A stretch of DNA of 64,000 nucleotides from an uncultured Candidatus Melainabacteria bacterium (lineage in GTDB: Bacteria > Cyanobacteriota > Vampirovibrionia > Gastranaerophilales > Gastranaerophilaceae). The notes below the pieces were generated by a model. It searched no databases, had not been told where the DNA came from, and saw only the letters and a program-made list of their open reading frames with translations. Shown here piece after piece: positions 1 through 64,000 of the stretch (positions are counted from its first letter, which is position 1; every line of letters begins with the position of its first letter). The translations under genes and the position numbers were made by a program. The stretch is from contig CANOTP010000003.1 of assembly GCA_947570135.1 (NCBI GenBank), positions 88,197 through 152,196 on the forward strand, in the 5' to 3' direction.

Positions 1-378
1 TATCTGAACACCCAAAAGGAATACAATTGTTGCAATTGATACTTGTATAAGTAATTTAAATTTAGCACCGAGTCCGTAAACATCATCTATTAAGCCAAGC
101 AAAAACATTAATGAGCTGCCGAGAAGTATTCCTGACATAAGTTTTCCGTAAGGATAATAACTCATTAGTACCAAAAACAGAAAAGTAAGCATTGTACTTG
201 CCCATATTGCAACCCCGCCAATTCGCGAAATAGGTTTTGTATGGATTTTTCTTTCATTTGGAACATCGACAAGTCCTTCTTTTTTTGAAAAACTTATAAC
301 CATAGGAACTAGGAATACCCCGAAAATATAGGCTATTATCGTTCCGATTATGTGTGCATGTTGTAACTTAATAATGAT
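1..378 (-). CDS. Glycosyltransferase family 4 (MraY/WecA-like polyprenyl-phosphate sugar-1-phosphate transferase), N-terminal part; continues beyond window
   Basis: Own minus-strand translation (not in ORF track): ..HIIGTIIAYIFGVFLVPMVISFSKKEGLVDVPNERKIHTKPISRIGGVAIW..LGLIDDVYGLGAK.. The D.P..RK.H..P...GG and DD..GL motifs fit the family. The frame opens right after the glyA stop. There is no ATG/GTG/TTG before the first TM helix; ATC/ATT candidates lie at 370-378, downstream of AAGGAG. Confidence 0.55.
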   Translation of the reverse strand, partial: MIIKLQHAHIIGTIIAYIFGVFLVPMVISFSKKEGLVDVPNERKIHTKPISRIGGVAIWASTMLTFLFLVLMSYYPYGKLMSGILLGSSLMFLLGLIDDVYGLGAKFKLLIQVSIATIVFLLGVQI

Positions 379-390
379 GAGTATCTCCTT

Positions 391-1629
391 TTAACTGTAT
401 AAAGGGTGTTTTTTGCATAATTTGAGAGATCGTTCTTTCAAATTGTTCAGTGCAATTTCATTATCTGACGAAAATACCGCAGATGCAATAATTTTTGCAA
501 CTTCAATCATATCGTCTTCTTTGAATCCTCTTGTTGTAACAGCAGGTGTCCCAAGTCTTATACCGCTTGTTACAAACGGGCTTTGCGGGTCGTTAGGTAC
601 CGTGTTTTTATTGGCAGTAATTCCGACTCTTTCAAGAACATTTGCCATATCTTTACCTGTTTTACCCGTTTTTCTCAAATCAAGTGTCATAAGGTGGTTT
701 TCTGTCATTCCGCCGACGATATCCATGCCTTCATCCATTAAACCTTGAGCTAAAGCTTTGGCGTTTTTAACGATTTGCTGCGCGTATTCTTTAAACTCGG
801 GTTTTGAAGCTTCTAATAGTGCAACCGCTTTCCCTGCGATAATGTGTTCCAAAGGTCCGCCTTGAAGTCCGGGGAATACTGCTTTGTCTATTGCAAGGGC
901 GTGTTCTTCTTTACACATAATTATGCCGCCGCGAGGGCCGCGAAGTGATTTGTGGGTTGTTGTTGTAACAAAATCACAATATGGTGCAGGAGACGGATGA
1001 ATCCCTGCTGCTACAAGTCCCGCAATATGCGCGATATCTGCTAAAAGTAGTGCTCCGACTTCATCTGCAATTTCTTTGAACTTTTTAAAATCAATGATTT
1101 TTGCGTAGTTACTTGCTCCGCAAATAATAAGTTTCGGTTTATGTTCAAGTGCCATTTGACGGACATTTTCGTAATCAATTTCACCGTTTTCGTTTATTCC
1201 GTAACTTTTTACATCATAATAAAGTCCTGAGAAATTAACCGGAGAACCGTGAGAAAGGTGACCGCCGTTTGATAAATCCATACTTAAGATTCTGTCGCCC
1301 GGTTTTAATACAGCCATAAATACTGCCATATTGGCTTGCGCACCACTGTGAGGCTGAACATTGGCGTGATCCATGTGAAATAATTCGCATGCTCTTTTCT
1401 GAGTAATTTCTTCTATAACATCGATATGCTCACAGCCGTTATAGTATCTTTTATGCGGTTTGCCTTCTGCGTATTTATTTGTTAAAACGCTTCCGCATGC
1501 TTCCATTACGGCTAATGAGGTACAATTTTCGCTTGCAATAAGTTCAATGGTTTCCTGTTGGCGCTGTAGTTCTAATTCTATTTGTTCTGCCACTTGCGGG
1601 TCAGTTTGTTTTATATTTTCTAAATTCAT
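391..1629 (-). CDS. glyA: Serine hydroxymethyltransferase
   Basis: 412-aa ORF with full-length SHMT-like sequence, including the PLP-lysine region [14 protein letters not shown]. Confidence 0.97.
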
Positions 1630-1696
1630 ACACTCTCCCTTTTTTATTATATTTAATTATATGTTTAAAACTGATTTGCGCAAGTTTGTAAACCTA

Positions 1697-2266
1697 TTAT
1701 TGACGGTATTGTTTTATCTCCTCAATAATATAGTCAACATCAGGGCTAAGCAGTAAATATTTGTGATTTTTAACATCTACTAAACAAACATTATTTATAC
1801 AAAGCTGAGCTGTTTCAACAAAGTCTTTAAGTTTTTGTTCTTCTTCTCCTGACGGTCCGCAGGTTTCGGTTTCATCAAGATATTTTTTATTTTTTAAAGC
1901 TATTTCTGTTGTATCTTCTTCCCAGTTTTCAAAAACTATTTTTTCAATATCAATATTTTCTTGTTCAAGTTTTTTCGTTAGGGCTTTATGAAATTCTTTA
2001 TTTCTGTGCTCAGAGCTGTTGTAAGTTACATAACTGTAGACAAGAACGGGTTTATCAGATTTATAAAGTTCCGTGTAGGTTTGATATTTTTTGGAAAGTT
2101 CTCTGATATTTTTCGGTAATTCTTTTTCTTTCGTATTATTAAGATAAATCGGCATTGTTCTGTTATGTATGAATTTTTGATGTTCATAATAATTCATTCC
2201 GATTGCGTTAATTACGATAACTGCCAGTACTGCGATTATGATTTTTTCAATCTTATCTAATTTCAT
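1697..2266 (-). CDS. Hypothetical membrane-anchored protein
   Basis: 189-aa ORF with an N-terminal hydrophobic helix (IIIAVLAVIVINAIGM). It overlaps the stop of the upstream nagZ-like gene by 14 nt, which suggests an operon. No family recognised. Confidence 0.5.
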   Translation of the reverse strand: MKLDKIEKIIIAVLAVIVINAIGMNYYEHQKFIHNRTMPIYLNNTKEKELPKNIRELSKKYQTYTELYKSDKPVLVYSYVTYNSSEHRNKEFHKALTKKLEQENIDIEKIVFENWEEDTTEIALKNKKYLDETETCGPSGEEEQKLKDFVETAQLCINNVCLVDVKNHKYLLLSPDVDYIIEEIKQYRQ

Positions 2267-3236
2267 ATATGCCTCTTGCCCTCTTTAATTCGATAATTTT
2301 TTGGTATGAACTTTCGATTTTGTTTTTCAGTTCATCATCTATTATAGCTTGTCGGTAAATTTTTTCAATAATGTTAATTGTTGTATCATTGGAATTTCTG
2401 TAGATAAACATGTTAACACCAGCATTTATTGCCATAAGACAGGCTTGTACTTCACCAAATTCGCTTACGCCTTTCATAATCATATCATCAGAAATTATTA
2501 CCCCCTTAAAATTAAGGTTGTGACGAAGATAATTTACGGCGTTTTTGCTTAAAGATGTCGGAATTTTTTCTTTTTCAAAACATGTGCAGTGAAGATGTGC
2601 TATCATAACCATATCAATTCCGTTTTCTATTGCGGATTTGAAGGGTTTTATATGATATTTTTCCATAACTTCAAGGGGTAAATTTATTTCAGGCAGGGTC
2701 AGGTGGCTGTCGGCGTTAGCGTCACCGTGCCCCGGGAAGTGTTTTACGCAAGGCAGAACTCCGTTTTTGAGATATGTTTTTGTTACAATTTTTTCGGCTT
2801 CAACAACTTCATCAGGGGATGATGAAAACGCGCGCTCACCGATTATCGGATTATTGGGATTTGTGTTTGTATCAATACAGGGGGCAAAGTTAAGGTTTAT
2901 GCCGTAATTTTTTAATTCCTGTGCGATTTGTTCGGTTTGGTTTTCTAAAAAAACTAAACCTTTTTCATAAGCAAATTTTGCTGACAGATATTTTTTGCCG
3001 TTATGGATATTTTCGGTACGTTCAACTCTTCCGCCTTCTTGGTCTATTGATAGAAACGGTGCGGTTCTGGCTTTACTTTTTATATCGTCAATCAAATGTT
3101 TAAACTGTTCGGGGCTTTGGATATCTTTTGTAAAAAAGATTATTCCGCCGAGGTTGTTTTGTAAGGCGGTTTTGTAATTCCCTCCCTCGGTGCCTAAGAT
3201 AAACATTTGGTATAGTTTTTCTTTTAAGTCTGTCAT
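2253..3236 (-). CDS. nagZ: Beta-N-acetylhexosaminidase, glycoside hydrolase family 3 (NagZ-like)
   Basis: 327-aa ORF with GH3 signatures: IDQEGGRV and KHFPGHGDANADSHLTLP. Confidence 0.85.
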   Translation of the reverse strand: MTDLKEKLYQMFILGTEGGNYKTALQNNLGGIIFFTKDIQSPEQFKHLIDDIKSKARTAPFLSIDQEGGRVERTENIHNGKKYLSAKFAYEKGLVFLENQTEQIAQELKNYGINLNFAPCIDTNTNPNNPIIGERAFSSSPDEVVEAEKIVTKTYLKNGVLPCVKHFPGHGDANADSHLTLPEINLPLEVMEKYHIKPFKSAIENGIDMVMIAHLHCTCFEKEKIPTSLSKNAVNYLRHNLNFKGVIISDDMIMKGVSEFGEVQACLMAINAGVNMFIYRNSNDTTINIIEKIYRQAIIDDELKNKIESSYQKIIELKRARGIYEIR

Positions 3237-3237
3237 T

Positions 3238-3831
3238 TTAACCCTTATAAATCAGTTCAAAACATTCGGTTAAATCAAGTAATTTGCCTGATTTTATTAC
3301 TTCCTGGATTTGTGTGTGGATTTTTTCGGCATCTTCTTTTGTCGGTACTTGAAGATTTTCAGGCAGTTTGATATCTAATGTTGTTCTTGTGTTAACAAAT
3401 CCTCGGTTAATGGTTAGAAATTCTTTATAAATTTCAAGAATTTTTATGTGAATCGGGTCTGTTTCGTAGTTTGAACTAAGGTAATATTTGGAATCTTTTT
3501 GAAGCTGCGCGAAATATTCGATAGAAAAATCGATTTCTTCAACGGCTTCCGCTTCATCATACTCACCGCCAAGACAAGGATTACCTTCAATTTTAGCATC
3601 TTCTGTTTTAATATATGCTGCCCAAAGAAGACTTCCGAGACAGAATCCGATGTTATTTTCTACCATTTTTACAATTTGCGGGTAGAATCTTTTGAATTGA
3701 GTTCTTCGCTGACCGAGATTTTTAAATTGATTAATTAATGAATACATGTATTCAAGATTAATTGATAAAATCGTTGTATGTTGTGCGTATCCCGGGTCAA
3801 AAAGGAATGTTTTTTCTTGTGTTTCTGTCAT
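3238..3831 (-). CDS. Hypothetical protein
   Basis: 197-aa ORF tightly packed in a same-strand gene string. No recognisable motif. Confidence 0.5.
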   Translation of the reverse strand: MTETQEKTFLFDPGYAQHTTILSINLEYMYSLINQFKNLGQRRTQFKRFYPQIVKMVENNIGFCLGSLLWAAYIKTEDAKIEGNPCLGGEYDEAEAVEEIDFSIEYFAQLQKDSKYYLSSNYETDPIHIKILEIYKEFLTINRGFVNTRTTLDIKLPENLQVPTKEDAEKIHTQIQEVIKSGKLLDLTECFELIYKG

Positions 3832-3832
3832 T

Positions 3833-5026
3833 TTATAATACCTCTGATTTTTTTGATTTCTTATTTAATACTTTATTTTGATATTCTTCATCATAGTAAA
3901 ATTTTGTTCCGTTGACAAAACTTTTAACAACATTTTTTGCAAACACGTTTCTTGCAGACCAGTATGAAGTGTGCGCAAAAAGTGCCGAACGCTTTGACCA
4001 GACGGCTGAGTTATCATAGATTACGCCTGTTGGGTTTTCTATTGTTAAATCAAGCCTTTCTTCAAGCTGTTTAATCGTAAGATTGTTGCTTGATGGGAAT
4101 CCTAAAGGGTCTTCTCTAAAGTTTACGGTCAAAAAGTAAATCCCGTTTTCAAGTACGTATTTTGTCATATATTTGTTATAAAAATTAAATTCGTAATTTT
4201 TATCAGCCATATCAGAGAAAAACAACGGAATCGGACTTGCAAAGTTTACTACACCCTTTACGCTTCCGACAGGCGCGCAGTATTTGTCTGTCATTTTGTC
4301 TGATTTCAGGTAATTTTCTTTAAGTTTTTCAATATTTTGGTTAAGTACAAGGTGTCCAGTATTTGTAAGAACACCGATATTCCCCTTATCGTGAGTTAAA
4401 GCTGACAGACAGGTGTCTTTTTGAGGGTTTTGTCTGACAAATTCCATAACATCGTCATCCGCTTTGAGTGCAGTGAATAATTTTTCAAGATTAATATACG
4501 GCAATTTGTACAGCAAATACTGATAAGTTACAAACGTTCCTGCCGAGTATCCCCAAAGGATTACTTTTTGTCCGTTTTTATCCTGAATTTTTACTCTTTC
4601 ATTCAACTCATCAAGAATCGGGAGCATATTGTGTGTTTTTTGAACCCAAATCGCGTCATGCATAAATTGGGTTAAAAGACTTCTAACTTCATAAGCTAAG
4701 GTTGAGCTGATTGCTTTTGAGATATTAAGTCGCTCTTTTACAAATTCTAAATCGGTTTTGCTGTCATAACCCCAGAAGAAAATTTGCGGAATATCTTCTA
4801 TGACAAGCTTATTATCATTTGACCATTTTTTTATTTGGGCGTTTTTCTCAAACTGTTTTTTTATGACGGGATGAAGCTTATTGACACCTTTTATGTACCA
4901 ATCGCGCATTTTTTTATCATTGTTGTTTGAGCCGTTGATATACATAAACGTAAGGTTAGCGTCTTGAGCAAATCCTGTCGGTACAGCCAAAAATAACATA
5001 AATAATATTAATAAAATCTTTTTCAT
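3833..5026 (-). CDS. Secreted protein with serine-hydrolase-like GxSxG motif (possible lipase/esterase)
   Basis: 397-aa ORF with an N-terminal signal peptide (MKKILLILFMLFLAVPTGFAQ) and a GYSAG nucleophile-elbow-like motif. An extended -10 (TGCTAAAAT on the minus strand, 5034-5042) lies 7 nt before the ATG. Confidence 0.5.
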   Translation of the reverse strand: MKKILLILFMLFLAVPTGFAQDANLTFMYINGSNNNDKKMRDWYIKGVNKLHPVIKKQFEKNAQIKKWSNDNKLVIEDIPQIFFWGYDSKTDLEFVKERLNISKAISSTLAYEVRSLLTQFMHDAIWVQKTHNMLPILDELNERVKIQDKNGQKVILWGYSAGTFVTYQYLLYKLPYINLEKLFTALKADDDVMEFVRQNPQKDTCLSALTHDKGNIGVLTNTGHLVLNQNIEKLKENYLKSDKMTDKYCAPVGSVKGVVNFASPIPLFFSDMADKNYEFNFYNKYMTKYVLENGIYFLTVNFREDPLGFPSSNNLTIKQLEERLDLTIENPTGVIYDNSAVWSKRSALFAHTSYWSARNVFAKNVVKSFVNGTKFYYDEEYQNKVLNKKSKKSEVL

Positions 5027-5051
5027 AATAAAGATTTTAGCATAATAATAT

Positions 5052-5777
5052 TTATTTTGCAGTTTTTAGAACATATCTTGCAGCCGCCGTTGCCGGTTCT
5101 GCTATTCCGTCATGAAGTCTGATTGGGTAAATATCGGTCATATGTTTTGCATCATTTTTTACTACACAAGAGTTTTCAGTAAGAGAATTTGAGCCTGATG
5201 AACAAGATACTTCTTTGTTTGGAAGAGAAGGTCCATTTACATCTATAAATGCCGTACAACCAATCAGTTCTCCGGCAGCGACATCTGTTTGTACTTTTCC
5301 AATTGAGAGTGTACAAGGGTAAGTTCCAAACATTTTTGCAAAAGCTATAATTGTCCCATCACTTAAAATGTATGCTTGAAATTTATCTGGTTCGCGTCCG
5401 GAGTAGGAAAGAAAATCACCCTTTATATATGAGTAATTTTGATTATTTTTGGTTTTTATATCTGTAATATTAGCGTAATGTGTTGCGGCTGTAAGTGTTC
5501 CGTTTATTAATGCGCAAACGGATTGGGTTGTTTCAGGGTTTTCATTTGCTGCATTTGCTCCGCATCTTTGAGAAACTCCTGCATAGTCAAACCCGTATTG
5601 GGCTTGTGACATTCTTGCGGCTTGAGATAGGGTTGATATTGATTTCTTGAATTTGGAACGATATTTTTGAGCATTTGTGTTTGCAATAAGGGTAGGGATA
5701 GTCATTGCGGCGACAACACCTATTATTCCAAGTGTTATCAATACTTCAGCCAATGTGAAACCGGTCTTAATTTTCAT
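5052..5777 (-). CDS. Prepilin-type N-terminal cleavage/methylation domain protein (type IV pilin/pseudopilin-like), tail subfamily A
   Basis: N-terminus MKIKTG/FTLAEVLITLGIIGVVAAMTIP is a class III signal with Glu at +5. An AGGAG RBS precedes it. The C-terminal tail ..YPIRLHDGIAEPATAAARYVL is shared with the remnant at 50016. Confidence 0.85.
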   Translation of the reverse strand: MKIKTGFTLAEVLITLGIIGVVAAMTIPTLIANTNAQKYRSKFKKSISTLSQAARMSQAQYGFDYAGVSQRCGANAANENPETTQSVCALINGTLTAATHYANITDIKTKNNQNYSYIKGDFLSYSGREPDKFQAYILSDGTIIAFAKMFGTYPCTLSIGKVQTDVAAGELIGCTAFIDVNGPSLPNKEVSCSSGSNSLTENSCVVKNDAKHMTDIYPIRLHDGIAEPATAAARYVLKTAK

Positions 5778-5828
5778 TATTATCTCCTATGTTAATTTAT
5801 TAAACAATATCTTTGCTTATAAGTCATG

Positions 5829-5857
5829 ATATTAGTCTAAAAATCAATATTTGTCAA
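5829..5857 (-). promoter_or_regulatory. Candidate sigma70-type promoter of pilin gene 5052-5777
   Basis: The minus strand reads TTGACA (5857-5852), a 17-nt spacer, then TAATAT (5834-5829). This predicts a ~50-nt leader with AGGAG before the ATG. Confidence 0.45.
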
Positions 5858-5879
5858 TCTGAACTTTTGTTAATCTAAA

Positions 5880-6098
5880 ATGTACAATATGATTAAAATA
5901 AGACTTAGAGAGTTAATGTGGGAGAAAAATATCTCAGCTGTTCAAATCCAGAAAGAAACAGGGATACATGCAGCAACGATTTCAAGAATTATAAACGGTA
6001 AACATAATAATCTCGGTTTGGATACTATAGATAGGTTATGTGAAGTTTTAGATTGCAAATTATCGGATTTGCTTATTTATGAGCGTGTTAACAAATAA
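5880..6098 (+). CDS. XRE/Cro-C1-type helix-turn-helix regulator, divergent partner of pilin 5052
   Basis: The 72-aa ORF (..ISAVQIQKETGIHAATISRIINGK..LDTIDRLCEVLDCKLSDLL) fits the HTH_XRE pattern. The true start may be ATG 5889, which sits 7 nt after a TAAAAT hexamer (5876-5881). Confidence 0.8.
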   Translation: MYNMIKIRLRELMWEKNISAVQIQKETGIHAATISRIINGKHNNLGLDTIDRLCEVLDCKLSDLLIYERVNK

Positions 6099-6119
6099 TT
6101 CTTGTGCTAAACTTTTGTT

Positions 6120-6767
6120 ATGAAGAAGTTTTTTGTAGATTTGTTAGACTGGATATACAAGAAGAAATGTTATTTTTGCAGGAGCTCAAAAGAATCCGTG
6201 AAAATGTGTTCAAAATGTTTTGACGAGTTGGAATTTTTGCCTGTCGGCCTTAACAGAAATCTTTGCGGAGGGATTAAAGTATACTGCGCGGGTGTTTATT
6301 CAAAAAATCTGCAAAAAATGATAAGAGGCTTAAAGTATCACGGTCAAAGAGATTTAGCTTATTATCAGGCAAAATTCATGTGGCAGTATTGGGAGCGTTT
6401 GGGGCTTGAGGGTGATTTTGTTATCGTTCCCGTGCCGATTTATCCTAAGCGTAAGAAGAAACGGAAATATAATCACATGGAGCTTGTTGCAACCGAATTT
6501 TCTAAAATTTCAGGTTACGAGGTTAATTTTGATTTAATTAAGCGTGTTAAAGACACAAAAGCACAGTATAACCTTAATAAGGCGCAGAGAATGCTGAATT
6601 TATCAAATGCGTTTGAGGTTGATAAGAGTAAATATCGGGGCGAAAAGATTTTAATACTTGATGATATTTGCACTACCGGTTCAACATTTGATGAAATGGT
6701 GAGAGAATTTAATAAGGCAGATGTTTGTGATATAACTTGTTTTGCGACAACAACACCATGGGAATAA
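6120..6767 (+). CDS. comFC: ComF family protein (ComFC-like phosphoribosyltransferase-domain competence protein)
   Basis: It has an N-terminal 4-Cys finger (CYFC..CSKC) and a C-terminal PRTase motif ILILDDICTTGSTF. Confidence 0.8.
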   Translation: MKKFFVDLLDWIYKKKCYFCRSSKESVKMCSKCFDELEFLPVGLNRNLCGGIKVYCAGVYSKNLQKMIRGLKYHGQRDLAYYQAKFMWQYWERLGLEGDFVIVPVPIYPKRKKKRKYNHMELVATEFSKISGYEVNFDLIKRVKDTKAQYNLNKAQRMLNLSNAFEVDKSKYRGEKILILDDICTTGSTFDEMVREFNKADVCDITCFATTTPWE

Positions 6768-6785
6768 GGGTAAAAATAAATTTTT

Positions 6786-7097
6786 ATGATAATTGCCGAA
6801 TTTTCAAAATATTTACAAGAACATAATGACGAGCTTTTAACTCGACAGACTACTCCGCTTAAGCTTCTGCACGAGTGGTTAAAATCTGTTATTAATAAAA
6901 ATCCGAAAAACAATATTGATAAAATTGTTCATAAAGAAATAATGTATGCGCAAAATGATAACGGAGATTATTTGATAGTCGGTAAATCCGACAGCGGAAG
7001 GGTTTTGGTGTCTGCGCTAATAAAATTTGCAAAAAGTTATGATAATTATAACCACGCAAAATGGATAGAGATGACCGAACAGAGTTTTAGGAGATAG
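6786..7097 (+). CDS. Hypothetical protein
   Basis: 103-aa ORF on the same strand, directly after comFC. No motif recognised. Confidence 0.4.
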   Translation: MIIAEFSKYLQEHNDELLTRQTTPLKLLHEWLKSVINKNPKNNIDKIVHKEIMYAQNDNGDYLIVGKSDSGRVLVSALIKFAKSYDNYNHAKWIEMTEQSFRR

Positions 7098-7102
7098 TTA
7101 GT

Positions 7103-7618
7103 TTGTTGAAAATTTCGTTAAGTTATATAGTCGGATTAATAGGATATTTAATTTTATGCGTGCTGTCTTTATTGATTTGTGCATTGCTTTCGTTTTGTAG
7201 TTTTGATATCCTTACGGGAATATTTTTACTACCCGTCATTGTTTTAATATATTTTACCGTTTATTCATCAGTTACAATTTTTTCAATAATATATGGGATG
7301 TTTTTATTAATTATTGAATCCTTGATAAATTTTATTAATTCTAAATTTAATAATAAAATTCAAAAAGTAATTTTGTGTACTATAATTTCTGCTTTTATAT
7401 TAACTGTGTGTTTATTACGAATCTTTGAATTATTGCCTATAACAAAAAATAACTTTTTGGTCGTCTGTCCTGTAATATATAGTGTTTTGCTTTTATTTTT
7501 GTTTAATAAATGTAAGTTTAAAGATTCTGTGAAAAAATGTATTGCAGTAATTTCATTGTTTTTATTTTGTATCTTGAGTATAGGTTGTGTGATGTGGTTA
7601 AGTAAGTTAATATCTTAA
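7103..7618 (+). CDS. Hypothetical polytopic membrane protein
   Basis: 171-aa ORF with about five hydrophobic segments and a non-ATG start in the track. Confidence 0.5.
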   Translation: MLKISLSYIVGLIGYLILCVLSLLICALLSFCSFDILTGIFLLPVIVLIYFTVYSSVTIFSIIYGMFLLIIESLINFINSKFNNKIQKVILCTIISAFILTVCLLRIFELLPITKNNFLVVCPVIYSVLLLFLFNKCKFKDSVKKCIAVISLFLFCILSIGCVMWLSKLIS

Positions 7619-7698
7619 CCTCATGTTAAGATATTAGGCATATTTAATATGTTTATGCTATACTTTTATTAAAGGAGTATAGACTGGAGGGAAGAGGA

Positions 7699-10251
7699 TT
7701 GACTCAGCAAAATATTTTTGATGACGGAAAAATCGTTTCTGTCAATATAAGAGAAGAAATGAAACGTTCATATATCGATTACGCGATGAGTGTAATTGTC
7801 GGTCGTGCATTACCTGATGTCCGAGACGGGTTAAAACCTGTACACAGACGTATACTTTACGCTATGAACGAACTTGGTATGTATCCTGATAAACCGTTTA
7901 AGAAATGTGCGCGTATCGTCGGTGAAGTTTTGGGTAAATATCACCCGCACGGTGACAGTTCTGTTTATGAAGCTTTGGTTCGTATGGCTCAGGACTTTTC
8001 TACCAGATACTTAATGGTTGACGGGCATGGTAATTTTGGTTCTGTTGACGGTGACGGGGCTGCTGCAATGCGTTACACGGAAGCCCGTATGCATAAGATT
8101 ACCCAATCAATGCTTGCTGATATAGATTGTGAAACCGTTGAATTTGAACCGAACTTTGACGGTTCATTACAAGAACCTTCTGTTCTTCCCGTAAGACTTC
8201 CTATGCTGTTGTTAAACGGTGTTTCAGGGATTGCGGTTGGTATGGCAACAAATATTCCTCCGCATAACCTTTGCGAAGTTGTTGACGGTACTATTGCTTT
8301 GATTGATAATCCTAAGATTACTGTTGCTGAACTTATGGAACACATTAAAGGCCCTGATTTCCCTACGGCTGCTACAATTATCGGCTTGAATGATATTAAA
8401 CAGGCTTACGAAACAGGCAGAGGTTCGATTAAGATGTCTGCTGTTGCAGGGTTTGAAGAAATCGCAGGTGGCGGCGGACGCCAATCAAGAACGGCAATCG
8501 TTGTTACCGAAATCCCTTATCAGGTTAACAAGGCAATGCTAATCGAAAAAATTGCCGATCTTGTTAAAGATCAAAGGATTACGGGAATTTCCGATATTCG
8601 CGACGAATCTGACCGTGAAGGTATGAGAATCGTTATTGAGCTTAAACGTGACGCTAAGCCTGATGTTGTTAAAAATAACTTGTTTAAATATACCCAGCTT
8701 GCTACAACTTTCGGGGTTAACATGGTTGCGTTATGCGGTAAACAACCTCGTTTGATGAACTTGTACGAAGTATTAAACGAGTTTGTTGAACACAGAATTG
8801 AAATCGTTACAAGAAGAACTATCTTCTTCTTGAAAAAAGCTAAGATTAGAGCACATATCTTAGCAGGTTTGATTATTGCTTTAGGTTCAATTGATGAAGT
8901 TATCGAACTTATCAAGAAGTCTAAAACAACAGATGATGCCCGCGAAGGTTTGATGAGCAGATTCGGACTTGACGTTGATCAATCAAACGCAATTTTAGAA
9001 ATGCAATTAAGACGTTTGACAGGCTTAGAACAAGACAAAGTTAAGGCTGAATATGACGAATTGTTGAAAAAGATTGCAGAATACGAATCAATCCTTGCAA
9101 GCCGTCAAAAAATTCTTGACATTATTAAAGCAGAATTACTGGAAGATAAAGAAAAATACGGTGATGATAGAAAAACTCAAATCTTACCTGAACAAGGTGA
9201 AGTTACTATTGAAGATTTGACACCGAATACTCCAATGGCAGTATTTATTACTCACCAAGGATATTTGAAACGTATTTCACTTGACACATTTGAGCGTCAA
9301 AACCGTGCAACCCGCGGTAAATCAGGAATGAAGACAAAAGATGATGATGATATTCAACACTTCTTCACTGCAATGATGCATGATAAAGTATTGTTCTTCT
9401 CATCAAAAGGTACTGTTTACAGCCTGAATGTTTATGATTTTCCTGAAGGCGGACGTCAGGCAAAAGGCTTGCCGATAGTAAACGTTTTACCTATCGATCA
9501 GGATGAAAAGATTACGGCAGTAGTTCCTGTAAGTTCATTCTCTAAAGATTTGAACCTTATCATGTTGACTAAAAAAGGTAATATTAAACGTATTGAACTT
9601 GATAACTTCTCAAATATCAGACGTAACGGTATTATTGCAATCGGTTTGGATGAAGGTGACAGCTTATGCTGGGTAAAACTTGCAACAGCAAAAGATGAAA
9701 TCATTATCGGTACATCTTGCGGTATGGCAATAAGATTCCCTATTCAGGATTTAAGACCGTTAGGTAGAAGTGCAAGAGGTGTTATCTCTATGAAATTACG
9801 CTCTGGTGATGAAATCGTAGGATGCGACATTGTTCCGCAGGATTACGATGCTGATTTGCTTGTTGTAACTTCTGACGGATTCGGTAAACGTACAAAATTA
9901 TCAGAATTCAGAAGCCAAAACAGAGGCGGACTTGGCTTGATTGCAACCAAGTTTAAATCAAGTGCGTCAAGACTTGTGGCATTAACTATCGTAAGAGATT
10001 CAGATGATATAATGATGGTTACCGCAAACGGTGTTGTAACAAGACTGAATGCAGGTCAAATTTCACAGCAGGGTCGTCCTGCAACTGGGGTAAGAGCTCA
10101 AAACCTTAACGATAATGATGTGGTTTGCTCGGTTAATAAAATTATTAACCCTGATGAAGATGATGTAACAATAAAAGTTACACCGACAGAGCCTGCGGCA
10201 CCAACGGAAGATGTACAGCAAACAAGCTTGCTTGAAGGGCAGGGAGAATAA
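7699..10251 (+). CDS. gyrA: DNA gyrase subunit A
   Basis: 850-aa ORF with GyrA hallmarks: [23 protein letters not shown], the active-site region [10 protein letters not shown], and C-terminal beta-pinwheel repeats. Confidence 0.97.
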
Positions 10252-10261
10252 AATTTGAAAA

Positions 10262-10294
10262 GACGGAGATTTAAAACATCTCCGCCGATTTTTT
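10262..10294 (+). terminator. Possible intrinsic terminator after gyrA
   Basis: Hairpin CGGAGAT-N7-ATCTCCG followed by CCGATTTTTT. The T-run is offset from the stem by 4 nt. Confidence 0.4.
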
Positions 10295-10950
10295 ACCAAG
10301 GATAACTTTCATCAATTATCCAGTCTGCGCGCCTTATCTTTTCTGCACAACAAAAACCCGAGTCTGTTTTTTTATTGCATTGAGTTTTTATTTCATCATC
10401 TGTTAAATCTTTGCATAACGGGTAAATACTTCCGCCTTTGGTTCCATCATTTGTTCTGGTTAGTATGAAAACGTCTGATCCTAAGATGTTTTGGTCCTGT
10501 TGATCCGTTTATGTCAACTATGATGTTTGGGTTATCTTTGTAGTGTTCCATATATCTGCCCTCGGGGAATATTACGTATAAAAATCCGTCAGGTGTCTGG
10601 AATGTTGTTCTCGAACCTGTATCGACAATTATAGTGTTAACAAGAGTTTTATTTTTTGTGTAAAATGGCTTTTCTGATTTATATCCGCAAGTCATGTAAT
10701 TCTCACAATATGTTGCAACTTTTATATACGGTGCCCAGTATGTGTTAAAATATTGATGATTACTAATGATTTTTTCAGGTTCGCCGACTTCTTCAAATGA
10801 TAATCTGTATGCTTGATTTAATATGGAGATAGATTTTTGTAACTTTGTCACTGTCGCTTTTTTTTGGTGGTTTGTTATCAGTGTCGGAATAGTCATTGCA
10901 GCAACAACACCAATAATTCCGAGAGTAATTAATACTTCCGCTAATGTGAT
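10293..10950 (-). pseudogene. Prepilin-like gene, disrupted (internal frameshift, no canonical start codon)
   Basis: Own translation gives (ATC)-TLAEVLITLGIIGVVAAMTIPTLITNHQKK..IVDINGSTGPKHL. A +1 shift near 10478-10486 is then needed to read GSDVFILTRTNDG..CNKKTDSGFCCAEKIRRADWIIDESYPW*, which is the family C-terminus. The track shows only the 10447-10896 piece. Upstream of TLAE the frame has a stop, then GEE-ATC, with no ATG/GTG/TTG. Confidence 0.7.
10858..10865 (-). repeat. A8 homopolymer in coding strand (HQKK codons) of pilin pseudogene
   Basis: T8 on the plus strand; in frame here. It occupies the same position as the A8 tract in paralogue 33603-34270. Confidence 0.75.
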
Positions 10951-11057
10951 CTCTTCTCCTTATATTATCGTTCAAATACGACAACTATTAATTAAATACA
11001 ATCAATAACATAAAGTATTATATATAAAAAGTCAATAAAAGTTATAATCATTCTATT

Positions 11058-11270
11058 ATGAATGAAATTAAGGCAAAAATTAAAATGCTTGTTATATCCA
11101 GGGGTATGACATTAAAATCGCTGGCACAACAATTAAGCGCGTTGACAGGGGAAGAATATTCTTATAACAGTCTTTTGGGTAAGTTAAATCGCGAAAGTTT
11201 GTCGTTAAAAGAAGCAGGATATATTGCTAAAATTTTGGATTATAAAATAGAATTTATTAGTATAAAATAA
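11058..11270 (+). CDS. Small HTH-like protein (non-XRE 'KLNR' type), divergent from pilin pseudogene 10293
   Basis: 70-aa ORF: MTLKSLAQQLSALTGEEYSYNSLLGKLNRESLSLKEAGYIAKILDYKIEF. It is a paralogue of 14275-14481. The pattern resembles small phage-type Cro-like proteins; the family is not firmly identified. Confidence 0.55.
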   Translation: MNEIKAKIKMLVISRGMTLKSLAQQLSALTGEEYSYNSLLGKLNRESLSLKEAGYIAKILDYKIEFISIK

Positions 11271-11326
11271 AGAAAAAAAGTATGAAAAATGAAGCTATAG
11301 CTAGAATTTCGGGGAGGGTAACTTTT

Positions 11327-11543
11327 ATGGCTCCTTAGGATTTACTCTGGCGGAGGTTCTTATTACTCTGGGGATTACGGTTGGGGAGTTAATATTATAA
11401 CTTTTACAATAGCAAAAGGTGTATGGGTTGAAAAGACGAGAGCTGAGGTGGAACAAAACTGTAACACGGGTAACGGTTACTGGTGTTTGCAGAAGGTAAA
11501 AAACGGCAGTTGGTCGATAAGTGAAAAATTTTTTAAAAGGTAA
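11327..11543 (+). pseudogene. Prepilin-like gene remnant (frameshifted leader, large internal deletion)
   Basis: ATG GCT CCT TAG is followed out of frame by GFTLAEVLITLGITVGELIL*. Downstream, the fragment ..EVEQNCNTGNGYWCLQKVKNGSWSISEKFFKR* matches the C-terminus of 54626-55342 (EVESNCLRGDGYYCLQYLVTHGWEIS). Confidence 0.6.
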
Positions 11544-11611
11544 TATTTTCTTTACGCACAGGCTGATTTATGCTAAGATAATTTGGCATAGTTTATTAAG
11601 GAGAGAAAAAC

Positions 11612-11854
11612 ATGGCAGATGCAAAAATTTTAGCTACTATTGAAAGAAGTGATACCGAACAATTACAAATTTCCGTTAGCGAATACAAAGGTAGAAGTTA
11701 TTTAAATATGAGAATATTTTACACCACAGATGAAGGTGCAACATGGCTGCCTACAAAAAAAGGTGTAACTTTTTCACCTGACCAGTTGGATTTGTTAACA
11801 GAAGCTATTGAAGAAGCAAAACAAGAATTTATGGCGGCAGAAGCCGAGGGGTAA
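11612..11854 (+). CDS. PC4/YdbC-like ssDNA-binding protein
   Basis: 80-aa ORF: ..LQISVSEYKGRSYLNMRIFYTTDEGATWLPTKKGVTFSPDQL.. This fits the bacterial PC4 (transcriptional coactivator p15) fold pattern. Confidence 0.55.
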   Translation: MADAKILATIERSDTEQLQISVSEYKGRSYLNMRIFYTTDEGATWLPTKKGVTFSPDQLDLLTEAIEEAKQEFMAAEAEG

Positions 11855-11863
11855 ATATACAAG

Positions 11864-11960
11864 GTCACTCTGAACTTGATTCAGAGTCTGTCAATTTTAA
11901 TGAAATCCCTTACGGGACAAATTGACATTGATAGATTCCGTGTCAAGCACGGAATGACGG
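11864..11960 (+). repeat. Hairpin-rich ~97-bp repeat element, copy A (three stem-loops)
   Basis: Three stems: ACTCTGAA/TTCAGAGT, TGTCAATT..(TCCC-TTAC-GGGA)..AATTGACA, and ATTCCGTG/CACGGAAT. It shares the blocks GTCACTC, GAGTCTGTCAAT, AATCCCTTACGGGA and CATTGATAGATTC with the copy at 50264-50342. Confidence 0.55.
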
Positions 11961-11970
11961 TGAATTTGTT

Positions 11971-14280
11971 ATGACAGAAGAAATCGTACAAACAAATTTA
12001 TTTGAGGTTCCTGCTCGCAAGCTTACACTAAAGCGTCGGGAAGCAAAGTTTGAGGATAACGGGGAGAATATGACTCCTCGTTATGCTGTTTGTTTGGTTA
12101 ATGTTAAAGCATTAGGTGTAAAGACATTCAGTTACCTTATTCCGCCTGATATGAGTGATAAAATCAAAATCGGTCAGGCACTTTTGGTACCTTTCGGGCG
12201 TCAGGGACTTATTAATGCTTTTTGTGTTGGGTTTTCTGATTATTTACCGCCTGAGATTAAGGCAAAACGGGTCAGTAAGATTTTAGACGAAACTCCTTTG
12301 TTTTCTGTTGAATACTTAAAACTTCTTGAATGGGTCGCAAATTATTATTGTACGGATTTGATAACCGTTCTAAATGCCGCAATTCCGTTAAAACTTATTG
12401 AAAAATCACTAAAAACCGAGCAAAGTATAGAATTTGTCGGCACAGACGGCGCTACAAAGCGTCAGTTACAGGTTTTGGAATTGCTACAGTCTCAAGGAAA
12501 AATGCTTTTAATTGAGTTTGAACGCTTAGCAAAAACAACTCGTGCAACGATTAAAAAACTTGAGGCTTTAGGTTGTGTAAAACTGACAGAAGAACAGGTT
12601 TACCGCAATCCTTTGGATATACTTAAAATCGATAAAAAAGAAGATTTGTTTGAACTTTCTGAAACCCAGCAGGCTGTTTATGAGGGAATCTCAAAACAAA
12701 TAGAAGATGAGATTTGCCCCCAAATACTGTTACACGGAATCACTGCAAGCGGAAAGACAGAAGTATACTTTAAACTGATTGATGATACCATAAAATCAGG
12801 GAAAAATGTATTGTTTTTAGCACCTGAAATTGCACTGGCTTCCCAATTAACCAAGCGTTTGGCACGAAAATTCGGAACCCATGATGTTGCGATTTGGCAC
12901 AGCAGTATCTCGGAAGGCGAGCGGTACGATGTTTGGCAAAAACTTTATAAAAACGAAATTAAAATTCTGGCAGGAGCTCGTTCGGCAGTTTTTGCCCCGC
13001 TGCAAAATATCGGACTTATTATAATTGATGAAGAGCATGAAGGTGCTTACAAACAAACTTCTCCTGCACCACGTTATGATGCGCGTTTGGTTGCAAGAAA
13101 GTTGTCTGAATTTAACTCTTGTCCGCTGATTTTAGGTTCTGCGACTCCTGATATTTCAAGTTATTATCGTGCGGTTAACTCAAATCATTTGTATGAGATG
13201 TTAAAGCGCTATAATAACGCGAAAGTCGCACCTGTAACCGTTATTAATATGCAGGAGTATGGCAGAGCGGCTTATAGAAGTTTAATTTCAAAACCTTTGC
13301 AGGTTGCGATAAAAGAAACATTAGATAATAAACAACAAGTAATTTTGTTGATAAATCGCCGCGGTTTTTCAACATATACCCAGTGTCAGGGCTGCGGACA
13401 GGTTATTGAGTGTCCGAATTGTGCGATTCCGATGATTTGGCATGCTAAAGATAATATGCTCAAATGCCATTATTGTAACCATGTTGAATATTTCCCCGAT
13501 GTTTGTCCGAATTGTGGCTCTGATGCGATTAAAACCTCAGGTACGGGAACCCAGAAGGTTGAACAGTATATCAAAGATTTGTTCCAAGGGTATAATGTTG
13601 AGCGTATTGATAGTGATGTTTTGGTTAGAAAAGGCGAACACATAAGGCTTTTAGAGCGATTCCAAAATGGCGAAATTGATATTCTGGTCGGCACCCAAAT
13701 GATTGCAAAAGGCTTGGATAACCCGAATGTAACATTAGTTGGTGTAATCTCGGCTGACGCAAGTTTCAATTTACCTGATTTTAGAGCATCAGAGCGCGGT
13801 TTTCAGTTATTAACCCAGGTTGCGGGACGTGCGGGACGCGGAGAGTTTAAAGGTCGGGTATTATTTCAGACTTATAACCCTGAATATTATGCGCTTGAAA
13901 GTGCAAAATCTCAGAATTATTTGGAGTTTTACAAAAAAGAAATCGTATCGCGCGAGGATTTTGATTACCCGCCGTTTAGCCAGATTATAAGACTTATATT
14001 AAGTTCACAAAATAATTTTCGTGCTGAAAAAGCAGCACAGGAAATTGCCCTAAGGCTTTGTACTATGATTGAAAAGTTCGGGTTTGGCGAAAGATTAGAG
14101 GTTCTTGGTCCGACTCCGTGCGTGATTGAGCGGATAAACGGGTATTACAGGTTCCAGATTTTAATAAAAAATAAATTGGAAGATAAAGGACATCAGTTTG
14201 TATCAAGCTTTTTGAACAAAATCACGGCACCAAAAGACATCAAAATAACAATCGATGTTGACCCGCTGGATATATTATAA
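11971..14280 (+). CDS. priA: Primosomal protein N' (replication restart helicase PriA)
   Basis: 769-aa ORF with Walker A GITASGKTEVY, DEEH, a Cys-rich zinc insertion (CQGCG..CPNC..C..C..CPNCGS) and helicase motif VI. Confidence 0.95.
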   Translation: MTEEIVQTNLFEVPARKLTLKRREAKFEDNGENMTPRYAVCLVNVKALGVKTFSYLIPPDMSDKIKIGQALLVPFGRQGLINAFCVGFSDYLPPEIKAKRVSKILDETPLFSVEYLKLLEWVANYYCTDLITVLNAAIPLKLIEKSLKTEQSIEFVGTDGATKRQLQVLELLQSQGKMLLIEFERLAKTTRATIKKLEALGCVKLTEEQVYRNPLDILKIDKKEDLFELSETQQAVYEGISKQIEDEICPQILLHGITASGKTEVYFKLIDDTIKSGKNVLFLAPEIALASQLTKRLARKFGTHDVAIWHSSISEGERYDVWQKLYKNEIKILAGARSAVFAPLQNIGLIIIDEEHEGAYKQTSPAPRYDARLVARKLSEFNSCPLILGSATPDISSYYRAVNSNHLYEMLKRYNNAKVAPVTVINMQEYGRAAYRSLISKPLQVAIKETLDNKQQVILLINRRGFSTYTQCQGCGQVIECPNCAIPMIWHAKDNMLKCHYCNHVEYFPDVCPNCGSDAIKTSGTGTQKVEQYIKDLFQGYNVERIDSDVLVRKGEHIRLLERFQNGEIDILVGTQMIAKGLDNPNVTLVGVISADASFNLPDFRASERGFQLLTQVAGRAGRGEFKGRVLFQTYNPEYYALESAKSQNYLEFYKKEIVSREDFDYPPFSQIIRLILSSQNNFRAEKAAQEIALRLCTMIEKFGFGERLEVLGPTPCVIERINGYYRFQILIKNKLEDKGHQFVSSFLNKITAPKDIKITIDVDPLDIL

Positions 14281-14481
14281 TTCTTTAAACTCAATTTTAT
14301 AACCTAAGATATCAGCAATATGTTGGCATTCTGTAAATGAAATAGTGTCCCTGTTTAGTTTTCCATATATTTTTGCAGGAGTATATGTTTTATTTGTCTT
14401 TTTTGTTAAATGTTTTGCTAATTCTTCTACGCTCATGTGTTTTAAAGTCAGCAATATCTTTATTTGAGTTTTTATATCCAT
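14275..14481 (-). CDS. Small HTH-like protein ('KLNR' type), paralogue of 11058-11270
   Basis: 68-aa ORF: MSVEELAKHLTKKTNKTYTPAKIYGKLNRDTISFTECQHIADILGYKIEF. It overlaps the priA 3' end by 6 nt (convergent). Confidence 0.55.
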   Translation of the reverse strand: MDIKTQIKILLTLKHMSVEELAKHLTKKTNKTYTPAKIYGKLNRDTISFTECQHIADILGYKIEFKEL

Positions 14482-14500
14482 AATTTAATTATACTAATAT

Positions 14501-14528
14501 TTGACAAATTTTTCTCTTATTGTATAAT
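14501..14528 (+). promoter_or_regulatory. Candidate sigma70-type promoter for 14605-14937
   Basis: TTGACA (14501-14506), a 16-nt spacer, then TATAAT (14523-14528). The downstream gene has an AAGGAG RBS. Confidence 0.45.
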
Positions 14529-14604
14529 ATGTATTGAATATAATAATAATTATCGAATACGATAAAATGATTGCGAAAATTTATAAGAAAAAAGGAGAAA
14601 ACAA

Positions 14605-14937
14605 ATGGACAAAGAAGACGGAATAAGATTAGATGAGTTAGGAGATTATCTTAAAAATGTTCAAATGAATTATTTTGCTGATTATTTCTATAATAAAAAT
14701 ATTACTGAGGCTGTATTTGAAAGGTTCAAGCATGCAGGTATGAAACTGGTATATCTGCATCTTGAATTTATGTTTCTTAATCATTGTATAAATTTTTATC
14801 AAAACAGAGGAGAAATGTTTAATGCATTACCTGAAAATGAGCAAAAAAAGATAGAAGAACTCAATACAATTGTTGAGTATATTTATGATGATACCTCTGA
14901 CAAAATGCAAATGATATATTCTGTGTTGACGAAATAG
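14605..14937 (+). CDS. Hypothetical protein
   Basis: 110-aa ORF with a good RBS, divergent from HTH 14275. No family recognised. Confidence 0.45.
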   Translation: MDKEDGIRLDELGDYLKNVQMNYFADYFYNKNITEAVFERFKHAGMKLVYLHLEFMFLNHCINFYQNRGEMFNALPENEQKKIEELNTIVEYIYDDTSDKMQMIYSVLTK

Positions 14938-14951
14938 AAATAAATTTACCC

Positions 14952-17495
14952 CTAAAACTTTTTCAGTTTCGCGTAAGAGGCGTCCATGGCTTTTTTGCCG
15001 AGTTTGCCAAAGTCGATTGTATACATTACGCTTTCGCCGATTGTCATTACATCTGTTATGTGCCCGACGCCCATTTGTTCGTGGAAAACACGCTGACCGA
15101 CAGAGTAAACATCATCTAAGACAGGTGCTTGGTTGCGCTCACGCTCTTTTTGTTCAGCCTCAATTCTTTCTGCTTCTTGTTTTCTGCGGCGCTCATCTGC
15201 CATTCGTTTAATCGCATTGTCTTGGAAAAATGCCGCAATTTTTTCTTCTTCACGTTTTTTGTTTATGGCAGATTTTACTAAAATCGTGCGTTGCGGAGTT
15301 CTGTTACTTGCAGGTTTTTGGTAGCTTGAACGGTTGTAGTTTCCGTAGCTGCTGTGCGAAGATGAATTAGCCGAACTTGAAGAAGATGAAGATGACGCAA
15401 GTCCGCGGCGTTGCGGTGCGACAAAGTTTGCCCCAAATCCGTTTGATGGTTTAACGTATCCGTCAGAATCGCTTTGAGCTTTAGCTTTTGTAACAGCACT
15501 TCTGAAGGTTGAAGCTCCGCGTGAGCCGCCCATTGATTCGGACGATTCAATCAGATTTTGCGGAATTTCTTCAATAAAGCGTGAAGGGTTGTAGTATCTG
15601 TATTCACCCCAGGTTTGGCGGCGTTTTGCTGATACTAAGTATAGTTTTTCTTCCGCGCGGGTTACGCCAACATACATCAAGCGGCGTTCTTCTTCGACTT
15701 CCGAGTCGCTTTGAAGCGTTCTTTGGCTCGGGAAGATTCCTTCATCCATTCCTGCGATAAATACTGTCGGAAATTCAAGCCCTTTTGCCGCGTGAAGTGT
15801 CATCAGGGTTACGTTATTTGATTCGTTTTCCATTGAGTCTAAGTCTGAAACAAGTGCGACTTGTTGCAAAAATTCACCCAGAACGTTTCCTTCTTCTTCA
15901 GGAACAAATTCTTCTGCCACGTTTACAAGTTCCTGTAAGTTATTTATATCATCCTGAAAATCAGGGTCAGTTGCGGCTTTTGCTTGAAGTTCGGCAAGAT
16001 ATCCCGATTTTTCGATTACAAGAGTTACAAATTCTTTCAGTGTGTAAGAATTTTGTGCATCTTTAAATTTTTGGATAAGTGTTGCAAAATCTTTCAATTT
16101 TGAACGTGTTTTTGGTGCGATTGGTGAATCATCACAGATTTTTATCGCCTCATAAAGGCTTATATCTTTTTCGTTTGCAAAATCAGCAAGGTTTTTAACC
16201 GTAGTATCGCCGATTCCGCGTTTCGGGATATTGATTACGCGGCGCAAACTTTGAGAATCGTCTGTGTTATTGATTAATTTTAAATAGCAAAGAACGGTTT
16301 TAACTTCCGCGCGGTCGTAGAATTTTGTACCGCCGTAGATTCTATACGGAACACCTGTTGCCATGCAGGCTTCTTCAAGCGCACGAGATTGGTTGTTTGT
16401 TCTATACAGGATTGCGAATTGGTTAAAGTTTCCGCGGGCAGTGCGTCTGATGTTTGCGATGATATAATTTGCTTCGTCAGCTTCATCATCTGCTATATAG
16501 TAGCTTAACTTTTCGCCTTCACCTTTATTTGAATAAAGAACCTTATCAACACGTTCGTTGTTGTTTTCGATAACTGCGTTTGCCGCGTTCAGAATATGCG
16601 CGGTTGAACGGTAGTTTTGTTCAAGTTTTATAAGTTTTGTTTTCGGATAATCCTTTTGGAAGTTCATAATGATTGTGTAATCAGCGCCGCGCCAAGAGTA
16701 AATTGATTGGTCGACATCACCTACAACACACAGTGAACGCTCATCGGGAATTTCTTTTGAAAGGTTTGTATAAAGCATGTTAACCAAGTTATATTGAGCC
16801 AAGTTAGTATCCTGGTACTCATCGACCATAATATGTTGGAATCTGTCGTAATACTGCTGTCTGACTTCCTCGTTTTGTTCTAACAGTTTAACTGTTAACA
16901 TCAACATATCGTCAAAGTCGATTGCATTATTGTTATTTAGTGCTTTTTCGTATTCTTCATAAATGGAGGCAATCCTTTGTGATTTAAAATCTCTTGCGTA
17001 TGTTGCAAATGTTGTAGCATCCTGCATTTTATTTTTCGCGTTTGAGATTATTGATTTGACAAGTTTTGTCGGGTAAATTTTGTCATCAAGGTTAAGCTTT
17101 TTGACAGCCCTTGTAATAATTTGATTAGTGTCCGAATCATCGTAGATTGTGAAGTTCTTGTCTAGGTTTTTACCTGTTGCAGTGTTATATTTGTCAATAT
17201 TTTCGCGCAAAATTCTTCCGCAGATGCCGTGGAAGGTTCCCACCCACATATACTTAACCGTGTCTTCGCCGATAATTTTGCCGATACGTTCTTTCATTTC
17301 CTTTGCGGCTTTATTGGTAAATGTTACGGCTAAGATGTTTCTCGGTCTTACGCCCTGACGAATCATGTATGCAATTCTTGTTGTTAAAACTTTGGTTTTA
17401 CCTGAGCCTGCACCCGCTAATATTAATAACGGTCCTTTTGTTGTCTGTACTGCTTCTTGTTGTTCCTTATTAAGATTTTCTAATAGATTTTCCAT
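14952..17495 (-). CDS. pcrA: ATP-dependent DNA helicase PcrA/UvrD family
   Basis: SF1 motifs are present: AGAGSGKT, DEYQDT, and QNYRST. A C-terminal Tudor-like tail (VGQRVFHEQMGVGHITDV) follows a Ser/Asn-rich low-complexity linker. The start is taken at MENLLENLNKEQ (ATG 17495) rather than the track's upstream start at 17537. Confidence 0.93.
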   Translation of the reverse strand: MENLLENLNKEQQEAVQTTKGPLLILAGAGSGKTKVLTTRIAYMIRQGVRPRNILAVTFTNKAAKEMKERIGKIIGEDTVKYMWVGTFHGICGRILRENIDKYNTATGKNLDKNFTIYDDSDTNQIITRAVKKLNLDDKIYPTKLVKSIISNAKNKMQDATTFATYARDFKSQRIASIYEEYEKALNNNNAIDFDDMLMLTVKLLEQNEEVRQQYYDRFQHIMVDEYQDTNLAQYNLVNMLYTNLSKEIPDERSLCVVGDVDQSIYSWRGADYTIIMNFQKDYPKTKLIKLEQNYRSTAHILNAANAVIENNNERVDKVLYSNKGEGEKLSYYIADDEADEANYIIANIRRTARGNFNQFAILYRTNNQSRALEEACMATGVPYRIYGGTKFYDRAEVKTVLCYLKLINNTDDSQSLRRVINIPKRGIGDTTVKNLADFANEKDISLYEAIKICDDSPIAPKTRSKLKDFATLIQKFKDAQNSYTLKEFVTLVIEKSGYLAELQAKAATDPDFQDDINNLQELVNVAEEFVPEEEGNVLGEFLQQVALVSDLDSMENESNNVTLMTLHAAKGLEFPTVFIAGMDEGIFPSQRTLQSDSEVEEERRLMYVGVTRAEEKLYLVSAKRRQTWGEYRYYNPSRFIEEIPQNLIESSESMGGSRGASTFRSAVTKAKAQSDSDGYVKPSNGFGANFVAPQRRGLASSSSSSSSANSSSHSSYGNYNRSSYQKPASNRTPQRTILVKSAINKKREEEKIAAFFQDNAIKRMADERRRKQEAERIEAEQKERERNQAPVLDDVYSVGQRVFHEQMGVGHITDVMTIGESVMYTIDFGKLGKKAMDASYAKLKKF

Positions 17496-17582
17496 GACCT
17501 CTTCCCAAATCAAAAAAATTATGCTATAATACAGCATAGTTTAAAAATGTAATTAATGCAATCGAAAAGGTAAAAGAAAAAA

Positions 17583-18179
17583 ATGACAGAAAGTGATATG
17601 GAAATTTTATTAAATGCAGGCGAAAACGGCGCTGAAGCTCCGAAAATTGTTGTCCCTATTGATGAAGATATGGACACTGTTAAATCAGATGCTCCAAATA
17701 CAGTTGACGAGTTAGCTATGGAGCTTGCAACAATCAAGCAATCAGCAAAGAAAATTGCTATTATCGGAAGCCGTAATCTTCCTATCACTCATCAGCAAAT
17801 GATTGAAACACTTTCAACCGCGCTTGTTATGCAAGGTAATACAATTATTACATCAGGCGGTTCCTCAGGTACTAACGCTGCTGCTATTCGCGGGGCTATG
17901 AAAGCTAATCCTGATAAGTTATGTGTAATTTTACCGCAAACTATCGGTCAGCAGCCGTCTGACGTTCAGGATCAGTTGATTGGCGTTCCTAATATTATTG
18001 AACACTCAGATCGTGCGATGATGACTTTAGCTGACGCTTCTCGCGTTTGTAATAGAGAAATTATTGATGAATGTAATCAGTTAATCTGTTTCCTTTCTCA
18101 TACGTCTAAAACTCTTCATAATGCTGTTCAGTATGCTGAAGAAGGTCATAAAGTTATCACTGTATTTTATTTAGACTAG
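17583..18179 (+). CDS. DprA/SLOG-like Rossmann-fold protein (DNA-processing protein A-like core only)
   Basis: IAIIGSRNLP..TIITSGGSSGTNAAAIRGAM resembles the DprA core (GSR...SG.A.G.DAAAH.GA). The usual flanking domains are absent, and about 60 aa at the N-terminus look disordered. Confidence 0.4.
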   Translation: MTESDMEILLNAGENGAEAPKIVVPIDEDMDTVKSDAPNTVDELAMELATIKQSAKKIAIIGSRNLPITHQQMIETLSTALVMQGNTIITSGGSSGTNAAAIRGAMKANPDKLCVILPQTIGQQPSDVQDQLIGVPNIIEHSDRAMMTLADASRVCNREIIDECNQLICFLSHTSKTLHNAVQYAEEGHKVITVFYLD

Positions 18180-18194
18180 TTTTAGGTTTTTTAT

Positions 18195-19355
18195 ATGAGT
18201 GAAAATTTAAAGAAATTAACCGGCAAAAATCCGAAAGATTTTGAGCCAGTAGCTTGTAGTCTTATAAATAATTCCGATACGGAACTTTTTTCTGAGCTTG
18301 TCGAAAAAGACGATTTCTTGTTTGATTTTGTCAAAAATAATGTTGCAAATCGTCTTGAAAAAGCTTGTAATAAGTCAAATTATCTTAATTTGCTTAATTT
18401 TTTAAAGTTTTATTCAACGTCTTATGAAGATTTTATCGTGTCAACGCTTGCAAGATTTGCCGATGAAGATTTGACGGACAGAATGCTTGAAATTTTTGAA
18501 GGCGGTACGGATGAAGAAAAAACATATTGTGCCAAGTTTTTTTCATATATTCAAGACCCGTTGGCACTTGATTTGTTAAGAAAAAACGCGTATTCGCAAT
18601 CTCCTGCGTTGGCTTCTAATTGCGCGTCTACTCTTGCACTTTTAGGAGATGAGGAGTCTTACATAGAAGCGCTTAAAAAGCTTGACTCAGATGATGAATT
18701 TACCTGTCTTGACGGTGTGAAATTTCTTGTTTCATACGGTAAAAAAGATTCTGTAGCTAAAATTATCGAGCTAATGAAAAAGTCTTCTTTTGCCGAAAAT
18801 ATCGCAGGTGAAATTCCTTATCTTTGTCCGTTATCAGAATTAAGTCAACAGGATTGTTTGTTTGTCTTAAATTCAATTATTAACGGACTTGGTGAAATCT
18901 TAGGGCTTTGTCAGGTATTTGATTTTGAGCTATACGAAAATCTTGAAAAACTTATAAACGGCAGCAAAACCTCAGAAAGTGCCGTGGTACTGCTTAATGC
19001 AAAAGATAAATTTGATACTTTAACGGAAAATGATGAGTACCTGTTTGATGAGTCAAAAGACACGAAACAAGAAGTTCTGGAGATTAAGAATTTGCTTGAT
19101 TCTGTTGATTTAGTTCCGCTTTATACTTTAGCCGATGATGAATTAAAGTCTGACGGGTTGTTTGTGTTTACGGCGCTGGAATTAACCGAAGATACTCAGA
19201 AAGTTCGCTCGCTTTTAACTTCTTCAAGACCTGCTGTTATTGTGAAATCGCTTGAGATTCTAAGACAATTTGATGAACTTAATGCTTCAGATAAAGAAAC
19301 TGCATTAAAGTTTATAGCAGATAAGAATATTATAAACATAATCTCTGCAATGTAA
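18195..19355 (+). CDS. HEAT-repeat-like protein
   Basis: 386-aa ORF with repeated helical D/E-rich units (..DEEKTYCAKFFSYIQDPLALDLLRKNAY..ALASNCASTLALLGDEESYIEAL..) typical of HEAT/PBS-lyase-type repeats. Confidence 0.45.
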   Translation: MSENLKKLTGKNPKDFEPVACSLINNSDTELFSELVEKDDFLFDFVKNNVANRLEKACNKSNYLNLLNFLKFYSTSYEDFIVSTLARFADEDLTDRMLEIFEGGTDEEKTYCAKFFSYIQDPLALDLLRKNAYSQSPALASNCASTLALLGDEESYIEALKKLDSDDEFTCLDGVKFLVSYGKKDSVAKIIELMKKSSFAENIAGEIPYLCPLSELSQQDCLFVLNSIINGLGEILGLCQVFDFELYENLEKLINGSKTSESAVVLLNAKDKFDTLTENDEYLFDESKDTKQEVLEIKNLLDSVDLVPLYTLADDELKSDGLFVFTALELTEDTQKVRSLLTSSRPAVIVKSLEILRQFDELNASDKETALKFIADKNIINIISAM

Positions 19356-19973
19356 TTAAAACTTGTATTTATAATTTTTCGGAAATCTCCAGCCATTTTG
19401 CTGTAATAATAAAGTACAGCCTCTCGGTTTAATTCCTGTTTCGCCTTTACGGGAAAATATAAACACATCCTGACAGTATGTGTTTGGCTTTTTGCTTCCG
19501 TTAACATCTATGTAGAACCAATCGACGTAAGAAGGTTTGCCGTCTGCGTCAAAGGTATTTCTCGGGAAAAATACGATAGTCCCGTCCATTAGTTGAAATA
19601 AAAGTCTGGAATCTCCCGATGATAAATTCCATTGAGCATTGGACCATTGTTTCCAAGACATATCAGCAGGATAGCCGTAATCAACTTGAGTTTTACAGAG
19701 TCTTACAGCGCGAAAATATGGCATAAAGTAGGTTTTCCAATACTCTTCAACATTCATTTCAGCTCCCGTGGGCCAGGAATCCATACTTCCGTTATCTGTT
19801 TCAGAAAGTCTTATGGAGTTTGTAATTGATGCGTACGATTTTTTTAATTGGGTTTCGATAGCTCTTTTTTTAGCATTGGCAATCAATCCCGGTATTGTAA
19901 TTGCGGCAACTACTCCGATAATCCCGAGTGTGATTAATACTTCAGCTAAAGTGAAACCTACTTTTTTAGACAT
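19356..19973 (-). CDS. Prepilin-type N-terminal domain protein, tail subfamily B
   Basis: MSKKVG/FTLAEVLITLGIIGVVAAITIP at the N-terminus. The C-terminal part reads YIDVNGSKKPNTYCQDVFIF..LLQQNGWRFPKNYKYKF. The start is taken at ATG 19973 (RBS GAAAGG). Its stop abuts the stop of 18195-19355. Confidence 0.85.
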   Translation of the reverse strand: MSKKVGFTLAEVLITLGIIGVVAAITIPGLIANAKKRAIETQLKKSYASITNSIRLSETDNGSMDSWPTGAEMNVEEYWKTYFMPYFRAVRLCKTQVDYGYPADMSWKQWSNAQWNLSSGDSRLLFQLMDGTIVFFPRNTFDADGKPSYVDWFYIDVNGSKKPNTYCQDVFIFSRKGETGIKPRGCTLLLQQNGWRFPKNYKYKF

Positions 19974-20036
19974 AATAAACCTTTCAATTTTTAATGTTTG
20001 CATTGTTTACTACAATAAATATATTGTAATAGACAT

Positions 20037-20065
20037 ATAATAAATTGTAGAAAAATTTTTGTCAA
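20037..20065 (-). promoter_or_regulatory. Candidate sigma70-type promoter of pilin gene 19356-19973
   Basis: The minus strand reads TTGACA (20065-20060), a 17-nt spacer, then TATTAT (20042-20037). Confidence 0.45.
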
Positions 20066-20082
20066 ATGATTAAAATTTTTCT

Positions 20083-20310
20083 ATGGTTAAAAAAGAAATC
20101 TTAAAAGAGTTTGGGAGGAACCTTAAGGCGGAACGAAATCGTGCAGGGTTATCGCAAGAACAGCTTGCCGAAAAAATCGGGGTTTCGTACGGGCAGGTTG
20201 TAGGGATGATAGAAAGAGGGGAAACAAATACTTCTTTGTCTGTAATTATCGGGATTATGAATGCGCTTGATTTAGATTTTGAAAAGTTGTATAATCGCCA
20301 TAAGTTCTAA
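20083..20310 (+). CDS. XRE-family HTH regulator, divergent partner of pilin 19356
   Basis: ..RNRAGLSQEQLAEKIGVSYGQVVGMIERGETNTSLSVIIGIMNALDLDFEKL fits the HTH_XRE pattern. TAAAAT (20071-20076) lies 6 nt before the ATG. Confidence 0.85.
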   Translation: MVKKEILKEFGRNLKAERNRAGLSQEQLAEKIGVSYGQVVGMIERGETNTSLSVIIGIMNALDLDFEKLYNRHKF

Positions 20311-20329
20311 GTTAATACAGGAGAATAAT

Positions 20330-20647
20330 ATGTTTAAATTGAATAATAAAAATAATGATATCCCCGAAGGTTTTAGACAAATCACAGACCAAGAAGCCGC
20401 TAATGCTTTTCTGCGTATGGATGTTGATAAAAGTTATACCATTACAAAAAACGAGTGGATGCTAAGTTGTTTAAAAATAATGGCTGATGATATCGGAAGC
20501 CTTGACAGAGAAGCTCCAGATGCGATTATGCAAAAGTTTCAAGAATTGTCAGATGAATTTGATAAATATGATTTAGACCACAATAAAGTAATCGATTATA
20601 TTGAATATAAGAATTTCTTAATGGATAATGTATTGATATCAGAGTGA
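20330..20647 (+). CDS. EF-hand calcium-binding domain protein
   Basis: A canonical EF loop DLDHNKVIDYIE and a second degenerate loop DVDKSYTITKNE are present. The start is taken at ATG 20330, after AGGAG. Confidence 0.6.
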   Translation: MFKLNNKNNDIPEGFRQITDQEAANAFLRMDVDKSYTITKNEWMLSCLKIMADDIGSLDREAPDAIMQKFQELSDEFDKYDLDHNKVIDYIEYKNFLMDNVLISE

Positions 20648-20736
20648 AATTCTTAAATATCTTAATAATTGCGCATATTATTTACTTTTGTAATATAATT
20701 GTTGATGTAAGATTAGGGAAAACAGAGGGTAAATAC

Positions 20737-21645
20737 ATGGTATTAAGATATGATTGCGGAGAGGTTATAACAGCAATGGTTACACCGATGGAAAAATCGG
20801 GAGCTATTGATTATGATAAAGTTGAGGTTTTAGCAAAGCATTTAATAGAAAACGGCAGTGATGCACTTTTGGTTGCGGGAACAACGGGTGAATCTCCTAC
20901 TTTAACAAATGAAGAAGAAATTGAACTTGTAAGTACAGTAAAAAGAGCTGTGGCTAACCGTGCAAAAATCATATTAGGAGCAGGTTCAAACTCAACAGCA
21001 TCAGCCTTTGAGTATTCAAAATTTGCTCAAAAAGAAGGAGTTGACGCAATTCTATCTGTTGTACCATACTACAACAAACCTAATCAAAAAGGTATGATTG
21101 AACACTTTTCAGCGGTAGCAGAATCAACTGATTTGCCGATAATTTTATACAATATCCCTTCAAGAACGGGTGTTAATATGTTACCAGAAACGGTTGCTTA
21201 TCTGGCTGAAAAATATTCAAATATTGTGGCGTTGAAACAAAGTTTTGCAGATATGGATAAAATAACCGAACTTAAGATGTTATGTCCTGATGATTTTGTA
21301 ATCTATTCAGGCGATGACAGCTTAACATTGCCAATGCTTTCACTTGGTGCGCACGGGGTAATTTCTGTGGCATCTCATCTTGTAGGTTCTGAAATTAAAT
21401 CAATGATTAGAAACTACAAAACAGGTGATGTTTTAGCTGCAAGAAATATGCACAAAAAATTATACCCTGTATTCAAAAACTTATTTATGGCGCCAAATCC
21501 GGTTCCTGTCAAGGCTGCGCTTGAATACAAAGGATTAATCGATTCTCATGTCAGAAAACCTTTAACAGGATTATCTGATGATGAAAAAAATACGTTATTC
21601 AGAATAATAGATGAGGTTAAATCAGAATTAAGTCAGGAAGACTAG
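20737..21645 (+). CDS. dapA: 4-hydroxy-tetrahydrodipicolinate synthase
   Basis: AMVTPM...GTTGESPTL...YNIPSRTG... and the active-site Lys region (ALKQS) are present. The start is taken at ATG 20737 instead of the track's upstream start. Confidence 0.93.
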   Translation: MVLRYDCGEVITAMVTPMEKSGAIDYDKVEVLAKHLIENGSDALLVAGTTGESPTLTNEEEIELVSTVKRAVANRAKIILGAGSNSTASAFEYSKFAQKEGVDAILSVVPYYNKPNQKGMIEHFSAVAESTDLPIILYNIPSRTGVNMLPETVAYLAEKYSNIVALKQSFADMDKITELKMLCPDDFVIYSGDDSLTLPMLSLGAHGVISVASHLVGSEIKSMIRNYKTGDVLAARNMHKKLYPVFKNLFMAPNPVPVKAALEYKGLIDSHVRKPLTGLSDDEKNTLFRIIDEVKSELSQED

Positions 21646-21732
21646 TTCAAATTAATTTCGTTTTAAATATTATAAAAAAATATTATAAAAGAAAATAATT
21701 AATAGTTAGAACACATATAAGAGGATGAAAAA

Positions 21733-23067
21733 TTGAAGAACAAAATTATTATGTTTTGGGTCATTGTAGTAATCGTGATAGGTTGCCTTTTCACGATTTA
21801 CAAAAAGCCTACAAAACTCGGACTTGATTTAGTCGGCGGTTCAAGAATCATGCTTGAAGCACGAACTACGGGTACTGTTCCGACGATTACGCAAGAAACA
21901 ATGAGCAGATTAAAAGTTGCAATCGAAAACCGTGTAAATAAACTCGGGGTTTCGGAAACTAGTGTTGCACAAGTCGGCGAAAAAAGACTTTTGGTTGAAA
22001 TTCCAAACATCACGGATTTAAAAGAAGCAGAGGCATTTTTAGGAAAAACTGCTTTGTTAGAATTTAAAGAACCTGTGTTTGATGAAAATGGTATACAAAA
22101 ATCAGACGAACACGGTGTGATGTGGAAACCGACAGATCCTGAGTTAACGGGTGAAGACTTAAAATCAGCTTCAATCGGTTCTGATCAAACAGGTCAATGG
22201 ACGGTATCGTTAGAATTTAACGGTTCTGGAGCCGATAAGTTCGGCAAATTAACCCAAAGACTTGTCGGAAAACAAATGGCGATATTTTTTGACGGAGATG
22301 AAATATCTGCTCCTGTTATAAGAGAAGCGATCTATGGCGGAAGAGCAGAAATCTCAGGAGGTTCAAGCGGGTTTGAATATGAAGAAGCAGAAAAAATGGT
22401 TAACCTGTTAAACGCAGGTGCGTTGCCTGTTCCGTCAGAAATCATTCAGGAAAATACCGTCGGACCTACTTTGGGTGCAGATAGTATCGAAAAATCAAAG
22501 TTTGCAGGTCTTTTAGGTATCGGACTTGTAATGTTGTTTATGGTATTTTACTACAGATTACCGGGCTTCATTGCTGACGTTGCGTTGGTAATTTACGCAC
22601 TGATTTTGTTCGCATTATTCAAGATAATTCCTGTAACCCTTACATTAGCCGGTATTGCAGGTTTCATTCTGTCAGTCGGTATGGCGGTTGACGCGAATAT
22701 CCTGATTTTTGAAAGAACAAAAGAAGAATTAAGAGCAGGCAGAAACCTGTTTACTGCAATCAATTCTGGTTTTGACAGAGCCTTTACAAGTATTTTCGAT
22801 TCAAATATGACAACTGTTTTGGCTTGTGTAATATTGTATTTCTTAGGTACAAGTGTTGTTAAAGGTTTTGCTTTAACTTTGGCATTAGGTGTAATTGTTT
22901 CAATGTTCACTGCAATTACGGTTACTAAAAACTTCATGCACTTAATCTTCGGTACGGGAGAATTAAAACATCCTGAGCTGTTCGGTCTTTCTAAAGACGA
23001 AATCGGTAAGGGTTATGAAGTTACGGAAACTAAACGTGAAAAAGCACGTTTCGGTATTTTAGACTAA
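21733..23067 (+). CDS. secD: Protein translocase subunit SecD
   Basis: 444-aa ORF (non-ATG start). LGLDLVGGSRIMLEA and a C-terminal 6-TM SecD/F domain are present. Confidence 0.93.
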   Translation: MKNKIIMFWVIVVIVIGCLFTIYKKPTKLGLDLVGGSRIMLEARTTGTVPTITQETMSRLKVAIENRVNKLGVSETSVAQVGEKRLLVEIPNITDLKEAEAFLGKTALLEFKEPVFDENGIQKSDEHGVMWKPTDPELTGEDLKSASIGSDQTGQWTVSLEFNGSGADKFGKLTQRLVGKQMAIFFDGDEISAPVIREAIYGGRAEISGGSSGFEYEEAEKMVNLLNAGALPVPSEIIQENTVGPTLGADSIEKSKFAGLLGIGLVMLFMVFYYRLPGFIADVALVIYALILFALFKIIPVTLTLAGIAGFILSVGMAVDANILIFERTKEELRAGRNLFTAINSGFDRAFTSIFDSNMTTVLACVILYFLGTSVVKGFALTLALGVIVSMFTAITVTKNFMHLIFGTGELKHPELFGLSKDEIGKGYEVTETKREKARFGILD

Positions 23068-23090
23068 GAAAGTATGAGGTAAATATAGAA

Positions 23091-24062
23091 ATGTTTAATT
23101 TTAATAAGACAGTACATGTCGTAAAATATAGAATATTATGGATGTGTTTATCAGCATTGTTATTACTACCGGGGATTGCGGCGATGATTTATTCAATGGT
23201 AACATATCCGACACATTCACCTGTTAAAGTCGGTATTGACTACACAGGCGGAACAATCCTGCAATACGGTGTTCAGGAAAATATTGATAATGCTGCAGTA
23301 GCAAAAACAAGAGAAGACTTGGATAAAGCAGGTGTTCAAAACCCTTATATTCAGATTTTGAATGTTAATCCTACTGCTGAAAATAATAATATCAAATCAA
23401 TTATTTCAATTAGAACAAAATTTATTGATGAAGGCTCAGAAGATGCTGCGCTGATTACAAAAACCGTACAAAGCGAATACAAAGGTGCTGAACTTATTCA
23501 GGTAAGTTCAGTTGGTCCGACATTAGGTAAAGAACTTTTCAGAATGTCACTTATTGCGTTGTCTCTTGCGATTTTAGGGATGATTATTTATATTTCGCTA
23601 AGATTTAAGTTCGATTACGCGCTAGCTGCGATATTAGGGCTTGTTCATGACGTTTTGTTTGTAGTCGGTGTATTTTCACTGCTTGGTATTTTCTGTAATG
23701 TTCAGGTTGACGGATTGTTTTTAACTGCAATTCTGACAATTATCGGTTTCTCAATAAATGATACGATTGTAACGTTTGACAGAATCCGTGAGAACTTACG
23801 TTATTACGGTAAGAAAATGACTTTTGGCGAAATTGTGGACGCATCAGTTAACCAAACACTTGCAAGAAGTATCAATACTTCCTTGACAGTGTTTATAACC
23901 CTTGCTGCTTTGTATTTCTTTGGCGGGGTAACAACAAGAGATTTTGTGCTGGCGATGATGCTTGGTGTAATCGTTGGTGTATATTCAAGTATTTTCTTCT
24001 GCAGTATGTTAGTTGATTTCTGGGAAGAAAAGAAAGAAAAACAAACTAAAGCTATGGCTTAA
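23091..24062 (+). CDS. secF: Protein translocase subunit SecF
   Basis: 323-aa ORF. GIDYTGGT and the SecF TM domain with INDTIVTFDRIREN are present. Confidence 0.93.
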   Translation: MFNFNKTVHVVKYRILWMCLSALLLLPGIAAMIYSMVTYPTHSPVKVGIDYTGGTILQYGVQENIDNAAVAKTREDLDKAGVQNPYIQILNVNPTAENNNIKSIISIRTKFIDEGSEDAALITKTVQSEYKGAELIQVSSVGPTLGKELFRMSLIALSLAILGMIIYISLRFKFDYALAAILGLVHDVLFVVGVFSLLGIFCNVQVDGLFLTAILTIIGFSINDTIVTFDRIRENLRYYGKKMTFGEIVDASVNQTLARSINTSLTVFITLAALYFFGGVTTRDFVLAMMLGVIVGVYSSIFFCSMLVDFWEEKKEKQTKAMA

Positions 24063-24111
24063 AAATAAAAGTACAAATTTGGTTAACATTTATGGCTGTT
24101 ATATTTTTTAT
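24063..24111. repeat. ~49-bp direct repeat, copy 1 (left flank of pilin/XRE module)
   Basis: AAATAAAAGTACAAATTTGGTTAACATTTATGGCTGTTATATTTTTTAT is identical, as read, to 25156-25204. Confidence 0.9.
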
Positions 24112-24125
24112 AACAGCTTTTTTTT
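24095..24125 (+). terminator. Intrinsic terminator of secF
   Basis: Stem GCTGTTATA / TATAACAGC with a T-rich loop, followed by T8. Confidence 0.7.
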
Positions 24126-24127
24126 AT

Positions 24128-24808
24128 TTAATGTAAATAATCCATATTTTTAAAATTCATTATATAATATGCACATCCCCAGCCGTTACTGTTTTTTGGT
24201 AAACAGGCTGTTTTGTAAGAAAATTGTGTGCTTAACGGCGAGCCTAAAGGAACTAAACCTGAACCTGCATAATATTCAAACCCGAACATATCAATTCCGA
24301 TTACATTAGGTTTCTTTTGTGCATTAACGTCAACATAAATCAGCATTGAGTTTTTACTGCTGTTGATACTGTCACCTTGAAGATAAGGTCCGCGCCACCA
24401 AATTGATGTCCCGTTTAGTAATACAACTTTATATGCCCAATCAGCTGTTGCATAATTCTGTAAAGGACTACCCGATTTATAATTATAAACCCCGTTATAA
24501 ATACATTTTCCCTTTGAATCATTTGTCCCGCAATCTAAAAGCAGTTTTAAGTGTGGTTTAAGATTGTTTGCAATAAGTTCAGCACAAGCTTTATCTTGTT
24601 TTATACAACCCCAACCATCAACAGTACCGTTATCTTCTTCTGCTAATCTTAACGCTCTTGATAAAATTGAATATGTTGCAGTTAATTGAGAAACGGTTCT
24701 TTTTTCGGTAATTTTTTGCATTATTGTCGACATTGTTATTGCAGCAACGATCCCGATTATTCCGAGGGTGATTAACACTTCAGCTAATGTAAAGCAACGT
24801 AGTTTCAT
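24128..24808 (-). CDS. Prepilin-type N-terminal domain protein (Cys at -1)
   Basis: MKLRC/FTLAEVLITLGIIGIVAAITMS at the N-terminus. The C-terminal part reads YVDVNAQKKPNVIGIDMFGFEY. Confidence 0.85.
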   Translation of the reverse strand: MKLRCFTLAEVLITLGIIGIVAAITMSTIMQKITEKRTVSQLTATYSILSRALRLAEEDNGTVDGWGCIKQDKACAELIANNLKPHLKLLLDCGTNDSKGKCIYNGVYNYKSGSPLQNYATADWAYKVVLLNGTSIWWRGPYLQGDSINSSKNSMLIYVDVNAQKKPNVIGIDMFGFEYYAGSGLVPLGSPLSTQFSYKTACLPKNSNGWGCAYYIMNFKNMDYLH

Positions 24809-24845
24809 AAATCTTTTCCATCTTATTTTATGTAGATGCTATCAT

Positions 24846-24874
24846 ATTATACTCAGTTGATAGTAATAAGTCAA
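24846..24874 (-). promoter_or_regulatory. Candidate sigma70-type promoter of pilin gene 24128-24808
   Basis: The minus strand reads TTGACT (24874-24869), a 17-nt spacer, then TATAAT (24851-24846). A plus-strand TATAAT (24883-24888) for the XRE gene lies 9 bp beyond the -35. Confidence 0.5.
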
Positions 24875-24891
24875 TATCATATTATAATGGT

Positions 24892-25128
24892 ATGAGTAAC
24901 GATTTTGGTATGATAAGTAATAAAATAAGTAAAAAAGTTAAACTTGAACGTAATAAAAAAGATTACTCACAGGAAGAATTGGCTTTTCGTGCAGGGATAA
25001 ATAAAAATACTATTTGGAAAATTGAAACAGGACAAGTTTCGCCAAATATCGTAACCCTTGAAAAAATTGCTTATGCTCTTGAAATTGATTTTGCAACATT
25101 AACTGATGTTTCAAAAGTTGAATTATAG
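24892..25128 (+). CDS. XRE-family HTH regulator, divergent partner of pilin 24128
   Basis: ..YSQEELAFRAGINKNTIWKIETGQVSPNIVTLEKIAYALEIDFATL fits HTH_XRE. The start is ambiguous (ATG 24892 or 24910). Confidence 0.85.
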   Translation: MSNDFGMISNKISKKVKLERNKKDYSQEELAFRAGINKNTIWKIETGQVSPNIVTLEKIAYALEIDFATLTDVSKVEL

Positions 25129-25155
25129 CCATTAAATATGAAAAACAAATGGTTT

Positions 25156-25204
25156 AAATAAAAGTACAAATTTGGTTAACATTTATGGCTGTTATATTTT
25201 TTAT
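25156..25204. repeat. ~49-bp direct repeat, copy 2 (right flank of pilin/XRE module)
   Basis: Identical to 24063-24111. It retains only the 5' arm and loop of the secF terminator hairpin and overlaps the stop codon of 25201-25419. Confidence 0.9.
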
Positions 25205-25419
25205 GGTTTGAAACCTTCTTTAGCGGAGATATAGCAACGGTGGATTCTGTTTATTGCAGTAGTTTTGGCGATAAGCGAATTGACGTGAGCTTTGGATGTA
25301 TTCTCACGTATACGGAGGATTCCAGCGATTTCACGGTTGCTGTAGCCTTTAACAACAAGACCAAGAACCTCAAACTCTCTTTTTGTAATATCAAGATACT
25401 CAGGTTCAAATTTTACCAT
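25201..25419 (-). CDS. LuxR/GerE-type HTH protein (stand-alone DNA-binding domain)
   Basis: ITKREFEVLGLVVKGYSNREIAGILRIRENTSKAHVNSL matches the LuxR_C-like HTH pattern. Confidence 0.75.
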   Translation of the reverse strand: MVKFEPEYLDITKREFEVLGLVVKGYSNREIAGILRIRENTSKAHVNSLIAKTTAINRIHRCYISAKEGFKP

Positions 25420-25585
25420 TTGTCGTCCTCGCTAAGTAACACATTAATACAATATATTGTTAAGCTTTATATTAAAAATGTTTGCATTATATCCTAAAAT
25501 AACTTATGGTTTTAAAAATGATTATGCTAGTCAACGAAGATGATAAAAATTTTAAGTAACCGAATTTTTGTCATATAATAGTTGT

Positions 25586-27289
25586 ATGAATAAGCTGAGT
25601 GCGGTATTAGTTTTGAATTTGGTTTTGTTTGCGTTGCCTTGTCAGGGCGCGTTTTTGGGTAATATTCCGCAAACAACTCTGCAAATTGCAAAAGACGCAG
25701 GGGATAATCAAAACCTTGGCATTCCGTCTTCAAAAATCGTAAGGGTCGGAATCGGAACCGATAATTTTGCATCTTACGAATGGAATTGTGCGCAAATCTA
25801 CGGCACAGGCGAGTTTGAGCTTTATAATAACAAAAACTACATAAATACCTACGATAGCGACAATGTTATTAAAGTTTCCATGGATGGAAATATTTTTGTT
25901 TTAAAAGACGTAGAAGATAACGTTATCGAAAAAGTTTCAGGACCGATTATTTTCAAGACGGATTTCGGATTTCTGGGGGTTAAGGGATTAAAACGTGCAG
26001 GGCACGATGCGATTTACCGTGGTCAATTGGAACTAGTTCCATCAACCAAATCAGGTAAGTTTCATATCGTTAATTCTATTGAACTTGAACAATATTTAAA
26101 AGGTGTTGTTCCCAACGAAATGCCTGTAAGTTTCGGGTTAGAAGCCTTGAAAGCTCAAAGTGTTGCGGCAAGAAATTATGTGCTTTCTCCTCGTGTTAAG
26201 GCTAATCCTAACTATGATGTTGTGGATTCTGTTGCAAGCCAGGTTTATTTTGGTGCGAACACCGAAAAAGAACTTTCTAACCGCGCAGTTAACGAAACCT
26301 CCGGGATTGTGGCATTATACGGTTGGGATTTGATTTTGGCTCAGTATTCTTCAACCGCGGGCGGGTACACGGAAAGCTTTGAGAATGCGTTTTCTGATCC
26401 TATAACAAAAAAATTTCCCTCAGACCCAAAGCCTTATTTGGTAGCAAAGCCTGATTATGATGATTTTAGACCCTTAAATACAGAAGAAGCGGCATCAAAA
26501 TTCTATAAATCAAAACCTAAGTCTTTTGATGTGAAATCTTCGTATTATCGTTGGGAGCGTGAGTGGAACGGACAAGAGATTCAGGACGCCATTCAGGCAA
26601 ATATCGCAGCGCAAAGTACAACAGGGTTTGTCTGTCCTGCAGTTCAAAAAGGCGAAACAATAGGAATTATTAAAGAATTAAAAGTTTTGCGCCGCGGGGA
26701 TTCGGGCAAGATTATGGAGCTTGAAATTGTAACCGATTGCGGCAGTTACGTTGTACAAAAAGAACTTGTTATAAGACGGCTTTTTACAAACAAAGGCAAG
26801 GCATTGCCAAGCGCAAATGTCGTGTTTGAACAGGAATATAACGAAAACGGTGATTTGATGTATGTAAAAGCTTACGGCGGCGGATTCGGACACGGTGTCG
26901 GAATGAGTCAGTACGGTGCAGGGTTTATGGGGAAAGAACTGAGTAAGTCGTTTGATGAAATCTTAAAACACTATTACTCAGGGATTACGCTCGCGACCGA
27001 GCCGAAAATCTTATCGCTGAAAATCGGGCAGGATAAGATTGTAAATAATTTCTACACAAAAAACGGTAAGGCTGTTTTAGTTGTTGATAACAAGTATAAA
27101 ACGGATTATATTGACGCTGTTATAAATAATGTTGATGAAAAGATTGAATTTGACACGACAACAAGGTATAATCAGATAGATTTATCAAAGTATTTAAGAT
27201 GCGGGATGAATATGGTGACATTTTTCTATCCTGTAACACAGGGCGGAAATAAGGCAGTCAGGATGTATATAGAATTGGCGGGAGAGTAA
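25586..27289 (+). CDS. SpoIID/LytB domain-containing protein
   Basis: A signal peptide is present, with YLKGVVPNEMP..EALKAQSVAARNY.. and GHGVGMSQYGA motifs. The start is taken at ATG 25586, 6 nt after TATAAT (25574-25579). Confidence 0.85.
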   Translation: MNKLSAVLVLNLVLFALPCQGAFLGNIPQTTLQIAKDAGDNQNLGIPSSKIVRVGIGTDNFASYEWNCAQIYGTGEFELYNNKNYINTYDSDNVIKVSMDGNIFVLKDVEDNVIEKVSGPIIFKTDFGFLGVKGLKRAGHDAIYRGQLELVPSTKSGKFHIVNSIELEQYLKGVVPNEMPVSFGLEALKAQSVAARNYVLSPRVKANPNYDVVDSVASQVYFGANTEKELSNRAVNETSGIVALYGWDLILAQYSSTAGGYTESFENAFSDPITKKFPSDPKPYLVAKPDYDDFRPLNTEEAASKFYKSKPKSFDVKSSYYRWEREWNGQEIQDAIQANIAAQSTTGFVCPAVQKGETIGIIKELKVLRRGDSGKIMELEIVTDCGSYVVQKELVIRRLFTNKGKALPSANVVFEQEYNENGDLMYVKAYGGGFGHGVGMSQYGAGFMGKELSKSFDEILKHYYSGITLATEPKILSLKIGQDKIVNNFYTKNGKAVLVVDNKYKTDYIDAVINNVDEKIEFDTTTRYNQIDLSKYLRCGMNMVTFFYPVTQGGNKAVRMYIELAGE

Positions 27290-28884
27290 TGACAGAGGCA
27301 GCACAAGATAAAACACCGAGCGTTTTAAAAGCGGCATGGCTTATTGCGGTTGTAACTATTGTAAGTAAGCTTATCGGGTTTGTTAGGGATATTATTATCG
27401 CAAATTACTATGGTGCGTCAATGGTTTCCGATGCTTATTATTACGCATACCAGATTCCTTCATTATCCTTAATTTTGCTTGGCGGAGTCGGTGGGCCGTT
27501 TCACAGTGCAACTGTTGCCGTTTTTTCAAAACTTATCCCAAATTTAAACGATAAACCGTCAGATGAGGTTAACAGACTTTATTCAACTTTTATGAATGCT
27601 ACGATAATCTTTTTCCTTATCTTGTCTGCCGTGATATTTTTATTTCCTAAGCGGATAATGGGACTTATAATCTCGGGTGGCTCGTTTGAGATGATTAATC
27701 TTGCGGCGGCGCATTTAAAAATAATGACACCGCTTCTCGTAATTGGCGGAATTGTCGGGATTTATTACGGGATTCTGATTATCTACAGGCAATTTATGCT
27801 TCCTAACCTGTCGCCGATTGTAATGAGTTTAGCGATTATCGGGGTTGTTATGGCTGTGCCGAACGATCAAAAAGGTTATTCGCTTGCCTGGGCAACAACA
27901 ATCGGTGCTGTGTTGCAGCTTATTATTCAATATCCGAATATAAGAAAGCTCGGGTACCGCCTGAAACCGTGTTTTGAATTTACTAATAATCCTGAATTTA
28001 AATCAATTTGCGAACTTTTATTCCCTGCTGTTTTAAGTTCTACTGTTGGGCAAATTCATATTTATGTTGATATGTTTTTCACCTCATCAATCTCAGAAGG
28101 TGCTTGGACAGCGATTGGATATGCCAATAGAGTTTTTCAGTTCCCTGTAGGAATTTTAGTTACGGCGTTTTTGGTTCCGCTTTTTCCGATTTTTGCAAAA
28201 CTTGTTGCCGATAATGATTTTGACGGTATAAGAAAATATTTTAATAAAGGTGTCGGGGTATTGTTTTTCGGTGCAATCCCGATAATTATCGGAATCCTTG
28301 TTGTAGGTATGGACGCTGTAAGGCTTGTGTTTGAACACGGTGTGTTTGATTCAAATGCAACGTTTATGGTGACAGAAGCGCTGTGGTTCTTATCTGTTTC
28401 AATTATTCCTTATGTATTTAGGGATTCTATTACAAGGGTTTATTATTCGTTTAATGACTCGGCAACACCGTTTGTTGTTGCGTTTTCTTCCATTGTATTA
28501 AAACTTTTATTAAACTGGGTTTTAATTTCAAAAATGCACTTTGGTATCGGCGGGATTACCTTATCTACGTCACTTGTAACTTTGTTTAATGCTTGTGTTC
28601 TTGGCGTATTAATGACTAAAAAAATGAAAATGGATTATAAATCTTTGTTTACTAACTTGTTTAAAATGATTATATCGGGTATAATAACTTTTGGAGTATG
28701 TTTGTTATGTGCTTATTGGTATGATAAGTTTATAACCTTACCTAAAATTCCGTTTGAAATAGTAAAAATCGGTTTAATAGCAATAGTATGCTTGGGTATT
28801 TATGTTCCGCTGAATTTATTATTTAAAATGGAATATGCAGGAGAGTTGTTTAATAGATTGTCAGCAAAATTTATACGGAAATAA
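27289..28884 (+). CDS. murJ: Lipid II flippase MurJ (MviN family)
   Basis: 531-aa polytopic ORF with the typical N-terminal region SKLIGFVRDIIIANYYGAS..DAYYYAYQIP. Confidence 0.9.
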   Translation: MTEAAQDKTPSVLKAAWLIAVVTIVSKLIGFVRDIIIANYYGASMVSDAYYYAYQIPSLSLILLGGVGGPFHSATVAVFSKLIPNLNDKPSDEVNRLYSTFMNATIIFFLILSAVIFLFPKRIMGLIISGGSFEMINLAAAHLKIMTPLLVIGGIVGIYYGILIIYRQFMLPNLSPIVMSLAIIGVVMAVPNDQKGYSLAWATTIGAVLQLIIQYPNIRKLGYRLKPCFEFTNNPEFKSICELLFPAVLSSTVGQIHIYVDMFFTSSISEGAWTAIGYANRVFQFPVGILVTAFLVPLFPIFAKLVADNDFDGIRKYFNKGVGVLFFGAIPIIIGILVVGMDAVRLVFEHGVFDSNATFMVTEALWFLSVSIIPYVFRDSITRVYYSFNDSATPFVVAFSSIVLKLLLNWVLISKMHFGIGGITLSTSLVTLFNACVLGVLMTKKMKMDYKSLFTNLFKMIISGIITFGVCLLCAYWYDKFITLPKIPFEIVKIGLIAIVCLGIYVPLNLLFKMEYAGELFNRLSAKFIRK

Positions 28885-28924
28885 GAGAATATACAAACAG
28901 TTAAAACAGAGTTAGAGTAGAGTT

Positions 28925-29281
28925 ATGCAGTTACGAGTCGGTCAAAGTCTTGATAGTAGCAGAGTACGCTTGGATTTTAAGAAAAGTCCGAGTACGCCTG
29001 ACAGTGCTCCAAGTTATGAAATCGAAAAAACAAGAGCTGATGAATTTGTTAAAAAATATAACTCGCAAGGTGCAAAGTTATTTACCATAACACAAGTATC
29101 GGCTAATTTAGGCGCATTACTTGGTTGTATTGCAGGTTTTCACAAACGCTCGGTTAAGATGATGTTTGGAGGAGCCTTTGCAGGGCTTGTGTCAGGCTTT
29201 CTTTTAGGAACTGGGTATACTGTTTATAAGAAAAACTCTCTTATGAAAGAGTATGATGTAAAACAGATTTCTAAAAAATAA
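28925..29281 (+). CDS. Hypothetical membrane protein
   Basis: 118-aa ORF with two Gly-rich hydrophobic segments. No family recognised. Confidence 0.4.
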   Translation: MQLRVGQSLDSSRVRLDFKKSPSTPDSAPSYEIEKTRADEFVKKYNSQGAKLFTITQVSANLGALLGCIAGFHKRSVKMMFGGAFAGLVSGFLLGTGYTVYKKNSLMKEYDVKQISKK

Positions 29282-29303
29282 AATAGGATTTAGGGAAGTT
29301 TTA

Positions 29304-29753
29304 ATGAAAGAGAAATTTAAGCCAAATATTGATGAGCGCCCTGTAATGATTGTACTAGGTGTTGCTGCATTTTATTTGATTATTGAGTTTTTTATCGTTT
29401 ATCTGTTTTTACTTCATAGAATTAATTTTGTTGTAATGTTTGTTTCTTCTGTTTTATTTATGCTGATTTACCTGCCGAGGTTTTTGATTATTTATAAGCT
29501 TAAAACTCGAGACAGGGTTAAAGTCATTGATGAATTTCTGATGATAAATGATATCGGAGTTGCGCTTTGTGATATTCTGGACTTTAAGGTTGATGTTGAA
29601 AAACCGCAGGTAGTGTTTTTTATCAATAATAAAATGGTAGTGTTTCAGCAGGCAAAATTTCACCTGAAACTCAAAAACGGCATAACAACATTTACCGTTG
29701 TCGGCGGTGAAAAAATCAGATTACTTGAAGAATTTTTGAGATGTGCTTCTTAA
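29304..29753 (+). CDS. Hypothetical membrane protein
   Basis: 149-aa ORF with two N-terminal TM helices. Its stop abuts the cysS stop. Confidence 0.45.
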   Translation: MKEKFKPNIDERPVMIVLGVAAFYLIIEFFIVYLFLLHRINFVVMFVSSVLFMLIYLPRFLIIYKLKTRDRVKVIDEFLMINDIGVALCDILDFKVDVEKPQVVFFINNKMVVFQQAKFHLKLKNGITTFTVVGGEKIRLLEEFLRCAS

Positions 29754-31127
29754 TTATTTACCCTCAACGGTAGTTCCGTCTTTGGTGTCTTTCAGGACAA
29801 TTCCGACTTCATCCAGTGCGATTCTGATTTTGTCTGCGATATCCCAGTTTTTCTCGGCACGGGCTTGTTTACGAAGTTCAAGGATTTCTTCCATTGAACC
29901 AAAAGTTTGTCCTAGACGTTCTGAAACTTTTTCAACACCTTTTTTCAAGTCGTCTTCTGATAAACCTGCTTTTTCGAAGGTGAAACCTAAAACTGTTCCG
30001 AGTTTATAAAGAATTGTGTAAGCATCTTTTTCATCCTTGTTTGCGCGGGTTGCAAGATCAAACAGGATAGCAAGCGCTTTTGATGTGTTCAAATCCTCAT
30101 CCATTGCTTCAACAAATGCTTTGTATTCATCTGTTGTTGTAATATCAAGTTCTTCGTTTATAGGTGTTTGTTTAGCGTTTGTAAGACGTTTTGCGCCTGC
30201 TTTTGCGGCGGTTAATGCTTCATCCGAAAATTCTACAGGCATTCTGTAATGATTTGTGAGGATGAATAATCTTAACGTATTAGCATCATAATTTTTTAAC
30301 ATATCATCTATTGTTAAAAAATTACCCAACGATTTTGACATTTTTTCTTTGTTAATAGTCACAAAACCGTTATGGAGCCAGTAATTTACGAATTTGCATC
30401 CGTTAGCGCATTCTGATTGAGCGATTTCGTTTTCGTGGTGCGGGAAGATTAAGTCTGCCCCGCCTGCGTGGATATCAATGGTTTTACCCAAGTATTTTCT
30501 GCTCATCGCAGAACACTCAATGTGCCAGCCCGGGCGTCCGACACCCCAAGGTGAATTGTACCCAAATTTTTCATCACGTTTCCACAGCGCAAAGTCAAGC
30601 GGATCTTCTTTTAAATCTCCGACTTCAATTCTTGCACCGCTTTCCAGTTGGTCAATTGGCTGTTTTGAAAGATAACCGTAGCGAGAGAATTTTTTTACTC
30701 TGAAATATACATCTCCGTCAGCTTCGTAAGCATAACCGTTTGCGATTAAGTCTTTTACGATAGAAATCATTTCACCTAATGTTTTTGTTGCAAAAGGTTC
30801 AATATCAGGGGATAAAGTGTTCAGAGCTTTCATTGAGTTTGAAAACTGTTTGTACCAGTATTGTGAAACTTCTGTCGGCGTTTTTCCTTCTTTTTCTGCT
30901 TTTTTTAGGATTTTATCATCAACATCGGTTACGTTGCGGCAGTATGTTACGTCATATCCGCGAAATTTTAGGTATCTGTATAAAATATCCCAGGTTATAT
31001 AACATCTTGCGTGTCCTAAGTGTGCGTGATCATATACGGTCGGACCGCAAACGTACATTTTAACTTTATTATCTTCAATTGGTTTAAATTCTTCGACAGT
31101 GTTTGTATAAGAGTTAAATAATCTCAT
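29754..31127 (-). CDS. cysS: Cysteine--tRNA ligase
   Basis: 457-aa ORF with a HIGH-type motif (HLGHAR) and KMSKS. Confidence 0.96.
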   Translation of the reverse strand: MRLFNSYTNTVEEFKPIEDNKVKMYVCGPTVYDHAHLGHARCYITWDILYRYLKFRGYDVTYCRNVTDVDDKILKKAEKEGKTPTEVSQYWYKQFSNSMKALNTLSPDIEPFATKTLGEMISIVKDLIANGYAYEADGDVYFRVKKFSRYGYLSKQPIDQLESGARIEVGDLKEDPLDFALWKRDEKFGYNSPWGVGRPGWHIECSAMSRKYLGKTIDIHAGGADLIFPHHENEIAQSECANGCKFVNYWLHNGFVTINKEKMSKSLGNFLTIDDMLKNYDANTLRLFILTNHYRMPVEFSDEALTAAKAGAKRLTNAKQTPINEELDITTTDEYKAFVEAMDEDLNTSKALAILFDLATRANKDEKDAYTILYKLGTVLGFTFEKAGLSEDDLKKGVEKVSERLGQTFGSMEEILELRKQARAEKNWDIADKIRIALDEVGIVLKDTKDGTTVEGK

Positions 31128-31275
31128 AAAAATCCCTCATTTCTTACATAAATTTTACTACAAACAAATAAATTTTATTAACAAATGTAAATCAATATAA
31201 ATTTTATAGCAATTATTAAAAGAAACAATACTTAAATATTATATACGATTTATATAAAAATATGAGGATAATTAC

Positions 31276-32016
31276 ATGAGTGAAGTTTCAAAAACAAGTG
31301 GTGTAGTACAAGCAAGAGGAACAGCAAAAGCAGGTGCAAAGGCCGGTGCTAAGCCGAAAAAAACTAAAGAACCTGTTAATATGAAATCAAACAAGACAAC
31401 GCAGGTAAAAGTGCCGCAAAAACCTGTGCCAAAAATTATTACGGTGACTGCGGGTTCAGGATGCAGCTTGGGTTATCTTGCAGAAGTTCATAATACAACT
31501 GTTGCCGAAATTATGAAGCTTAATCCTGATATTAAAAATGCTGATAATATTAGGGAAGGTCAAAGAATAAAAGTCAGTCATATTGATCAGAAGGAGCTTG
31601 ATGCTTATAATGCTTACCAGACAGAGTTGTCTAATCAACAATGGGAAGCTGAAAAAGCTGCAAGGTTAAAGAAAAAAATTGAAGCTGCTACAGCAGGTAT
31701 TCAGCAAGCTACAGAAATGGGATATGATGAATACTATAAATTTGCTATAAATCAAAAAACAGGTGAAGTGACTATTACCTTGAAAACAGATAAAGAACTT
31801 GGAGATATTAGAAAAGGTCTTGGCTTGCCACGCGGACACTTACGTTCAAAAAATCCAAAGATTATGGAAAAATACAGCGCAGGTAATCTTTATGACATTG
31901 ATAATTATGTCAGAATAAAAGACTGGGACGACGCGGAAGCTAAAAAAGGTGATAAATTTGTTATTGACGGTGATTGTATTAATCCTAAAAAAGGCTTTTT
32001 CGGCGGCAGATACTAA
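31276..32016 (+). CDS. LysM domain-containing protein
   Basis: ITVTAGSGCSLGYLAEVHNTTVAEIMKLNPDIKNADNIREGQRIKV is a LysM motif. The N-terminus is basic and low-complexity. Confidence 0.65.
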   Translation: MSEVSKTSGVVQARGTAKAGAKAGAKPKKTKEPVNMKSNKTTQVKVPQKPVPKIITVTAGSGCSLGYLAEVHNTTVAEIMKLNPDIKNADNIREGQRIKVSHIDQKELDAYNAYQTELSNQQWEAEKAARLKKKIEAATAGIQQATEMGYDEYYKFAINQKTGEVTITLKTDKELGDIRKGLGLPRGHLRSKNPKIMEKYSAGNLYDIDNYVRIKDWDDAEAKKGDKFVIDGDCINPKKGFFGGRY

Positions 32017-32645
32017 GAAAATAAATCAAAGATTTCAAATATCGGTTGGAGTAATTCTTCGACCGATATTTTTTCGTCAAGTTCAAGCGTGATTATCGGG
32101 ATATTGCGTTCAACTCCCGCCCAGGTACCGAAACTTCCGGGGGTCGGATAGCCGATACTCGGTTCTACGGGATATTTTATTATATCTGAAATCATTTGCG
32201 CGATATCTTCTGCGGGTCCGTCGTAGTTTACGATTTTATATGGGGCGTGAAGAGTTAAAATAAGTTTTGGCTGATATTTTTCTATAACATCTATGACAAA
32301 TCTTGTTTCAATCTCGCTAACTGGAGCGGTTCCGCTGTAGTAATCCGTAGGGTTGGAGCCTGCTTTACTTGTGTCTTGCCCCCAGTTTTTTGTCGGAAAA
32401 TTCCTGTTTATATCGACATTGTTTGCGTTAACCCGTGTATTTAACCCCATTCCGTCAGGGTTCAGGCATGGGATAAAAAGTTTGCCTTGGGAGTTTTTAT
32501 CTGCTAAGTATTTTTCAATTAAAAACTTCCCCTGAGGCTCATCACCATGTACAACACCTATTATAAGTGTTTGGTTTTTGTCAGGGGTGCCGATAAGTTC
32601 AACAGTGTTGCCAAGCTTTGTTTTTACCGAATTTAATACTTGCAT
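32013..32645 (-). CDS. M14-family zinc carboxypeptidase-like protein (murein peptide amidase MpaA-like)
   Basis: HGDEPQG (HxxE zinc ligands), NPDG and NRNFP motifs are present. Confidence 0.7.
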   Translation of the reverse strand: MQVLNSVKTKLGNTVELIGTPDKNQTLIIGVVHGDEPQGKFLIEKYLADKNSQGKLFIPCLNPDGMGLNTRVNANNVDINRNFPTKNWGQDTSKAGSNPTDYYSGTAPVSEIETRFVIDVIEKYQPKLILTLHAPYKIVNYDGPAEDIAQMISDIIKYPVEPSIGYPTPGSFGTWAGVERNIPIITLELDEKISVEELLQPIFEIFDLFS

Positions 32646-32659
32646 TTACTTCCCTCTTC

Positions 32660-33577
32660 TTAATTAAACAACGCTTCAATAAAATCATCAGGATTAAACG
32701 CTTTCAAGTCTGTCATTTTTTCGCCGACTCCGACAAGTTTTACCGGTAATTTCATTTCTTTTGCTATTGCGATAATTATTGCACCTTTTGCGCTTCCGTC
32801 AAGTTTTGTCAGCGCAACTGATGTAAGATTGACGGATTCGGTAAATACTTTTGCCTGCTGCAAACCGTTTTGACCTGTGTTAGCATCAATTACAAGAATG
32901 CTTTCACGTAAAGCTTCAGGTGCCTGTTTATCAATAACAGTTTTAATCTTTTTTAATTCTTCCATAAGGTTGAATTTGTTTTGCAATCTTCCTGCCGTGT
33001 CAACCAAAATGACGTCATAAGTTTCTTTTTTAGCTTTTTGGATAGCTTCATAAACAACTGAGGCAGGGTCTGCTTTATCACGTCGGACTATATCAGCACC
33101 TGCACGTTCTGACCAGATGTTTAACTGTTCTTCTGCGGCTGCACGGAAAGTGTCACCTGCCGCGATTAGAACTTTCTTACCTTCCTGTTTAAATTTGTAT
33201 GCAAGTTTTGCAATCAGCGTGGTTTTTCCTGCACCGTTCACGCCTGCGATAAAATAAATATTTAATTCGTTTTCTTTATAATTAAGTTCGGTTGAACCTG
33301 CATCAGATAATTTTTTTTTAAATTCTTCTTTCAGATATTCTTTTAATTCGGACGGTTTGGCGTTCTTTTTCCCGCGAAGATTATCGACAAGTTCAACCGC
33401 GTAATCCACACCTAAATCCGCGCTGATTAGAGTATCCTCTATATCATCAAGCGCAAATTCTGAATACTGTTCATCTGACGGGTTAACATTTGATAAAACG
33501 TCCCCAACTAACGATTTTGCCGTATTTGAAACGGTTTGTTTTAAGTTTTCAATCTTATCTTTAAAGAATCCGAACAT
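32660..33577 (-). CDS. ftsY: Signal recognition particle receptor FtsY
   Basis: SRP-GTPase motifs GVNGAGKTT, DTAGR and TKLDG are present. An extended -10 (TGCTAAACT on the minus strand, 33584-33592) lies 6 nt before the ATG. Confidence 0.95.
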   Translation of the reverse strand: MFGFFKDKIENLKQTVSNTAKSLVGDVLSNVNPSDEQYSEFALDDIEDTLISADLGVDYAVELVDNLRGKKNAKPSELKEYLKEEFKKKLSDAGSTELNYKENELNIYFIAGVNGAGKTTLIAKLAYKFKQEGKKVLIAAGDTFRAAAEEQLNIWSERAGADIVRRDKADPASVVYEAIQKAKKETYDVILVDTAGRLQNKFNLMEELKKIKTVIDKQAPEALRESILVIDANTGQNGLQQAKVFTESVNLTSVALTKLDGSAKGAIIIAIAKEMKLPVKLVGVGEKMTDLKAFNPDDFIEALFN

Positions 33578-33602
33578 ACCAAGAGTTTAGCATAAATATT
33601 TA

Positions 33603-34270
33603 TTACTTCCAAGGATAATCAGTTGGGATTTCCCAGCCGTTTCTTTGAATTAAAACTGCACAATACAGACCGTCACCTGTTTTTGAACAACTTCGTTTGA
33701 TTTCTTCATTTGTCTTGTTTGCTCCGTACGGAAATACTGAGCTGTTTTCTTCCTGTCTGTATAAAAAGAAAACATCTTTGCCGTGTGTATTAGGGCCTTG
33801 GCTTCCGTTTATGTCAATGATAATCATTCGGTCATTGTTTTCGGAAAGAGCATTTGTTATGACTGAATATGTATATAAAAGTCCGTCCATAGTGATAAAC
33901 GGACGTCGATTTTGATACACGGGAGAATTATAATTATTGTATGTTCCATTCATGTGTTTCCATACGTTACCTGGGGCTTTATATCCGCATTCCATATTTG
34001 TTTTGCAGATTTTTGTTATTTTCATGTATGGAGAAAGATATTTGTTAATAAAAGTTATTGGCTCTAATGTTTTATCCCAGGTGTCAATTTCACCGTTTTC
34101 TTCTTCAGACATTCTTATTGTCTGATTGATTGTTGAAACCGCTTTTTTTAACTTTGCTGCAGTACTTTTTTTTGATGTGTTGCAATAAGATTAGGTATAG
34201 TCATTGTTGCAACAACACCGATTATTCCAAGAGTAATCAGCACCTCTGCCAATGTAAATGCCCTTTTCAA
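33603..34270 (-). pseudogene. Prepilin-like gene interrupted by a frameshift at an A8 tract (candidate phase-variable gene)
   Basis: GGAGG-N6-TTG encodes (M)KRAFTLAEVLITLGIIGVVATMTIPNLIATHQKK, then the frame is lost at A8 (34166-34173). With A9 it would read ..HQKKSTAAKLKKAVSTINQTIRMSEEENG.., continuous with track ORF 33603-34112 (..IIDINGSQGPNTHGKDVFFLY..LIQRNGWEIPTDYPWK). Confidence 0.75.
34166..34173 (-). repeat. A8 homopolymer (coding strand) at the frameshift point of the pilin gene
   Basis: T8 on the plus strand. The ORF track confirms that the N- and C-terminal parts are in different frames. Confidence 0.75.
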
Positions 34271-34285
34271 AACAAACCTCCTTAT

Positions 34286-34303
34286 CTATCGCGTTCGCGA
34301 TAG
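34286..34303. promoter_or_regulatory. Perfect 18-bp palindrome CTATCGCG-TT-CGCGATAG (candidate operator or 5'-UTR hairpin)
   Basis: This GC-rich inverted repeat lies between the predicted pilin -10 (34314-34319) and the pilin RBS (34277-34281). Confidence 0.4.
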
Positions 34304-34313
34304 GATAGTTTTT

Positions 34314-34342
34314 ATATTACATTAAAAATCATTATTATGCAA
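34314..34342 (-). promoter_or_regulatory. Candidate sigma70-type promoter of pilin gene 33603-34270
   Basis: The minus strand reads TTGCAT (34342-34337), a 17-nt spacer, then TAATAT (34319-34314). The -35 hexamer is the reverse complement of the XRE start ATGCAA. Confidence 0.4.
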
Positions 34343-34597
34343 GAGGTTAAGAAAAAAATTATTTGTTCATCGTTAGCAAAGACCGTAAAACGTCTGAGAG
34401 GGAGTAAAAGTCAGTTTATTTTGGGTGCTGAGTATGATATTCCCTCATCTGTTATAAGTGATATTGAACGCGCAGTAAAAGACCCGCAGTTAACAACTTT
34501 ATTCAAATTATCATCAGCGTTCGGATTGACTGTTTCTGAGTTTATGAAAGAATTAGAAAATGAGCTTCCCGAAAAATTTTCGGTAAGCGAAGAGTAA
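34337..34597 (+). CDS. XRE-like HTH regulator, divergent partner of pilin 33603
   Basis: 86-aa ORF: ..LAKTVKRLRGSKSQFILGAEYDIPSSVISDIERAVKDPQLTTLFKLSSAFGLTVSEFM fits the HTH_XRE pattern, though divergent. Confidence 0.75.
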   Translation: MQEVKKKIICSSLAKTVKRLRGSKSQFILGAEYDIPSSVISDIERAVKDPQLTTLFKLSSAFGLTVSEFMKELENELPEKFSVSEE

Positions 34598-34616
34598 AAA
34601 ATCGTTGACGAAAGAT

Positions 34617-35276
34617 TTATTTAACTCCGTTATCAACGATAACTTTTGCCAGAACTCCATTAATAAATGATGCACTGTCATCGGTTGAGTATTTTTTAGC
34701 AAGTTCTAATGCTTCATCAACAACAACTTTCATCGGTGTTTCTTTAATGTATAAAAGTTCTGAGATTGCGATTCTTAAAATATCTTTATCCATTTTAACA
34801 AGTCTATCAAAATCCCAGCCTGTTGAATATTTTTGAATCATTCCGTCGATTTCTTCGTGATTTTTTTGGAAAGTTTCTGCAATTTGGATTGCATAATTTT
34901 TTACATCATTCTGAGATTCAAGTGTGGTAAATTCTGCGATTTCAAGTGCCAGAATTGCTTTTTCCGCAACTTCAATCATCTCATCAATTCTGTTTGTCAT
35001 ATCAGATGTCATTGGAAGCGGAACCGCGATATTTGCAGCTTCAAGTGGTCTATTTAAGTTTATTTCGTGCTCTGCTTCGTAATCATCAATTTTATTTTTC
35101 ATATCAATCAAAGCACCAAGCGATGTTTTCATATCGTCTTGTGCACTGCTTGAAAGGATTCTTACTGATTTTAATATAATATCGTCTAAATTTTCTTTTG
35201 AATAGTTTGTAATAGTTTTGTCAAATTGAGAAAAAAGTATAAATGCTAATTCTCTTGATGCTCTGCGGGCTTGCAT
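34617..35276 (-). CDS. nusB: Transcription antitermination factor NusB (with internal insertion)
   Basis: N-terminal ARRASRELAFILFSQ and C-terminal DILRIAISELLY..P.KVVVDEALELAKKY...SASFINGVLAKV are present. At 219 aa it is longer than typical NusB. Confidence 0.8.
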   Translation of the reverse strand: MQARRASRELAFILFSQFDKTITNYSKENLDDIILKSVRILSSSAQDDMKTSLGALIDMKNKIDDYEAEHEINLNRPLEAANIAVPLPMTSDMTNRIDEMIEVAEKAILALEIAEFTTLESQNDVKNYAIQIAETFQKNHEEIDGMIQKYSTGWDFDRLVKMDKDILRIAISELLYIKETPMKVVVDEALELAKKYSTDDSASFINGVLAKVIVDNGVK

Positions 35277-35345
35277 AATTTACCTCATAATCTTTTCATA
35301 TCTTATATGAGATTATGCTATCACGAAAAAATTTTTACGTAAAGG

Positions 35346-35924
35346 TTAATCAAAATCAATAATTTTTTTTCCGAGAATTAAGTCCCACATAGTTTTAAAA
35401 ACCTCTTTTTGATAATCAATAATATATTTAATCTTGTATTTTGCGATTTCTAACCTGGAAGCTTTTTCCGGACAAATATTTTCTTTCCCCGATGCTGTAC
35501 CGAATTCTCTGCAAATCGACGGACGCTCGGTGTAAATACTACATCTGGCATCATTTTTAATAAACGGACAATAATTGTAAATCTTTTTGGCTTCAAATTC
35601 GTTTAAAAGTCTATGAACATCTTCCATACTCTGTATGTTTAATTTTTCTACCATTTCAGGAGGTATTGTTGCAAGCATATTACCGTTTTGATCTTGTCCC
35701 ATATAAATTATCGGGCGGGTGCTGTAAATGATTGAATTATAAGTATCTTTCGGGTCATTTATACCCATGTTAAACCCGCCAAAGATTTCCCTTTGAACTT
35801 TTTCTTTATGTTTTGGTAAAAATCCCTCCGGTAAAGGTACATTTATACAACATCTGGCTTTGCATTTTTGAACAAAACATTTTGTCGGGGCTGTTAAGTA
35901 TGTTTTTAGTTTAGTTAGCTTCAT
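35346..35924 (-). CDS. YkgJ/UPF0153-like cysteine-cluster protein
   Basis: Cys clusters (C..C...CC; YCPF..DARCSIYTERPSICREFG) resemble the YkgJ zinc/iron-chelating domain. The start is taken at ATG 35924. Confidence 0.5.
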   Translation of the reverse strand: MKLTKLKTYLTAPTKCFVQKCKARCCINVPLPEGFLPKHKEKVQREIFGGFNMGINDPKDTYNSIIYSTRPIIYMGQDQNGNMLATIPPEMVEKLNIQSMEDVHRLLNEFEAKKIYNYCPFIKNDARCSIYTERPSICREFGTASGKENICPEKASRLEIAKYKIKYIIDYQKEVFKTMWDLILGKKIIDFD

Positions 35925-35967
35925 AGTATTTATTAAAAAGCGGTGCAAAAATATTTTTGCTAAAATT

Positions 35968-36294
35968 TTATATTAAATTTTTGAGTATTACTTCTATAGT
36001 TTCCAGTTTTCGGGTATCATTTTTGATAAGTTTTAAATTTTTTAGTATTTCTGAGTACAATCGGTCATTATCCTTAGAATTAGGTACACTGAATAAATCT
36101 GTGACAGAAATATCCAGAACCTTTGTAATGTTTTCGATAGTTTTTGCAGATGCAAAGCCTTTGCCTGTTTCTATCAGACTTAGTGATTTAACTTCAATAT
36201 TTAACAGTTCTGCAAGTTTATTTTGGGTTAATTTTCTTGAATTTCTCAGTCTTTTTATGTTACTGCCGAGAATTTTACATACATTGTTTTCCAT
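35968..36294 (-). CDS. XRE-family HTH regulator with C-terminal helical extension, divergent partner of pilin 36403
   Basis: MENNVCKILGSNIKRLRNSRKLTQNKLAELLNIEVKSLSLIETGKGFASAKTIENITKVLDISVTDLF. The start is taken at ATG 36294, after AGGAG. Confidence 0.8.
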   Translation of the reverse strand: MENNVCKILGSNIKRLRNSRKLTQNKLAELLNIEVKSLSLIETGKGFASAKTIENITKVLDISVTDLFSVPNSKDNDRLYSEILKNLKLIKNDTRKLETIEVILKNLI

Positions 36295-36353
36295 AGCAAC
36301 TCCTATTTTTAATAGTATTTGCAAGAAATAATATGTAAATTACATTAAACACC

Positions 36354-36382
36354 TTGACAAAAGTAGTTAAATATCTTATTAA
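36354..36382 (+). promoter_or_regulatory. Candidate sigma70-type promoter of pilin gene 36403-37086
   Basis: TTGACA (36354-36359), a 17-nt spacer, then TATTAA (36377-36382). The palindrome ATGTAA-A-TTACAT (36333-36345) lies just upstream. Confidence 0.5.
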
Positions 36383-36402
36383 TATATTGAAAGGTGATAT
36401 TT

Positions 36403-37086
36403 ATGAAGAAAGCTTTTACATTAGCTGAAGTGCTGATAACACTTGGGATTGTCGGAGTTATTGCTGCAATTACTATTCCGGGACTTATGACGGCTTATCG
36501 AAAAAAGGTTATTGAAACAAGATTGGTAAAATTTTATACAATAATTAATCAGGCGATTAAGCTTGCTGAGGCGGATTATGATGATAGGACGGGTTGGGAT
36601 ATTCTCGGCAGTGGTTTTATAAAAGACGAAGAGGGGAATAATACGGATATTGCTATATCTCAAGCTTGGGTTGAAAAATATATAATTCCATATATTAAAT
36701 CGGATATTAAAATGACAAATAAATCAGGTAAAGTTCAGCTGTATTTTCCAGACGGTAGTATGGTCGCCATTTCAGGATCTTCCTGGTTATTCTATCCTGA
36801 TGCTGCAAAGTATAGGTTAACGGAAGAAGGTATTATTGACGAAAATTCTGCAACAGGAAAATTTGTGTTTACTTTTTTTTATAATCCTAATTGTTCTCAT
36901 AAAACTGATTGTAAATTTGTCAGCAATGGTGTAGAACCATACAAATACGGATGGGATGGTACTAAAGAAGATTTATTCAACGGGCGTTACGGATGTGCAA
37001 AATCAGGTGCTGTAAAAGCATATTGTACTGAAATTATTAAACAAAATGGATGGAAGTTTCCTAGTAAATATCCCGTGAAACTTTAG
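36403..37086 (+). CDS. Prepilin-type N-terminal domain protein, tail subfamily B (Ala at -1)
   Basis: MKKA/FTLAEVLITLGIVGVIAAITIP at the N-terminus. The C-terminus reads ..CTEIIKQNGWKFPSKYPVKL. Confidence 0.85.
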   Translation: MKKAFTLAEVLITLGIVGVIAAITIPGLMTAYRKKVIETRLVKFYTIINQAIKLAEADYDDRTGWDILGSGFIKDEEGNNTDIAISQAWVEKYIIPYIKSDIKMTNKSGKVQLYFPDGSMVAISGSSWLFYPDAAKYRLTEEGIIDENSATGKFVFTFFYNPNCSHKTDCKFVSNGVEPYKYGWDGTKEDLFNGRYGCAKSGAVKAYCTEIIKQNGWKFPSKYPVKL

Positions 37087-37090
37087 AAAA

Positions 37091-37128
37091 AAAAAGCGGG
37101 CTTGAAAAATTTTTCAAGCCCGCTTTTT
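37091..37128. terminator. Bidirectional intrinsic terminator (pilin 36403 / rpsA)
   Basis: A-run, then stem GCGGGCTTGAAAA / TTTTCAAGCCCGC, then T-run. Confidence 0.75.
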
Positions 37129-37141
37129 ATTTTATTTGTTA

Positions 37142-38206
37142 TTATTCAGCATCTTTATTTATGTCTTTGATACTCAAAGCGATTCTGTGTTCTTGTGGTG
37201 TGAATTTCTTGATAAGAACTTCTACACTGTCACCGACTTTGAATTTGTTGAACGGGTTGATGTTTTCTTCTGCCATTTCAGAAACAGGTAATAATGCTTC
37301 AACGCCTGGGAATATGTTAATAAATGCACCAAATCCTGTTACTTTATTAACTGTGCCTGTAATTACCTGACCTTCAGAGAATTGTCCTTCGATTTGCTGC
37401 CATGGATCTTCGCCCATTCTTTTTAATGAAAGTGAAATTCTTTTTAATTCATTATCAATTTTGATAATTTTAACTTCTAAAGTTTCACCTAAAGAAATTA
37501 CATCTGACGGGTGTTTAATTCTTTGCCAAGAAATTTCAGAAATAGGTAGTAAACCGTCAATTCCGTTTATGTCAACGAAAGCGCCAAAGTCAGCAATTCT
37601 TACAACTTCACCTTTAACAACTTGGTCAACTTCAAGTTCTGATAAAATGTTATCAACAACCTGATCGCGTTGTTCAGCAACAGCTTGTCTTTGTGAAAGA
37701 ATAAGTTTGTTTTTCTTAGGATCAGCTTCAAGAACTTTAACTTCGATTTTTTGGTCTAATAAACCATCAAACGGAGTACCTGTTCTTAATTGAGATGATG
37801 GAATGAAACCTTTCAAATCAGCTACGTCAACCAATACGCCGCCTTTAACAACTGAAACAACTTTTGCAAGGATTGTATCACCTTGAACTTTAGCATCATT
37901 AAGTTGTGCCCAAGCTTGAGCAAATGCAAGTCTTTTCAATGATAAAAGCATTCCGTCTTCATCATGTTCTTCTTTTAGAACGTAAAATTCTTTAACGTCA
38001 CCGATTTCTAATGGTGATTCTTCTTCTAATGACGAGATTTCTTTGTTTGGTAAGAAAGCTTCTGTTTTAGCGCCGCGAACGCTTACTAAATAGCCGTCTT
38101 GATCTTTTTTTAATACAGTACCTTCAACGATATCTGCTACTGAATGTCCGTTTGAAAAGCTTTCTTCAAGAAGTTTTTCAAATTCGTCTAATGTTGCTTG
38201 TGTCAT
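37142..38206 (-). CDS. rpsA: 30S ribosomal protein S1 (four S1 domains)
   Basis: 354-aa ORF with repeated S1 OB-fold motifs (G.V..V...G..V......GF.P.S). Confidence 0.93.
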   Translation of the reverse strand: MTQATLDEFEKLLEESFSNGHSVADIVEGTVLKKDQDGYLVSVRGAKTEAFLPNKEISSLEEESPLEIGDVKEFYVLKEEHDEDGMLLSLKRLAFAQAWAQLNDAKVQGDTILAKVVSVVKGGVLVDVADLKGFIPSSQLRTGTPFDGLLDQKIEVKVLEADPKKNKLILSQRQAVAEQRDQVVDNILSELEVDQVVKGEVVRIADFGAFVDINGIDGLLPISEISWQRIKHPSDVISLGETLEVKIIKIDNELKRISLSLKRMGEDPWQQIEGQFSEGQVITGTVNKVTGFGAFINIFPGVEALLPVSEMAEENINPFNKFKVGDSVEVLIKKFTPQEHRIALSIKDINKDAE

Positions 38207-38209
38207 TTT

Positions 38210-39082
38210 TTATTCTCCTTTTCCTTGTATATTTTGAATGACTTTTTGTATTACGTTGTCAGGAGTTGAGGCTCCTGCTGTGATTGAAATTTTTTGTGAA
38301 GATTCAATCAAATCTTTATAACTTTCCAATTCTTTTTCTGTTTCAATATGGATTGTTTTTGTTATATCTTTTAAGATTTCAGCCAAATGAGTTGTATTGG
38401 CACTTTTTTTAGAGCCGACTACAACCATTAAGTCGCTGTCTTTAGCAAGTTCTTTTGCTTCCGATTGACGCATTGCCGTGCTTTGACAAATTGTGTTTGC
38501 GATAAGTAACTCTTTTGATAGCGGGGTTAAAAATTTTATTATGTCGTTTAATGTTGAAATCATTTGTGTTGTTTGAACAACTATTCCGATTTTTTTATGT
38601 TCTTTTAATTCTTTTTTATAAGATTCAAGTTTGTCGGAAGTATCTGCAACAAGAACGTTTTTACTGTATTGAAGTGCGTTTGCGCGGATTGCAATAACCT
38701 CAGGATGTTCTGATTTTCCTACAATAATTGTATAATAACCTTCTTTTGCCATTTCGACGGCTTTTTGCTGAACTTTTTTAACATCAGGGCAAGTCAGGTC
38801 ATAAACTTTAAATCCTGCTTCTTCTATTTTTTTGAAGACTTCGGGACTTTCTCCGTGGCTTCTGACAACACAAATTCCCTCACCTTTTTGAGGTAATTCG
38901 GTTAAAGTTTTTATTCCTAGCGCGTTTAATTCTTCGATAACCTGCGTGTTATGGATAAGTTCACCAAGCACACAAATATTACGCTCAGGGTTTTCGGCTT
39001 TTAATTTTTTTACAGTTTCAACGGCTCTTTTTACGCCGTAACAAAAACCTGCAAATTTAGCTAATGTAATACTTTTAGGCAA
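38210..39082 (-). CDS. ispH: 4-hydroxy-3-methylbut-2-enyl diphosphate reductase
   Basis: 290-aa ORF with a TTG start. AGFCYGVKRAV, GELIHN and SANT motifs of IspH/LytB are present. It lies directly upstream of rpsA. Confidence 0.93.
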   Translation of the reverse strand: MPKSITLAKFAGFCYGVKRAVETVKKLKAENPERNICVLGELIHNTQVIEELNALGIKTLTELPQKGEGICVVRSHGESPEVFKKIEEAGFKVYDLTCPDVKKVQQKAVEMAKEGYYTIIVGKSEHPEVIAIRANALQYSKNVLVADTSDKLESYKKELKEHKKIGIVVQTTQMISTLNDIIKFLTPLSKELLIANTICQSTAMRQSEAKELAKDSDLMVVVGSKKSANTTHLAEILKDITKTIHIETEKELESYKDLIESSQKISITAGASTPDNVIQKVIQNIQGKGE

Positions 39083-39176
39083 TTTATAATTGTCTTCTTT
39101 CTAATGGACTCGCGAGCGGTAAAATTTACTCCCTGCGGTAAGGTAATTACATCATAAATATGCGCAAATGTCAAAC

Positions 39177-42100
39177 TTAAGCATTGAATTTGAAGTCTTG
39201 CGGTTTATATTTTTTCTTAATCGGCTGTTTCATCCCGACTTTTGTTGAACCGAATACTCCGATGCCGTCTTCATTATCTTCTTCCAATGCTGCCATTGTG
39301 AATGCGGTAGCTGGTGCTTGTTTATTATATTTAATATTCCACTCGTAAGAACCTGGAGTCAAGATAGTTTCTCGTTGAGATTGGGTTTTTCCTGTTTCGT
39401 TATCTACAACTTCGTAAGCATCTTCTTCGTATTGGTCGCTTATGCCTGCAAAGGTGTCTTTATGTTTAATTGTAACGCCGTCATTTCTTACTGCTGTTAA
39501 TTCGTTCGGTTTTATTACAGGTTGAATCTTAGGTTCTTCTTTTTGTTCTTTCTGAGATTTTTGAGCCTGTGCCTTTGTGTCAGTATCTGTATCTTGCGGT
39601 TTTTCTTTTTGGTTTTTACGGTTAGGTTTTAAAGCAAATTTGCTGTCTAATTGAACTCCTTTTAAGTTGTTATATGTTTCACAGATATTTGCCTGCATTC
39701 CAAACGGTAAGTAACGTAAGTATTTTTTAATTTCATCAATACCTGCGTTGCTGTTGATTAAATCCATGATAAATTCATACATAATATCACTTCTTACAAT
39801 GGATAAATCATTCATCATAGGAATGAATTTTTTAACGGTAGATGATTGTAATTTATCAAGAAGTCTTTTGTTTTGACATTTTATAAACAATTCTTCAAGA
39901 AGATTTCTATCTTTAATAATTGTAGCAAGGGTGTCAATTTTACTGCTGTTACCGTATGAAGCTACTGCGCTTATAAGTTTACGAATAACAGAACTGCCGA
40001 ATCGTTCAATAAGTTTTGAATAAATTACGTTAAGACTGCTTGAATTAATGAATTGTTTAATTTTTGCTTCATTAATTTTAGAAGGGTCTTCGGTTGTTTC
40101 AATTTCTTCAATAGCATTAACAAATTCTTCAATTGCTTCGTTTGTAATTTCTCTTGCAGCTTGTTCAACTGCAATGTGTTCTTGAAGACCTTCAATATTA
40201 TCAAGAGCGGATTCTTTTTTCTGCTGAAGCGCCTGTGTAGTTTGTCTGTTAATCGTGTCAATATTAGTAGCTATAGGAGTAGGAGTATTTGGGGCATCGC
40301 TTGGTTTTGTCGGTGCAACATGAGTTGTAACACTTGTTGTTGAAACTGTAGGAGTCGGAACAATAGTCGGGTTTAATCTCGGTTCATTTTGTTTAGTTGT
40401 TTGAGTTGCAGGACGGCTTGCCGCAGGAGAAGAAGGAGCTGCTGAGCTGCCTGTTGAAACTTTTCCCGTTTCAATTGCACGTTGAATTTTTACTTGAGTT
40501 TCAGGCGGGTAATTCTTTGCGGCTTCTGTTACGTAAGTATTGTACTGGCTTCTTTTACCAGGGTCTTCAACATATTTTGATGAAGCTCCGATGTATTCTA
40601 AAACATCAGGATCTTTTGTGTTTTGTGAAAATTCTTTACCGTAATATACTTTTGTATCGTCATCTGGAGCATTTTTAATTGTACTGTCAACTAATGTTCC
40701 TTTAATTTCTGTTTCAATATTTTCATTGTTTAAATTATTTGTTGTATATTCGGAAATATATTCTTTTTCTAATTCATATTTATTTAACAGAATAGGGGTT
40801 TCTTCTGCGTTTTCTTTGGCATAAGGATTATCTTTTGTATACCATGATTCTGTATCTTTTGCCAATTGTTCTGCCGAAATACCTATTTCTTTTGCATTAT
40901 CAATCACAGTATCACGACCGAAAGCTCTTGCCATTTTTGAATCATGATGAGGCATTAATATTGCAACATTATATTGTTCAAGTTCATCTAAATGTGCAGT
41001 ATCATTAATTAAATTTTTATCATCTAGTAGTTTGATTACTGTTCTTGATGCTAATCCAAGTTCTTTACCAAGAGCCATTGCTAAGGAAGGATCCCTTAGT
41101 TGGTTAAGTATTTCAGCTTTTTGTTGAAAAGAAAGTTCTTTCGGATTAATGCCTAAGTTTTTACAATAATCATTTATGTATCCTTTAAAGTCATAACCTT
41201 CTTCAGTTTTGAACTTTGTACTAAGTATATAAGCCCCTGTAGATTCGACCTCAGGCATTGGTTCGTTTAGTAATTCTTGTTTTTCTTTATCAGAAAGTTT
41301 ATCATTTTTTAATATTCTTTGTTCATGTCGAAAAAGACGCTTGTATTCTTTTTTATATCTTTCACGTTCTTCTTTTGATAAATTAGGATTTTTAAGTTTT
41401 TCTTCAATATGTGCTCTCATCTCAACAATAGACGGTTGAGAGACTTTTTGTCCAGGTTCAAGTTTTGAATTTTCTAACTTTTCTCTATAAGCTTCTCTTT
41501 GAACCATTTGATATGGTGTTAATTTTGTGTCGACAGCCTTTTCATAAGCTTCTACTGCATCTAATGATAATAATTGGTCACTTGCAAAATCGGCAAAAGA
41601 TTTTGGACTATCAGAATTTTCCTGATTCCAGTTTTTCATTGCTGCCAGTTTTGTTGTTAGATTTGTGATACAGTTTTCAGGGTGTTTAGTCCACTCTTCT
41701 TTCCCGAATAATTTTTCGCCGATTGGGTTAAGAATTTTAGTAATCTCTTCAAATGAGAGTTTTTCCAAATTTTCAGGAGTAATCTCTGGAGCCAATTCTT
41801 GAACAAGATCTTTTATTATAATGGTAAGTTGTTCCGAATTGTCTAAATTTTTCCATTCATCACTTGAAAAATCAATATTCTTATCGGATTTCGTCCATTT
41901 GTCTATAATATCTCCTGCTACTTTTGCTGTTGCAGATTTTGGATCATTTAATATTTTTTCAAGTGAAAGACTTTCTTTTTCTGACATATCTATGATATTT
42001 GCTAACGTAGATATGGCGATATCTTTTGTAGTATTACTTACATTATTAATTTCAGGAAACATAATGCTTGCGATTTTTGTAAATGCCTTGTCGCGAATAC

Positions 42101-42728
42101 CTGATTTTTTTTCATCATCCATGTTTTGATATTCAGGCATGAAAAATGTAATTAAAGCCTCAAATCGAGCATTTAATTTTTCTTTTGAAGATAAATCATT
42201 CCAATTATCTAATGAAGGTGTAATATTATCTAATATTTTAGCAAAAGGTTTTATTGAATTAAAAAACTCTTTAGGGTTTATGTTCTCGCCTGTTGTTAAT
42301 GATGTTAAAATATTTTTTAATTTTTCAAAATCTTCAAGCTTAATGTCAAGTTTTAATTCTTTTGCTTTTTTTACGATAATGGAAATAAGTGCATCAGTGT
42401 TTACTCCAGCTGCATTATTTTTACTATCGGGTTCTGTAGTTGCTATTTTTGCATTGATATTGTCAAGAATAGTTTTCAATTCGGTTTCGTTTACACTCGG
42501 GAAGTATTTTTGCAATTCAGCAAGTTTATCCTGGTTAGATAGATTTCGAAACTCATTAGAGTTAATTAATTTTGCAATAATTTCTTCAGGTTTATCAGAT
42601 TTTCCAACAGGAATTACTCCTGTTTTCGGGGTTGCCGTTGATGATGATGAAACAGCAGTACCCGGCGTCGCTTGGGACGCCGTTGTACTTGTTGCTTTTA
42701 TATCATTTGAATAATCTGAATAACCCAT
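39177..42728 (-). CDS. Large hypothetical protein (1183 aa), Ser/Thr/Pro-rich linkers, no recognisable domain
   Basis: A long uninterrupted ORF in an AT-rich genome. There is no signal peptide or TM segment. It has a low-complexity S/T N-terminus and a PT-rich segment (..PTIVPTPTVSTTSVTTHVAPTKPSDAPNTPTP..). Confidence 0.6.
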   Translation of the reverse strand: MGYSDYSNDIKATSTTASQATPGTAVSSSSTATPKTGVIPVGKSDKPEEIIAKLINSNEFRNLSNQDKLAELQKYFPSVNETELKTILDNINAKIATTEPDSKNNAAGVNTDALISIIVKKAKELKLDIKLEDFEKLKNILTSLTTGENINPKEFFNSIKPFAKILDNITPSLDNWNDLSSKEKLNARFEALITFFMPEYQNMDDEKKSGIRDKAFTKIASIMFPEINNVSNTTKDIAISTLANIIDMSEKESLSLEKILNDPKSATAKVAGDIIDKWTKSDKNIDFSSDEWKNLDNSEQLTIIIKDLVQELAPEITPENLEKLSFEEITKILNPIGEKLFGKEEWTKHPENCITNLTTKLAAMKNWNQENSDSPKSFADFASDQLLSLDAVEAYEKAVDTKLTPYQMVQREAYREKLENSKLEPGQKVSQPSIVEMRAHIEEKLKNPNLSKEERERYKKEYKRLFRHEQRILKNDKLSDKEKQELLNEPMPEVESTGAYILSTKFKTEEGYDFKGYINDYCKNLGINPKELSFQQKAEILNQLRDPSLAMALGKELGLASRTVIKLLDDKNLINDTAHLDELEQYNVAILMPHHDSKMARAFGRDTVIDNAKEIGISAEQLAKDTESWYTKDNPYAKENAEETPILLNKYELEKEYISEYTTNNLNNENIETEIKGTLVDSTIKNAPDDDTKVYYGKEFSQNTKDPDVLEYIGASSKYVEDPGKRSQYNTYVTEAAKNYPPETQVKIQRAIETGKVSTGSSAAPSSPAASRPATQTTKQNEPRLNPTIVPTPTVSTTSVTTHVAPTKPSDAPNTPTPIATNIDTINRQTTQALQQKKESALDNIEGLQEHIAVEQAAREITNEAIEEFVNAIEEIETTEDPSKINEAKIKQFINSSSLNVIYSKLIERFGSSVIRKLISAVASYGNSSKIDTLATIIKDRNLLEELFIKCQNKRLLDKLQSSTVKKFIPMMNDLSIVRSDIMYEFIMDLINSNAGIDEIKKYLRYLPFGMQANICETYNNLKGVQLDSKFALKPNRKNQKEKPQDTDTDTKAQAQKSQKEQKEEPKIQPVIKPNELTAVRNDGVTIKHKDTFAGISDQYEEDAYEVVDNETGKTQSQRETILTPGSYEWNIKYNKQAPATAFTMAALEEDNEDGIGVFGSTKVGMKQPIKKKYKPQDFKFNA

Positions 42729-42824
42729 CTTTATCTTCTCTTTATATTATATGCTACAAGTTAAAAAAAACATGATTTAAGACGCTTTTTCAGTAAGTTT
42801 TCTTTTTGTTACATATCTTTACGA

Positions 42825-43565
42825 TTATTTTACGTATTGTTCTTTTAACAATTCTGATGAGGTTGTAAGTTCCATATTGGCACCACCGAACATTCTGTCA
42901 AGGGCACCGTTTTGAGGAACTTGGAAATTTGTTCTTCCTTTAACTAAATCCATTAAATCGTCAGATATTTCCTCAGGGAGTTTAATTTCTCTTTTGTACC
43001 AGTTTTGGTTAGATTTTTTCTCTTTAACGACAGCTCCGACAAATTCTTTTCCTGTGCCTAAATCATGGAATCTGATTCCTGATAATTGCGGAGGGCAGTT
43101 CCAGTCGTGTCCTGAACCGCTTCCTTCAGGACGATATCCGTTAGGTACAAAGTACACTTCTCTCACGTAATTACTATTCGGATTTCTTTTTTTATTAGGT
43201 TCAACCCAGTACATAGTATATTGGGTACCGTTTGATGAGAATTTCTTCTGGTATTGAACAAGTTCAGGTTTAACATAACTTGATGTGCGTGTTGCTGAAT
43301 TTATTCTGCTTTGCGGCTCAGGTGCTGCCATTGCCAGAAGTTCGGTTTGCGGAAATTCGCCATCTTGATAATTTTCTGCTGCAGCGCCAGCACTGTTCAA
43401 TAATGACGGACTTAATGTCATCATTACGATTACAGGAACTTTTACAAAATTATTTGCTCTTTTTGGTGTTTGTTTTGGTGCGGTTTCAGATTCACCGCTA
43501 AATGTTATATTACTTCTGTGTGTGTTAAATTTTACCCCGTTTACTGCGCTTACTACCATATTCAT
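42825..43565 (-). CDS. Hypothetical protein with one internal hydrophobic anchor
   Basis: 246-aa ORF. About 40 aa at the N-terminus are polar, followed by VPVIVMMTLSPSLL. No family recognised. Confidence 0.5.
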   Translation of the reverse strand: MNMVVSAVNGVKFNTHRSNITFSGESETAPKQTPKRANNFVKVPVIVMMTLSPSLLNSAGAAAENYQDGEFPQTELLAMAAPEPQSRINSATRTSSYVKPELVQYQKKFSSNGTQYTMYWVEPNKKRNPNSNYVREVYFVPNGYRPEGSGSGHDWNCPPQLSGIRFHDLGTGKEFVGAVVKEKKSNQNWYKREIKLPEEISDDLMDLVKGRTNFQVPQNGALDRMFGGANMELTTSSELLKEQYVK

Positions 43566-43760
43566 TAACTCCTTTTTGTTTTATTTTAAGGACTAACCCC
43601 TTAGTCCTTACCTTCACTAACTCTTTTTTCTGCGTATTATAGCAGTTTTTTCGGGAATTGTAAAGATTTGTAGAAGTTTCTACTCCTTTTCCCCGATTTA
43701 TTTTTTGAAAAACTGAAAATAAAAATTTTTGTCAGTTTCGGCAGTAAAAGTTAACATAAC

Positions 43761-44909
43761 TTAATGCTTGTCAATATGGGATTCGATGCCTAAAGTCTTG
43801 TTGTTATCGATATCTAAGACTTGTTTTATTATTGTATGTGCCATTAGTAAAAGATACGGATTAATTTCTGTTGTTTGAGATGAATTTATTGAGGCACTTT
43901 GCTGAGGTTTTTGGCTTTCTTTAATTTTATTATTGGTTTCAAAATTTATTACAGAGTTTATTGCGTAGAATTTTTGCTCTTTTTTCGTACGTAGTTGAAG
44001 CTCTTGTTTCGGGAATTTTTCGCTGCATTCGATTTTTACCTGTACGGAGTTTGAAGTTTCAAGGATAAGTGTCACATTTACCGCGCCAAAATTAAGTGTT
44101 GAAATAGTTATGGTTAAAATACTGTCGCTTTCTTCTGATTCGTCGTTTTTGTTTTGGATTTCAAGGTCAAAACCTACTCCGTCTTCTAACGGTAACCATG
44201 GAAGATATAGCATTAGTAAAAGTTTCAGTGTTTTTTGCGGGTTGTTTTCAGATGCGATTGAGATGCTTGCATTAATCAGTTTTGCCATTTCTTTCATTTG
44301 TGAAAGGTCTGTTATTCCTGATTTTGAAGCTTCTGTCATTGACATAATCAGTTTTGTTATGGCATCTTTTCCGTTCTTTTGGAAAAGAAGTGTGATATCA
44401 TTCAGATTAATCATTCCGCCTGAGAGGATTTCAAGGTTTTTCAAAGAGGTTTGCATTTGGCTTGCAAGTTGGATGTTCACTATTTCTTTAGCTGTGGAGG
44501 TACTTAAACCTTGTAATTGTGCAAGTATTTGTGCTTGAAGCTGGGATAGAGAATTTCGTTGTGCGGCAAGTTGGTTTGCAAACATTTGGTTAAATTGCGA
44601 TTGGGTCATTCCGCGCTGAAGCATATAGATAAACTCGTTAATGTTTTTTGGGAAACCCAGAACTTCTTTTGCGTAAATTGAACGGTCCATACTTTGCAGT
44701 GCGTTAAGTTGAAGGTTTTGAGCCGATATTCGTGCAGTTTGTGTTGTTTGAGAAAGTGTTTGATTAACAGGCAGCTCAGCAGACTTTGCGGGCAATGATG
44801 TTTGAATTTGAGGCGTGTTAGCGTTAAACGTGCCTTTTGTGCTAAAGGTTTGCTGTTGGAAATTTTTATTAAAATTATTCAAAAATCTGTTTATATCGAT
44901 GCCTGACAT
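43761..44909 (-). CDS. Hypothetical Gln/Asn-rich protein
   Basis: 382-aa ORF with a Q/N/S-rich N-terminal half and a beta-rich C-terminal part. No family recognised. Confidence 0.5.
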   Translation of the reverse strand: MSGIDINRFLNNFNKNFQQQTFSTKGTFNANTPQIQTSLPAKSAELPVNQTLSQTTQTARISAQNLQLNALQSMDRSIYAKEVLGFPKNINEFIYMLQRGMTQSQFNQMFANQLAAQRNSLSQLQAQILAQLQGLSTSTAKEIVNIQLASQMQTSLKNLEILSGGMINLNDITLLFQKNGKDAITKLIMSMTEASKSGITDLSQMKEMAKLINASISIASENNPQKTLKLLLMLYLPWLPLEDGVGFDLEIQNKNDESEESDSILTITISTLNFGAVNVTLILETSNSVQVKIECSEKFPKQELQLRTKKEQKFYAINSVINFETNNKIKESQKPQQSASINSSQTTEINPYLLLMAHTIIKQVLDIDNNKTLGIESHIDKH

Positions 44910-44941
44910 ATAACTAATTTAACTGATTTTTGGGAAAAAGT

Positions 44942-45931
44942 CTACATTTCTTCTAGCGGCATATACGATTGCGGGTAACTGTAGTCTTCCAAAAATCCGA
45001 GGTTTTTGTAAAGTCTCAGGGCTTGCAGGTTGTTGGTTTCCGTTGTTGTGTTTATTTCTGTAATAGGCGTAGCATAAAGCTTGATTGTCTTCATAATATA
45101 ATCCATTGAGTGTTTAAGCATTATTGTTGACAAACCTTTGCCCTGGTGTTCTTCTTTGATTCCGACAAGCGGGATGTTTACGATTGTACCGCCAGTGAGG
45201 TTCATAAACGCAAATCCTATGGCTTTTCCTTTGTGTAAAAGAACGCTTGTTGAATTTGGCATAAACTCTGCGTATACATCTTTTACGATTTTTGTAATAA
45301 TATCACGTGTACCTTCGCGTGTTGTGAATCTCGGGTCAAACAGGGCATCTGAGCTTTCTTTGAATGATTCGTTTATAACTTCTATAGCGTCTTCAAAATA
45401 ACTGTCGTTCCAGTGTGTAACTTCATAATCTTCAGGAAGTTTTACCACTCTTGCTCTGTCAAAGATTTCTTTTGAAGCCGTGCTGTCAAATTTGTATCTT
45501 AAAACTTCTATTCCTACAAATTTGAACCCGAGTTTTGCAATTACGCTGATTAGTGACTTTTGTTCGCCAAGCATCGGGTAGCAAACGATTTTCTCGCGTC
45601 TTAGAGGTTTTGTGACGTCTAAAAATTTTGTTAACAGTTCTTTTGCCTGTTCTGTGAAATTTGTTTTATCTTTGCTGTGAATTATGTTTAATTCAATGGC
45701 TTCCGAGATTGCTGTTGTGTAAACCAAAAAAGCCACGGGAGTTTCATCTTCATAAAGTACAATACATTTTATCAAGTCTTTATCAATAGCTTCCAAAAAA
45801 CCGTCATATTCAAGCGGTTCAAGTTCAAAATTATATTCGCTTGAGGCTTTGGAGCGAAAATCTTCGTAAAGTTTTTCTAAAGCTTCATAATCGTGTGAAG
45901 TTAAAATTCGTGCGTTGTACATCTTTTCCAT
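44942..45931 (-). CDS. GNAT-family N-acetyltransferase (two GNAT-like halves)
   Basis: The C-terminal half has an acetyl-CoA-binding-like motif (HQGKGLSTIMLKH) and ..LRLYKNLGF. Confidence 0.7.
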   Translation of the reverse strand: MEKMYNARILTSHDYEALEKLYEDFRSKASSEYNFELEPLEYDGFLEAIDKDLIKCIVLYEDETPVAFLVYTTAISEAIELNIIHSKDKTNFTEQAKELLTKFLDVTKPLRREKIVCYPMLGEQKSLISVIAKLGFKFVGIEVLRYKFDSTASKEIFDRARVVKLPEDYEVTHWNDSYFEDAIEVINESFKESSDALFDPRFTTREGTRDIITKIVKDVYAEFMPNSTSVLLHKGKAIGFAFMNLTGGTIVNIPLVGIKEEHQGKGLSTIMLKHSMDYIMKTIKLYATPITEINTTTETNNLQALRLYKNLGFLEDYSYPQSYMPLEEM

Positions 45932-45936
45932 ACTCC

Positions 45937-47151
45937 TTATAAATAGTGGTGCATTTTTTCTTTTTTAGTGTCTATGTATCGCTGATTATAAGGTGTAATT
46001 TCAGAATTAACCTTTATAATATCGTTTACTTTTAAGCCATAGCCTTCCAGACCTATGATTTTTTTCGGGTTATTTGTTATTAAGTTGAAGTTTGTATAAC
46101 CTAAATCAACAAGGATTTGGGCGCCTGTTCCGTAATCGCGCAGGTCTGATTTAAACCCTAGCGATAGGTTTGCTTCAATTGTGTCTTGCCCTTCTTCTTG
46201 AAGTTTGTAGGCTTTAATCTTGTTACAAAGACCTATTCCTCTGCCTTCGTGGTCGGTTAAATATACAACAGCACCTTTTCCGTAGTCGTTAATATATTTT
46301 AGCGCGTTGTGAAGCTGTGAGTTGCAATCACATTTTAAGCTGTGGAAAACATCTCCTGTAAGGCACATACTGTGAACTCTCACAGCAGGAATTTTATCTG
46401 TGCCGTCGTCTTTGACAAGTGCGACGTGTTCTGTTCCGTTGATTTGGTTTTTGTATGCGTAAAGCTTAAACTCTCCAAATGGTGTCGGAAGATTTGTTTG
46501 AGCTTCACGGGTAACAAGTTTTTCCGATTTCAGACGGTATGCGATAAGTTCAGCTACCGTAATGAATTTCAAACCGTGCTTATCGGCAAATTCTCTTAAA
46601 TAATCCCTTCTTGCCATATGCCCGTCAGGTGCCATAACTTCACACATTACACCTGCTGCGCGGTGGTTACATATTTTAGCTAAATCAACCACGGCTTCTG
46701 TATGACCTGTGCGTTCCAAGACTCCGCCTTTTCTGGCTACGCAAGGGAACAAGTGTCCCGGGCGTCTTAAATCTGACGGAACTGCGTCAGGTGCGATTGC
46801 AACTTCAACGGTTTTTGCTCTGTCATAAGCCGAAATCCCTGTTGTTACGCCGTATTTTTCATCAGCATCAATACTTATTGTGAACGCGGTTTTCATACCT
46901 TCGGTGTTTTGTTCGACCATTTGAGGAAGGTCGAGCTGTTTTGCTATATCATCAGAGATTGCAAGACAGATTAATCCTCTAACTTCCGTTGCAAGAAAAT
47001 TAATAAGTTCAGGTGTAACCTTTTCTGCCGAAATTATAACATCCCCTTCATTTTCGCGGTCTTCATCATCTGCTACGATTATCGGTTTTCCTGCCTGAAA
47101 ATCAATTAATGCATCTTCTATATTGTCAAATCTGAATTTTTTATCTTCCAT
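45937..47151 (-). CDS. ribBA: Bifunctional 3,4-dihydroxy-2-butanone-4-phosphate synthase / GTP cyclohydrolase II
   Basis: 404-aa ORF. DHBP synthase motifs (DDEDRENEGD, RTGHTEA) and the GCH-II Cys motif (VHSMCLTGDVFHSLKCDC) are present. Confidence 0.95.
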   Translation of the reverse strand: MEDKKFRFDNIEDALIDFQAGKPIIVADDEDRENEGDVIISAEKVTPELINFLATEVRGLICLAISDDIAKQLDLPQMVEQNTEGMKTAFTISIDADEKYGVTTGISAYDRAKTVEVAIAPDAVPSDLRRPGHLFPCVARKGGVLERTGHTEAVVDLAKICNHRAAGVMCEVMAPDGHMARRDYLREFADKHGLKFITVAELIAYRLKSEKLVTREAQTNLPTPFGEFKLYAYKNQINGTEHVALVKDDGTDKIPAVRVHSMCLTGDVFHSLKCDCNSQLHNALKYINDYGKGAVVYLTDHEGRGIGLCNKIKAYKLQEEGQDTIEANLSLGFKSDLRDYGTGAQILVDLGYTNFNLITNNPKKIIGLEGYGLKVNDIIKVNSEITPYNQRYIDTKKEKMHHYL

Positions 47152-47783
47152 TATACAAATCCGTTTTCGTGTAAAAATTCCATACTTATGTTGCTGTTAT
47201 TATTATCATTCGCGGATAAAATTTTTTCAACATATTTACCTAAAATATCTGTTTCAATGTTAACATAATCCCCTGATTTTAACTCGGAAAGGTTTGTGTT
47301 GTTGTAAGTGTGAGGAATTATTGCTACCTTAATTATTCTTCCTGAGATATTTGCGACCGTTAAGCTTATCCCGTTTATCGTGACTGAACCTTTTTTAACA
47401 ACGTATTTTGTTTGTTCTTGCGGGATTTCAAATTCTAAATCGTAAAATTCAGAGTGTTTTTGAACCGTTAACAGCTTTCCCCTGCAATCAACATGACCTG
47501 AAACGAGATGTCCTCCAAGACGTGAACTCAGTGTTAATGCTCTTTCAAGGTTAACTTTATCACCTTGCTTGAGTGTCCCGAGAGTTGTCACTGATAGGGT
47601 TTCGTTACTTACCTGAACGGTAAACGAATCGGGCTGCATCTCAACAACGGTTTGGCAAACCCCGTTGATTGCGATGCTGTCGCCTAAGTTTGTCCCTTCT
47701 AAAACTTTACGGCAGATGACTTGCAGTTTTGCATCATTGAAAGTTTTAATTGTTCCGATTTCTTCTATGATTCCAGTGAACAT
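47151..47783 (-). CDS. ribE: Riboflavin synthase (alpha chain)
   Basis: MFTGIIEEIG at the N-terminus and a duplicated lumazine-binding repeat (..NGVCQTV.. / ..NGISLTV..) are present. Confidence 0.93.
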   Translation of the reverse strand: MFTGIIEEIGTIKTFNDAKLQVICRKVLEGTNLGDSIAINGVCQTVVEMQPDSFTVQVSNETLSVTTLGTLKQGDKVNLERALTLSSRLGGHLVSGHVDCRGKLLTVQKHSEFYDLEFEIPQEQTKYVVKKGSVTINGISLTVANISGRIIKVAIIPHTYNNTNLSELKSGDYVNIETDILGKYVEKILSANDNNNSNISMEFLHENGFV

Positions 47784-47790
47784 AAAACAC

Positions 47791-49941
47791 CTATCTTAAA
47801 CCTTCGGGAACTGCCATCGGAATCGGTGCAAACTTGTTAGCCCCGTTGGCTGCAGGTTTTGACGCACTTTGCGGAGTCGGAGCCTGCGTTACAGGTGCTT
47901 TGGCAGGTTCCGCTGTTGTTTCTGTTGGTTTTGTTTCCTGAGGTTGATTTTCCGCAGGAGTTGGTTCTTCTGTTGTTTCAACGGTTTTACCTTCATTTTC
48001 AGGGTTTTCGTCATCTCCGATAACTTTTACATCTCCACCGTGGTAGTTTGTAAGCTCTACCGGAGGGTAATTAAATTCTGTCATTGTTGACGATTTTGTT
48101 GCAACAGTCATTACATCTTTCCAAATTTTTGCAGGAACAGTACCACCAAAAAGCCCGTTGATACGTTTGTTATTATCATCTCCAACCCATACACCCGTTA
48201 CAATTTCTGGAGTGTAGCCTACAAAATAAGCATCTTTATATTCGTCTGTTGTACCTGTTTTACCCGCAGCGGGTTTCCCGATGTTAGCGCCTGTACCCGT
48301 ACCTGACTGGATTACTGTTCTGAGCATTGCAGTGATTTCTGCAGCTGTTTTAAGGCTTAATTGATGTGTAATTTTGGTTTTTCCTGCTCTATATAGTACT
48401 CTTCCGCGAGAGTCTTCGATTCTTTCAATTGCGTAAGGTTGAACTACGTATCCTCCGTTAGCAAATGCTCCAAATGCTCTTACAAATTCGAACATTTTAA
48501 CACCGTTTGAACCTAGTGAAATTGTGTAGTCGTATTCAAGCGGTGTTGATATCCCAAGAACTCTTGCAAGTTGGATAACCGAACGGATTCCGACTTCTTG
48601 AATTATTCTTGCAGCGCAAACATTTGATGATATCATTAAAGCTTTGTATACAGGAATTTTTCCTCTATATTTAGGTGTTGCATTGTGCGGTGACCAGTTT
48701 CCTATAGTAATAGGGCTGTCGTCTACTAAATCATTTGGTGAAATACCTTTTTCTAATGCTGCTGCGTAAAGTATAGGTTTAAATGCTGATCCGGGCGGTC
48801 TGATTGATTGAACCCTGTCGTATTGGCTTTCGCCGTAGTTTTTTCCGCCTGCATAAACAAGTATTCTACCGTCAATTGCGTTAAATGAAAATACTGCTGC
48901 TTGCTGAGATTTGTTTGTTAAGCCCCAAGCTCTCATATTTTTCAAAATAGATTCGTTAGCAGCATCTTGAGCTTTTGAATCAAGTGTTGTAATAACTTTA
49001 TATCCGCCTTGGATTATATCAGTTTCTTCAAATCCCAGTTTATGTAATTCTTTTAATACATAGTCACTGAAATAAGGAGCTTTGTTTGTTGTGTATATTT
49101 GCGGAACCGAACTTAATTTAACATCAGCATCGATTGCTTTATCGTATTCTTCTTTTGTGATGTATTTCATCGTAAGCATACGTTTTAGAACCTGATTACG
49201 TCTTCTTATTGCTAAATCTTTGTTGTTATAAGGATTATAGACAGAAGGTGCCTGAGGAAGTCCTGCAATAAGCGCAAGTTCAGGAAGTGTAAGCTGATTA
49301 AGTTTTTTGTTGAAATAAATCTTAGAAGCCGCTGAAACACCGTAAGCGCCTGCTCCTAAGTAAACATTATTTAAATACATTTCAAGAATCTGATCTTTGG
49401 AAATTGTTTTTTCGATTCTTGCGGCAACTTCGATTTCTTTAATTTTTCTTGTTAAAGTTCTTTCGTTTGATAAAAATAAAATTCTTGCAAGTTGTTGAGT
49501 TAGCGTACTTGCACCCTGAACGGCTTGTCTTGCTATTACGTTTTGGATTGATGAACGCACAATCCCGAAAAGATCATAACCGCCGTGTCTGTAAAAGTTT
49601 TTATCTTCTGTTGCAATAAGTGCTTTTTTTAACTCTTCAGGTACATCTTTTAGTTCAACTTTATCATAAGTAAATGCCGTGAATGTCTTTATAACCTCGC
49701 CGTCAGCAGAGTAGAACTGGGTGACGATGTTCGGTCTAAAGTCTTCCAAATGTTCAATCGGAGGAAGGGATGATAAATACAGGTTAAACGCAACAAAACC
49801 CGCCAGTAGAAGTGCGGTTGACGTTAGAATAAACAGTTTTAAATTAGTGAAAAATTTGTTTTCTTTTCGTTTAGAAATGTTTTCGCGTGCAATATCTTTA
49901 GATGCCCTGCGTCTTTTATATTTTTCGTAAGAACTTGACAT
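47791..49941 (-). CDS. Class A penicillin-binding protein (PBP1A-type transglycosylase/transpeptidase)
   Basis: GT51 motifs (ATEDKNFYRHGG, GASTLTQQ) and transpeptidase motifs SAFK and KTGTT are present. The C-terminus is Pro/Thr-rich. Confidence 0.93.
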   Translation of the reverse strand: MSSSYEKYKRRRASKDIARENISKRKENKFFTNLKLFILTSTALLLAGFVAFNLYLSSLPPIEHLEDFRPNIVTQFYSADGEVIKTFTAFTYDKVELKDVPEELKKALIATEDKNFYRHGGYDLFGIVRSSIQNVIARQAVQGASTLTQQLARILFLSNERTLTRKIKEIEVAARIEKTISKDQILEMYLNNVYLGAGAYGVSAASKIYFNKKLNQLTLPELALIAGLPQAPSVYNPYNNKDLAIRRRNQVLKRMLTMKYITKEEYDKAIDADVKLSSVPQIYTTNKAPYFSDYVLKELHKLGFEETDIIQGGYKVITTLDSKAQDAANESILKNMRAWGLTNKSQQAAVFSFNAIDGRILVYAGGKNYGESQYDRVQSIRPPGSAFKPILYAAALEKGISPNDLVDDSPITIGNWSPHNATPKYRGKIPVYKALMISSNVCAARIIQEVGIRSVIQLARVLGISTPLEYDYTISLGSNGVKMFEFVRAFGAFANGGYVVQPYAIERIEDSRGRVLYRAGKTKITHQLSLKTAAEITAMLRTVIQSGTGTGANIGKPAAGKTGTTDEYKDAYFVGYTPEIVTGVWVGDDNNKRINGLFGGTVPAKIWKDVMTVATKSSTMTEFNYPPVELTNYHGGDVKVIGDDENPENEGKTVETTEEPTPAENQPQETKPTETTAEPAKAPVTQAPTPQSASKPAANGANKFAPIPMAVPEGLR

Positions 49942-50015
49942 AATTAATTTATCTCCCTGTTAAACCATTATATTATACCACTTTAAAATATATGGCAAGG
50001 GGGTAAAGAGGGAAT

Positions 50016-50367
50016 TTATTCAGCAGTTTGGAAAACATATCTTGAAACGTTTGTGAACGGTTCAACCGTTGAATCATGAAAAACTACGGGGTAAACATCT
50101 TTGATATCTTTTGTTTTAACAATACAAGGCTCGTTGAAATCCATACTTGTAGTGCCTTTTGAACATTTAATCTCTTCGTTTGGCAGTGAATATACGGTAT
50201 ATTCATGAGTCCTTCTTGATATTATTGATAGTTATAAAGATTATCCCGAGGGTGATTAAATCAGAATCTATCAATGTTGATTCATCCCGTAAGGGATTCT
50301 TTATTGGCATTGACAGACTCCGTGTCACAGCACGGAGTGACAGTTTGGTTTTAGCTTTATTTTTCAT
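50016..50367 (-). pseudogene. Prepilin-like gene remnant (subfamily A): repeat-element insertion in the leader, internal deletion, frameshift
   Basis: Strong RBS, then ATG 50367 MKNKAKTK, the inserted element, then ..LITLGIIFITINNIKKDS*. In another frame, ..SLPNEEIKCSKGTTSMDFNEPCIVKTKDIKDVYPVVFHDSTVEPFTNVSRYVFQTAE* matches the tail of 5052-5777. Confidence 0.6.
50264..50342 (-). repeat. Hairpin-rich repeat element, copy B (inserted in pilin N-terminal coding region)
   Basis: The minus strand reads TGTCACTCCGTGCTGTGACACGGAGTCTGTCAATGCCAATAAAGAATCCCTTACGGGATGAATCAACATTGATAGATTC. It shares four blocks with copy A at 11864-11960. Confidence 0.55.
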
Positions 50368-50445
50368 CTTTTTCTCCTCTTTATTTTGCGATTTTTTGTA
50401 AAAATTTAGCTGTAAATAACATACTCTAAATTGTGGAGAAGTTAT

Positions 50446-50697
50446 ATGCAGGATACAAAAAAATTTATTGGAGCAAGAATAAGAAAGATTAGGAAACTTA
50501 AGGGGTTTAAGCAGTCCGAGCTTGCCGAGCTTATTGATATTGATCCGAAACACATGAGTAAACTTGAATGTGGAAGGTGTTTTCCTTCATTTGATTTGCT
50601 CGGAAAAATTGCTCAAAAGTTGGATAAATCAGTATCGGATTTTTTTGTGACCGAGCATTTGCAATCCCGAAAAATACTTACCGAAAAACCTATATAA
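50446..50697 (+). CDS. XRE-family HTH regulator (probably truncated by an in-frame TAA), partner of pilin remnant 50016
   Basis: MQDTKKFIGARIRKIRKLKGFKQSELAELIDIDPKHMSKLECGRCFPSFDLLGKIAQKL. The start is taken at ATG 50446, after GGAG. After the TAA the frame stays open for at least 21 more codons (KLNQATDEKFQLVYKIVNEIL). Confidence 0.7.
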   Translation: MQDTKKFIGARIRKIRKLKGFKQSELAELIDIDPKHMSKLECGRCFPSFDLLGKIAQKLDKSVSDFFVTEHLQSRKILTEKPI

Positions 50698-50763
50698 AAA
50701 TTAAATCAGGCAACTGATGAGAAATTTCAGCTTGTGTATAAAATTGTTAATGAAATTTTGTAG

Positions 50764-50805
50764 TACTGGATATTACCCAGTAACGCTATGTTGCTATATC
50801 CAGTA
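50764..50805. promoter_or_regulatory. 10-bp-arm inverted repeat TACTGGATAT-N22-ATATCCAGTA overlapping the -10-like hexamer of XRE gene 50816
   Basis: The arms are perfectly complementary, at 50764-50773 and 50796-50805. TAAAAT (50804-50809) lies 6 nt before ATG 50816. Confidence 0.35.
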
Positions 50806-50815
50806 AAATTATTTA

Positions 50816-51049
50816 ATGACGGAAGCTGAATTTTACATAAATTTAGGAAAAAGATTAAAACTTTTACGCGAAAAATCGCATTATACGCAGGAAAAACTTG
50901 CCGAAAAATGTGGTATTAGTCTGGATTATCTCGGGAAAATAGAAGTTAATATTAATAAACCAGGATTAAAAACCTTACTTAAATTATCAAGTGCTCTTGA
51001 AATTTCAATGAAAGAGCTGCTTGATTTTGATGAACAAACTTCCTTGTAA
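50816..51049 (+). CDS. XRE-family HTH regulator (second, tandem copy)
   Basis: ..LGKRLKLLREKSHYTQEKLAEKCGISLDYLGKIEVNINKPGLKTLLKLSSALEISMKELL fits HTH_XRE. Confidence 0.8.
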   Translation: MTEAEFYINLGKRLKLLREKSHYTQEKLAEKCGISLDYLGKIEVNINKPGLKTLLKLSSALEISMKELLDFDEQTSL

Positions 51050-51104
51050 TCAAGGTAATGCCGTTACTTAAAGTAATCGATACCGTTAAATCCTAATTTA
51101 GGAT

Positions 51105-52163
51105 TTAACGGTCGGCATAATTTCGTTTAAGTTCTTCAAGACTGTCGCCGCCATATTTCAGAAGTATTTCATCAGCCAGAATCCAGGCAATGCGGGCTTC
51201 TGCTACAACAGAACAAGCTTCAACCGCACAAACATCAGATCTTTCAAAATGAGCTTCGGTTTCTTCCATTGTTTTTGAATTAACTGTTTTTAATGGTGTT
51301 CTCATTGTCGGAATCGGTTTCATAACCCCTGTTATCACAATGTCTTCACCGTTTGTCATTCCGCCTTCTATACCGCCTGCGTGGTTTGTTTTTCTTGTTA
51401 TTTCACCGTTTTCTACAAAGATTTCATCGTGGTATTCGCTTCCGCTTTTGCCTGTCGGGTTTAAGCCTATTTCAACGGTTTTCACTGCAGGAACACTCAT
51501 TACGGCTTGCGCGATTTTTCCGTCCAAACTTCTGTCCCAATGTACATAAGAACCGAGTCCTACTGGTAAGTTTGTATATGTAACAACAAATCTTCCGCCG
51601 ACAGTGTCACCTTTCCCGCGCATTATGTCGACTTCTTCTTCAAAGTTAGCTGGACAGCAAGCTGAGCCGATTTGGGTAACTTTTGATGAGCCTGTTATCC
51701 CGAGTTCTTTTAATAACAGTTTTGCAACCGCGCCAACTGCTGTTTCTATTGCGGTTTTTCTTGCGCTTGAGCGTTCTAAGACATTGCGTAAGTCTTCGTG
51801 TGCGTATTTTATACTGCCTGCGTAATCAGCATGTCCGGGGCGGAAGGTTGAGAAAGATTTTTCATCTGTTACGTCTTCGGGGGCAACGCTCATAATTTTT
51901 TTCCAGGCTTCAAAATCACGATTTTTCACAACAAGAGTAATCGGAGAGCCTATTGTTTTGCCAAAACGGATGCCTGATGTTATTTCAATGGTGTCTGTTT
52001 CGATTTTCATACGCTCACCTCTGCCGTAACCCTGTTGGCGGCGTTTTAGTTCGTTATTTATAAAATCAATATCAATTGATATCCCCGACGGCATTCCTTC
52101 TATAATTGCCGTTAAGCATGGTCCGTGACTTTCTCCTGCCGTTAAAAATCTGAATTTATTCAT
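51105..52163 (-). CDS. aroC: Chorismate synthase
   Basis: 352-aa ORF. The motifs FRFLTAGESHGP, GRGERM and RPGHADY are typical of AroC. Confidence 0.95.
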   Translation of the reverse strand: MNKFRFLTAGESHGPCLTAIIEGMPSGISIDIDFINNELKRRQQGYGRGERMKIETDTIEITSGIRFGKTIGSPITLVVKNRDFEAWKKIMSVAPEDVTDEKSFSTFRPGHADYAGSIKYAHEDLRNVLERSSARKTAIETAVGAVAKLLLKELGITGSSKVTQIGSACCPANFEEEVDIMRGKGDTVGGRFVVTYTNLPVGLGSYVHWDRSLDGKIAQAVMSVPAVKTVEIGLNPTGKSGSEYHDEIFVENGEITRKTNHAGGIEGGMTNGEDIVITGVMKPIPTMRTPLKTVNSKTMEETEAHFERSDVCAVEACSVVAEARIAWILADEILLKYGGDSLEELKRNYADR

Positions 52164-52638
52164 TATCGTCCTTTTCTTTGTGTTTTAAAAATGATTGGAC
52201 TTTTGTCTGCATCATTTCTTCCGTTATTTTAAATCCTGAATCGGTGTTTTGTACGATTTGATACATCTTAAGCCAGTAAGTTTCTTTGGTGGGCTGGCGT
52301 TCTGCGCTTATTTTTATTCCGTTTGGAACTTGTGTGGCTTTAATATTTCTGTATTTATTTTTGTACCTTCTAAGTTTAGCAGTTTTTTGTCCGATTTTCA
52401 ATTCCTTAAAATATCTGCTTGACGGAACGACTATATCAACAGTTTCACCTGAGGGTTTTACGACTTCACGGATAATTTTTGCGTCAGGCGAGTACATATT
52501 AAGAATTTCAGAATTGTAATTGTTTGCGTAATCCGCGTATTTGTTAAAAAATTCAACGGCTTCTTGGGGAGTTTTACAAAATACATTCGGTGCTATAAGT
52601 AATATTGTAATTATTGTTGTTAAAATTTTTGTTTTCAT
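52156..52638 (-). CDS. Hypothetical secreted protein
   Basis: 160-aa ORF with a signal peptide (MKTKILTTIITILLIAPNVFC). It overlaps the aroC start by 8 nt. Confidence 0.5.
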   Translation of the reverse strand: MKTKILTTIITILLIAPNVFCKTPQEAVEFFNKYADYANNYNSEILNMYSPDAKIIREVVKPSGETVDIVVPSSRYFKELKIGQKTAKLRRYKNKYRNIKATQVPNGIKISAERQPTKETYWLKMYQIVQNTDSGFKITEEMMQTKVQSFLKHKEKDDNE

Positions 52639-52723
52639 AATGTTTTTTTAATGTAATTCCGTAAAATTTCCATTCTGCTTTCGGTTGAAATATGTTGGTA
52701 TTTTTGTGTAAAATAAACTTGTT

Positions 52724-53110
52724 ATGAAAAAAATTTTGATAGTTGATGATGTCCCGGGGTGGGTAAGATTCCATAAAAATAATATTGAATATTTGAATAT
52801 GGATATTAATACAGAAAGCGCAAACAGCGCACGTGAAGGTGTTTCAAAAATCGAATCGGCGATTGATGAGCCTTACGATGTTATTTTTACGGATTTGCAA
52901 ATGGAGTCTGATTTTTTACCTATGCTTGCGGGTGAATGGTTTGTCCGACAGATAAAAACTTACGATAAATATTATAAGAACGTAAAAGTCGTCATAGTAT
53001 CCGCATCACCCAATATTAAAGAAATAGCGGAACGTAACGGGGTTTTGTATTTGCCGAAAACCGTTGCAAGAAATTCAGATGTCGAGGTGTATCGGAAGTT
53101 TTTAACTTAA
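52724..53110 (+). CDS. Stand-alone response-regulator receiver domain protein (CheY-like)
   Basis: KILIVDD.., a phospho-acceptor context VIFTDLQM, VVIVSAS and a conserved Lys (LPK) are present. Confidence 0.65.
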   Translation: MKKILIVDDVPGWVRFHKNNIEYLNMDINTESANSAREGVSKIESAIDEPYDVIFTDLQMESDFLPMLAGEWFVRQIKTYDKYYKNVKVVIVSASPNIKEIAERNGVLYLPKTVARNSDVEVYRKFLT

Positions 53111-53183
53111 ATTAACAAAGACTTTTATTTAAAAAATGTTCATTATATACTTAAACGGTTGACAAAAACGGAGATGAAAAAAG

Positions 53184-54557
53184 ATGTATAATGTAGCAAT
53201 AATAGGTGCAGGTCCTGCGGGGATATTTGCGGCGTTAGAAATAACAAAGTTAAAACCTGATTGGAAAGTTGTTTTAATAGAAAAAGGACAAAGAATTGAA
53301 AAAAGAAAATGTCCGATAAGAGAAGGTTCGCCGAAATGTGTAAACTGCAGACGCTGCGGATTGCTTTGCGGTTGGGGCGGAGCTGGAGCTTTTTCTGACG
53401 GAAAATTAACTCTTACTCCTGACGTTGGCGGTCACCTTGTTGATTATATGACAAGAAGGCAGGCTGAAGATTTAATCGGTTATGCTGATGAACTATATCT
53501 AAAATACGGTGCAACCGAAGAAGTTTTCGGCACCGATATGAAAATTTTTGAAGAAATTGAACATCAGGCTGTTTTAGCGGAACTAAAACTTGTCCACTCT
53601 CCTGTAAGACACTTGGGAACAGAAAGAAGTCTTGATGTATTAAAAAATATGCAGGATTACCTGGATGAAAGAATTACTATCCTAAATAATGTTTCAGCGC
53701 AATCTTTGATTGTTGAATGCGAACAGGTAAAAGGTATTAAACTTGATAACGGCGAAGTGATTTCTGCAGAATATACGATTATTGCTCCGGGTAGAGAAGG
53801 TGCAGATTGGTTAACTCAGGAATTTGCACAGCATAAAATCGGTATGGTAAATAATGCTGTAGATATCGGGGTTAGAGTTGAACTTCCTGCTCCTGTATTT
53901 GAACCTTTGACTTCAAAATTGTATGAGTCTAAATTGATTTATAATTCTCCTACGTTTGGAGATGAAGTCAGAACATTCTGTATGAATCCGAACGGTGAAG
54001 TTGTTCAGGAAAATTACAACGGTATTGCAACGGTTAACGGTCATAGTTACGCAAACTTTAAAACTCCTAACACAAACTTTGCACTGCTTGTCAGTGAAAA
54101 ATTCACTGAACCGTTCAAAGAACCAATTCAATACGGTCAGCATATTGCAAGGTTAGCAAATATGTTAGGCGGCGGTATTTTGGTACAAAGATTCGGTGAT
54201 TTGTTAGAAGGCAGACGTTCAACTCCTGAAAGAATCAACGCAAATGTTATTACTCCGACATTGACTTGTGCAACTCCCGGTGATTTAAGTCTTGTAATTC
54301 CGTACAGACAAATGACAAGTATTATTGAAATGCTTCAAGCACTTGATAAAATCGCTCCGGGAACAGCTTCAAGATATACACTTTTATATGGTATTGAGGT
54401 TAAATTCTACTCAGCAAGAGTTAAGTTAACAAACGAACTTGAAACAGAAGGTGTTAAGAACCTGTTTACAATCGGTGACGGCGCAGGTGTTACAAGAGGT
54501 CTTCTTCAAGCTTCTGCATCAGGTGTGCATGTAGCCAGAACAATTTGTGAAAGATAA
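53184..54557 (+). CDS. FAD-dependent protein (NAD(FAD)-utilising dehydrogenase, COG2509-like)
   Basis: Dinucleotide-binding N-terminus VAIIGAGPAGIFAA, a Cys-rich segment CVNCRRCGLLCGWGGAGAFSDGKL, and C-terminal GDGAG are present. Confidence 0.75.
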   Translation: MYNVAIIGAGPAGIFAALEITKLKPDWKVVLIEKGQRIEKRKCPIREGSPKCVNCRRCGLLCGWGGAGAFSDGKLTLTPDVGGHLVDYMTRRQAEDLIGYADELYLKYGATEEVFGTDMKIFEEIEHQAVLAELKLVHSPVRHLGTERSLDVLKNMQDYLDERITILNNVSAQSLIVECEQVKGIKLDNGEVISAEYTIIAPGREGADWLTQEFAQHKIGMVNNAVDIGVRVELPAPVFEPLTSKLYESKLIYNSPTFGDEVRTFCMNPNGEVVQENYNGIATVNGHSYANFKTPNTNFALLVSEKFTEPFKEPIQYGQHIARLANMLGGGILVQRFGDLLEGRRSTPERINANVITPTLTCATPGDLSLVIPYRQMTSIIEMLQALDKIAPGTASRYTLLYGIEVKFYSARVKLTNELETEGVKNLFTIGDGAGVTRGLLQASASGVHVARTICER

Positions 54558-54585
54558 TTTGATAAATTTATTTAGCGGGCGGATA

Positions 54586-54614
54586 TTGAAAATATCCGCT
54601 CGCTAGGTTATAAT
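54586..54614 (+). promoter_or_regulatory. Candidate sigma70-type promoter of pilin gene 54626-55342
   Basis: TTGAAA (54586-54591), a 17-nt spacer, then TATAAT (54609-54614). The -35 sits in the loop of the hairpin GCGGGCGGATAT/ATATCCGCTCGC. The ATG is 11 nt after the -10, with no SD. Confidence 0.45.
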
Positions 54615-54625
54615 TAAGTAATAAT

Positions 54626-55342
54626 ATGAATTTGAATTTTCTTGGGAAATTAAGAGCGTTTACTTTAGCCGAGGTGTTAATCACTCTCGGTGTTATAGGT
54701 GTTGTTTCAGCGATGACTATACCTACTTTGATGTCCAATTATCGTAAACGCCAGTTGGAAACACAAATTAAGGCAGATTTTTCGATAATTCAACAGACGT
54801 TACGTTTTGCCGAAGATGACGGTGTTTCATACAGCATGGCAATATCTGACGGAAGCGACGCCAGTATGAAAGAGTGGTTTGATTCTTTTATTGCACCGCA
54901 TTTAAAGGTTTCGCAGATTTGCTATAACCAACCGGGGTGCTGGCATAAAATGGGTGTTGTCAAATCAATGACGGGTAATCCTCCAAAATACGAAAATAAT
55001 AACGGTATCGGCGGTAATATTATAACTTTTAGGATTACAAACGGTACAATGTTTAATATTGACGGAAATACCGCAGAAGATATGGAATCTTTCGGGTTAG
55101 ATACCACATCAGACGGGTTAACTTTTTATTTTGACGCAAACGGAGAAGGAAAACCCAACCGTGTGGGACGTGATATTTATATTATGGTTTGGTCTGATCA
55201 GGGGTTGGTTCCTGCGGGTTATAACAGAACCCCGCAAGAAGTTGAGTCAAACTGTTTGAGAGGTGACGGTTATTATTGTCTTCAATATTTGGTAACGCAC
55301 GGTTGGGAAATTTCGGATATAGTTTGGAGAAGAAAAGTCTAA
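54626..55342 (+). CDS. Prepilin-type N-terminal domain protein, tail subfamily B (Ala at -1, no HTH partner)
   Basis: MNLNFLGKLRA/FTLAEVLITLGVIGVVSAMTIP at the N-terminus. The C-terminal part reads YFDANGEGKPNRVGRDIYIMVW..CLRGDGYYCLQYLVTHGWEIS. Confidence 0.85.
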   Translation: MNLNFLGKLRAFTLAEVLITLGVIGVVSAMTIPTLMSNYRKRQLETQIKADFSIIQQTLRFAEDDGVSYSMAISDGSDASMKEWFDSFIAPHLKVSQICYNQPGCWHKMGVVKSMTGNPPKYENNNGIGGNIITFRITNGTMFNIDGNTAEDMESFGLDTTSDGLTFYFDANGEGKPNRVGRDIYIMVWSDQGLVPAGYNRTPQEVESNCLRGDGYYCLQYLVTHGWEISDIVWRRKV

Positions 55343-55680
55343 TTGTTTTTCTTTGAACCTGCATTTTGTTTATTCATGCAGTTCCCGAATTGACAATTAG
55401 CGTCGTAAGGTTGTGTTGTTTCTTCCTGAATAGGTTCCATGTTGATGTTATCAGGTAAGCTCGGCTGTCCGAGATTTGTACGATTATTCATTGTGTTATT
55501 TGGTTGAATCATCTTATTTAAACTGTTTGGAAGGATTTTATCGTGCAGTTTATCATTAATCCCTGTACCAATATCTGCTTTGCACACTCCGCCTGCTTGA
55601 TTTATCGGACATGCTGCATTTGCAGGGATTGATGCTGATAAAAACATTAACATTGCTATCGGTATTAAAATCTTTTTCAT
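55339..55680 (-). CDS. Small secreted Cys-containing protein
   Basis: 113-aa ORF with a signal peptide (MKKILIPIAMLMFLSASIPANA). No family recognised. Confidence 0.5.
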   Translation of the reverse strand: MKKILIPIAMLMFLSASIPANAACPINQAGGVCKADIGTGINDKLHDKILPNSLNKMIQPNNTMNNRTNLGQPSLPDNINMEPIQEETTQPYDANCQFGNCMNKQNAGSKKNN

Positions 55681-55738
55681 AACTCATATACCTCCTATAT
55701 TTAGTCTGTACGACCAATATAAAAGATATCAGGCAAGG

Positions 55739-56242
55739 TTACATTGGACGAAAGTTTAATCTTTTCTTACTCTTTCGGGCTTTTTTTAATACATCCTTAA
55801 ACGGTACAATAGGTTCCATTTTGTATCCGCAAGTTTCTGATAAGGTTCCTCCCATTGAAAAAAGTTCTTCTTGCGGGTACCTTCTGCAAATCCCGGGGCG
55901 CCAAAAGTGGATTTTGCATCGCTTCGTTTCAGTGTCAAGGTGCGAGCATTCAAAAATTAACCCGAGTTCGTCTTTGCCGATAATCTTTAAACCAGAATAA
56001 AACTTGTGAAGATATTGGAGTTTTTCAAATTCTTTCTCGTCTTTAAGAACGTGTTTAAAATGTTTAACGTAAATATGTGTACAGCATTGCCCGCAGCCGT
56101 TGCATTTGCCCGTTCTGTAGTAGTGTTTTCTTAATATTTTATGAAGAATAAATTTCCTGATTTTCTCCCACATAACTACATGATAATACAATATTGCGCG
56201 GGGGTTGTTAAGTTTTGTAAATCTTTGAGGCAAAACAGGCAA
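55739..56242 (-). CDS. YkgJ-family cysteine-cluster protein (UPF0153)
   Basis: The exact CxxCxxCC motif (CNGCGQCC) plus a second cluster (C..RCKIHFWRPGICRRYP) are present. The start is uncertain (TTG 56242 or ATG 56173). Confidence 0.6.
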   Translation of the reverse strand: MPVLPQRFTKLNNPRAILYYHVVMWEKIRKFILHKILRKHYYRTGKCNGCGQCCTHIYVKHFKHVLKDEKEFEKLQYLHKFYSGLKIIGKDELGLIFECSHLDTETKRCKIHFWRPGICRRYPQEELFSMGGTLSETCGYKMEPIVPFKDVLKKARKSKKRLNFRPM

Positions 56243-56350
56243 AACTGAATCTTGAGGGTAATTTAATCAAGTACAAGTAAGCAAAACTAATTAACCTTAT
56301 AAATATATAACTGACATAATACTATAACATAACCAAAAATAACCAACCTT

Positions 56351-56375
56351 GACCTCTGACAGAGGTCTTTTTTTT
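56351..56375 (+). terminator. Intrinsic terminator-like hairpin + T8 (no annotated plus-strand gene upstream)
   Basis: GACCTCTG-A-CAGAGGTC followed by TTTTTTTT. On the minus strand the same hairpin is preceded by A8. Confidence 0.55.
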
Positions 56376-56640
56376 GCGGATTTTGCGTAGGGTGATGCGA
56401 AGCAATCCCGTAAGATGCGAGTGTTAAAAATGAATGACGGCGAAAGCGTAATGAATTTTTTAACCGAGCACAGCAAAATCCAAGAGAGCCCGCCGAGCAG
56501 AGCCGCGAGCGGTAGCGAGAGATGAGCACGCATCGGCAAGATGTTGAGTCTTGACGTAAGTGCAAACGATGGCGTTTAATGCGAGGCGGGGAGGATTTTG
56601 CTTAGATACAGAGTCGTGCAGTAGCAAGCAAGCCTCCATT
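56376..56640. ncRNA. GC-rich, helix-rich island: candidate structured non-coding RNA of unknown class
   Basis: There is a sharp local GC increase in an AT-rich genome. Long-range complementarity: GCAAAATCC (56473-56481) can pair with GGATTTTGC at 56378-56386 or at 56593-601, and CCCGCC (56489-56494) can pair with GGCGGG (56585-56590). The only long ORFs are two overlapping Cys/Arg-rich minus-strand frames that look non-coding. Confidence 0.3.
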
Positions 56641-56735
56641 GTTACAAAAATTTAACATTTACTACGCTTGTACTAAAGTTTTTAAAATTTCTGCCGAATA
56701 TATACTTGTAAGGAAACAAAAGGGATACAAATCTA

Positions 56736-57266
56736 ATGAGTCTTAATGTAAATTACAATTCATTATACAAAAACGGAATTGATACATCCGTATTAAAAGA
56801 TGTATCTCAAGAGATTTTACGCCGTGCGGCTCAAAAAAATTCCCAATATACAAATTCTGCTTCCGTTCAACAAGTTAATTCTGTTGCAAAACCTGTTGAA
56901 TTAGGTATTGATTTATACCAAGGCAGAGTTGAAGCAAGTGTTCAAAGACAGATTGCTATGAATAACGCCTTACAGTTTCAGTTTAACGAAGCAACGATTA
57001 ATTCAATTCAGTTTTTAAATTCTCAAGCCGCTGTTGCAAAACGTGTTGACGGAAAGTATATGCCTGTGGTTAACGAGGTTGTAACAGAAATCCAAAAAAG
57101 TACTGAAACTAATTCTGCAGCTCATTTTGTAAGTATTTTTACATCCGCAACTGCTAAAGATAAAGAGGGTTCAAATCCTTTCTATAACGGTGAACTTCTT
57201 ATGGGCGGCAAGAATAAAAAAGAAGAAAACAATGAAACCGAATCATTAAAGAGTATTTTTATATAG
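56736..57266 (+). CDS. Hypothetical protein
   Basis: 176-aa ORF, polar and Q/N/S-rich, with no signal peptide. No family recognised. Confidence 0.45.
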   Translation: MSLNVNYNSLYKNGIDTSVLKDVSQEILRRAAQKNSQYTNSASVQQVNSVAKPVELGIDLYQGRVEASVQRQIAMNNALQFQFNEATINSIQFLNSQAAVAKRVDGKYMPVVNEVVTEIQKSTETNSAAHFVSIFTSATAKDKEGSNPFYNGELLMGGKNKKEENNETESLKSIFI

Positions 57267-57320
57267 ATTTCTCAATAAAATAAAATTTTCCTTATGTTTA
57301 CCTTAACCTATTTTAAATCA

Positions 57321-57348
57321 AATCTTCTTTTTAGAAGATTTTTTTTTA
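57321..57348 (+). terminator. Intrinsic terminator after 56736-57266
   Basis: Stem AATCTTC / GAAGATT with a T-rich loop, followed by a T-run. Confidence 0.55.
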
Positions 57349-57422
57349 TTTAACCCGATTGTCCGATTTATAAAAATCAAAAATGATTTTAGGATATATG
57401 TACATCAGAAAGGGTAGGAAAA

Positions 57423-57884
57423 ATGAAGAATAATTTTTGGTTTATTGTAGCATGTGTATTAGTATTTTTTGTGGGATACAATATGAACGACGCTGCTGTG
57501 TCTTTGCCAAAATACAAAGTTGCAGTGATTGATGTACCTGAGGTTTTGTCGCATTCAAGTGAAATTCAGGACTTAAAACGTGCTCAGGATAAGGAAATGG
57601 AAGAGTTAAATACTTTGATTTCCAAGGCTCAAAACGAACTTATAAATGAGCATGACCGTTCAAAGTTGTTACAAAAAGAAGCCGAATATCGTAAGCAGAT
57701 TGCAACTAAAAAAGAAACTATAGATAAGGAATACAATTCAAAGATTGCAAAGATTAATGATGATATTAAGGTTGTAATCTCGCAAGAGGCGAAAAAATCG
57801 CATTACAATCTTGTGTTACCGACGGGTATTGTAATAACAGGCGGAGATGATATCACGGAAAATGTTGTAAAACACATCAAGTAG
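57423..57884 (+). CDS. OmpH/Skp-like periplasmic chaperone
   Basis: An N-terminal anchor/signal, then a long charged coiled-coil, with beta strands at both ends (KVAVIDV.. and ..YNLVLPTGIVITGG), fit the Skp architecture. Confidence 0.55.
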   Translation: MKNNFWFIVACVLVFFVGYNMNDAAVSLPKYKVAVIDVPEVLSHSSEIQDLKRAQDKEMEELNTLISKAQNELINEHDRSKLLQKEAEYRKQIATKKETIDKEYNSKIAKINDDIKVVISQEAKKSHYNLVLPTGIVITGGDDITENVVKHIK

Positions 57885-57898
57885 TGGTGGGGTAAACT

Positions 57899-58744
57899 TT
57901 ATCCCATTACCCCTGCTGCGTTATATGAACTTCTTACAAGCGGTCCTATTTGATAACGGGCAATCCCGATTGATGAAGCAAGTTTTTTCAACTCTTCGTA
58001 TTCTTCGGGGTTGTAGTATTTACTGACCGGCAGGTGTTCTTTTGACGGTTGAATGTATTGTCCGATTGTTAAAATGTCACACCCTGCGCTTTTTAAATCT
58101 TTGAGAGTTTCTTTAATTTGGTTAAAGGTTTCGCCTAAGCCTATCATAAGTCCTGATTTTGTTATGATATCGCTGTTTTCTTTTATGTATTTTAAAACGG
58201 AAAGCGAATTATCATAATTCCCTTGCGGGCGGGCTGTTTTAAATACTTCTCTGACGGTTTCAATGTTGTGGTTGAATACGTCAGGATGAGCGTTAATTAT
58301 TATACCTAAAGACTCTTTTTTGTTTTTAAAATCAGGAGTAAGAATTTCTATTTTTGTCTCGGGTGAAGTTTCTCTGATTTCTTTTATACAATTTGCAAAA
58401 TGCGCAGCCCCGCCATCTGCTAAATCATCACGGGTAACTGATGTTATTACAGCATATTTAAGCCCAAGTTCTTTTACCGCAGCTGCAATATGTTTTGGTT
58501 CATTCTCATCAAGCGGTTCGGGCTTGTTGCAGGTAATGTTACAGTAACGGCAGTTTCTTGTGCAATTGTTTCCCATAATAAGAAATGTTGCGGTATTTTT
58601 TGTGTAACATTCGTTTTTATTCGGGCATCTTGCGTTTTCACAAACTGTATTAAGACAGTTTGATTTTAAGATTTTCCTTACAGTTCTTGTCTTTTCGGTA
58701 TCTATTATCGGTCGTTTTAAATATTCGGGTAATCTTTCGCGCAT
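57899..58744 (-). CDS. lipA: Lipoyl synthase
   Basis: The radical-SAM CxxxCxxC motif (CTRNCRYC) and the N-terminal auxiliary cluster Cys motif (CENARCPNKNEC) are present. Confidence 0.95.
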   Translation of the reverse strand: MRERLPEYLKRPIIDTEKTRTVRKILKSNCLNTVCENARCPNKNECYTKNTATFLIMGNNCTRNCRYCNITCNKPEPLDENEPKHIAAAVKELGLKYAVITSVTRDDLADGGAAHFANCIKEIRETSPETKIEILTPDFKNKKESLGIIINAHPDVFNHNIETVREVFKTARPQGNYDNSLSVLKYIKENSDIITKSGLMIGLGETFNQIKETLKDLKSAGCDILTIGQYIQPSKEHLPVSKYYNPEEYEELKKLASSIGIARYQIGPLVRSSYNAAGVMG

Positions 58745-58862
58745 TTTTCTCTTTCTTTTGTTTTTATTTATTATATAACAAATTTTTTCATGTTTGATTT
58801 TTATGTAATTACGTTATATAAGTATATTATCAGCAAAATTTATAAATAATAGGAGCAATTCG

Positions 58863-59222
58863 ATGAAAAATTTATTGTTATTATCAGTAATTTTATTAAC
58901 AGCAGGTTCTGTATCAGCAACTGAACCGTTATTGTTAACACCGTTAAGTCCTGCAGTATTGTCAACAACTCCTGCAGCTGTGACAACAACTACGACAACA
59001 ACAGGTACAAACGGCGTTCAGGTTACAACTCCGGGTGCTACAGGTGCAACTTTTACTCCCGTAAGCCAATTAAGCCCGAATATGGTGCCCCAAAATGCCG
59101 CAGCAGAAGGGAAACCAGTTCCTGCTAAACGCCAACCGAGAGTAAGAATCCAGACTAAACAAAGAAGTCAGGGTAATTCATACTGGAACGCAGGTGGCAA
59201 AGGTACAAAATCATTCTTTTAA
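58863..59222 (+). CDS. Small secreted Thr/Pro-rich protein
   Basis: 119-aa ORF with a signal peptide (MKNLLLLSVILLTAGSVSA) and low-complexity TTTTTTTG repeats. Confidence 0.5.
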   Translation: MKNLLLLSVILLTAGSVSATEPLLLTPLSPAVLSTTPAAVTTTTTTTGTNGVQVTTPGATGATFTPVSQLSPNMVPQNAAAEGKPVPAKRQPRVRIQTKQRSQGNSYWNAGGKGTKSFF

Positions 59223-59233
59223 TAAAGGTTTTA

Positions 59234-59269
59234 AAAAGGGGCGAAGCCTTTGGCTTCGCCCCTTTTTTT
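59234..59269. terminator. Bidirectional intrinsic terminator
   Basis: A-run, then stem GGGGCGAAGCC / GGCTTCGCCCC (loop TTT), then T7. Confidence 0.8.
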
Positions 59270-59270
59270 A

Positions 59271-60509
59271 TTAATTGATTTTAAATAATCCGTCAAAGAT
59301 ACCTTCTGAATATGTCGGGTGTGCGAAACATATTTCTTTAAGTTTATCAACGGAAATTTCGTTTTGCATTGCGATAACAATTTGTTGGATAAGCGAAGAG
59401 GCTTCTGCGCAAACTATGTGTGCGCCGACGATTTGGTTATTTTGTACAAGAAGTTTTATGAATCCTTCAGTTTCGTTATCACAGTGGGCTTTGCCAAGAG
59501 AAGAAACAAGAGTCAGTGATTTTTGATAATCTTGTCCTTCTAGATCCTGTTCGCGTTTACCGATCCATGCAATCTCAGGCGTTCCATAGATTACGCTTGG
59601 AGTTAAGTCTTTTTTGTACGGTATATTTTTGATACTTTCTATTGCCTGTTTTATTGCAAAGTGTGCAAGTTGAATTTCCGCTGATGCATCACCTATGTAT
59701 TTAATTCCGTCAATTTTTTCTTTGTGGTTCGGAACTCTGCCTACCGCAGATAGTATCACGTCAGGTGTCAGGACTTCGCCATTTGAAAGCGTAATATTTG
59801 TCCCCTCGATTTTTTCAACAGAAGTTTGGGTGTAGAATTTAATTTTTCGGGTTTTGAAGATTCGCTCTATTCGTTTTGAAACCTCGATATCTGCAAGCGG
59901 AGTTAAGTGTTGCGCAAGCTCAACTATTATTGTTTCAACGCCGAAATTTGAAAAAATTCTTGCCCATTCGATACCAATTGCGCCCGAACCGATTATCAGA
60001 ATACTTTTTGGAAGTGTTGTAAGATTTAGAATGTCGTCAGAAGATAGGATGAATTTATGATCAAACTCAAGTCCTTTGATTTCTCGCGGAGAAGAACCCG
60101 TTGCACAGATGATTTTTTCACAGTTGTAAGTTGTACCTTCCGCGTTTATTGTGTTTTTATCAATAATTTGGGCTTCTGTTTTTACAACCGTTACTTTTGA
60201 GTTTTTTAGGGCCAGTTCAATACCTTTTCTGAGTTTTTCTATTGTAGCATTTTTGCGCTCAATAATTTTTGAATAATAAAGTGTAATGTTTCCCGCGTAA
60301 ATTCCGCAATCTTTGCAGTTTTGAAGCTTGTAATAAAGTTCTGATGCGTGAAGAATACTTTTTGTCGGGATACAGCCTTTATTTAAGCAGACTCCGCCTA
60401 TGTTATCTTTTTCAAAAAGTATAACTTTTTTCCCTGAATTAGCAGCATGAAGTGCTGCCGTGTAACCTGCGGGACCGCCGCCTATTATTCCTAAATTGTA
60501 TTGTTCCAT
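59271..60509 (-). CDS. lpdA: Dihydrolipoyl dehydrogenase-like flavoprotein disulfide reductase
   Basis: GGGPAGYTAA, the redox-active GGVCLNKGCIPTK and C-terminal HAHPTYSE-type (FAHPTYSE) motifs are present. At 412 aa it is somewhat short for the family. Confidence 0.8.
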   Translation of the reverse strand: MEQYNLGIIGGGPAGYTAALHAANSGKKVILFEKDNIGGVCLNKGCIPTKSILHASELYYKLQNCKDCGIYAGNITLYYSKIIERKNATIEKLRKGIELALKNSKVTVVKTEAQIIDKNTINAEGTTYNCEKIICATGSSPREIKGLEFDHKFILSSDDILNLTTLPKSILIIGSGAIGIEWARIFSNFGVETIIVELAQHLTPLADIEVSKRIERIFKTRKIKFYTQTSVEKIEGTNITLSNGEVLTPDVILSAVGRVPNHKEKIDGIKYIGDASAEIQLAHFAIKQAIESIKNIPYKKDLTPSVIYGTPEIAWIGKREQDLEGQDYQKSLTLVSSLGKAHCDNETEGFIKLLVQNNQIVGAHIVCAEASSLIQQIVIAMQNEISVDKLKEICFAHPTYSEGIFDGLFKIN

Positions 60510-60545
60510 ATTTACTCCTCTATTCTGAGCGAAGGGAAAAGACCC

Positions 60546-61691
60546 CTACCCCCTTGTGTAAACCCGCGGCAAGCGGACTTTCAGCCTGCAAGTCAGTTCA
60601 TAATTTATTGTATTTAAAATACTTGCCCAAGTGTCTATTGAATGGTTTTCATCAAGCAGAGTAATGATATCGCCGATTTCGGCTTTAACCCCTGTTATAT
60701 CAAACATCATTTGATCCATAGTGATGTTTCCGACTTGCGGGACTTCAACCCCATTTAAGGTTGCTTTAATCTTGTTTGACAGGAGTCTTGGTACCCCGTC
60801 CGCATAACCTATCGGAACTGTTGCAATTGTTCTGTCACCTTGGGCTGTGTATGTATGGCAGTAGCTTACACCTTCTGTATCTTTTGCGGTGTGGATGTTA
60901 ACTATTCTGCCTTTTAGTGAAATAAGCTGTTTTAATTTAGGCTTTTTAAACTCGATATTCGGAAAATCAGGATATAGCCCGTAAAGACAAATTCCGACTC
61001 TGCGCATGTTGGAGTTTTTTACGTCATAACAAATTGTTCCGACAGAGTTCTGGATATGTAAAAGCAACCCTTCCGTATCGACAGAGTTTATAATTTTGTC
61101 CCATTTTTGGAATTGTTCTTGAGCTTTATCAAGTTCTTCGGCTGCGGCTAGATGGGTGAATATTCCTTGCAGATTTATGAAATCTTTACTTTGAACTTCT
61201 TTTATAAATTCAACTGCGTCTTCTGTTCTGACCCCGATTCTATTCATTCCAGTATCAAGTTTGATATGAACTTTGGGTTTTATTCCTGTGCGCGCGAAAG
61301 CTTGTTCGCAGGCTTTTATGTGGTCTTTTGAAAAGATTGAGATACTTAAGTCGTTTTTAACGGCACTTTCAACCGCCCAAACGGGAACTGCGCCAAGCAC
61401 CAAAATCTCACAATCAATTCCTGCCTGACGAAGGTCAACACCTTCATCAATAGATGCAACACCTAACATATCAATCCCTGTTGCAAGAATGGTAGGGGCA
61501 AGCATTACTGCACCATGGCCGTAAGCATCAGCCTTCACTACTCCTAAAAGCTTTGTTCCTTGCGGAATATTTGAACGGATTTGTTTAATATTATTCTCCA
61601 GGTTAGAAATATTTATCTCAACCCACGCATCGCGGTGGATGTTTATGTTTGTTTGTCTCGTGTTTCTCATAACAATTTTAGTATAAGACAA
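60546..61691 (-). CDS. alr: Alanine racemase
   Basis: The PLP-lysine motif VVKADAYGHG is present and the overall length fits. The start is either the track's TTG at 61691 or ATG 61670. Confidence 0.93.
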   Translation of the reverse strand: MSYTKIVMRNTRQTNINIHRDAWVEINISNLENNIKQIRSNIPQGTKLLGVVKADAYGHGAVMLAPTILATGIDMLGVASIDEGVDLRQAGIDCEILVLGAVPVWAVESAVKNDLSISIFSKDHIKACEQAFARTGIKPKVHIKLDTGMNRIGVRTEDAVEFIKEVQSKDFINLQGIFTHLAAAEELDKAQEQFQKWDKIINSVDTEGLLLHIQNSVGTICYDVKNSNMRRVGICLYGLYPDFPNIEFKKPKLKQLISLKGRIVNIHTAKDTEGVSYCHTYTAQGDRTIATVPIGYADGVPRLLSNKIKATLNGVEVPQVGNITMDQMMFDITGVKAEIGDIITLLDENHSIDTWASILNTINYELTCRLKVRLPRVYTRG

Positions 61692-61719
61692 AATTTCAAT
61701 GCCTGCAATTTTTATTTAA

Positions 61720-62459
61720 TTATTTATAATTTTTTAGGAAATATGCACTGCAGCATCCGACTGAAGGAATTTCCCCCTGACCTTCGGGTCCTGCAAGACC
61801 ATACGGGGAGGTTCGCAGACCGAACTTTTTTCCACATTTACATTCTAATCCGTTTTTCTTTGTACTAAATGTTCCCTGAGTTCCCAGCGGTAGGATTTTA
61901 TCTTCGTAAACTTTTATCAAAAATAAATCTCTTCCAAGTTGATTAGGTTTGCTGTCGGGGGCGTTTACATCAACTCCGCTCCAAGGGTCGCCGTGGTTTC
62001 CGCTTAATATAAGTACGCTGCTGTCTTTTAACAAAAGCCGCATCCGACCGCCTATCGAATATGATACTTTGGATTTGTACATCAATTAACTCTTGTTGAT
62101 CCTATACCAAAAATGTGATGTTGAGCAATAAGGTGCCATAGGGAAGTTAAAACATTACCTGAGATATTTAATTCCTCCATAAAAGCATCTATAAAATTAT
62201 CAGAAAATTGAAAATAAATATCGCCGTATTTACTTTCTCTTTTGCTTGAATCAAGTATGCAATTTGTAAACCTGTAAGGTGAAATATCTCTGTTTAAGAC
62301 CCGTTTATAAGCATCATATACGGTTGCGTATGTTTTCCACCAATGAGCAATATTATGTCGGTCTTGGATTTTATTTATAAGATTAGGTATGGTCATTGCC
62401 GCGACAACCCCGATAATTCCGAGTGTTATTAATGTTTCCGCCAAAGTGAATGCCAGTAT
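61720..62459 (-). pseudogene. Prepilin-like gene, split by a frameshift near 62085 and lacking a canonical start
   Basis: The N-terminal piece ..GRILA/FTLAETLITLGIIGVVAAMTIPNL.. (track 62082-62444) and the C-terminal piece ..GVDVNAPDSKPNQLGRDLFLIKVY.. (track 61720-62085) are in different frames. Upstream of AFTLAE there is no ATG/GTG/TTG before an in-frame TGA. Confidence 0.65.
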
Positions 62460-62503
62460 CCTTCCAGCCTTTCTCTGTCGTTAGTGGCGACATATCATAA
62501 AAT

Positions 62504-62767
62504 ATGTTTATGTGCAACAATTTTAGAAAAGCTTTAGGTAAAAGTCTTAAAAAAATACGAACAGAAAAAGGTTTGACGCAGGAATCGGTTTATTTTGAAT
62601 CTGGGATTTCGCGTTCGCATATTGCGATGATTGAGGTGGGAAAACGTGATATTTCGGTTAGTGCGCAGTTTAAGATTTCAAGAGCTTTAGGAGTTAGGTT
62701 TGGGGCGATTTTTGAGTTTGACGATATTGATAAGTTTAAGTTTGATGTTGAAGAATTGTATAAATAA
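62504..62767 (+). CDS. XRE-family HTH regulator, divergent partner of pilin remnant 61720
   Basis: ..LKKIRTEKGLTQESVYFESGISRSHIAMIEVGKRDISVSAQFKISRALGVRFGAIF fits HTH_XRE. TAAAAT abuts the first ATG, and a third-codon ATG (62510) lies 6 nt after it. Confidence 0.8.
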   Translation: MFMCNNFRKALGKSLKKIRTEKGLTQESVYFESGISRSHIAMIEVGKRDISVSAQFKISRALGVRFGAIFEFDDIDKFKFDVEELYK

Positions 62768-62845
62768 CTTATTCTATCTCATTCAATTGCCCGATACATC
62801 TTTAATCCCCTTATGTTAAAATGACTTTAGCAGAATGGAGATTTT

Positions 62846-63823
62846 ATGGAAGAGATATTAACTCATATTCAGGAAGTATTGGGGGTCCCCGAATTTTTGA
62901 TTAATCAGTGTAATTTTTTACCTGATTTTGTGAAAAATTCATTGATTACCTGTATTAATTTTATCCCGTGGCTTTATATTTTGTACTACGGAATAGAGCT
63001 TCTGGAACGTTTCTTTATGAAAAACATCCATATTCTTGTAAGGTTGATGAAAACATTCGGGCCGTTTTTCGGGGTCGGGATTTCTGTAATCCCTGAGTGC
63101 GGATATCAGGTTATCGCGGCGACATTTTATTCAAGGAGAATGATTACCCGCGGAACTTTGTTGGCATTTTTTATATCGTGTTCGGATGATGCACTACCGC
63201 TTTTATTCTTGGATTTGAGTAAGTCTGCCGTTATTATTCCTATAATTGTAATTAAGATTATCGTCGGTATTCTTGTTGCTTATACCGTAGATTTATTATT
63301 TGCGTTTAACAATAAAGTTACCGAAAATGTTAACGCTATAAATACCGATTTAAACGAACCGGCATGCTGTCACCACAGAATCAGTACAATAGAAAATCTT
63401 CCTTACTGGTGGATGCATCCGCTGACTCATACGTTTAATATGTTTATGTTTACTTTCTTGAGTTTACTTTTAATTGAAAGTGCGATAAACGGTTTTGGTG
63501 GAGCAGACAGGCTTGCGGAATTTTTAATGATTAATTCTCCGATTTCTGTAATTGTGCTTGCAGTATTCGGGTTGATTCCGAATTGTGTTACATCAATTTT
63601 CATTGCTTTGCTTTTTGTAAAAGGTTTGATAAGTTTCCCTGCGTTGATAGCGGGACTTGTTACTACAACGGGTTTAGGCTTGTCTACTCTAGTTAAACGT
63701 CAGCAAAAAAGTTCGGATAATACTTTGATCACCGTGTTATTACTTGTTTCGGGTATTTTAACGGGGCTGTTTGTATATTATAATATGCAATTAGTTGAAG
63801 TTATCAAGTCGTTTTTTTATTAA
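62846..63823 (+). CDS. Polytopic membrane protein (possibly ArsP_2/DUF2899-like putative metal exporter)
   Basis: 325-aa ORF with 8-10 hydrophobic segments and the motifs ..VIPECGYQVIAA.. and ..SCSDDALPLLF.. The family assignment is from memory only. Confidence 0.45.
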   Translation: MEEILTHIQEVLGVPEFLINQCNFLPDFVKNSLITCINFIPWLYILYYGIELLERFFMKNIHILVRLMKTFGPFFGVGISVIPECGYQVIAATFYSRRMITRGTLLAFFISCSDDALPLLFLDLSKSAVIIPIIVIKIIVGILVAYTVDLLFAFNNKVTENVNAINTDLNEPACCHHRISTIENLPYWWMHPLTHTFNMFMFTFLSLLLIESAINGFGGADRLAEFLMINSPISVIVLAVFGLIPNCVTSIFIALLFVKGLISFPALIAGLVTTTGLGLSTLVKRQQKSSDNTLITVLLLVSGILTGLFVYYNMQLVEVIKSFFY

Positions 63824-63831
63824 GGAGAGAT

Positions 63832-64000
63832 ATGCATAATTTCTTTGATATAATAACAAATATTCCCGAACATTTGATTGAACCGATAGGTTTTTTACCC
63901 GAGTTTGCCAAAGAAGCCTTGATTGACAGCTTAAACCTTGTTCCGTTTTTGTTTGTTGTGTTTATTTTTATTGAACTTATTGAACAGTATTTTGCAAAGA
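63832..64000 (+). CDS. Paralogue of 62846-63823, N-terminal part (runs off window)
   Basis: Own translation after AAGGAG: MHNFFDIITNIPEHLIEPIGFLPEFAKEALIDSLNLVPFLFVVFIFIELIEQYFAK. This parallels MEEILTHIQEVLGVPEFLINQCNFLPDFVKNSLITCINFIPWLYILYYGIELLERFF. Confidence 0.45.
   Translation, partial: MHNFFDIITNIPEHLIEPIGFLPEFAKEALIDSLNLVPFLFVVFIFIELIEQYFAK

Follow-up and report, generated by a model that had tools for sequence, protein, structure and literature searches.

The controller proteins of restriction-modification systems are dimeric and recognise palindromic sites in front of the genes that encode them. Two of them, C.BclI and C.AhdI, are the nearest solved relatives of a 75-aa helix-turn-helix (HTH) protein encoded at 20083..20310 (+ strand; HTH_3 E=9e-13) in the 64,000-nucleotide stretch of DNA analysed here (the window), which derives from gut Gastranaerophilales, non-photosynthetic relatives of cyanobacteria. 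This gene is arranged divergently to a gene for a type-IV-pilin-like protein; according to the original prediction, the layout recurs throughout the window and has no described counterpart, and indeed no published description of this HTH-pilin architecture was found in the literature.

The pilin-like protein family

The window contains exactly ten type-IV-pilin-like loci, the same as those predicted; zero further loci were detected by tblastn with the five intact proteins as queries. All five genes proposed to be intact translate as stated: 5052..5777 (−; 241 aa, “YPI..HD...RYV” tail type; N_methyl 23 bits, TIGR02532), 19356..19973 (−; 205 aa; DUF6613 33.7 bits, N_methyl 22.1 bits), 24128..24808 (−; 226 aa, Cys at position −1; TIGR02532), 36403..37086 (+; 227 aa, best DUF6613 member with 73.4 bits) and 54626..55342 (+; 238 aa), which is located 3' of a terminator-like hairpin and has no HTH partner. 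Their claimed pilin-like character was confirmed by domain scan, in which the prepilin N-terminal domain model TIGR02532 (NCBIfam) was passed by all five and Pfam N_methyl by two of the five proteins, and by AlphaFold2 modeling, which yielded a long alpha1 helix (residues 7–59, 53 residues, in the 36403 protein; pLDDT 92) followed by a beta-sheet head. Pfam DUF6613 covers part of this lineage-specific family, whose members combine a class-III signal peptide and an alpha1 helix of ~53 residues with a variable beta-sheet head (~150–190 aa) that is closed by a C-terminal Cys pair. Glu+5 is invariant; the −1 residue of the six complete genes in the window is Ala (three), Gly (two) or Cys (one), and ~60% of the family members carry Ala, not Gly, at this position. 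PGAP labels family members as “type II secretion system protein”.

Pilus machinery genes are absent from the window; in related genomes, the gene for a PilB-like assembly ATPase is located at a distance of 2.4 kb from a pilin gene, and a retraction ATPase of the PilT family is also present. It is possible, but in our view rather doubtful, that the proteins bear a prepilin-type signal without being alternative pilus subunits, i.e. that they are pseudopilins, minor pilins or surface/secreted proteins that use the prepilin peptidase route, as do other families that carry a prepilin-type motif at the N-terminus and have expanded massively; the HTH genes would then control surface proteins in general, with the same regulation and a different role of the cargo. 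The PGAP name, the prevalence of Ala at −1, the large heads without a solved structural relative (top Foldseek match: PAK pilin, E=0.07), the copy number per genome, which is unusually high for major pilins, and the pairing of distant 34337 HTH orthologues with other surface-related genes (glycosyltransferase, ATP-grasp) would agree with such a role. However, the predicted full-length alpha1 helix with its head is typical of polymerising pilins, and Glu+5 is invariant; near-consensus promoters suggest the high expression typical of structural subunits, and the PilB-like and PilT-family ATPases of related genomes point in the same direction. The proteins are presumed to assemble into filaments.

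Divergent HTH and pilin-like genes

Eight head-to-head HTH-pilin pairs with spacers of ~45–110 bp had been claimed; the measured spacers range from 44 to 109 bp (102, 107, 109, 83, 66, 108, 78 and 44 bp in window order). Seven of the eight HTH genes match Pfam HTH_3 or HTH_26: besides 20083, these are 5880..6098 (+; 72 aa, HTH_26/HTH_3; HTH_26 E=9e-18), 24892..25128 (+; 78 aa; HTH_3 E=7e-12), 34337..34597 (+; 86 aa; HTH_3 E=5e-6), 35968..36294 (−; HTH_3 with C-terminal extension; 108 aa from the ATG start of the gene callers), 50446..50697 (+; 83 aa; HTH_3) and 62504..62767 (+; 87 aa; HTH_3 E=4e-13), the last two being intact next to a dead pilin. The assembly collection contains a protein identical to the 5880 HTH in 417 indexed blocks, and the orthologue family of the 34337 HTH comprises 117 clusters at 90% identity. 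The eighth regulator, 11058..11270 (+; 70 aa), has weak Pfam matches (HTH_26 E=0.12, DUF6471) and was aligned to the XRE set by hhalign with E=9e-4 and 23% probability; it belongs to a second, very divergent XRE-like (“11058-type”) family, homologues of which are positioned divergently to pilins in L034, L044, L047, L055, L056, L066, L076 and L078. Two additional small HTH genes are present in the window, an 11058 paralogue (14275-14481, −) and one of XRE type (50816-51049, +).

The adjacency was counted in the window and 80 loci from related genomes: A divergent small HTH gene was located upstream of 47 of 92 pilins versus 9 of 944 other genes (odds ratio 108, Fisher P=3e-46). On inspection, five of these nine other genes proved to be pilins with a disruption or a long leader, and the corrected counts are 52/97 versus 4/939; in the reverse direction, an intact pilin adjoins 47 of the 70 small HTH ORFs. 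The enrichment on which the original prediction had been staked beforehand was thus found across the order Gastranaerophilales, where the two-gene module with a divergent small XRE-type HTH comprises about half of such pilin genes; the partner is absent at about the other half, 54626 among them. The neighbours of the modules are housekeeping genes as described (comFC-like, gyrA, PC4/priA, DHDPS, SecF, GerE, FtsY, NusB, S1, PBP1A, chorismate synthase, alanine racemase and ArsP permease).

The presence of HipB and HigA, both small XRE HTH proteins, among the weaker PDB matches might suggest that the modules serve in anti-phage defence or as toxin-antitoxin pairs, the HTH protein being the antitoxin or sensor. 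This reading was already disfavoured and is highly improbable: The two genes are transcribed divergently instead of together, the partner carries a class-III signal peptide and is a secreted protein of structural type, and the HTH gene stays intact beside a dead partner, which leaves no addiction logic.

Disrupted loci and a coding poly-A tract

Five loci had been described as disrupted; this holds for four, which are fixed pseudogenes or remnants, but not for 33603..34270, which differs in poly-A length only and is not decayed. The locus 10293..10950 (−) lacks leader and start codon in all samples and carries an A3-to-A4 frameshift in most of them (in sample L009 the frameshift is absent, and so is the start), whereas 61720..62459 (−) has ATA where the start codon should be and an internal frameshift, as revealed by sequence comparison across samples, and is the same in 10 further samples as far as their sequence extends. 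As start codon or leader is missing in every sample seen and each locus contains an internal frameshift, both are fixed pseudogenes. The remnant 11327..11543 (+) consists of an N-terminal GFTLAEVLITLGI stretch and a C-terminal piece fused to it in a different frame (tblastn matches at 11335-11376 and 11433-11540, E=6e-6); the remnant 50016..50367 (−) is of the 5052 type (46% identity to the C-terminus of 5052 by tblastn, E=8e-13), and its long-leader relic “ESTLIDSD” matches the leader of lineage L124. The HTH genes beside these four dead pilins are unbroken and identical across samples. The intact 19356 gene is unbroken in 5/5 places shown, and the 24128 gene encodes the full 226 aa in 7/7 places spanning it (three further places end at a contig edge).

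The pilin gene 33603..34270 (−) is in the OFF frame: Its coding poly-A tract (34166-34173, read as T8 on the + strand) comprises A8, and A9 is the sole difference in the intact alleles, which encode 222 aa. A8 was present in six and A9 in four samples, both lengths being seen from both assembly sources; the L104 allele equals that of the window apart from A9, so that both lengths occur on one haplotype. As the intact alleles, that of the identical haplotype included, differ by poly-A length alone, the tract is a candidate phase switch, i.e. a reversible frameshift with A8 off and A9 on. In the L001 allele, which is a mosaic, all 58 substitutions fall within nt 179-434. Homopolymers of at least 8 bases are weakly enriched in pilin genes (1.6-fold, P=0.06); frameshift switching is therefore documented at one locus only.

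Spacer regions

The pattern TTGACW-N17-TANNWT matches five times window-wide, four of the matches being situated in module spacers and directed at pilins; scanning for promoters in general gives no information in DNA this rich in AT. The control region of module 1 (5778..5879) contains TTGACA-17-TAATAT directed at the pilin, and that of module 3 (19974..20082) TTGACA-17-TATTAT followed by the palindrome TACAATA-N4-TATTGTA; this promoter and the palindrome (ACAATA-N4-TATTGT) are kept in the orthologue L086 alongside the HTH orthologue. Module 4 (24809..24891) combines TTGACT-17-TATAAT with a 14-nt direct repeat, (A/T)TATAATATGATA, whose length was reached in 0/300 shuffles; the other single-spacer repeats and palindromes are mostly no longer than in shuffled sequence, and only this repeat is exceptional. 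The operator-like palindrome CTATCGCG-NN-CGCGATAG (34285..34304) occurs once in the window. In the form TATCGCG-WW-CGCGATAG it precedes the HTH start by a fixed ~37 nt in 34337 orthologues of 60–100% identity, regardless of the partner, of which there are four kinds: besides those facing a pilin, more distant orthologues with the same operator face a glycosyltransferase, GerE regulator or ATP-grasp gene. Other than in the proposal of one dedicated regulator per pilin, the regulator is not strictly confined to pilins; given these non-pilin partners, that of the 34337 lineage is not intrinsically pilin-specific.

Seen from the pilin gene, the conserved palindromes follow the predicted −10 element and precede the ribosome-binding site; they would be bound by the HTH proteins. 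Local control is likely, because the palindromes are module-specific and conserved and the spacers short enough to force promoter overlap; most likely, each HTH protein gates the adjoining pilin promoter. A repressor role, individually switched expression and the direction of regulation are inferred.

Conservation and turnover

The high turnover claimed for the repertoire is evident: apart from fixed pseudogenes, remnants and the mosaic allele, the pilin of an orthologous slot has been replaced, and the heads are hypervariable. Between the window and L124, nucleotide identity amounts to 96% in the HTH coding sequence, 93% in the module 1 spacer, 84% in the comFC-like flanking gene and 62% in the pilin head; the 5052 orthologue of L124 is only 65% identical next to an identical HTH protein. 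HTH orthologues are 76–88% identical where the partner pilins share 30–53%. The HTH gene and its module-specific operator are the conserved core of the module, and the pilin its replaceable, fast-evolving part. Co-diversification of HTH and pilin was barely detectable (Mantel r=0.17; nearest neighbours agree in 4/39 pairs); the two genes of a module do not evolve as a co-adapted unit.

This weak co-diversification would also be expected if the adjacency had no regulatory meaning, with the HTH protein autoregulating or acting elsewhere and both genes accumulating in permissive intergenic slots, e.g. by co-insertion as a mobile two-gene cassette between housekeeping operons. The same applies to the orthologous slots of L084 and L021, in which the module is inverted, lacks the HTH gene or contains another pilin type, to the HTH genes that outlast dead pilins, and to the 34337 lineage, which holds its operator beside unrelated partners. 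We nevertheless consider this explanation improbable: It does not account for the divergent layout with a short spacer at 52/97 pilins versus 4/939 other genes, nor for palindromes conserved between −10 element and ribosome-binding site; two independent promoters do not fit into 44–109 bp, the spacer is better conserved than flanking coding DNA, and the surroundings of the modules showed no transposase, integrase or flanking repeats.

Proposed function and comparison with known systems

We favor, with a probability of roughly 0.6, an individually regulated pilin-like repertoire built from HTH-operator modules that supplies subunits for a shared pilus machine. An HTH dimer would bind its own operator in the spacer and thereby set both its own expression and the near-consensus sigma-70-type pilin promoter, because a spacer of 44–109 bp is too short for two separate promoters; such shared control would provide every such pilin with a private transcriptional switch. 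In at least one copy, a second layer might be added by the coding poly-A tract flipping the frame (A9 on, A8 off). Pilin heads diverge quickly, give way to others at orthologous slots or decay, while the regulators persist, and the outcome would be a variable set of separately controllable subunits that use one type IVa pilus machine in common; host immunity, phage and changing adhesion targets in the gut are likely selective forces. Many fast-evolving pilus-subunit genes, about half of them with a regulator of their own, suggest separately switchable surface filaments.

Compared with known systems, the family deviates in its prepilin processing site: Ala at −1 is atypical of bacterial prepilin peptidase substrates, whereas it predominates here. 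The closest solved relatives of the regulators are dimeric, palindrome-binding restriction-modification controllers.

Pilin-like proteins of the window

Translation of the five intact pilin-like loci of the window (5052, 19356, 24128, 36403 and 54626; loci are named by window coordinates) agreed with the original prediction, and a tblastn search of the window with the five proteins returned exactly the ten loci that it had listed (the other five being 10293, 11327, 33603, 50016 and 61720) and nothing more. Their assignment to the prepilins was likewise borne out: the NCBIfam prepilin N-terminal domain TIGR02532 was passed by all five intact proteins (16.8-23.0 bits; cut-off 16.3), Pfam N_methyl by two of them. 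DUF6613 (PF20318), to which Pfam assigns no function and of which a literature search found no published mention, was matched above its gathering threshold of 24.3 bits by 36403 (73.4 bits), by 19356 (33.7 bits) and, as a precomputed match, by 33603; the model was not reached by 5052, 24128 and 54626, though these are clear paralogues, and DUF6613 therefore covers only part of the repertoire. Grouped at a level of 90% identity, the homologues form more than 3000 clusters, almost every one of which comes from MAGs of Gastranaerophilales/Melainabacteria, and named members of the family carry the label "type II secretion system protein" in the source databases.

According to an alignment of 73 sequences, F5 and E9 (F+1 and E+5) and the hydrophobic stretch TLAEVLITLG are invariant or nearly so, and the C-terminal cysteine pair C198/C208 is at least 90% conserved. 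Residue -1 is atypical: in the six complete genes it is Gly (5052, 19356), Ala (36403, 54626, 33603) or Cys (24128), and family-wide Ala accounts for approximately 60% and Gly for approximately 40%. The AlphaFold2 model of 36403, built from 73 homologues (pLDDT 91.9, pTM 0.85), comprises a helix of residues 7-59 followed by a beta-sheet head of seven strands; its best Foldseek match in the PDB, albeit a weak one (E=0.07), is the full-length PAK pilin. A structural identification of the head domain was abandoned, since no PDB fold was matched by this model with E<0.001 and the sequence profile meets solved pilins only over the first ~40 residues. Type-IV-pilin-like subunits are the best-supported reading of the family. 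Weighing the unmatched head and the atypical residue -1 on the one side and the conserved prepilin N-terminus and the long helix on the other, we regard it as unlikely that the proteins are not filament subunits; such a role would be compatible with the regulatory part of the explanation preferred below.

In a related contig (L124, 50-895 (-)), the orthologue of pilin 5052 has 39 extra amino acids before the cleavage site (a 117-nt insertion, "...REESTLIDSD..."); at 42 aa, its leader is very long by the standard of type IVa pilins, and a relic of a long leader of this type is retained in the dead 50016-50367 copy of the window. A small ORF without Pfam match (55339-55680 (-)) abuts the 3' end of pilin 54626; this ORF and 58863-59222 (+) have signal-peptide-like N-termini and low-complexity bodies, with a Thr-rich tract in one of them.

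Organism and pilus machinery

The window (GC ~36%) is identical in sequence to part of a contig of 264,257 bp, ERZ14864034 NODE_21 (GCA_947363205.1 CANAOI010000001.1). With the conserved pilin N-terminus as query against one genome per GTDB species, 573 relatives were confirmed; the best 80 of these 573 are nearly all MAGs labelled Candidatus Gastranaerophilales/Melainabacteria, or gut MAGs under a wrong label, "Clostridium sp. CAG:768" for example, which places the organism among the gut members of the non-photosynthetic lineage that is sister to cyanobacteria. To our knowledge, Gastranaerophilales are widespread in the gut and uncultured so far, their biology being deduced almost wholly from genomes.

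No pilus machinery is encoded within the 64-kb window. A PilB-like ATPase lies 2.4 kb from a pilin in a related genome (559 bits, below the equivalog cut-off of 676 bits), and a PilT-family ATPase in related genomes passes its curated cut-off (507 bits; cut-off 319). At its N-terminus, this PilB-like ATPase (L066, 5594-7603 (+)) has a c-di-GMP-binding domain of the MshE type (49.5 bits; cut-off 38), which suggests that pilus assembly in this order may be subject to second-messenger control. A Gastranaerophilus genome with pilA, pilB, pilC, pilD and pilT has been described (PMC5877343); the published Gastranaerophilales genome papers state the presence of pil genes and nothing further.

Divergent regulator genes

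Eight of the ten pilin-like genes had been predicted to stand head-to-head with a small HTH gene (5880, 11058, 20083, 24892, 34337, 35968, 50446 and 62504); the spacers between the start codons of these modules measure 44-109 bp, and the flanking genes are, as had been stated, ordinary housekeeping genes (profile scans and annotations of the window). For a test of the adjacency, ORFs were called in the window and 80 related loci (~1.2 Mb), HMMs were built from the window HTH proteins and from the 11058-type proteins, and a gene of at least 100 aa was scored when a small HTH ORF started on the opposite strand no more than 300 bp upstream. A divergent HTH gene was found at 47 of the 92 pilins with enough upstream sequence versus 9 of 944 other genes (odds ratio 108, Fisher P=3e-46), so that the supposed enrichment holds. 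Indeed, five of the nine exceptions are disrupted pilins of the window or a long-leader pilin, and the true contrast is therefore approximately 52/97 versus 4/939. Counted from the side of the regulators, the data set contains 70 small HTH-like ORFs, of which 47 adjoin an intact pilin. In consequence of this enrichment across the window and the related loci, the module is to be seen as a conserved feature of the order and not as a peculiarity of the window. Pilins lacking an HTH gene are mostly placed behind a housekeeping gene in the same orientation, as is 54626. No published description of a divergent-HTH/type IV pilin architecture was found, either for Gastranaerophilales/Melainabacteria or generally.

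The HTH assignment stood for seven of the eight neighbouring genes, which pass Pfam HTH_3 or HTH_26, but not for 11058, which passes neither: 11058-11270 represents a second family of ~70-aa proteins with weak HTH_26 and DUF6471 matches, aligned by hhalign with the XRE set over the whole HTH domain (E=9e-4, probability 23%). Among solved structures, HTH 20083 comes closest to two restriction-modification controller proteins, C.AhdI and C.BclI (E=1e-7 and 8e-7). Two small HTH genes have to be added to the eight, 14275-14481 (-) of the 11058 type and 50816-51049 (+) of the XRE type. The former (68 aa) is arranged head-to-head with 14605-14937 (+), a 110-aa ORF with neither pilin motif nor Pfam match; the pair could be a module with a non-pilin partner or a lost pilin slot. 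The latter (77 aa; HTH_3 E=2e-14) is located just downstream of HTH 50446, and two regulators thus adjoin the dead 50016 pilin; its 68%-identical homologue in a related contig (L090, 9585-9815) is head-to-head with an intact pilin.

Among the other genes of the window, an EF-hand protein (20279-20647 (+)) follows directly after HTH 20083 and before dapA; this calcium-binding protein within a pilin module is kept in all five places compared (L109-L113), and most other samples have it called as 105 aa. The 80-aa product of 11612-11854 (+), a gene flanked by a pilin remnant and priA, has a PC4-type (eukaryotic transcriptional coactivator p15) ssDNA-binding domain (E=5.5e-15). Neither of the ORFs 39177-42728 (-) (1183 aa; conserved in other samples) and 43761-44909 (-) (382 aa) matches Pfam at E<=1e-5.

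Candidate operators and promoters

Palindromes found in module spacers include CTATCGCGAACGCGATAG and TACAATATATTTATTGTA; in the 33603 module, the spacer has a perfect one, CTATCGCG-AA-CGCGATAG (34285-34304), which occurs only once in the window. The orthologue family of the adjoining HTH 34337 comprises 117 clusters (56-100% identity), and contigs were compared for orthologues at 76, 69, 62 and 60% identity: in all of these contigs, TATCGCG-WW-CGCGATAG is positioned ~37 nt upstream of the HTH start in spacers that have otherwise diverged (with a degenerate half-site in L126). The partner facing the 34337-type HTH is a DUF6613 pilin in three contigs (L126-L128), a family-8 glycosyltransferase in L129, a GerE regulator in L132 and an ATP-grasp TupA-like protein in L135; the HTHs of the last three are 60-69% identical to 34337, and two of their three partners are surface-polysaccharide-type enzymes. 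An intrinsic terminator at 34285-34304 was rejected, since the orthologues retain the palindrome and not the T-run. This cross-species comparison provides strong evidence for the palindrome as the putative site of HTH 34337 itself. As the palindrome is kept while the divergent partner differs, HTH and operator appear as a stable unit, the partner gene being exchangeable.

A second module, common to window locus 19356 and a related contig (L086), has in both places an ACAATA-N4-TATTGT palindrome and a TTGACA-17-TATTAT promoter. Window-wide, TTGACW-N17-TANNWT is matched five times (1.5 expected), four of the matches being located in module spacers and directed at the pilin; a generic sigma-70 promoter scan (17 sites versus 20.6 expected) was uninformative in 35% GC DNA and was set aside. 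Compared with shuffles, repeats and palindromes in single spacers were not significant, the 24128 direct repeat excepted, and the operator argument therefore rests on cross-species conservation. In the excepted spacer (24809-24891), a 14-nt direct repeat (A/T)TATAATATGATA is present in two copies 35 nt apart, one of which overlaps the pilin -10 element; its length was reached by none of 300 shuffles. Whereas the other modules have palindromes, this one may have a direct repeat as its operator.

Two promoters together with two leaders would take up more room than the spacers offer, so that a protein bound there would presumably affect both genes. We assign a probability of roughly 0.6 to the reading that the HTH protein would exert local transcriptional control on its neighbouring pilin, be it by repression, activation or both. 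An adjacency of structural rather than regulatory nature is held to be quite improbable. Judged from the sequences, the best-supported reading is a type-IV-pilin-like repertoire of which about half of the members would each be subject to a private XRE-type switch.

Conserved regulators and changing pilins

The co-diversification of regulator and pilin, for which the original prediction had proposed a test, proved to be weak (Mantel r=0.17, p=0.02), with concordant nearest neighbours of HTH and pilin in 4 of 39 pairs; on these two results, the idea that the modules duplicate and diverge as co-adapted pairs was dropped. The correlation is weak because the regulators are far more conserved than the pilins at orthologous modules. 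Between related loci, HTH and pilin identities amount to 88% and 53% (L059 versus L065) and to 79% and 50% (L024 versus L075), and between the window 19356 module and that of L086 to 76% and ~30%. The HTH 5880 protein is identical in L124 and the window, and the nucleotide identity of these two declines from the HTH CDS (96%) and the spacer (93%) over the flanking comFC-like gene (84%) to the pilin head (62%). In a further related contig (L021), the window 33603 module has an orthologous slot, nusB / HTH (84% identical to 34337) / pilin / ftsY, the pilin of which is nevertheless 66% identical to 36403 and only ~31% to 33603. In L084, pilins likewise take up the slots on either side of the dapA-secF block, in one case without an HTH gene and in the other with the module inverted. 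A clean "empty site", i.e. a relative lacking the module between the same flanking genes, was not found, because synteny breaks in L063.

The five loci originally called disrupted are not of one kind: 10293, 61720, 11327 and 50016 are indeed dead copies or remnants, but 33603 differs from intact alleles only by the length of a poly-A tract. A comparison of five samples showed locus 10293-10950 to be devoid of leader and start codon in every one and to have an A3-to-A4 frameshift in four of them; 61720-62459 has ATA in the start-codon position and an internal frameshift, and ten other samples are identical over the available sequence, except for one that diverges from mid-gene on. In this sample (L013, ERZ14230265; equivalent to window ~61720-61960) the divergence from mid-pseudogene on is complete, corresponding to a structural variant or a chimeric contig. 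Short pilin remnants are found at 11327-11543 and 50016-50367. None of the HTH genes adjoining the four dead pilins is disrupted, and identical HTH proteins recur in many samples, which argues that the HTHs are under selection of their own.

In 33603-34270, the coding poly-A tract is A8 (frame off) in six samples and A9 (frame on; intact allele of 222 aa) in four; one of the alleles (L104) equals that of the window apart from one extra A, and both states were recovered from ENA as well as from Logan assemblies. The pattern would fit slipped-strand phase variation of this locus. For the pilin genes as a class, homopolymers of at least 8 nt were 1.6-fold enriched, which is not significant (P=0.06) and refers to a set biased to intact ORFs; general homopolymer phase variation of the family was therefore dropped, and the claim is kept for one locus of ten only. 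Another intact allele of 33603 (L001) is a mosaic with 58 substitutions, all within nt 179-434; a copy of a window paralogue was rejected as source of this variable middle, there being no match among the window paralogues, and it looks as if it had been imported from a diverged 33603 allele. In SRR29149393 (L004/L103; equivalent to 34260-34336), the tract is A9 and in frame, and a 78-bp deletion takes out the pilin start codon and the entire spacer together with its palindrome; this might be another silencing route or an assembly artefact.

The best-supported reading of these comparisons is strong purifying selection on regulator and operator, with pilin heads that evolve fast, are replaced or decay. 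Fast-evolving heads in a conserved private-regulator architecture point to strong selection at the surface, by host immunity, phage or attachment targets.

Implications

If HTH and operator constitute a portable switch, one use for them could be as a small collection of orthogonal regulator-operator pairs; the testable parts on offer are short operators, regulators of 70-110 aa and predicted strong promoters. DUF6613 gains a context. The modules would exemplify the transcriptional control of type IV pilin variants gene by gene, as opposed to the recombination-based variation of Neisseria. A far-reaching extension, which we put forward as speculative and hold to be doubtful, is an unrecognised surface variation of Gastranaerophilales: dozens of scattered single-gene pilins would each be governed by a C-protein-like bistable HTH switch, some of them with frameshift-prone tracts, and individual cells would differ, with no rearrangement of DNA, in the combination of pilins displayed on one shared type IVa machine, the HTH and its operator acting as a portable switch cassette also for other surface genes such as glycosyltransferases.

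Comparison with known systems

With the type IVa pilins (PilA of Pseudomonas; cyanobacterial pilA paralogues), the proteins have in common the class-III signal peptide with F+1 and E+5 and, according to the model, a hydrophobic alpha1 of ~53 residues and, carrying a Cys pair towards the C-terminus, a beta-sheet head; several paralogues per genome and PilB-like and PilT-family ATPases in related genomes are further likenesses. In contrast to type IVa pilins, the head is without sequence match or clear structural match to solved pilins, Ala takes position -1 in ~60% of the members, the genes are single and scattered among housekeeping genes instead of organised in pil operons, and half of them own a divergent HTH gene.

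C proteins are concentration-dependent switches that act on the neighbouring gene. The regulators resemble C.AhdI and C.BclI in the XRE fold of 70-90 aa and in the palindrome at a fixed distance just upstream of their own gene; unlike in C-protein systems, pilins and housekeeping genes are the neighbours, with no adjacent restriction or methylase genes, the partner is divergent rather than downstream in an operon, and the operators are unrelated to C-boxes. A toxin-antitoxin module was rejected as well, the genes being divergent and the HTH genes persisting beside dead partners.

Enterobacterial fimbriae of the papI-papBA type comprise many alternative subunit loci, each with a small divergent local regulator and switched ON or OFF per locus, with regulatory cross-talk. 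The divergent small DNA-binding regulator of each subunit locus is the point of resemblance; however, the Pap fimbriae are chaperone-usher pili of non-homologous proteins, their switch needs Dam methylation and Lrp, and the modules described here contain one pilin gene per locus without dedicated assembly genes.

A pilE/pilS-type gene conversion left no sign in the window: start, ribosome-binding site and promoter-like elements are present at each of the intact copies. Conversion between paralogues via their conserved 5' ends was discarded for lack of long identical stretches, these ends having many synonymous differences (longest identical run 18 nt, median 5; some pairs offset by a codon or two). 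For the pilus-associated genes pilC and pgtA of Neisseria, the cited passages describe slipped-strand phase variation at homopolymer tracts (PMC2193922, PMC5953494); in both cases the length of a coding homopolymer sets the frame and both lengths exist in natural populations, whereas the poly-A 8/9 tract considered here is inside the pilin gene itself and at one of ten loci. The architecture recalls divergent-regulator fimbrial operons, C-protein switches and the homopolymer phase variation of Neisseria, and is a member of none of them.

Follow-up and report, generated by a model that had tools for sequence, protein, structure and literature searches.

In Campbell-type single crossovers, as described for lacZ duplications, direct copies of a target stretch flank the insert, no element-encoded recombinase takes part, and recombination between the repeats can reverse the event (PMC3240628). 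When Escherichia coli was given DNA with homology on one side only, 56 of 60 integrants were single crossovers of re-circularised molecules, with locus duplications of 109–950 bp (PMC3240628). Homology-facilitated illegitimate recombination (HFIR) in the natural transformation of Acinetobacter baylyi, Streptococcus pneumoniae and Pseudomonas stutzeri places about 1 kb of foreign DNA beside a homologous anchor, the junctions usually showing 3–10 bp of microhomology (PMC3240628). Elements bounded by attL and attR (islands of tyrosine or serine recombinases, integron cassettes) have identical direct repeats around a small cargo, with a single copy in relatives, and transposons with terminal inverted repeats carry these at their ends, with direct repeats (the target-site duplication) outside.

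The locus analysed here lies in a 64-kb window (the whole stretch of DNA under study) from the chromosome of an uncultured Melainabacteria species. Like a Campbell-type product, it has direct copies of a target stretch on both sides of an insert. However, perfect homology extends over 49 nt here instead of the 109–950 bp of the experiments (PMC3240628), one copy has a degenerate extension and is short of 16 nt that are native to the site, and it is from sequence that we infer the event. With HFIR it shares an insert of about 1 kb beside a homologous anchor, candidate microhomologies at the junctions, and a lineage carrying DprA and many pilin-like genes. In classical HFIR, insertion is coupled to a deletion in the recipient, whereas recipient sequence is duplicated here, which requires an illegitimate end upstream of the anchor end. 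The features of the locus are listed in Table 1.

Table 1. Features of the secF–luxR region, in window coordinates.
Feature	Position	Strand	Description
secF	23091..24062	+	323 aa; TIGR00966 SecF, 277.8 bits; PF02355
secF last 27 nt	24036–24062	+	GAAAAACAAACTAAAGCTATGGCTTAA = EKQTKAMA*; echoed beside R2
R1 (repeat copy 1)	24063..24111	+	Exact match; native secF 3′ flank (spacer, 5′ arm and loop of terminator hairpin)
Intrinsic terminator hairpin	24094..24118	+	GGCTGTTATA / TATAACAGCT, then T8; between convergent secF and pilin gene
x	24112..24127	+	16 nt, AACAGCTTTTTTTTAT; hairpin 3′ arm and T-run; after R1, missing after R2
Imperfect inverted repeat, left arm	24118..24159		31/42 positions complementary to right arm
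Pilin-like gene	24128..24808	-	226 aa; prepilin N-terminal FTLAEVLITLGIIG motif; relatives in DUF6613
Divergent promoter region, pilin/XRE	24809..24891		Predicted purely from consensus matches
XRE-family HTH gene	24892..25128	+	78 aa; PF01381 HTH_3, E = 7e-12; divergent partner of pilin gene
Imperfect inverted repeat, right arm	25104..25145		Last 8 XRE codons, stop and 17 nt downstream
secF 3′-end relic	25140..25155	+	With first AA of R2 reads GAAAAACAAATGGTTTAA = EKQMV*, in frame with stop codon
R2 (repeat copy 2)	25156..25204	+	5′ arm and loop only; luxR stop codon (25201–25203) in last bases; no terminator
GerE/LuxR-type HTH gene (luxR)	25201..25419	-	72 aa; PF00196, E = 1.6e-11
luxR–spoIID intergenic region	25420..25563		Unalignable to sister species; right end of window-specific segment

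The repeated 49-mer, AAATAAAAGTACAAATTTGGTTAACATTTATGGCTGTTATATTTTTTAT (R), occurs exactly twice in the window, with zero mismatches between the copies, and the pair is the sole long perfect direct repeat within the 64 kb. The number of matches expected by chance is 0 (100 shuffles, up to 3 mismatches tolerated). The 1.04 kb between the copies holds exactly two genes, one pilin-like and one of the XRE family. An earlier note on this DNA had described the repeats as perfect and as bracketing just this gene pair, and its coordinates proved accurate. It was also right that R1 runs on into the full secF terminator and that R2 keeps only the 5′ arm and loop before it reaches the luxR stop codon. 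The hairpin is the only terminator-like site among the intergenic regions from secF through the pilin and XRE genes to luxR; a second terminator-like call within 23800–25700 falls inside spoIID. It is seen in both the minimum free energy and the centroid folds. At R2 no alternative terminator fold was found, the folds there being no better than those of shuffled sequences, and an Rfam search of 23800–25700 returned zero matches. The former secF terminator would thus now be common to secF and the pilin gene, a putative rewiring of termination, and the XRE gene and luxR converge on R2 without a terminator between them. Between the divergent pilin and XRE genes, promoter-like sites match 11 of 12 consensus positions on the minus strand (24874 to 24846) and 10 of 12 on the plus strand (24857–24885).

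The pilin-like protein starts with MKLRCFTLAEVLITLGIIGIVAAIT, a prepilin cleavage/methylation motif followed by a hydrophobic helix, and can be classed as type IV pilin-like on these grounds. Its score against the prepilin N-terminal domain model TIGR02532 is 16.8 bits (cut-off 16.3). More than 6,900 homologues were found, many of them with PF07963 or PF20318 (DUF6613). A literature search gave no paper on DUF6613, and the papers that mention Gastranaerophilales together with pilin do not describe the family. The best paralogue within the window is 32% identical, which excludes the module as a recent intragenomic copy of another pilin module. The pilin cargo is single-copy, all its exact copies in public assemblies occupy the same context, and the exact pilin and XRE proteins occur in this context only; XRE variants with 88–91% identity are present on other contigs.

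In the two closest sister species (L034 and L058) the site is empty. There, secF is followed by a single R-like sequence, an intact hairpin, identical to that of the window, and a luxR stop codon which overlaps the T-run. The earlier note had regarded the two genes as one indel unit and had named a site with a single repeat and an intact terminator as the check on this; both sister genomes provide it. Colinearity with L034 and L058, at about 85% nucleotide identity, covers window positions 15085–24124 and 25564–31245; between these blocks the two genomes have only hairpin, T-run and luxR. R1 is homologous to the single R-like sequence found 3′ of secF in these species. The 16 nt that follow R1 (x) are native as well, as L034 and L058 read ...TATAACAGCCTTTTTTATGG. 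R2 directly adjoins TTATGGTTT (the luxR stop), and L034 has this junction too. R and x both end in the octamer TTTTTTAT, which lies at 24120–24127 (x) and 25197–25204 (R2). The native secF–luxR junction, consisting of secF tail, spacer, terminator hairpin, T-run and luxR stop, is kept in the sister species. The window has two versions of its left part, from the secF tail and spacer to the hairpin 5′ arm and loop: an intact one after secF, and a decayed or allelic one beyond the 1.04-kb gene pair.

To the left of R2 the likeness to the other copy persists, though imperfectly, over a further 18 nt, where a relic of the secF 3′ end is found. Compared with the secF tail, the relic has an in-frame gap of 9 nt, one C>T change and a spacer shorter by 2 nt; the 10-mer GAAAAACAAA is common to both. 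With the alignment anchored on the secF tail, its score was equalled by 28 of 20,000 random and 47 of 20,000 AT-rich 18-mers (p ~0.0014–0.0024). At the junctions of R2 there are candidate microhomologies, namely GAAAAACAAA / TTAAA at the left one and TTTTTTAT at the right one. The event did not simply duplicate 49 bp, as had been proposed at first: the 16 nt found after R in the empty site come after the left copy only, and the secF-tail relic precedes the right copy. Because of this degenerate relic before R2 and the restriction of x to R1, the duplicated tract was probably of about 76–92 nt originally, or was derived from a second allele.

The segment specific to the window exceeds the module, extending from 24125 to 25563 (BLAST block boundaries 24124 and 25564) and including the luxR allele. 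The luxR gene of the window is the positional orthologue of the L034/L058 gene, but a highly divergent allele, with 53–56% protein and about 66% DNA identity, compared with about 85% DNA identity of the flanks and 91–95% for the flank proteins. Sliding identity to the sister species is 0.14–0.6 up to about 25550 and 0.8–0.9 from there on. A search for LuxR homologues gave a single match.

We read the two 49-mers as a recombination scar, left by the capture of DNA that was homologous on one side only; belief and doubt are about equally balanced for this reading. The repeats consist of native target-locus sequence on both sides of the insert, as in a single crossover: R1 is the secF 3′ flank, and R2 together with the relic repeats the tail and flank. 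The pilin/XRE pair would have been captured from DNA which shared homology with the chromosome on the secF side only. Such a fragment may have been circularised and then integrated by a single homologous crossover, so that a copy of the homologous stretch came to lie at either end of the insert. Alternatively, HFIR with an illegitimate end upstream of the anchor could have produced the structure. By either route host recombination would suffice, and neither a transposase nor an integrase would be necessary. R2 may have lost the hairpin 3′ arm at the 8-nt microhomology TTTTTTAT, either when the junction was formed or by a later slippage deletion of 16 nt. The region 3′ of secF is rearranged in most of 39 related species, several of which have other pilin/HTH modules there, in either orientation. 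Since this region is a synteny breakpoint in the family, one-sided homology is to be expected and thus plausible. Natural transformation is also plausible, because DprA is present in the lineage and a relative has a ComM-like gene. No donor was found: among 5.8 billion proteins searched, identity to the pilin does not exceed 60% outside the species. We also considered that the whole pil19...secF block had been duplicated in tandem and that a deletion followed, but rejected this because of the 32% pilin identity and because R1, not R2, keeps the native right-hand sequence.

Some observations speak against the scar. A homology of 49 nt is short for a RecA-dependent single crossover. All three differences to the left of x fall in the 27-nt tail, the 49-nt core being free of them; we estimate a probability of ~0.045 for this under random decay, so that gene conversion or the prior existence of two alleles has to be assumed. 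The scar also leaves unexplained a significant inverted repeat at the module ends and the strongly divergent luxR allele next to it.

A gain in the window species, as opposed to a loss in the sister clade, is the polarity preferred by parsimony, given only two empty-site genomes. If the order secF, pilin, XRE, luxR were ancestral instead, L034 and L058 would have lost the pair between the TTTTTTAT octamers, and a deletion between the two copies of this octamer does regenerate exactly the L034-type junction. The 49-nt identity would then be due to later ectopic gene conversion or templated repair, which copied the secF flank into the XRE–luxR spacer. The gene for the closest pilin homologue (P0003, 60%) is located just upstream of aroE-spoIID-murJ in a more distant genome (L071; SpoIID 75%, MurJ 90%), which could reflect orthologous conservation near spoIID, and the lack of a known donor of the pilin gene fits as well. 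However, in the closer outgroups L080 and L081 (SpoIID 84% and 81%) the gene upstream of spoIID is comM-like and not a pilin gene, and the HTH partner in L071 is unrelated to the XRE protein of the window. A gain, a loss and a separate event generating a perfect 49-nt copy would be required, and had the repeats dated from the split (15% divergence), differences should have accumulated, yet 49 of 49 positions are identical. We consider an ancestral module unlikely.

The two-repeat structure is not an assembly artefact. The path from R1 through the module to R2 is present in at least eight independent assemblies (at least seven SPAdes assemblies and one GenBank metagenome-assembled genome) at about 3–7.5x coverage and on contigs of up to 71 kb. 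Occupied-site SPAdes contigs include ERZ15043444, ERZ14864640, ERZ14864686, ERZ14864037, ERZ14864675 and ERZ14864633; the GenBank entry is GCA_951802035.1. A Logan contig from a strain with about 0.3% divergence contains the right half of the module, from luxR over R2 and the XRE gene into the beginning of the pilin gene. Duplication of a contig end, which the earlier note had listed among the outcomes that would overturn its view, or wrong joining at a repeat might be suspected, because Logan contigs end at R and a pair of contigs with low coverage takes alternative paths through it. Breakage of k=31 contigs within the repeat is, however, what a genuine 49-nt repeat predicts, and the same secF-R-module-R-luxR path recurs in the eight or more assemblies, including strains up to 0.3% apart, so that the chance of an artefact is very small. 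Exact-protein look-ups with SecF, pilin, LuxR, XRE and variants gave no within-species empty site among robust contigs, all of which were occupied. Contig counts (LuxR 65, XRE 23, pilin 19, flanking genes 69–83) were rejected as a sign of presence/absence polymorphism, being confounded by an identical 1,104-nt Logan unitig which was collapsed over at least 20 samples.

The two alternative paths bear on the question of mobility. One contig (L070) reads secF tail, R, luxR, an empty-type junction. Its coverage is 2.0 and it is chimeric, the left 646 nt coming from an unrelated histidine-kinase gene of high GC content that is fused on at a low-complexity 20-mer. The other (L015, coverage 1.56) reads XRE, relic, R, 3′ arm, pilin, as would the junction of a circle or a tandem. 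Both junctions can be explained by de Bruijn mis-traversal of the repeat, since a 49-nt repeat collapses at k=21/33. They are also the reciprocal products, empty site and circle or tandem, that are predicted for a non-autonomous mobile cassette in which R is an att-like site, the recombinase is encoded elsewhere, and a 1,093-bp circle moves pilin variants between strains. The strain behind L070 is one of those that diverge more (3 SNPs over 1.5 kb), which fits such movement, and the topology is that of attL-cargo-attR: identical cores (49/49) at both ends, and a single homologous sequence in L034 and L058. Against this, the k-mer coverage of L070 and L015 is only about 1.6–2.0, and site-specific integration into an L034-type target would place the hairpin 3′ arm after the right copy, not the left. 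The repeat is an ordinary terminator flank rather than a structured att or attC site, and it does not recur: R is absent from the rest of the window and had 0 matches in a viral collection and a JGI metagenome scan. Phage and plasmid records and viral contigs contained no match for R, the module, the pilin or the XRE relative.

Nor is a recombinase encoded nearby. No integrase or transposase family was detected among the window ORFs scanned (mostly the larger ones), and the genes from 7 kb upstream to 5 kb downstream of the module are housekeeping genes, in agreement with the earlier observation that such enzymes are missing from the neighbourhood; a recombinase acting in trans from outside the window is conceivable. 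The earlier note had further taken the repeats as evidence that modules of this kind move, and had suggested a search for flanking repeats at the others. This generalisation did not hold. Of the other pilin-like ORFs found across 44 sources (the window plus 43 related loci), none lies between exact direct repeats of at least 18 nt, and an independent module indel, seen between L022 and L023, is without repeats. Altogether we judge the cassette improbable. Its strongest form, in which R is a functional site, an unlinked recombinase excises the promoter-carrying pilin/XRE cassette as a 1,093-bp circle which re-inserts beside terminators, and L070 and L015 are real excision products, is about as improbable.

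The ends of the module also form an imperfect inverted repeat. Its 31 of 42 complementary positions were reached by none of 700 random or AT-matched segment pairs (maximum 27), and the other five modules in the window score 22–24. With the direct repeats 6 and 10 nt outside the arms, this could suggest a transposon-like element with imperfect terminal inverted repeats of about 42 nt and an unusually long target-site duplication of 49 nt. The longest known target-site duplications are about 24–29 bp, in the IS1202 group, and one of 49 nt would to our knowledge be longer than any other. The duplicate is also not clean: the left end of the element would carry the hairpin 3′ arm and T-run, which are already native to the empty site and which follow only the left copy in the window. 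The arms lie largely within the coding 3′ ends of both module genes, the element is single-copy, and the module encodes no transposase, only the pilin-like and the HTH_3 protein. Other modules have neither inverted nor direct repeats, which also rules out the general idea that modules carry flanking repeats or terminal inverted repeats. A transposon of this type is highly improbable.

The recombination scar thus remains our preferred reading: entry of the module looks like an ordinary homology-driven capture and not like a new kind of mobile element. Taken alone, the locus is an ordinary indel scar, which would become important only if active excision were shown at the read level. If R were indeed a functional cassette site, Gastranaerophilales would have a cassette system shuffling a very large repertoire of pilin-like (DUF6613) proteins.

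Ordinary recombination between the two repeats could delete the module as a unit of 1,093 bp, which makes it a natural deletion hotspot, and the locus could mark strain heterogeneity. The module, a surface or pilin-like gene together with a regulator of its own, sits at a terminator where housekeeping genes converge. Host recombination, not self-mobility, appears to have brought it in. How a small accessory module enters the streamlined chromosome of an uncultured gut Melainabacteria species can be seen here in a clean and datable case.

Two identical copies of a 49-nt sequence (R) are present in the window, at exactly the positions claimed in the earlier note, where none would be expected by chance. 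The pair is the sole long perfect direct repeat of the 64-kb window. ORF and profile searches agree that two genes, and no others, occupy the 1,044-nt interval between the copies, as had been claimed: a pilin-like gene and its XRE partner. The left copy does run into the complete secF terminator; the right copy runs into the luxR stop codon, and folding of this region revealed no terminator-like structure.

Positions of the features discussed (window coordinates unless a locus or contig is named)
Feature	Position	Strand	Remarks
secF	upstream of left R		TIGR00966, 278 bits
R, left copy	24063-24111		
Terminator hairpin with T8	24094-24118		continuation of left R only
3' arm of hairpin with T-run	24112-24127		16 nt, AACAGCTTTTTTTTAT
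Pilin-like gene	24128-24808	-	N-terminal prepilin motif; TIGR02532, 16.8 bits (cut-off 16.3)
XRE/HTH_3 gene	24892-25128	+	divergent from pilin-like gene
Relic of secF tail	25140-25157		GAAAAACAAATGGTTTAA
R, right copy	25156-25204		
GerE/LuxR gene (luxR)	25201-25419	-	72 aa; downstream of module; stop codon 25201-25203, inside right R
spoIID, then murJ	beyond luxR, downstream		
Inverted repeat at module ends	24118-24159 and 25104-25145		42 nt, 31/42 complementary
Blocks aligning to L034/L058	15085-24124 and 25564-31245		
Window-specific segment	24125-25563		
luxR with upstream spacer	25201-25563		L034/L058 9029-9316
Second break in alignment	31245-32017		L034 15003-15705; takes in LysM-domain gene 31276-32016
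41-nt stretch	19978-20018 and 25462-25502		76% similar, core AATGTTTGCAT
Pilin-like loci of the window	~5052-6098, 10447-11270, 19356-20310, 24128-25128, 33603-34597, 36394-37086, 54626-55342, 61720-62767		
Palindromic REP-like element	L021 ~9000-9060; L080 ~6710-6750; first 30 nt of L078/L079		
'Empty-site' contig L070	ERZ14230265 NODE_17940		
'Circle-junction' contig L015	ERZ781215 NODE_44599		

The duplication is not an assembly artefact, a possibility that the earlier note had raised against itself. By exact-protein look-ups, the path secF-R-pilin-XRE-R-luxR was recovered in SPAdes contigs of at least seven ENA assemblies and in one GenBank MAG, all 99.9–100% identical to the window. A Logan contig from a strain group diverging by about 0.3% extends from luxR through the right R copy and the XRE gene into the start of the pilin gene. 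Logan contigs (k = 31) end 30 nt inside R, and the inter-repeat piece is an identical 1,104-nt unitig in at least 20 samples; a true 49-nt repeat gives both in a de Bruijn graph. Two contigs of reciprocal topology, L070 (secF tail, R, luxR) and L015 (XRE, relic, R, 3' arm, pilin), lend some support to the view that the module is an att-like cassette moved in trans. However, their k-mer coverage is only 1.6–2.0, and L070 is chimeric, its left 646 nt being an unrelated high-GC histidine-kinase gene joined at a low-complexity 20-mer (GAAAAGAAAGAAAAACAAAC). Both contigs can be mis-traversals, since a 49-nt repeat collapses at the small k values that SPAdes uses first.

The closest relatives, L034 (a MAG from a mouse-gut catalogue, SecF 95% identical) and L058 (SecF 94%), align colinearly with the window, with a nucleotide identity of about 85%. 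Between the aligned blocks they have only 288 nt, in which the secF stop codon is followed by about 30 nt homologous to R, the complete hairpin GGCTGTTATA-TTTT-TATAACAGCC and then TTTTTTA-TGG, where TTA is their luxR stop codon. Because both species hold this empty junction, with one R-like sequence, at the same place, the comparison identifies the pilin/XRE module as an indel unit, in line with the proposal that the two genes were acquired or duplicated as a unit. The module could instead be ancestral, with a loss in the sister clade. The L034 junction would be rebuilt exactly if the DNA between the two TTTTTTAT octamers were deleted, but extra events would be needed and the 49/49 identity of the repeats is left without explanation.

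The window-specific segment exceeds the module. It includes a luxR allele that shares only 53–56% protein identity and about 66% DNA identity with the sister gene, and the luxR-spoIID spacer cannot be aligned to L034 or L058, a pattern suggestive of a separate replacement of the allele at this hotspot. This divergent allele lies amid DNA of about 85% identity encoding proteins 91–95% identical; judged by eye, L034 and L058 appear much closer to each other here. A 41-nt stretch upstream of luxR has a counterpart upstream of the pilin gene at 19356-20003, and may be a common operator or promoter element. The colinear alignment shows a second local break further downstream.

The two copies of R are asymmetric in their surroundings. 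The 3' arm with its T-run follows the left copy only, and in the empty site it follows the R-like sequence. The right copy passes directly from TTTTTTAT to GGTTT of luxR, the T-run/luxR junction seen in L034; on the left side the octamer occurs twice, closing both R and the 16-nt piece. Left of the right copy, similarity extends imperfectly into a relic that aligns to the secF tail GAAAAACAAACTAAAGCTATGGCTTAA with a 9-nt gap that preserves the frame, a single C>T change and a spacer shorter by 2 nt, and that still encodes E-K-Q-M-V-stop. Its score, with the alignment anchored next to R, was matched by 28 of 20,000 random window 18-mers and by 47 of 20,000 AT-rich ones. At every differing position the left copy has the ancestral and the right copy the derived state. 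Given the 16-nt asymmetry, the relic and this ancestral/derived split, the duplicated tract would originally have measured about 76–92 nt, or else two secF-luxR junction alleles would lie in tandem; the earlier idea of an event duplicating 49 bp of the secF 3' flank has to be modified to that extent. Both junctions of the duplication fall in microhomologies. The same three features speak against reading R as an att pair or as a clean target-site duplication; a simple target-site duplication, or simple integration into an L034-type site, predicts the 3' arm after the right copy, and it is found after the left.

The sole basis for regarding the module as a transposon is the inverted repeat at its ends. 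This is statistically real (the best of 700 random or AT-matched pairs had 27 complementary positions), although it is accounted for by no explanation offered and is absent from the ends of the other five window modules. Its arms are the outward-facing 3' ends, comprising the pilin end with the T-run and the XRE end with 17 nt; the likeness is at the DNA level, as the two reading frames differ. A transposon fails on transposase, copy number and cleanliness of the target-site duplication. The earlier note had stated that no transposase or integrase is nearby; no such family was found among the window ORFs scanned, and the setting is core chromosome, with genes for SHMT, GyrA, PriA, UvrD, DprA, DapA, SecDF, SpoIID, MurJ, CysS, FtsY, NusB, S1, IspH, RibBA, PBP1 and AroC. 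Phage, plasmid and viral collections contained no match to the module.

The pattern is not general. The other modules of the window showed neither flanking direct repeats nor end similarity, and across about 0.7 Mb, comprising the window and 43 related loci, in which a strict motif picks out 18 pilin-like ORFs, no exact repeat of at least 18 nt brackets another pilin gene. An independent indel separates the related loci L022 and L023, which are 96% identical over 9 kb up to the secF stop codon and 93–95% identical downstream. Directly after this stop codon, a 1,092-bp xre/pilin module in L022 (8972-10063) replaces 120 nt of L023 (8972-9091), including a different terminator, and no repeats at all flank it. 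The claim that these modules move was thus not borne out beyond this locus. At least seven pilin-like (DUF6613 / N_methyl) genes or fragments are scattered among the housekeeping genes of the window, several apparently frameshifted or truncated (around 11341, 34258 and 61720-62444). Most adjoin a small divergent gene, an HTH being confirmed for only some pairs.

A SecF scan of the genome collection yielded 39 species-level loci; those with an informative title are all gut Gastranaerophilales/Melainabacteria MAGs, a few labels being clearly wrong. The region downstream of secF varies across most of these species, and in several it holds pilin/HTH modules, in one orientation or the other. Many related species (L021-L059 versus window 19356-24062) have the dapA-secD-secF block flipped with respect to the EF-hand gene, and in L022 it is also flipped with respect to an xre20-like gene. 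Synteny breaks repeatedly at the secF 3' flank, where the terminator differs in nearly every lineage. Related genomes share a palindromic REP-like element (GTCATTCTGA ... TCAGAATGAC), met repeatedly at terminators and where Logan contigs end; a search of the window did not find it. In L080 and L081, the closer outgroups, a comM-like gene lies upstream of spoIID. The order in the more distant L071 is topA, pilin gene, HTH gene, aroE, spoIID; its pilin is 60% identical to the module pilin and its HTH protein is unrelated to the module XRE.

Within the window, the best paralogue of the module pilin is only 32% identical to it, although the pilin belongs to a very large family (more than 6,900 matches, many with PF07963 or DUF6613). 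Among 5.8 billion proteins, no relative more than 60% identical was found outside its own cluster, and a literature search found no papers on DUF6613. The XRE partner has relatives 88–91% identical (P0245-P0247) on other contigs of up to 42 kb. Set against at most 60% for the pilin, these values suggest that either the pilin evolves much faster or the partners have been exchanged.

The best-supported reading is that the R pair is a recombination scar, left when host recombination captured incoming DNA that was homologous on the secF side alone. The fragment may have re-circularised and entered by a single homologous crossover, or homology-facilitated illegitimate recombination may have occurred; either route would duplicate native sequence and yield the order secF, R, insert, R, luxR. 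Neither needs a recombinase gene or a recurrent site, which explains why none was found. In E. coli, 56 of 60 integrants were re-circularised single crossovers in which the insert was flanked by 109–950 bp duplications of the homologous locus, and illegitimate junctions in homology-facilitated illegitimate recombination usually have 3–10 bp microhomology (PMC3240628). The right copy may lack the 3' arm because the junction formed at TTTTTTAT, because of a later 16-nt slippage deletion, or because the allele pre-existed. We infer a gain in the window species by one of these routes, possibly involving transformation (DprA is present; competence is putative). The scar is an instance of an already known kind of event, and the first interpretation of the confirmed repeat structure is partly supported.

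As a consequence, the old bidirectional terminator now lies between secF and the pilin gene. At the right R copy, where the XRE gene and luxR converge, there is no terminator, so that antisense transcription probably reads through between these two regulators. Lying 1,093 nt apart, the 49-nt repeats offer a substrate for deletion by recombination between them.
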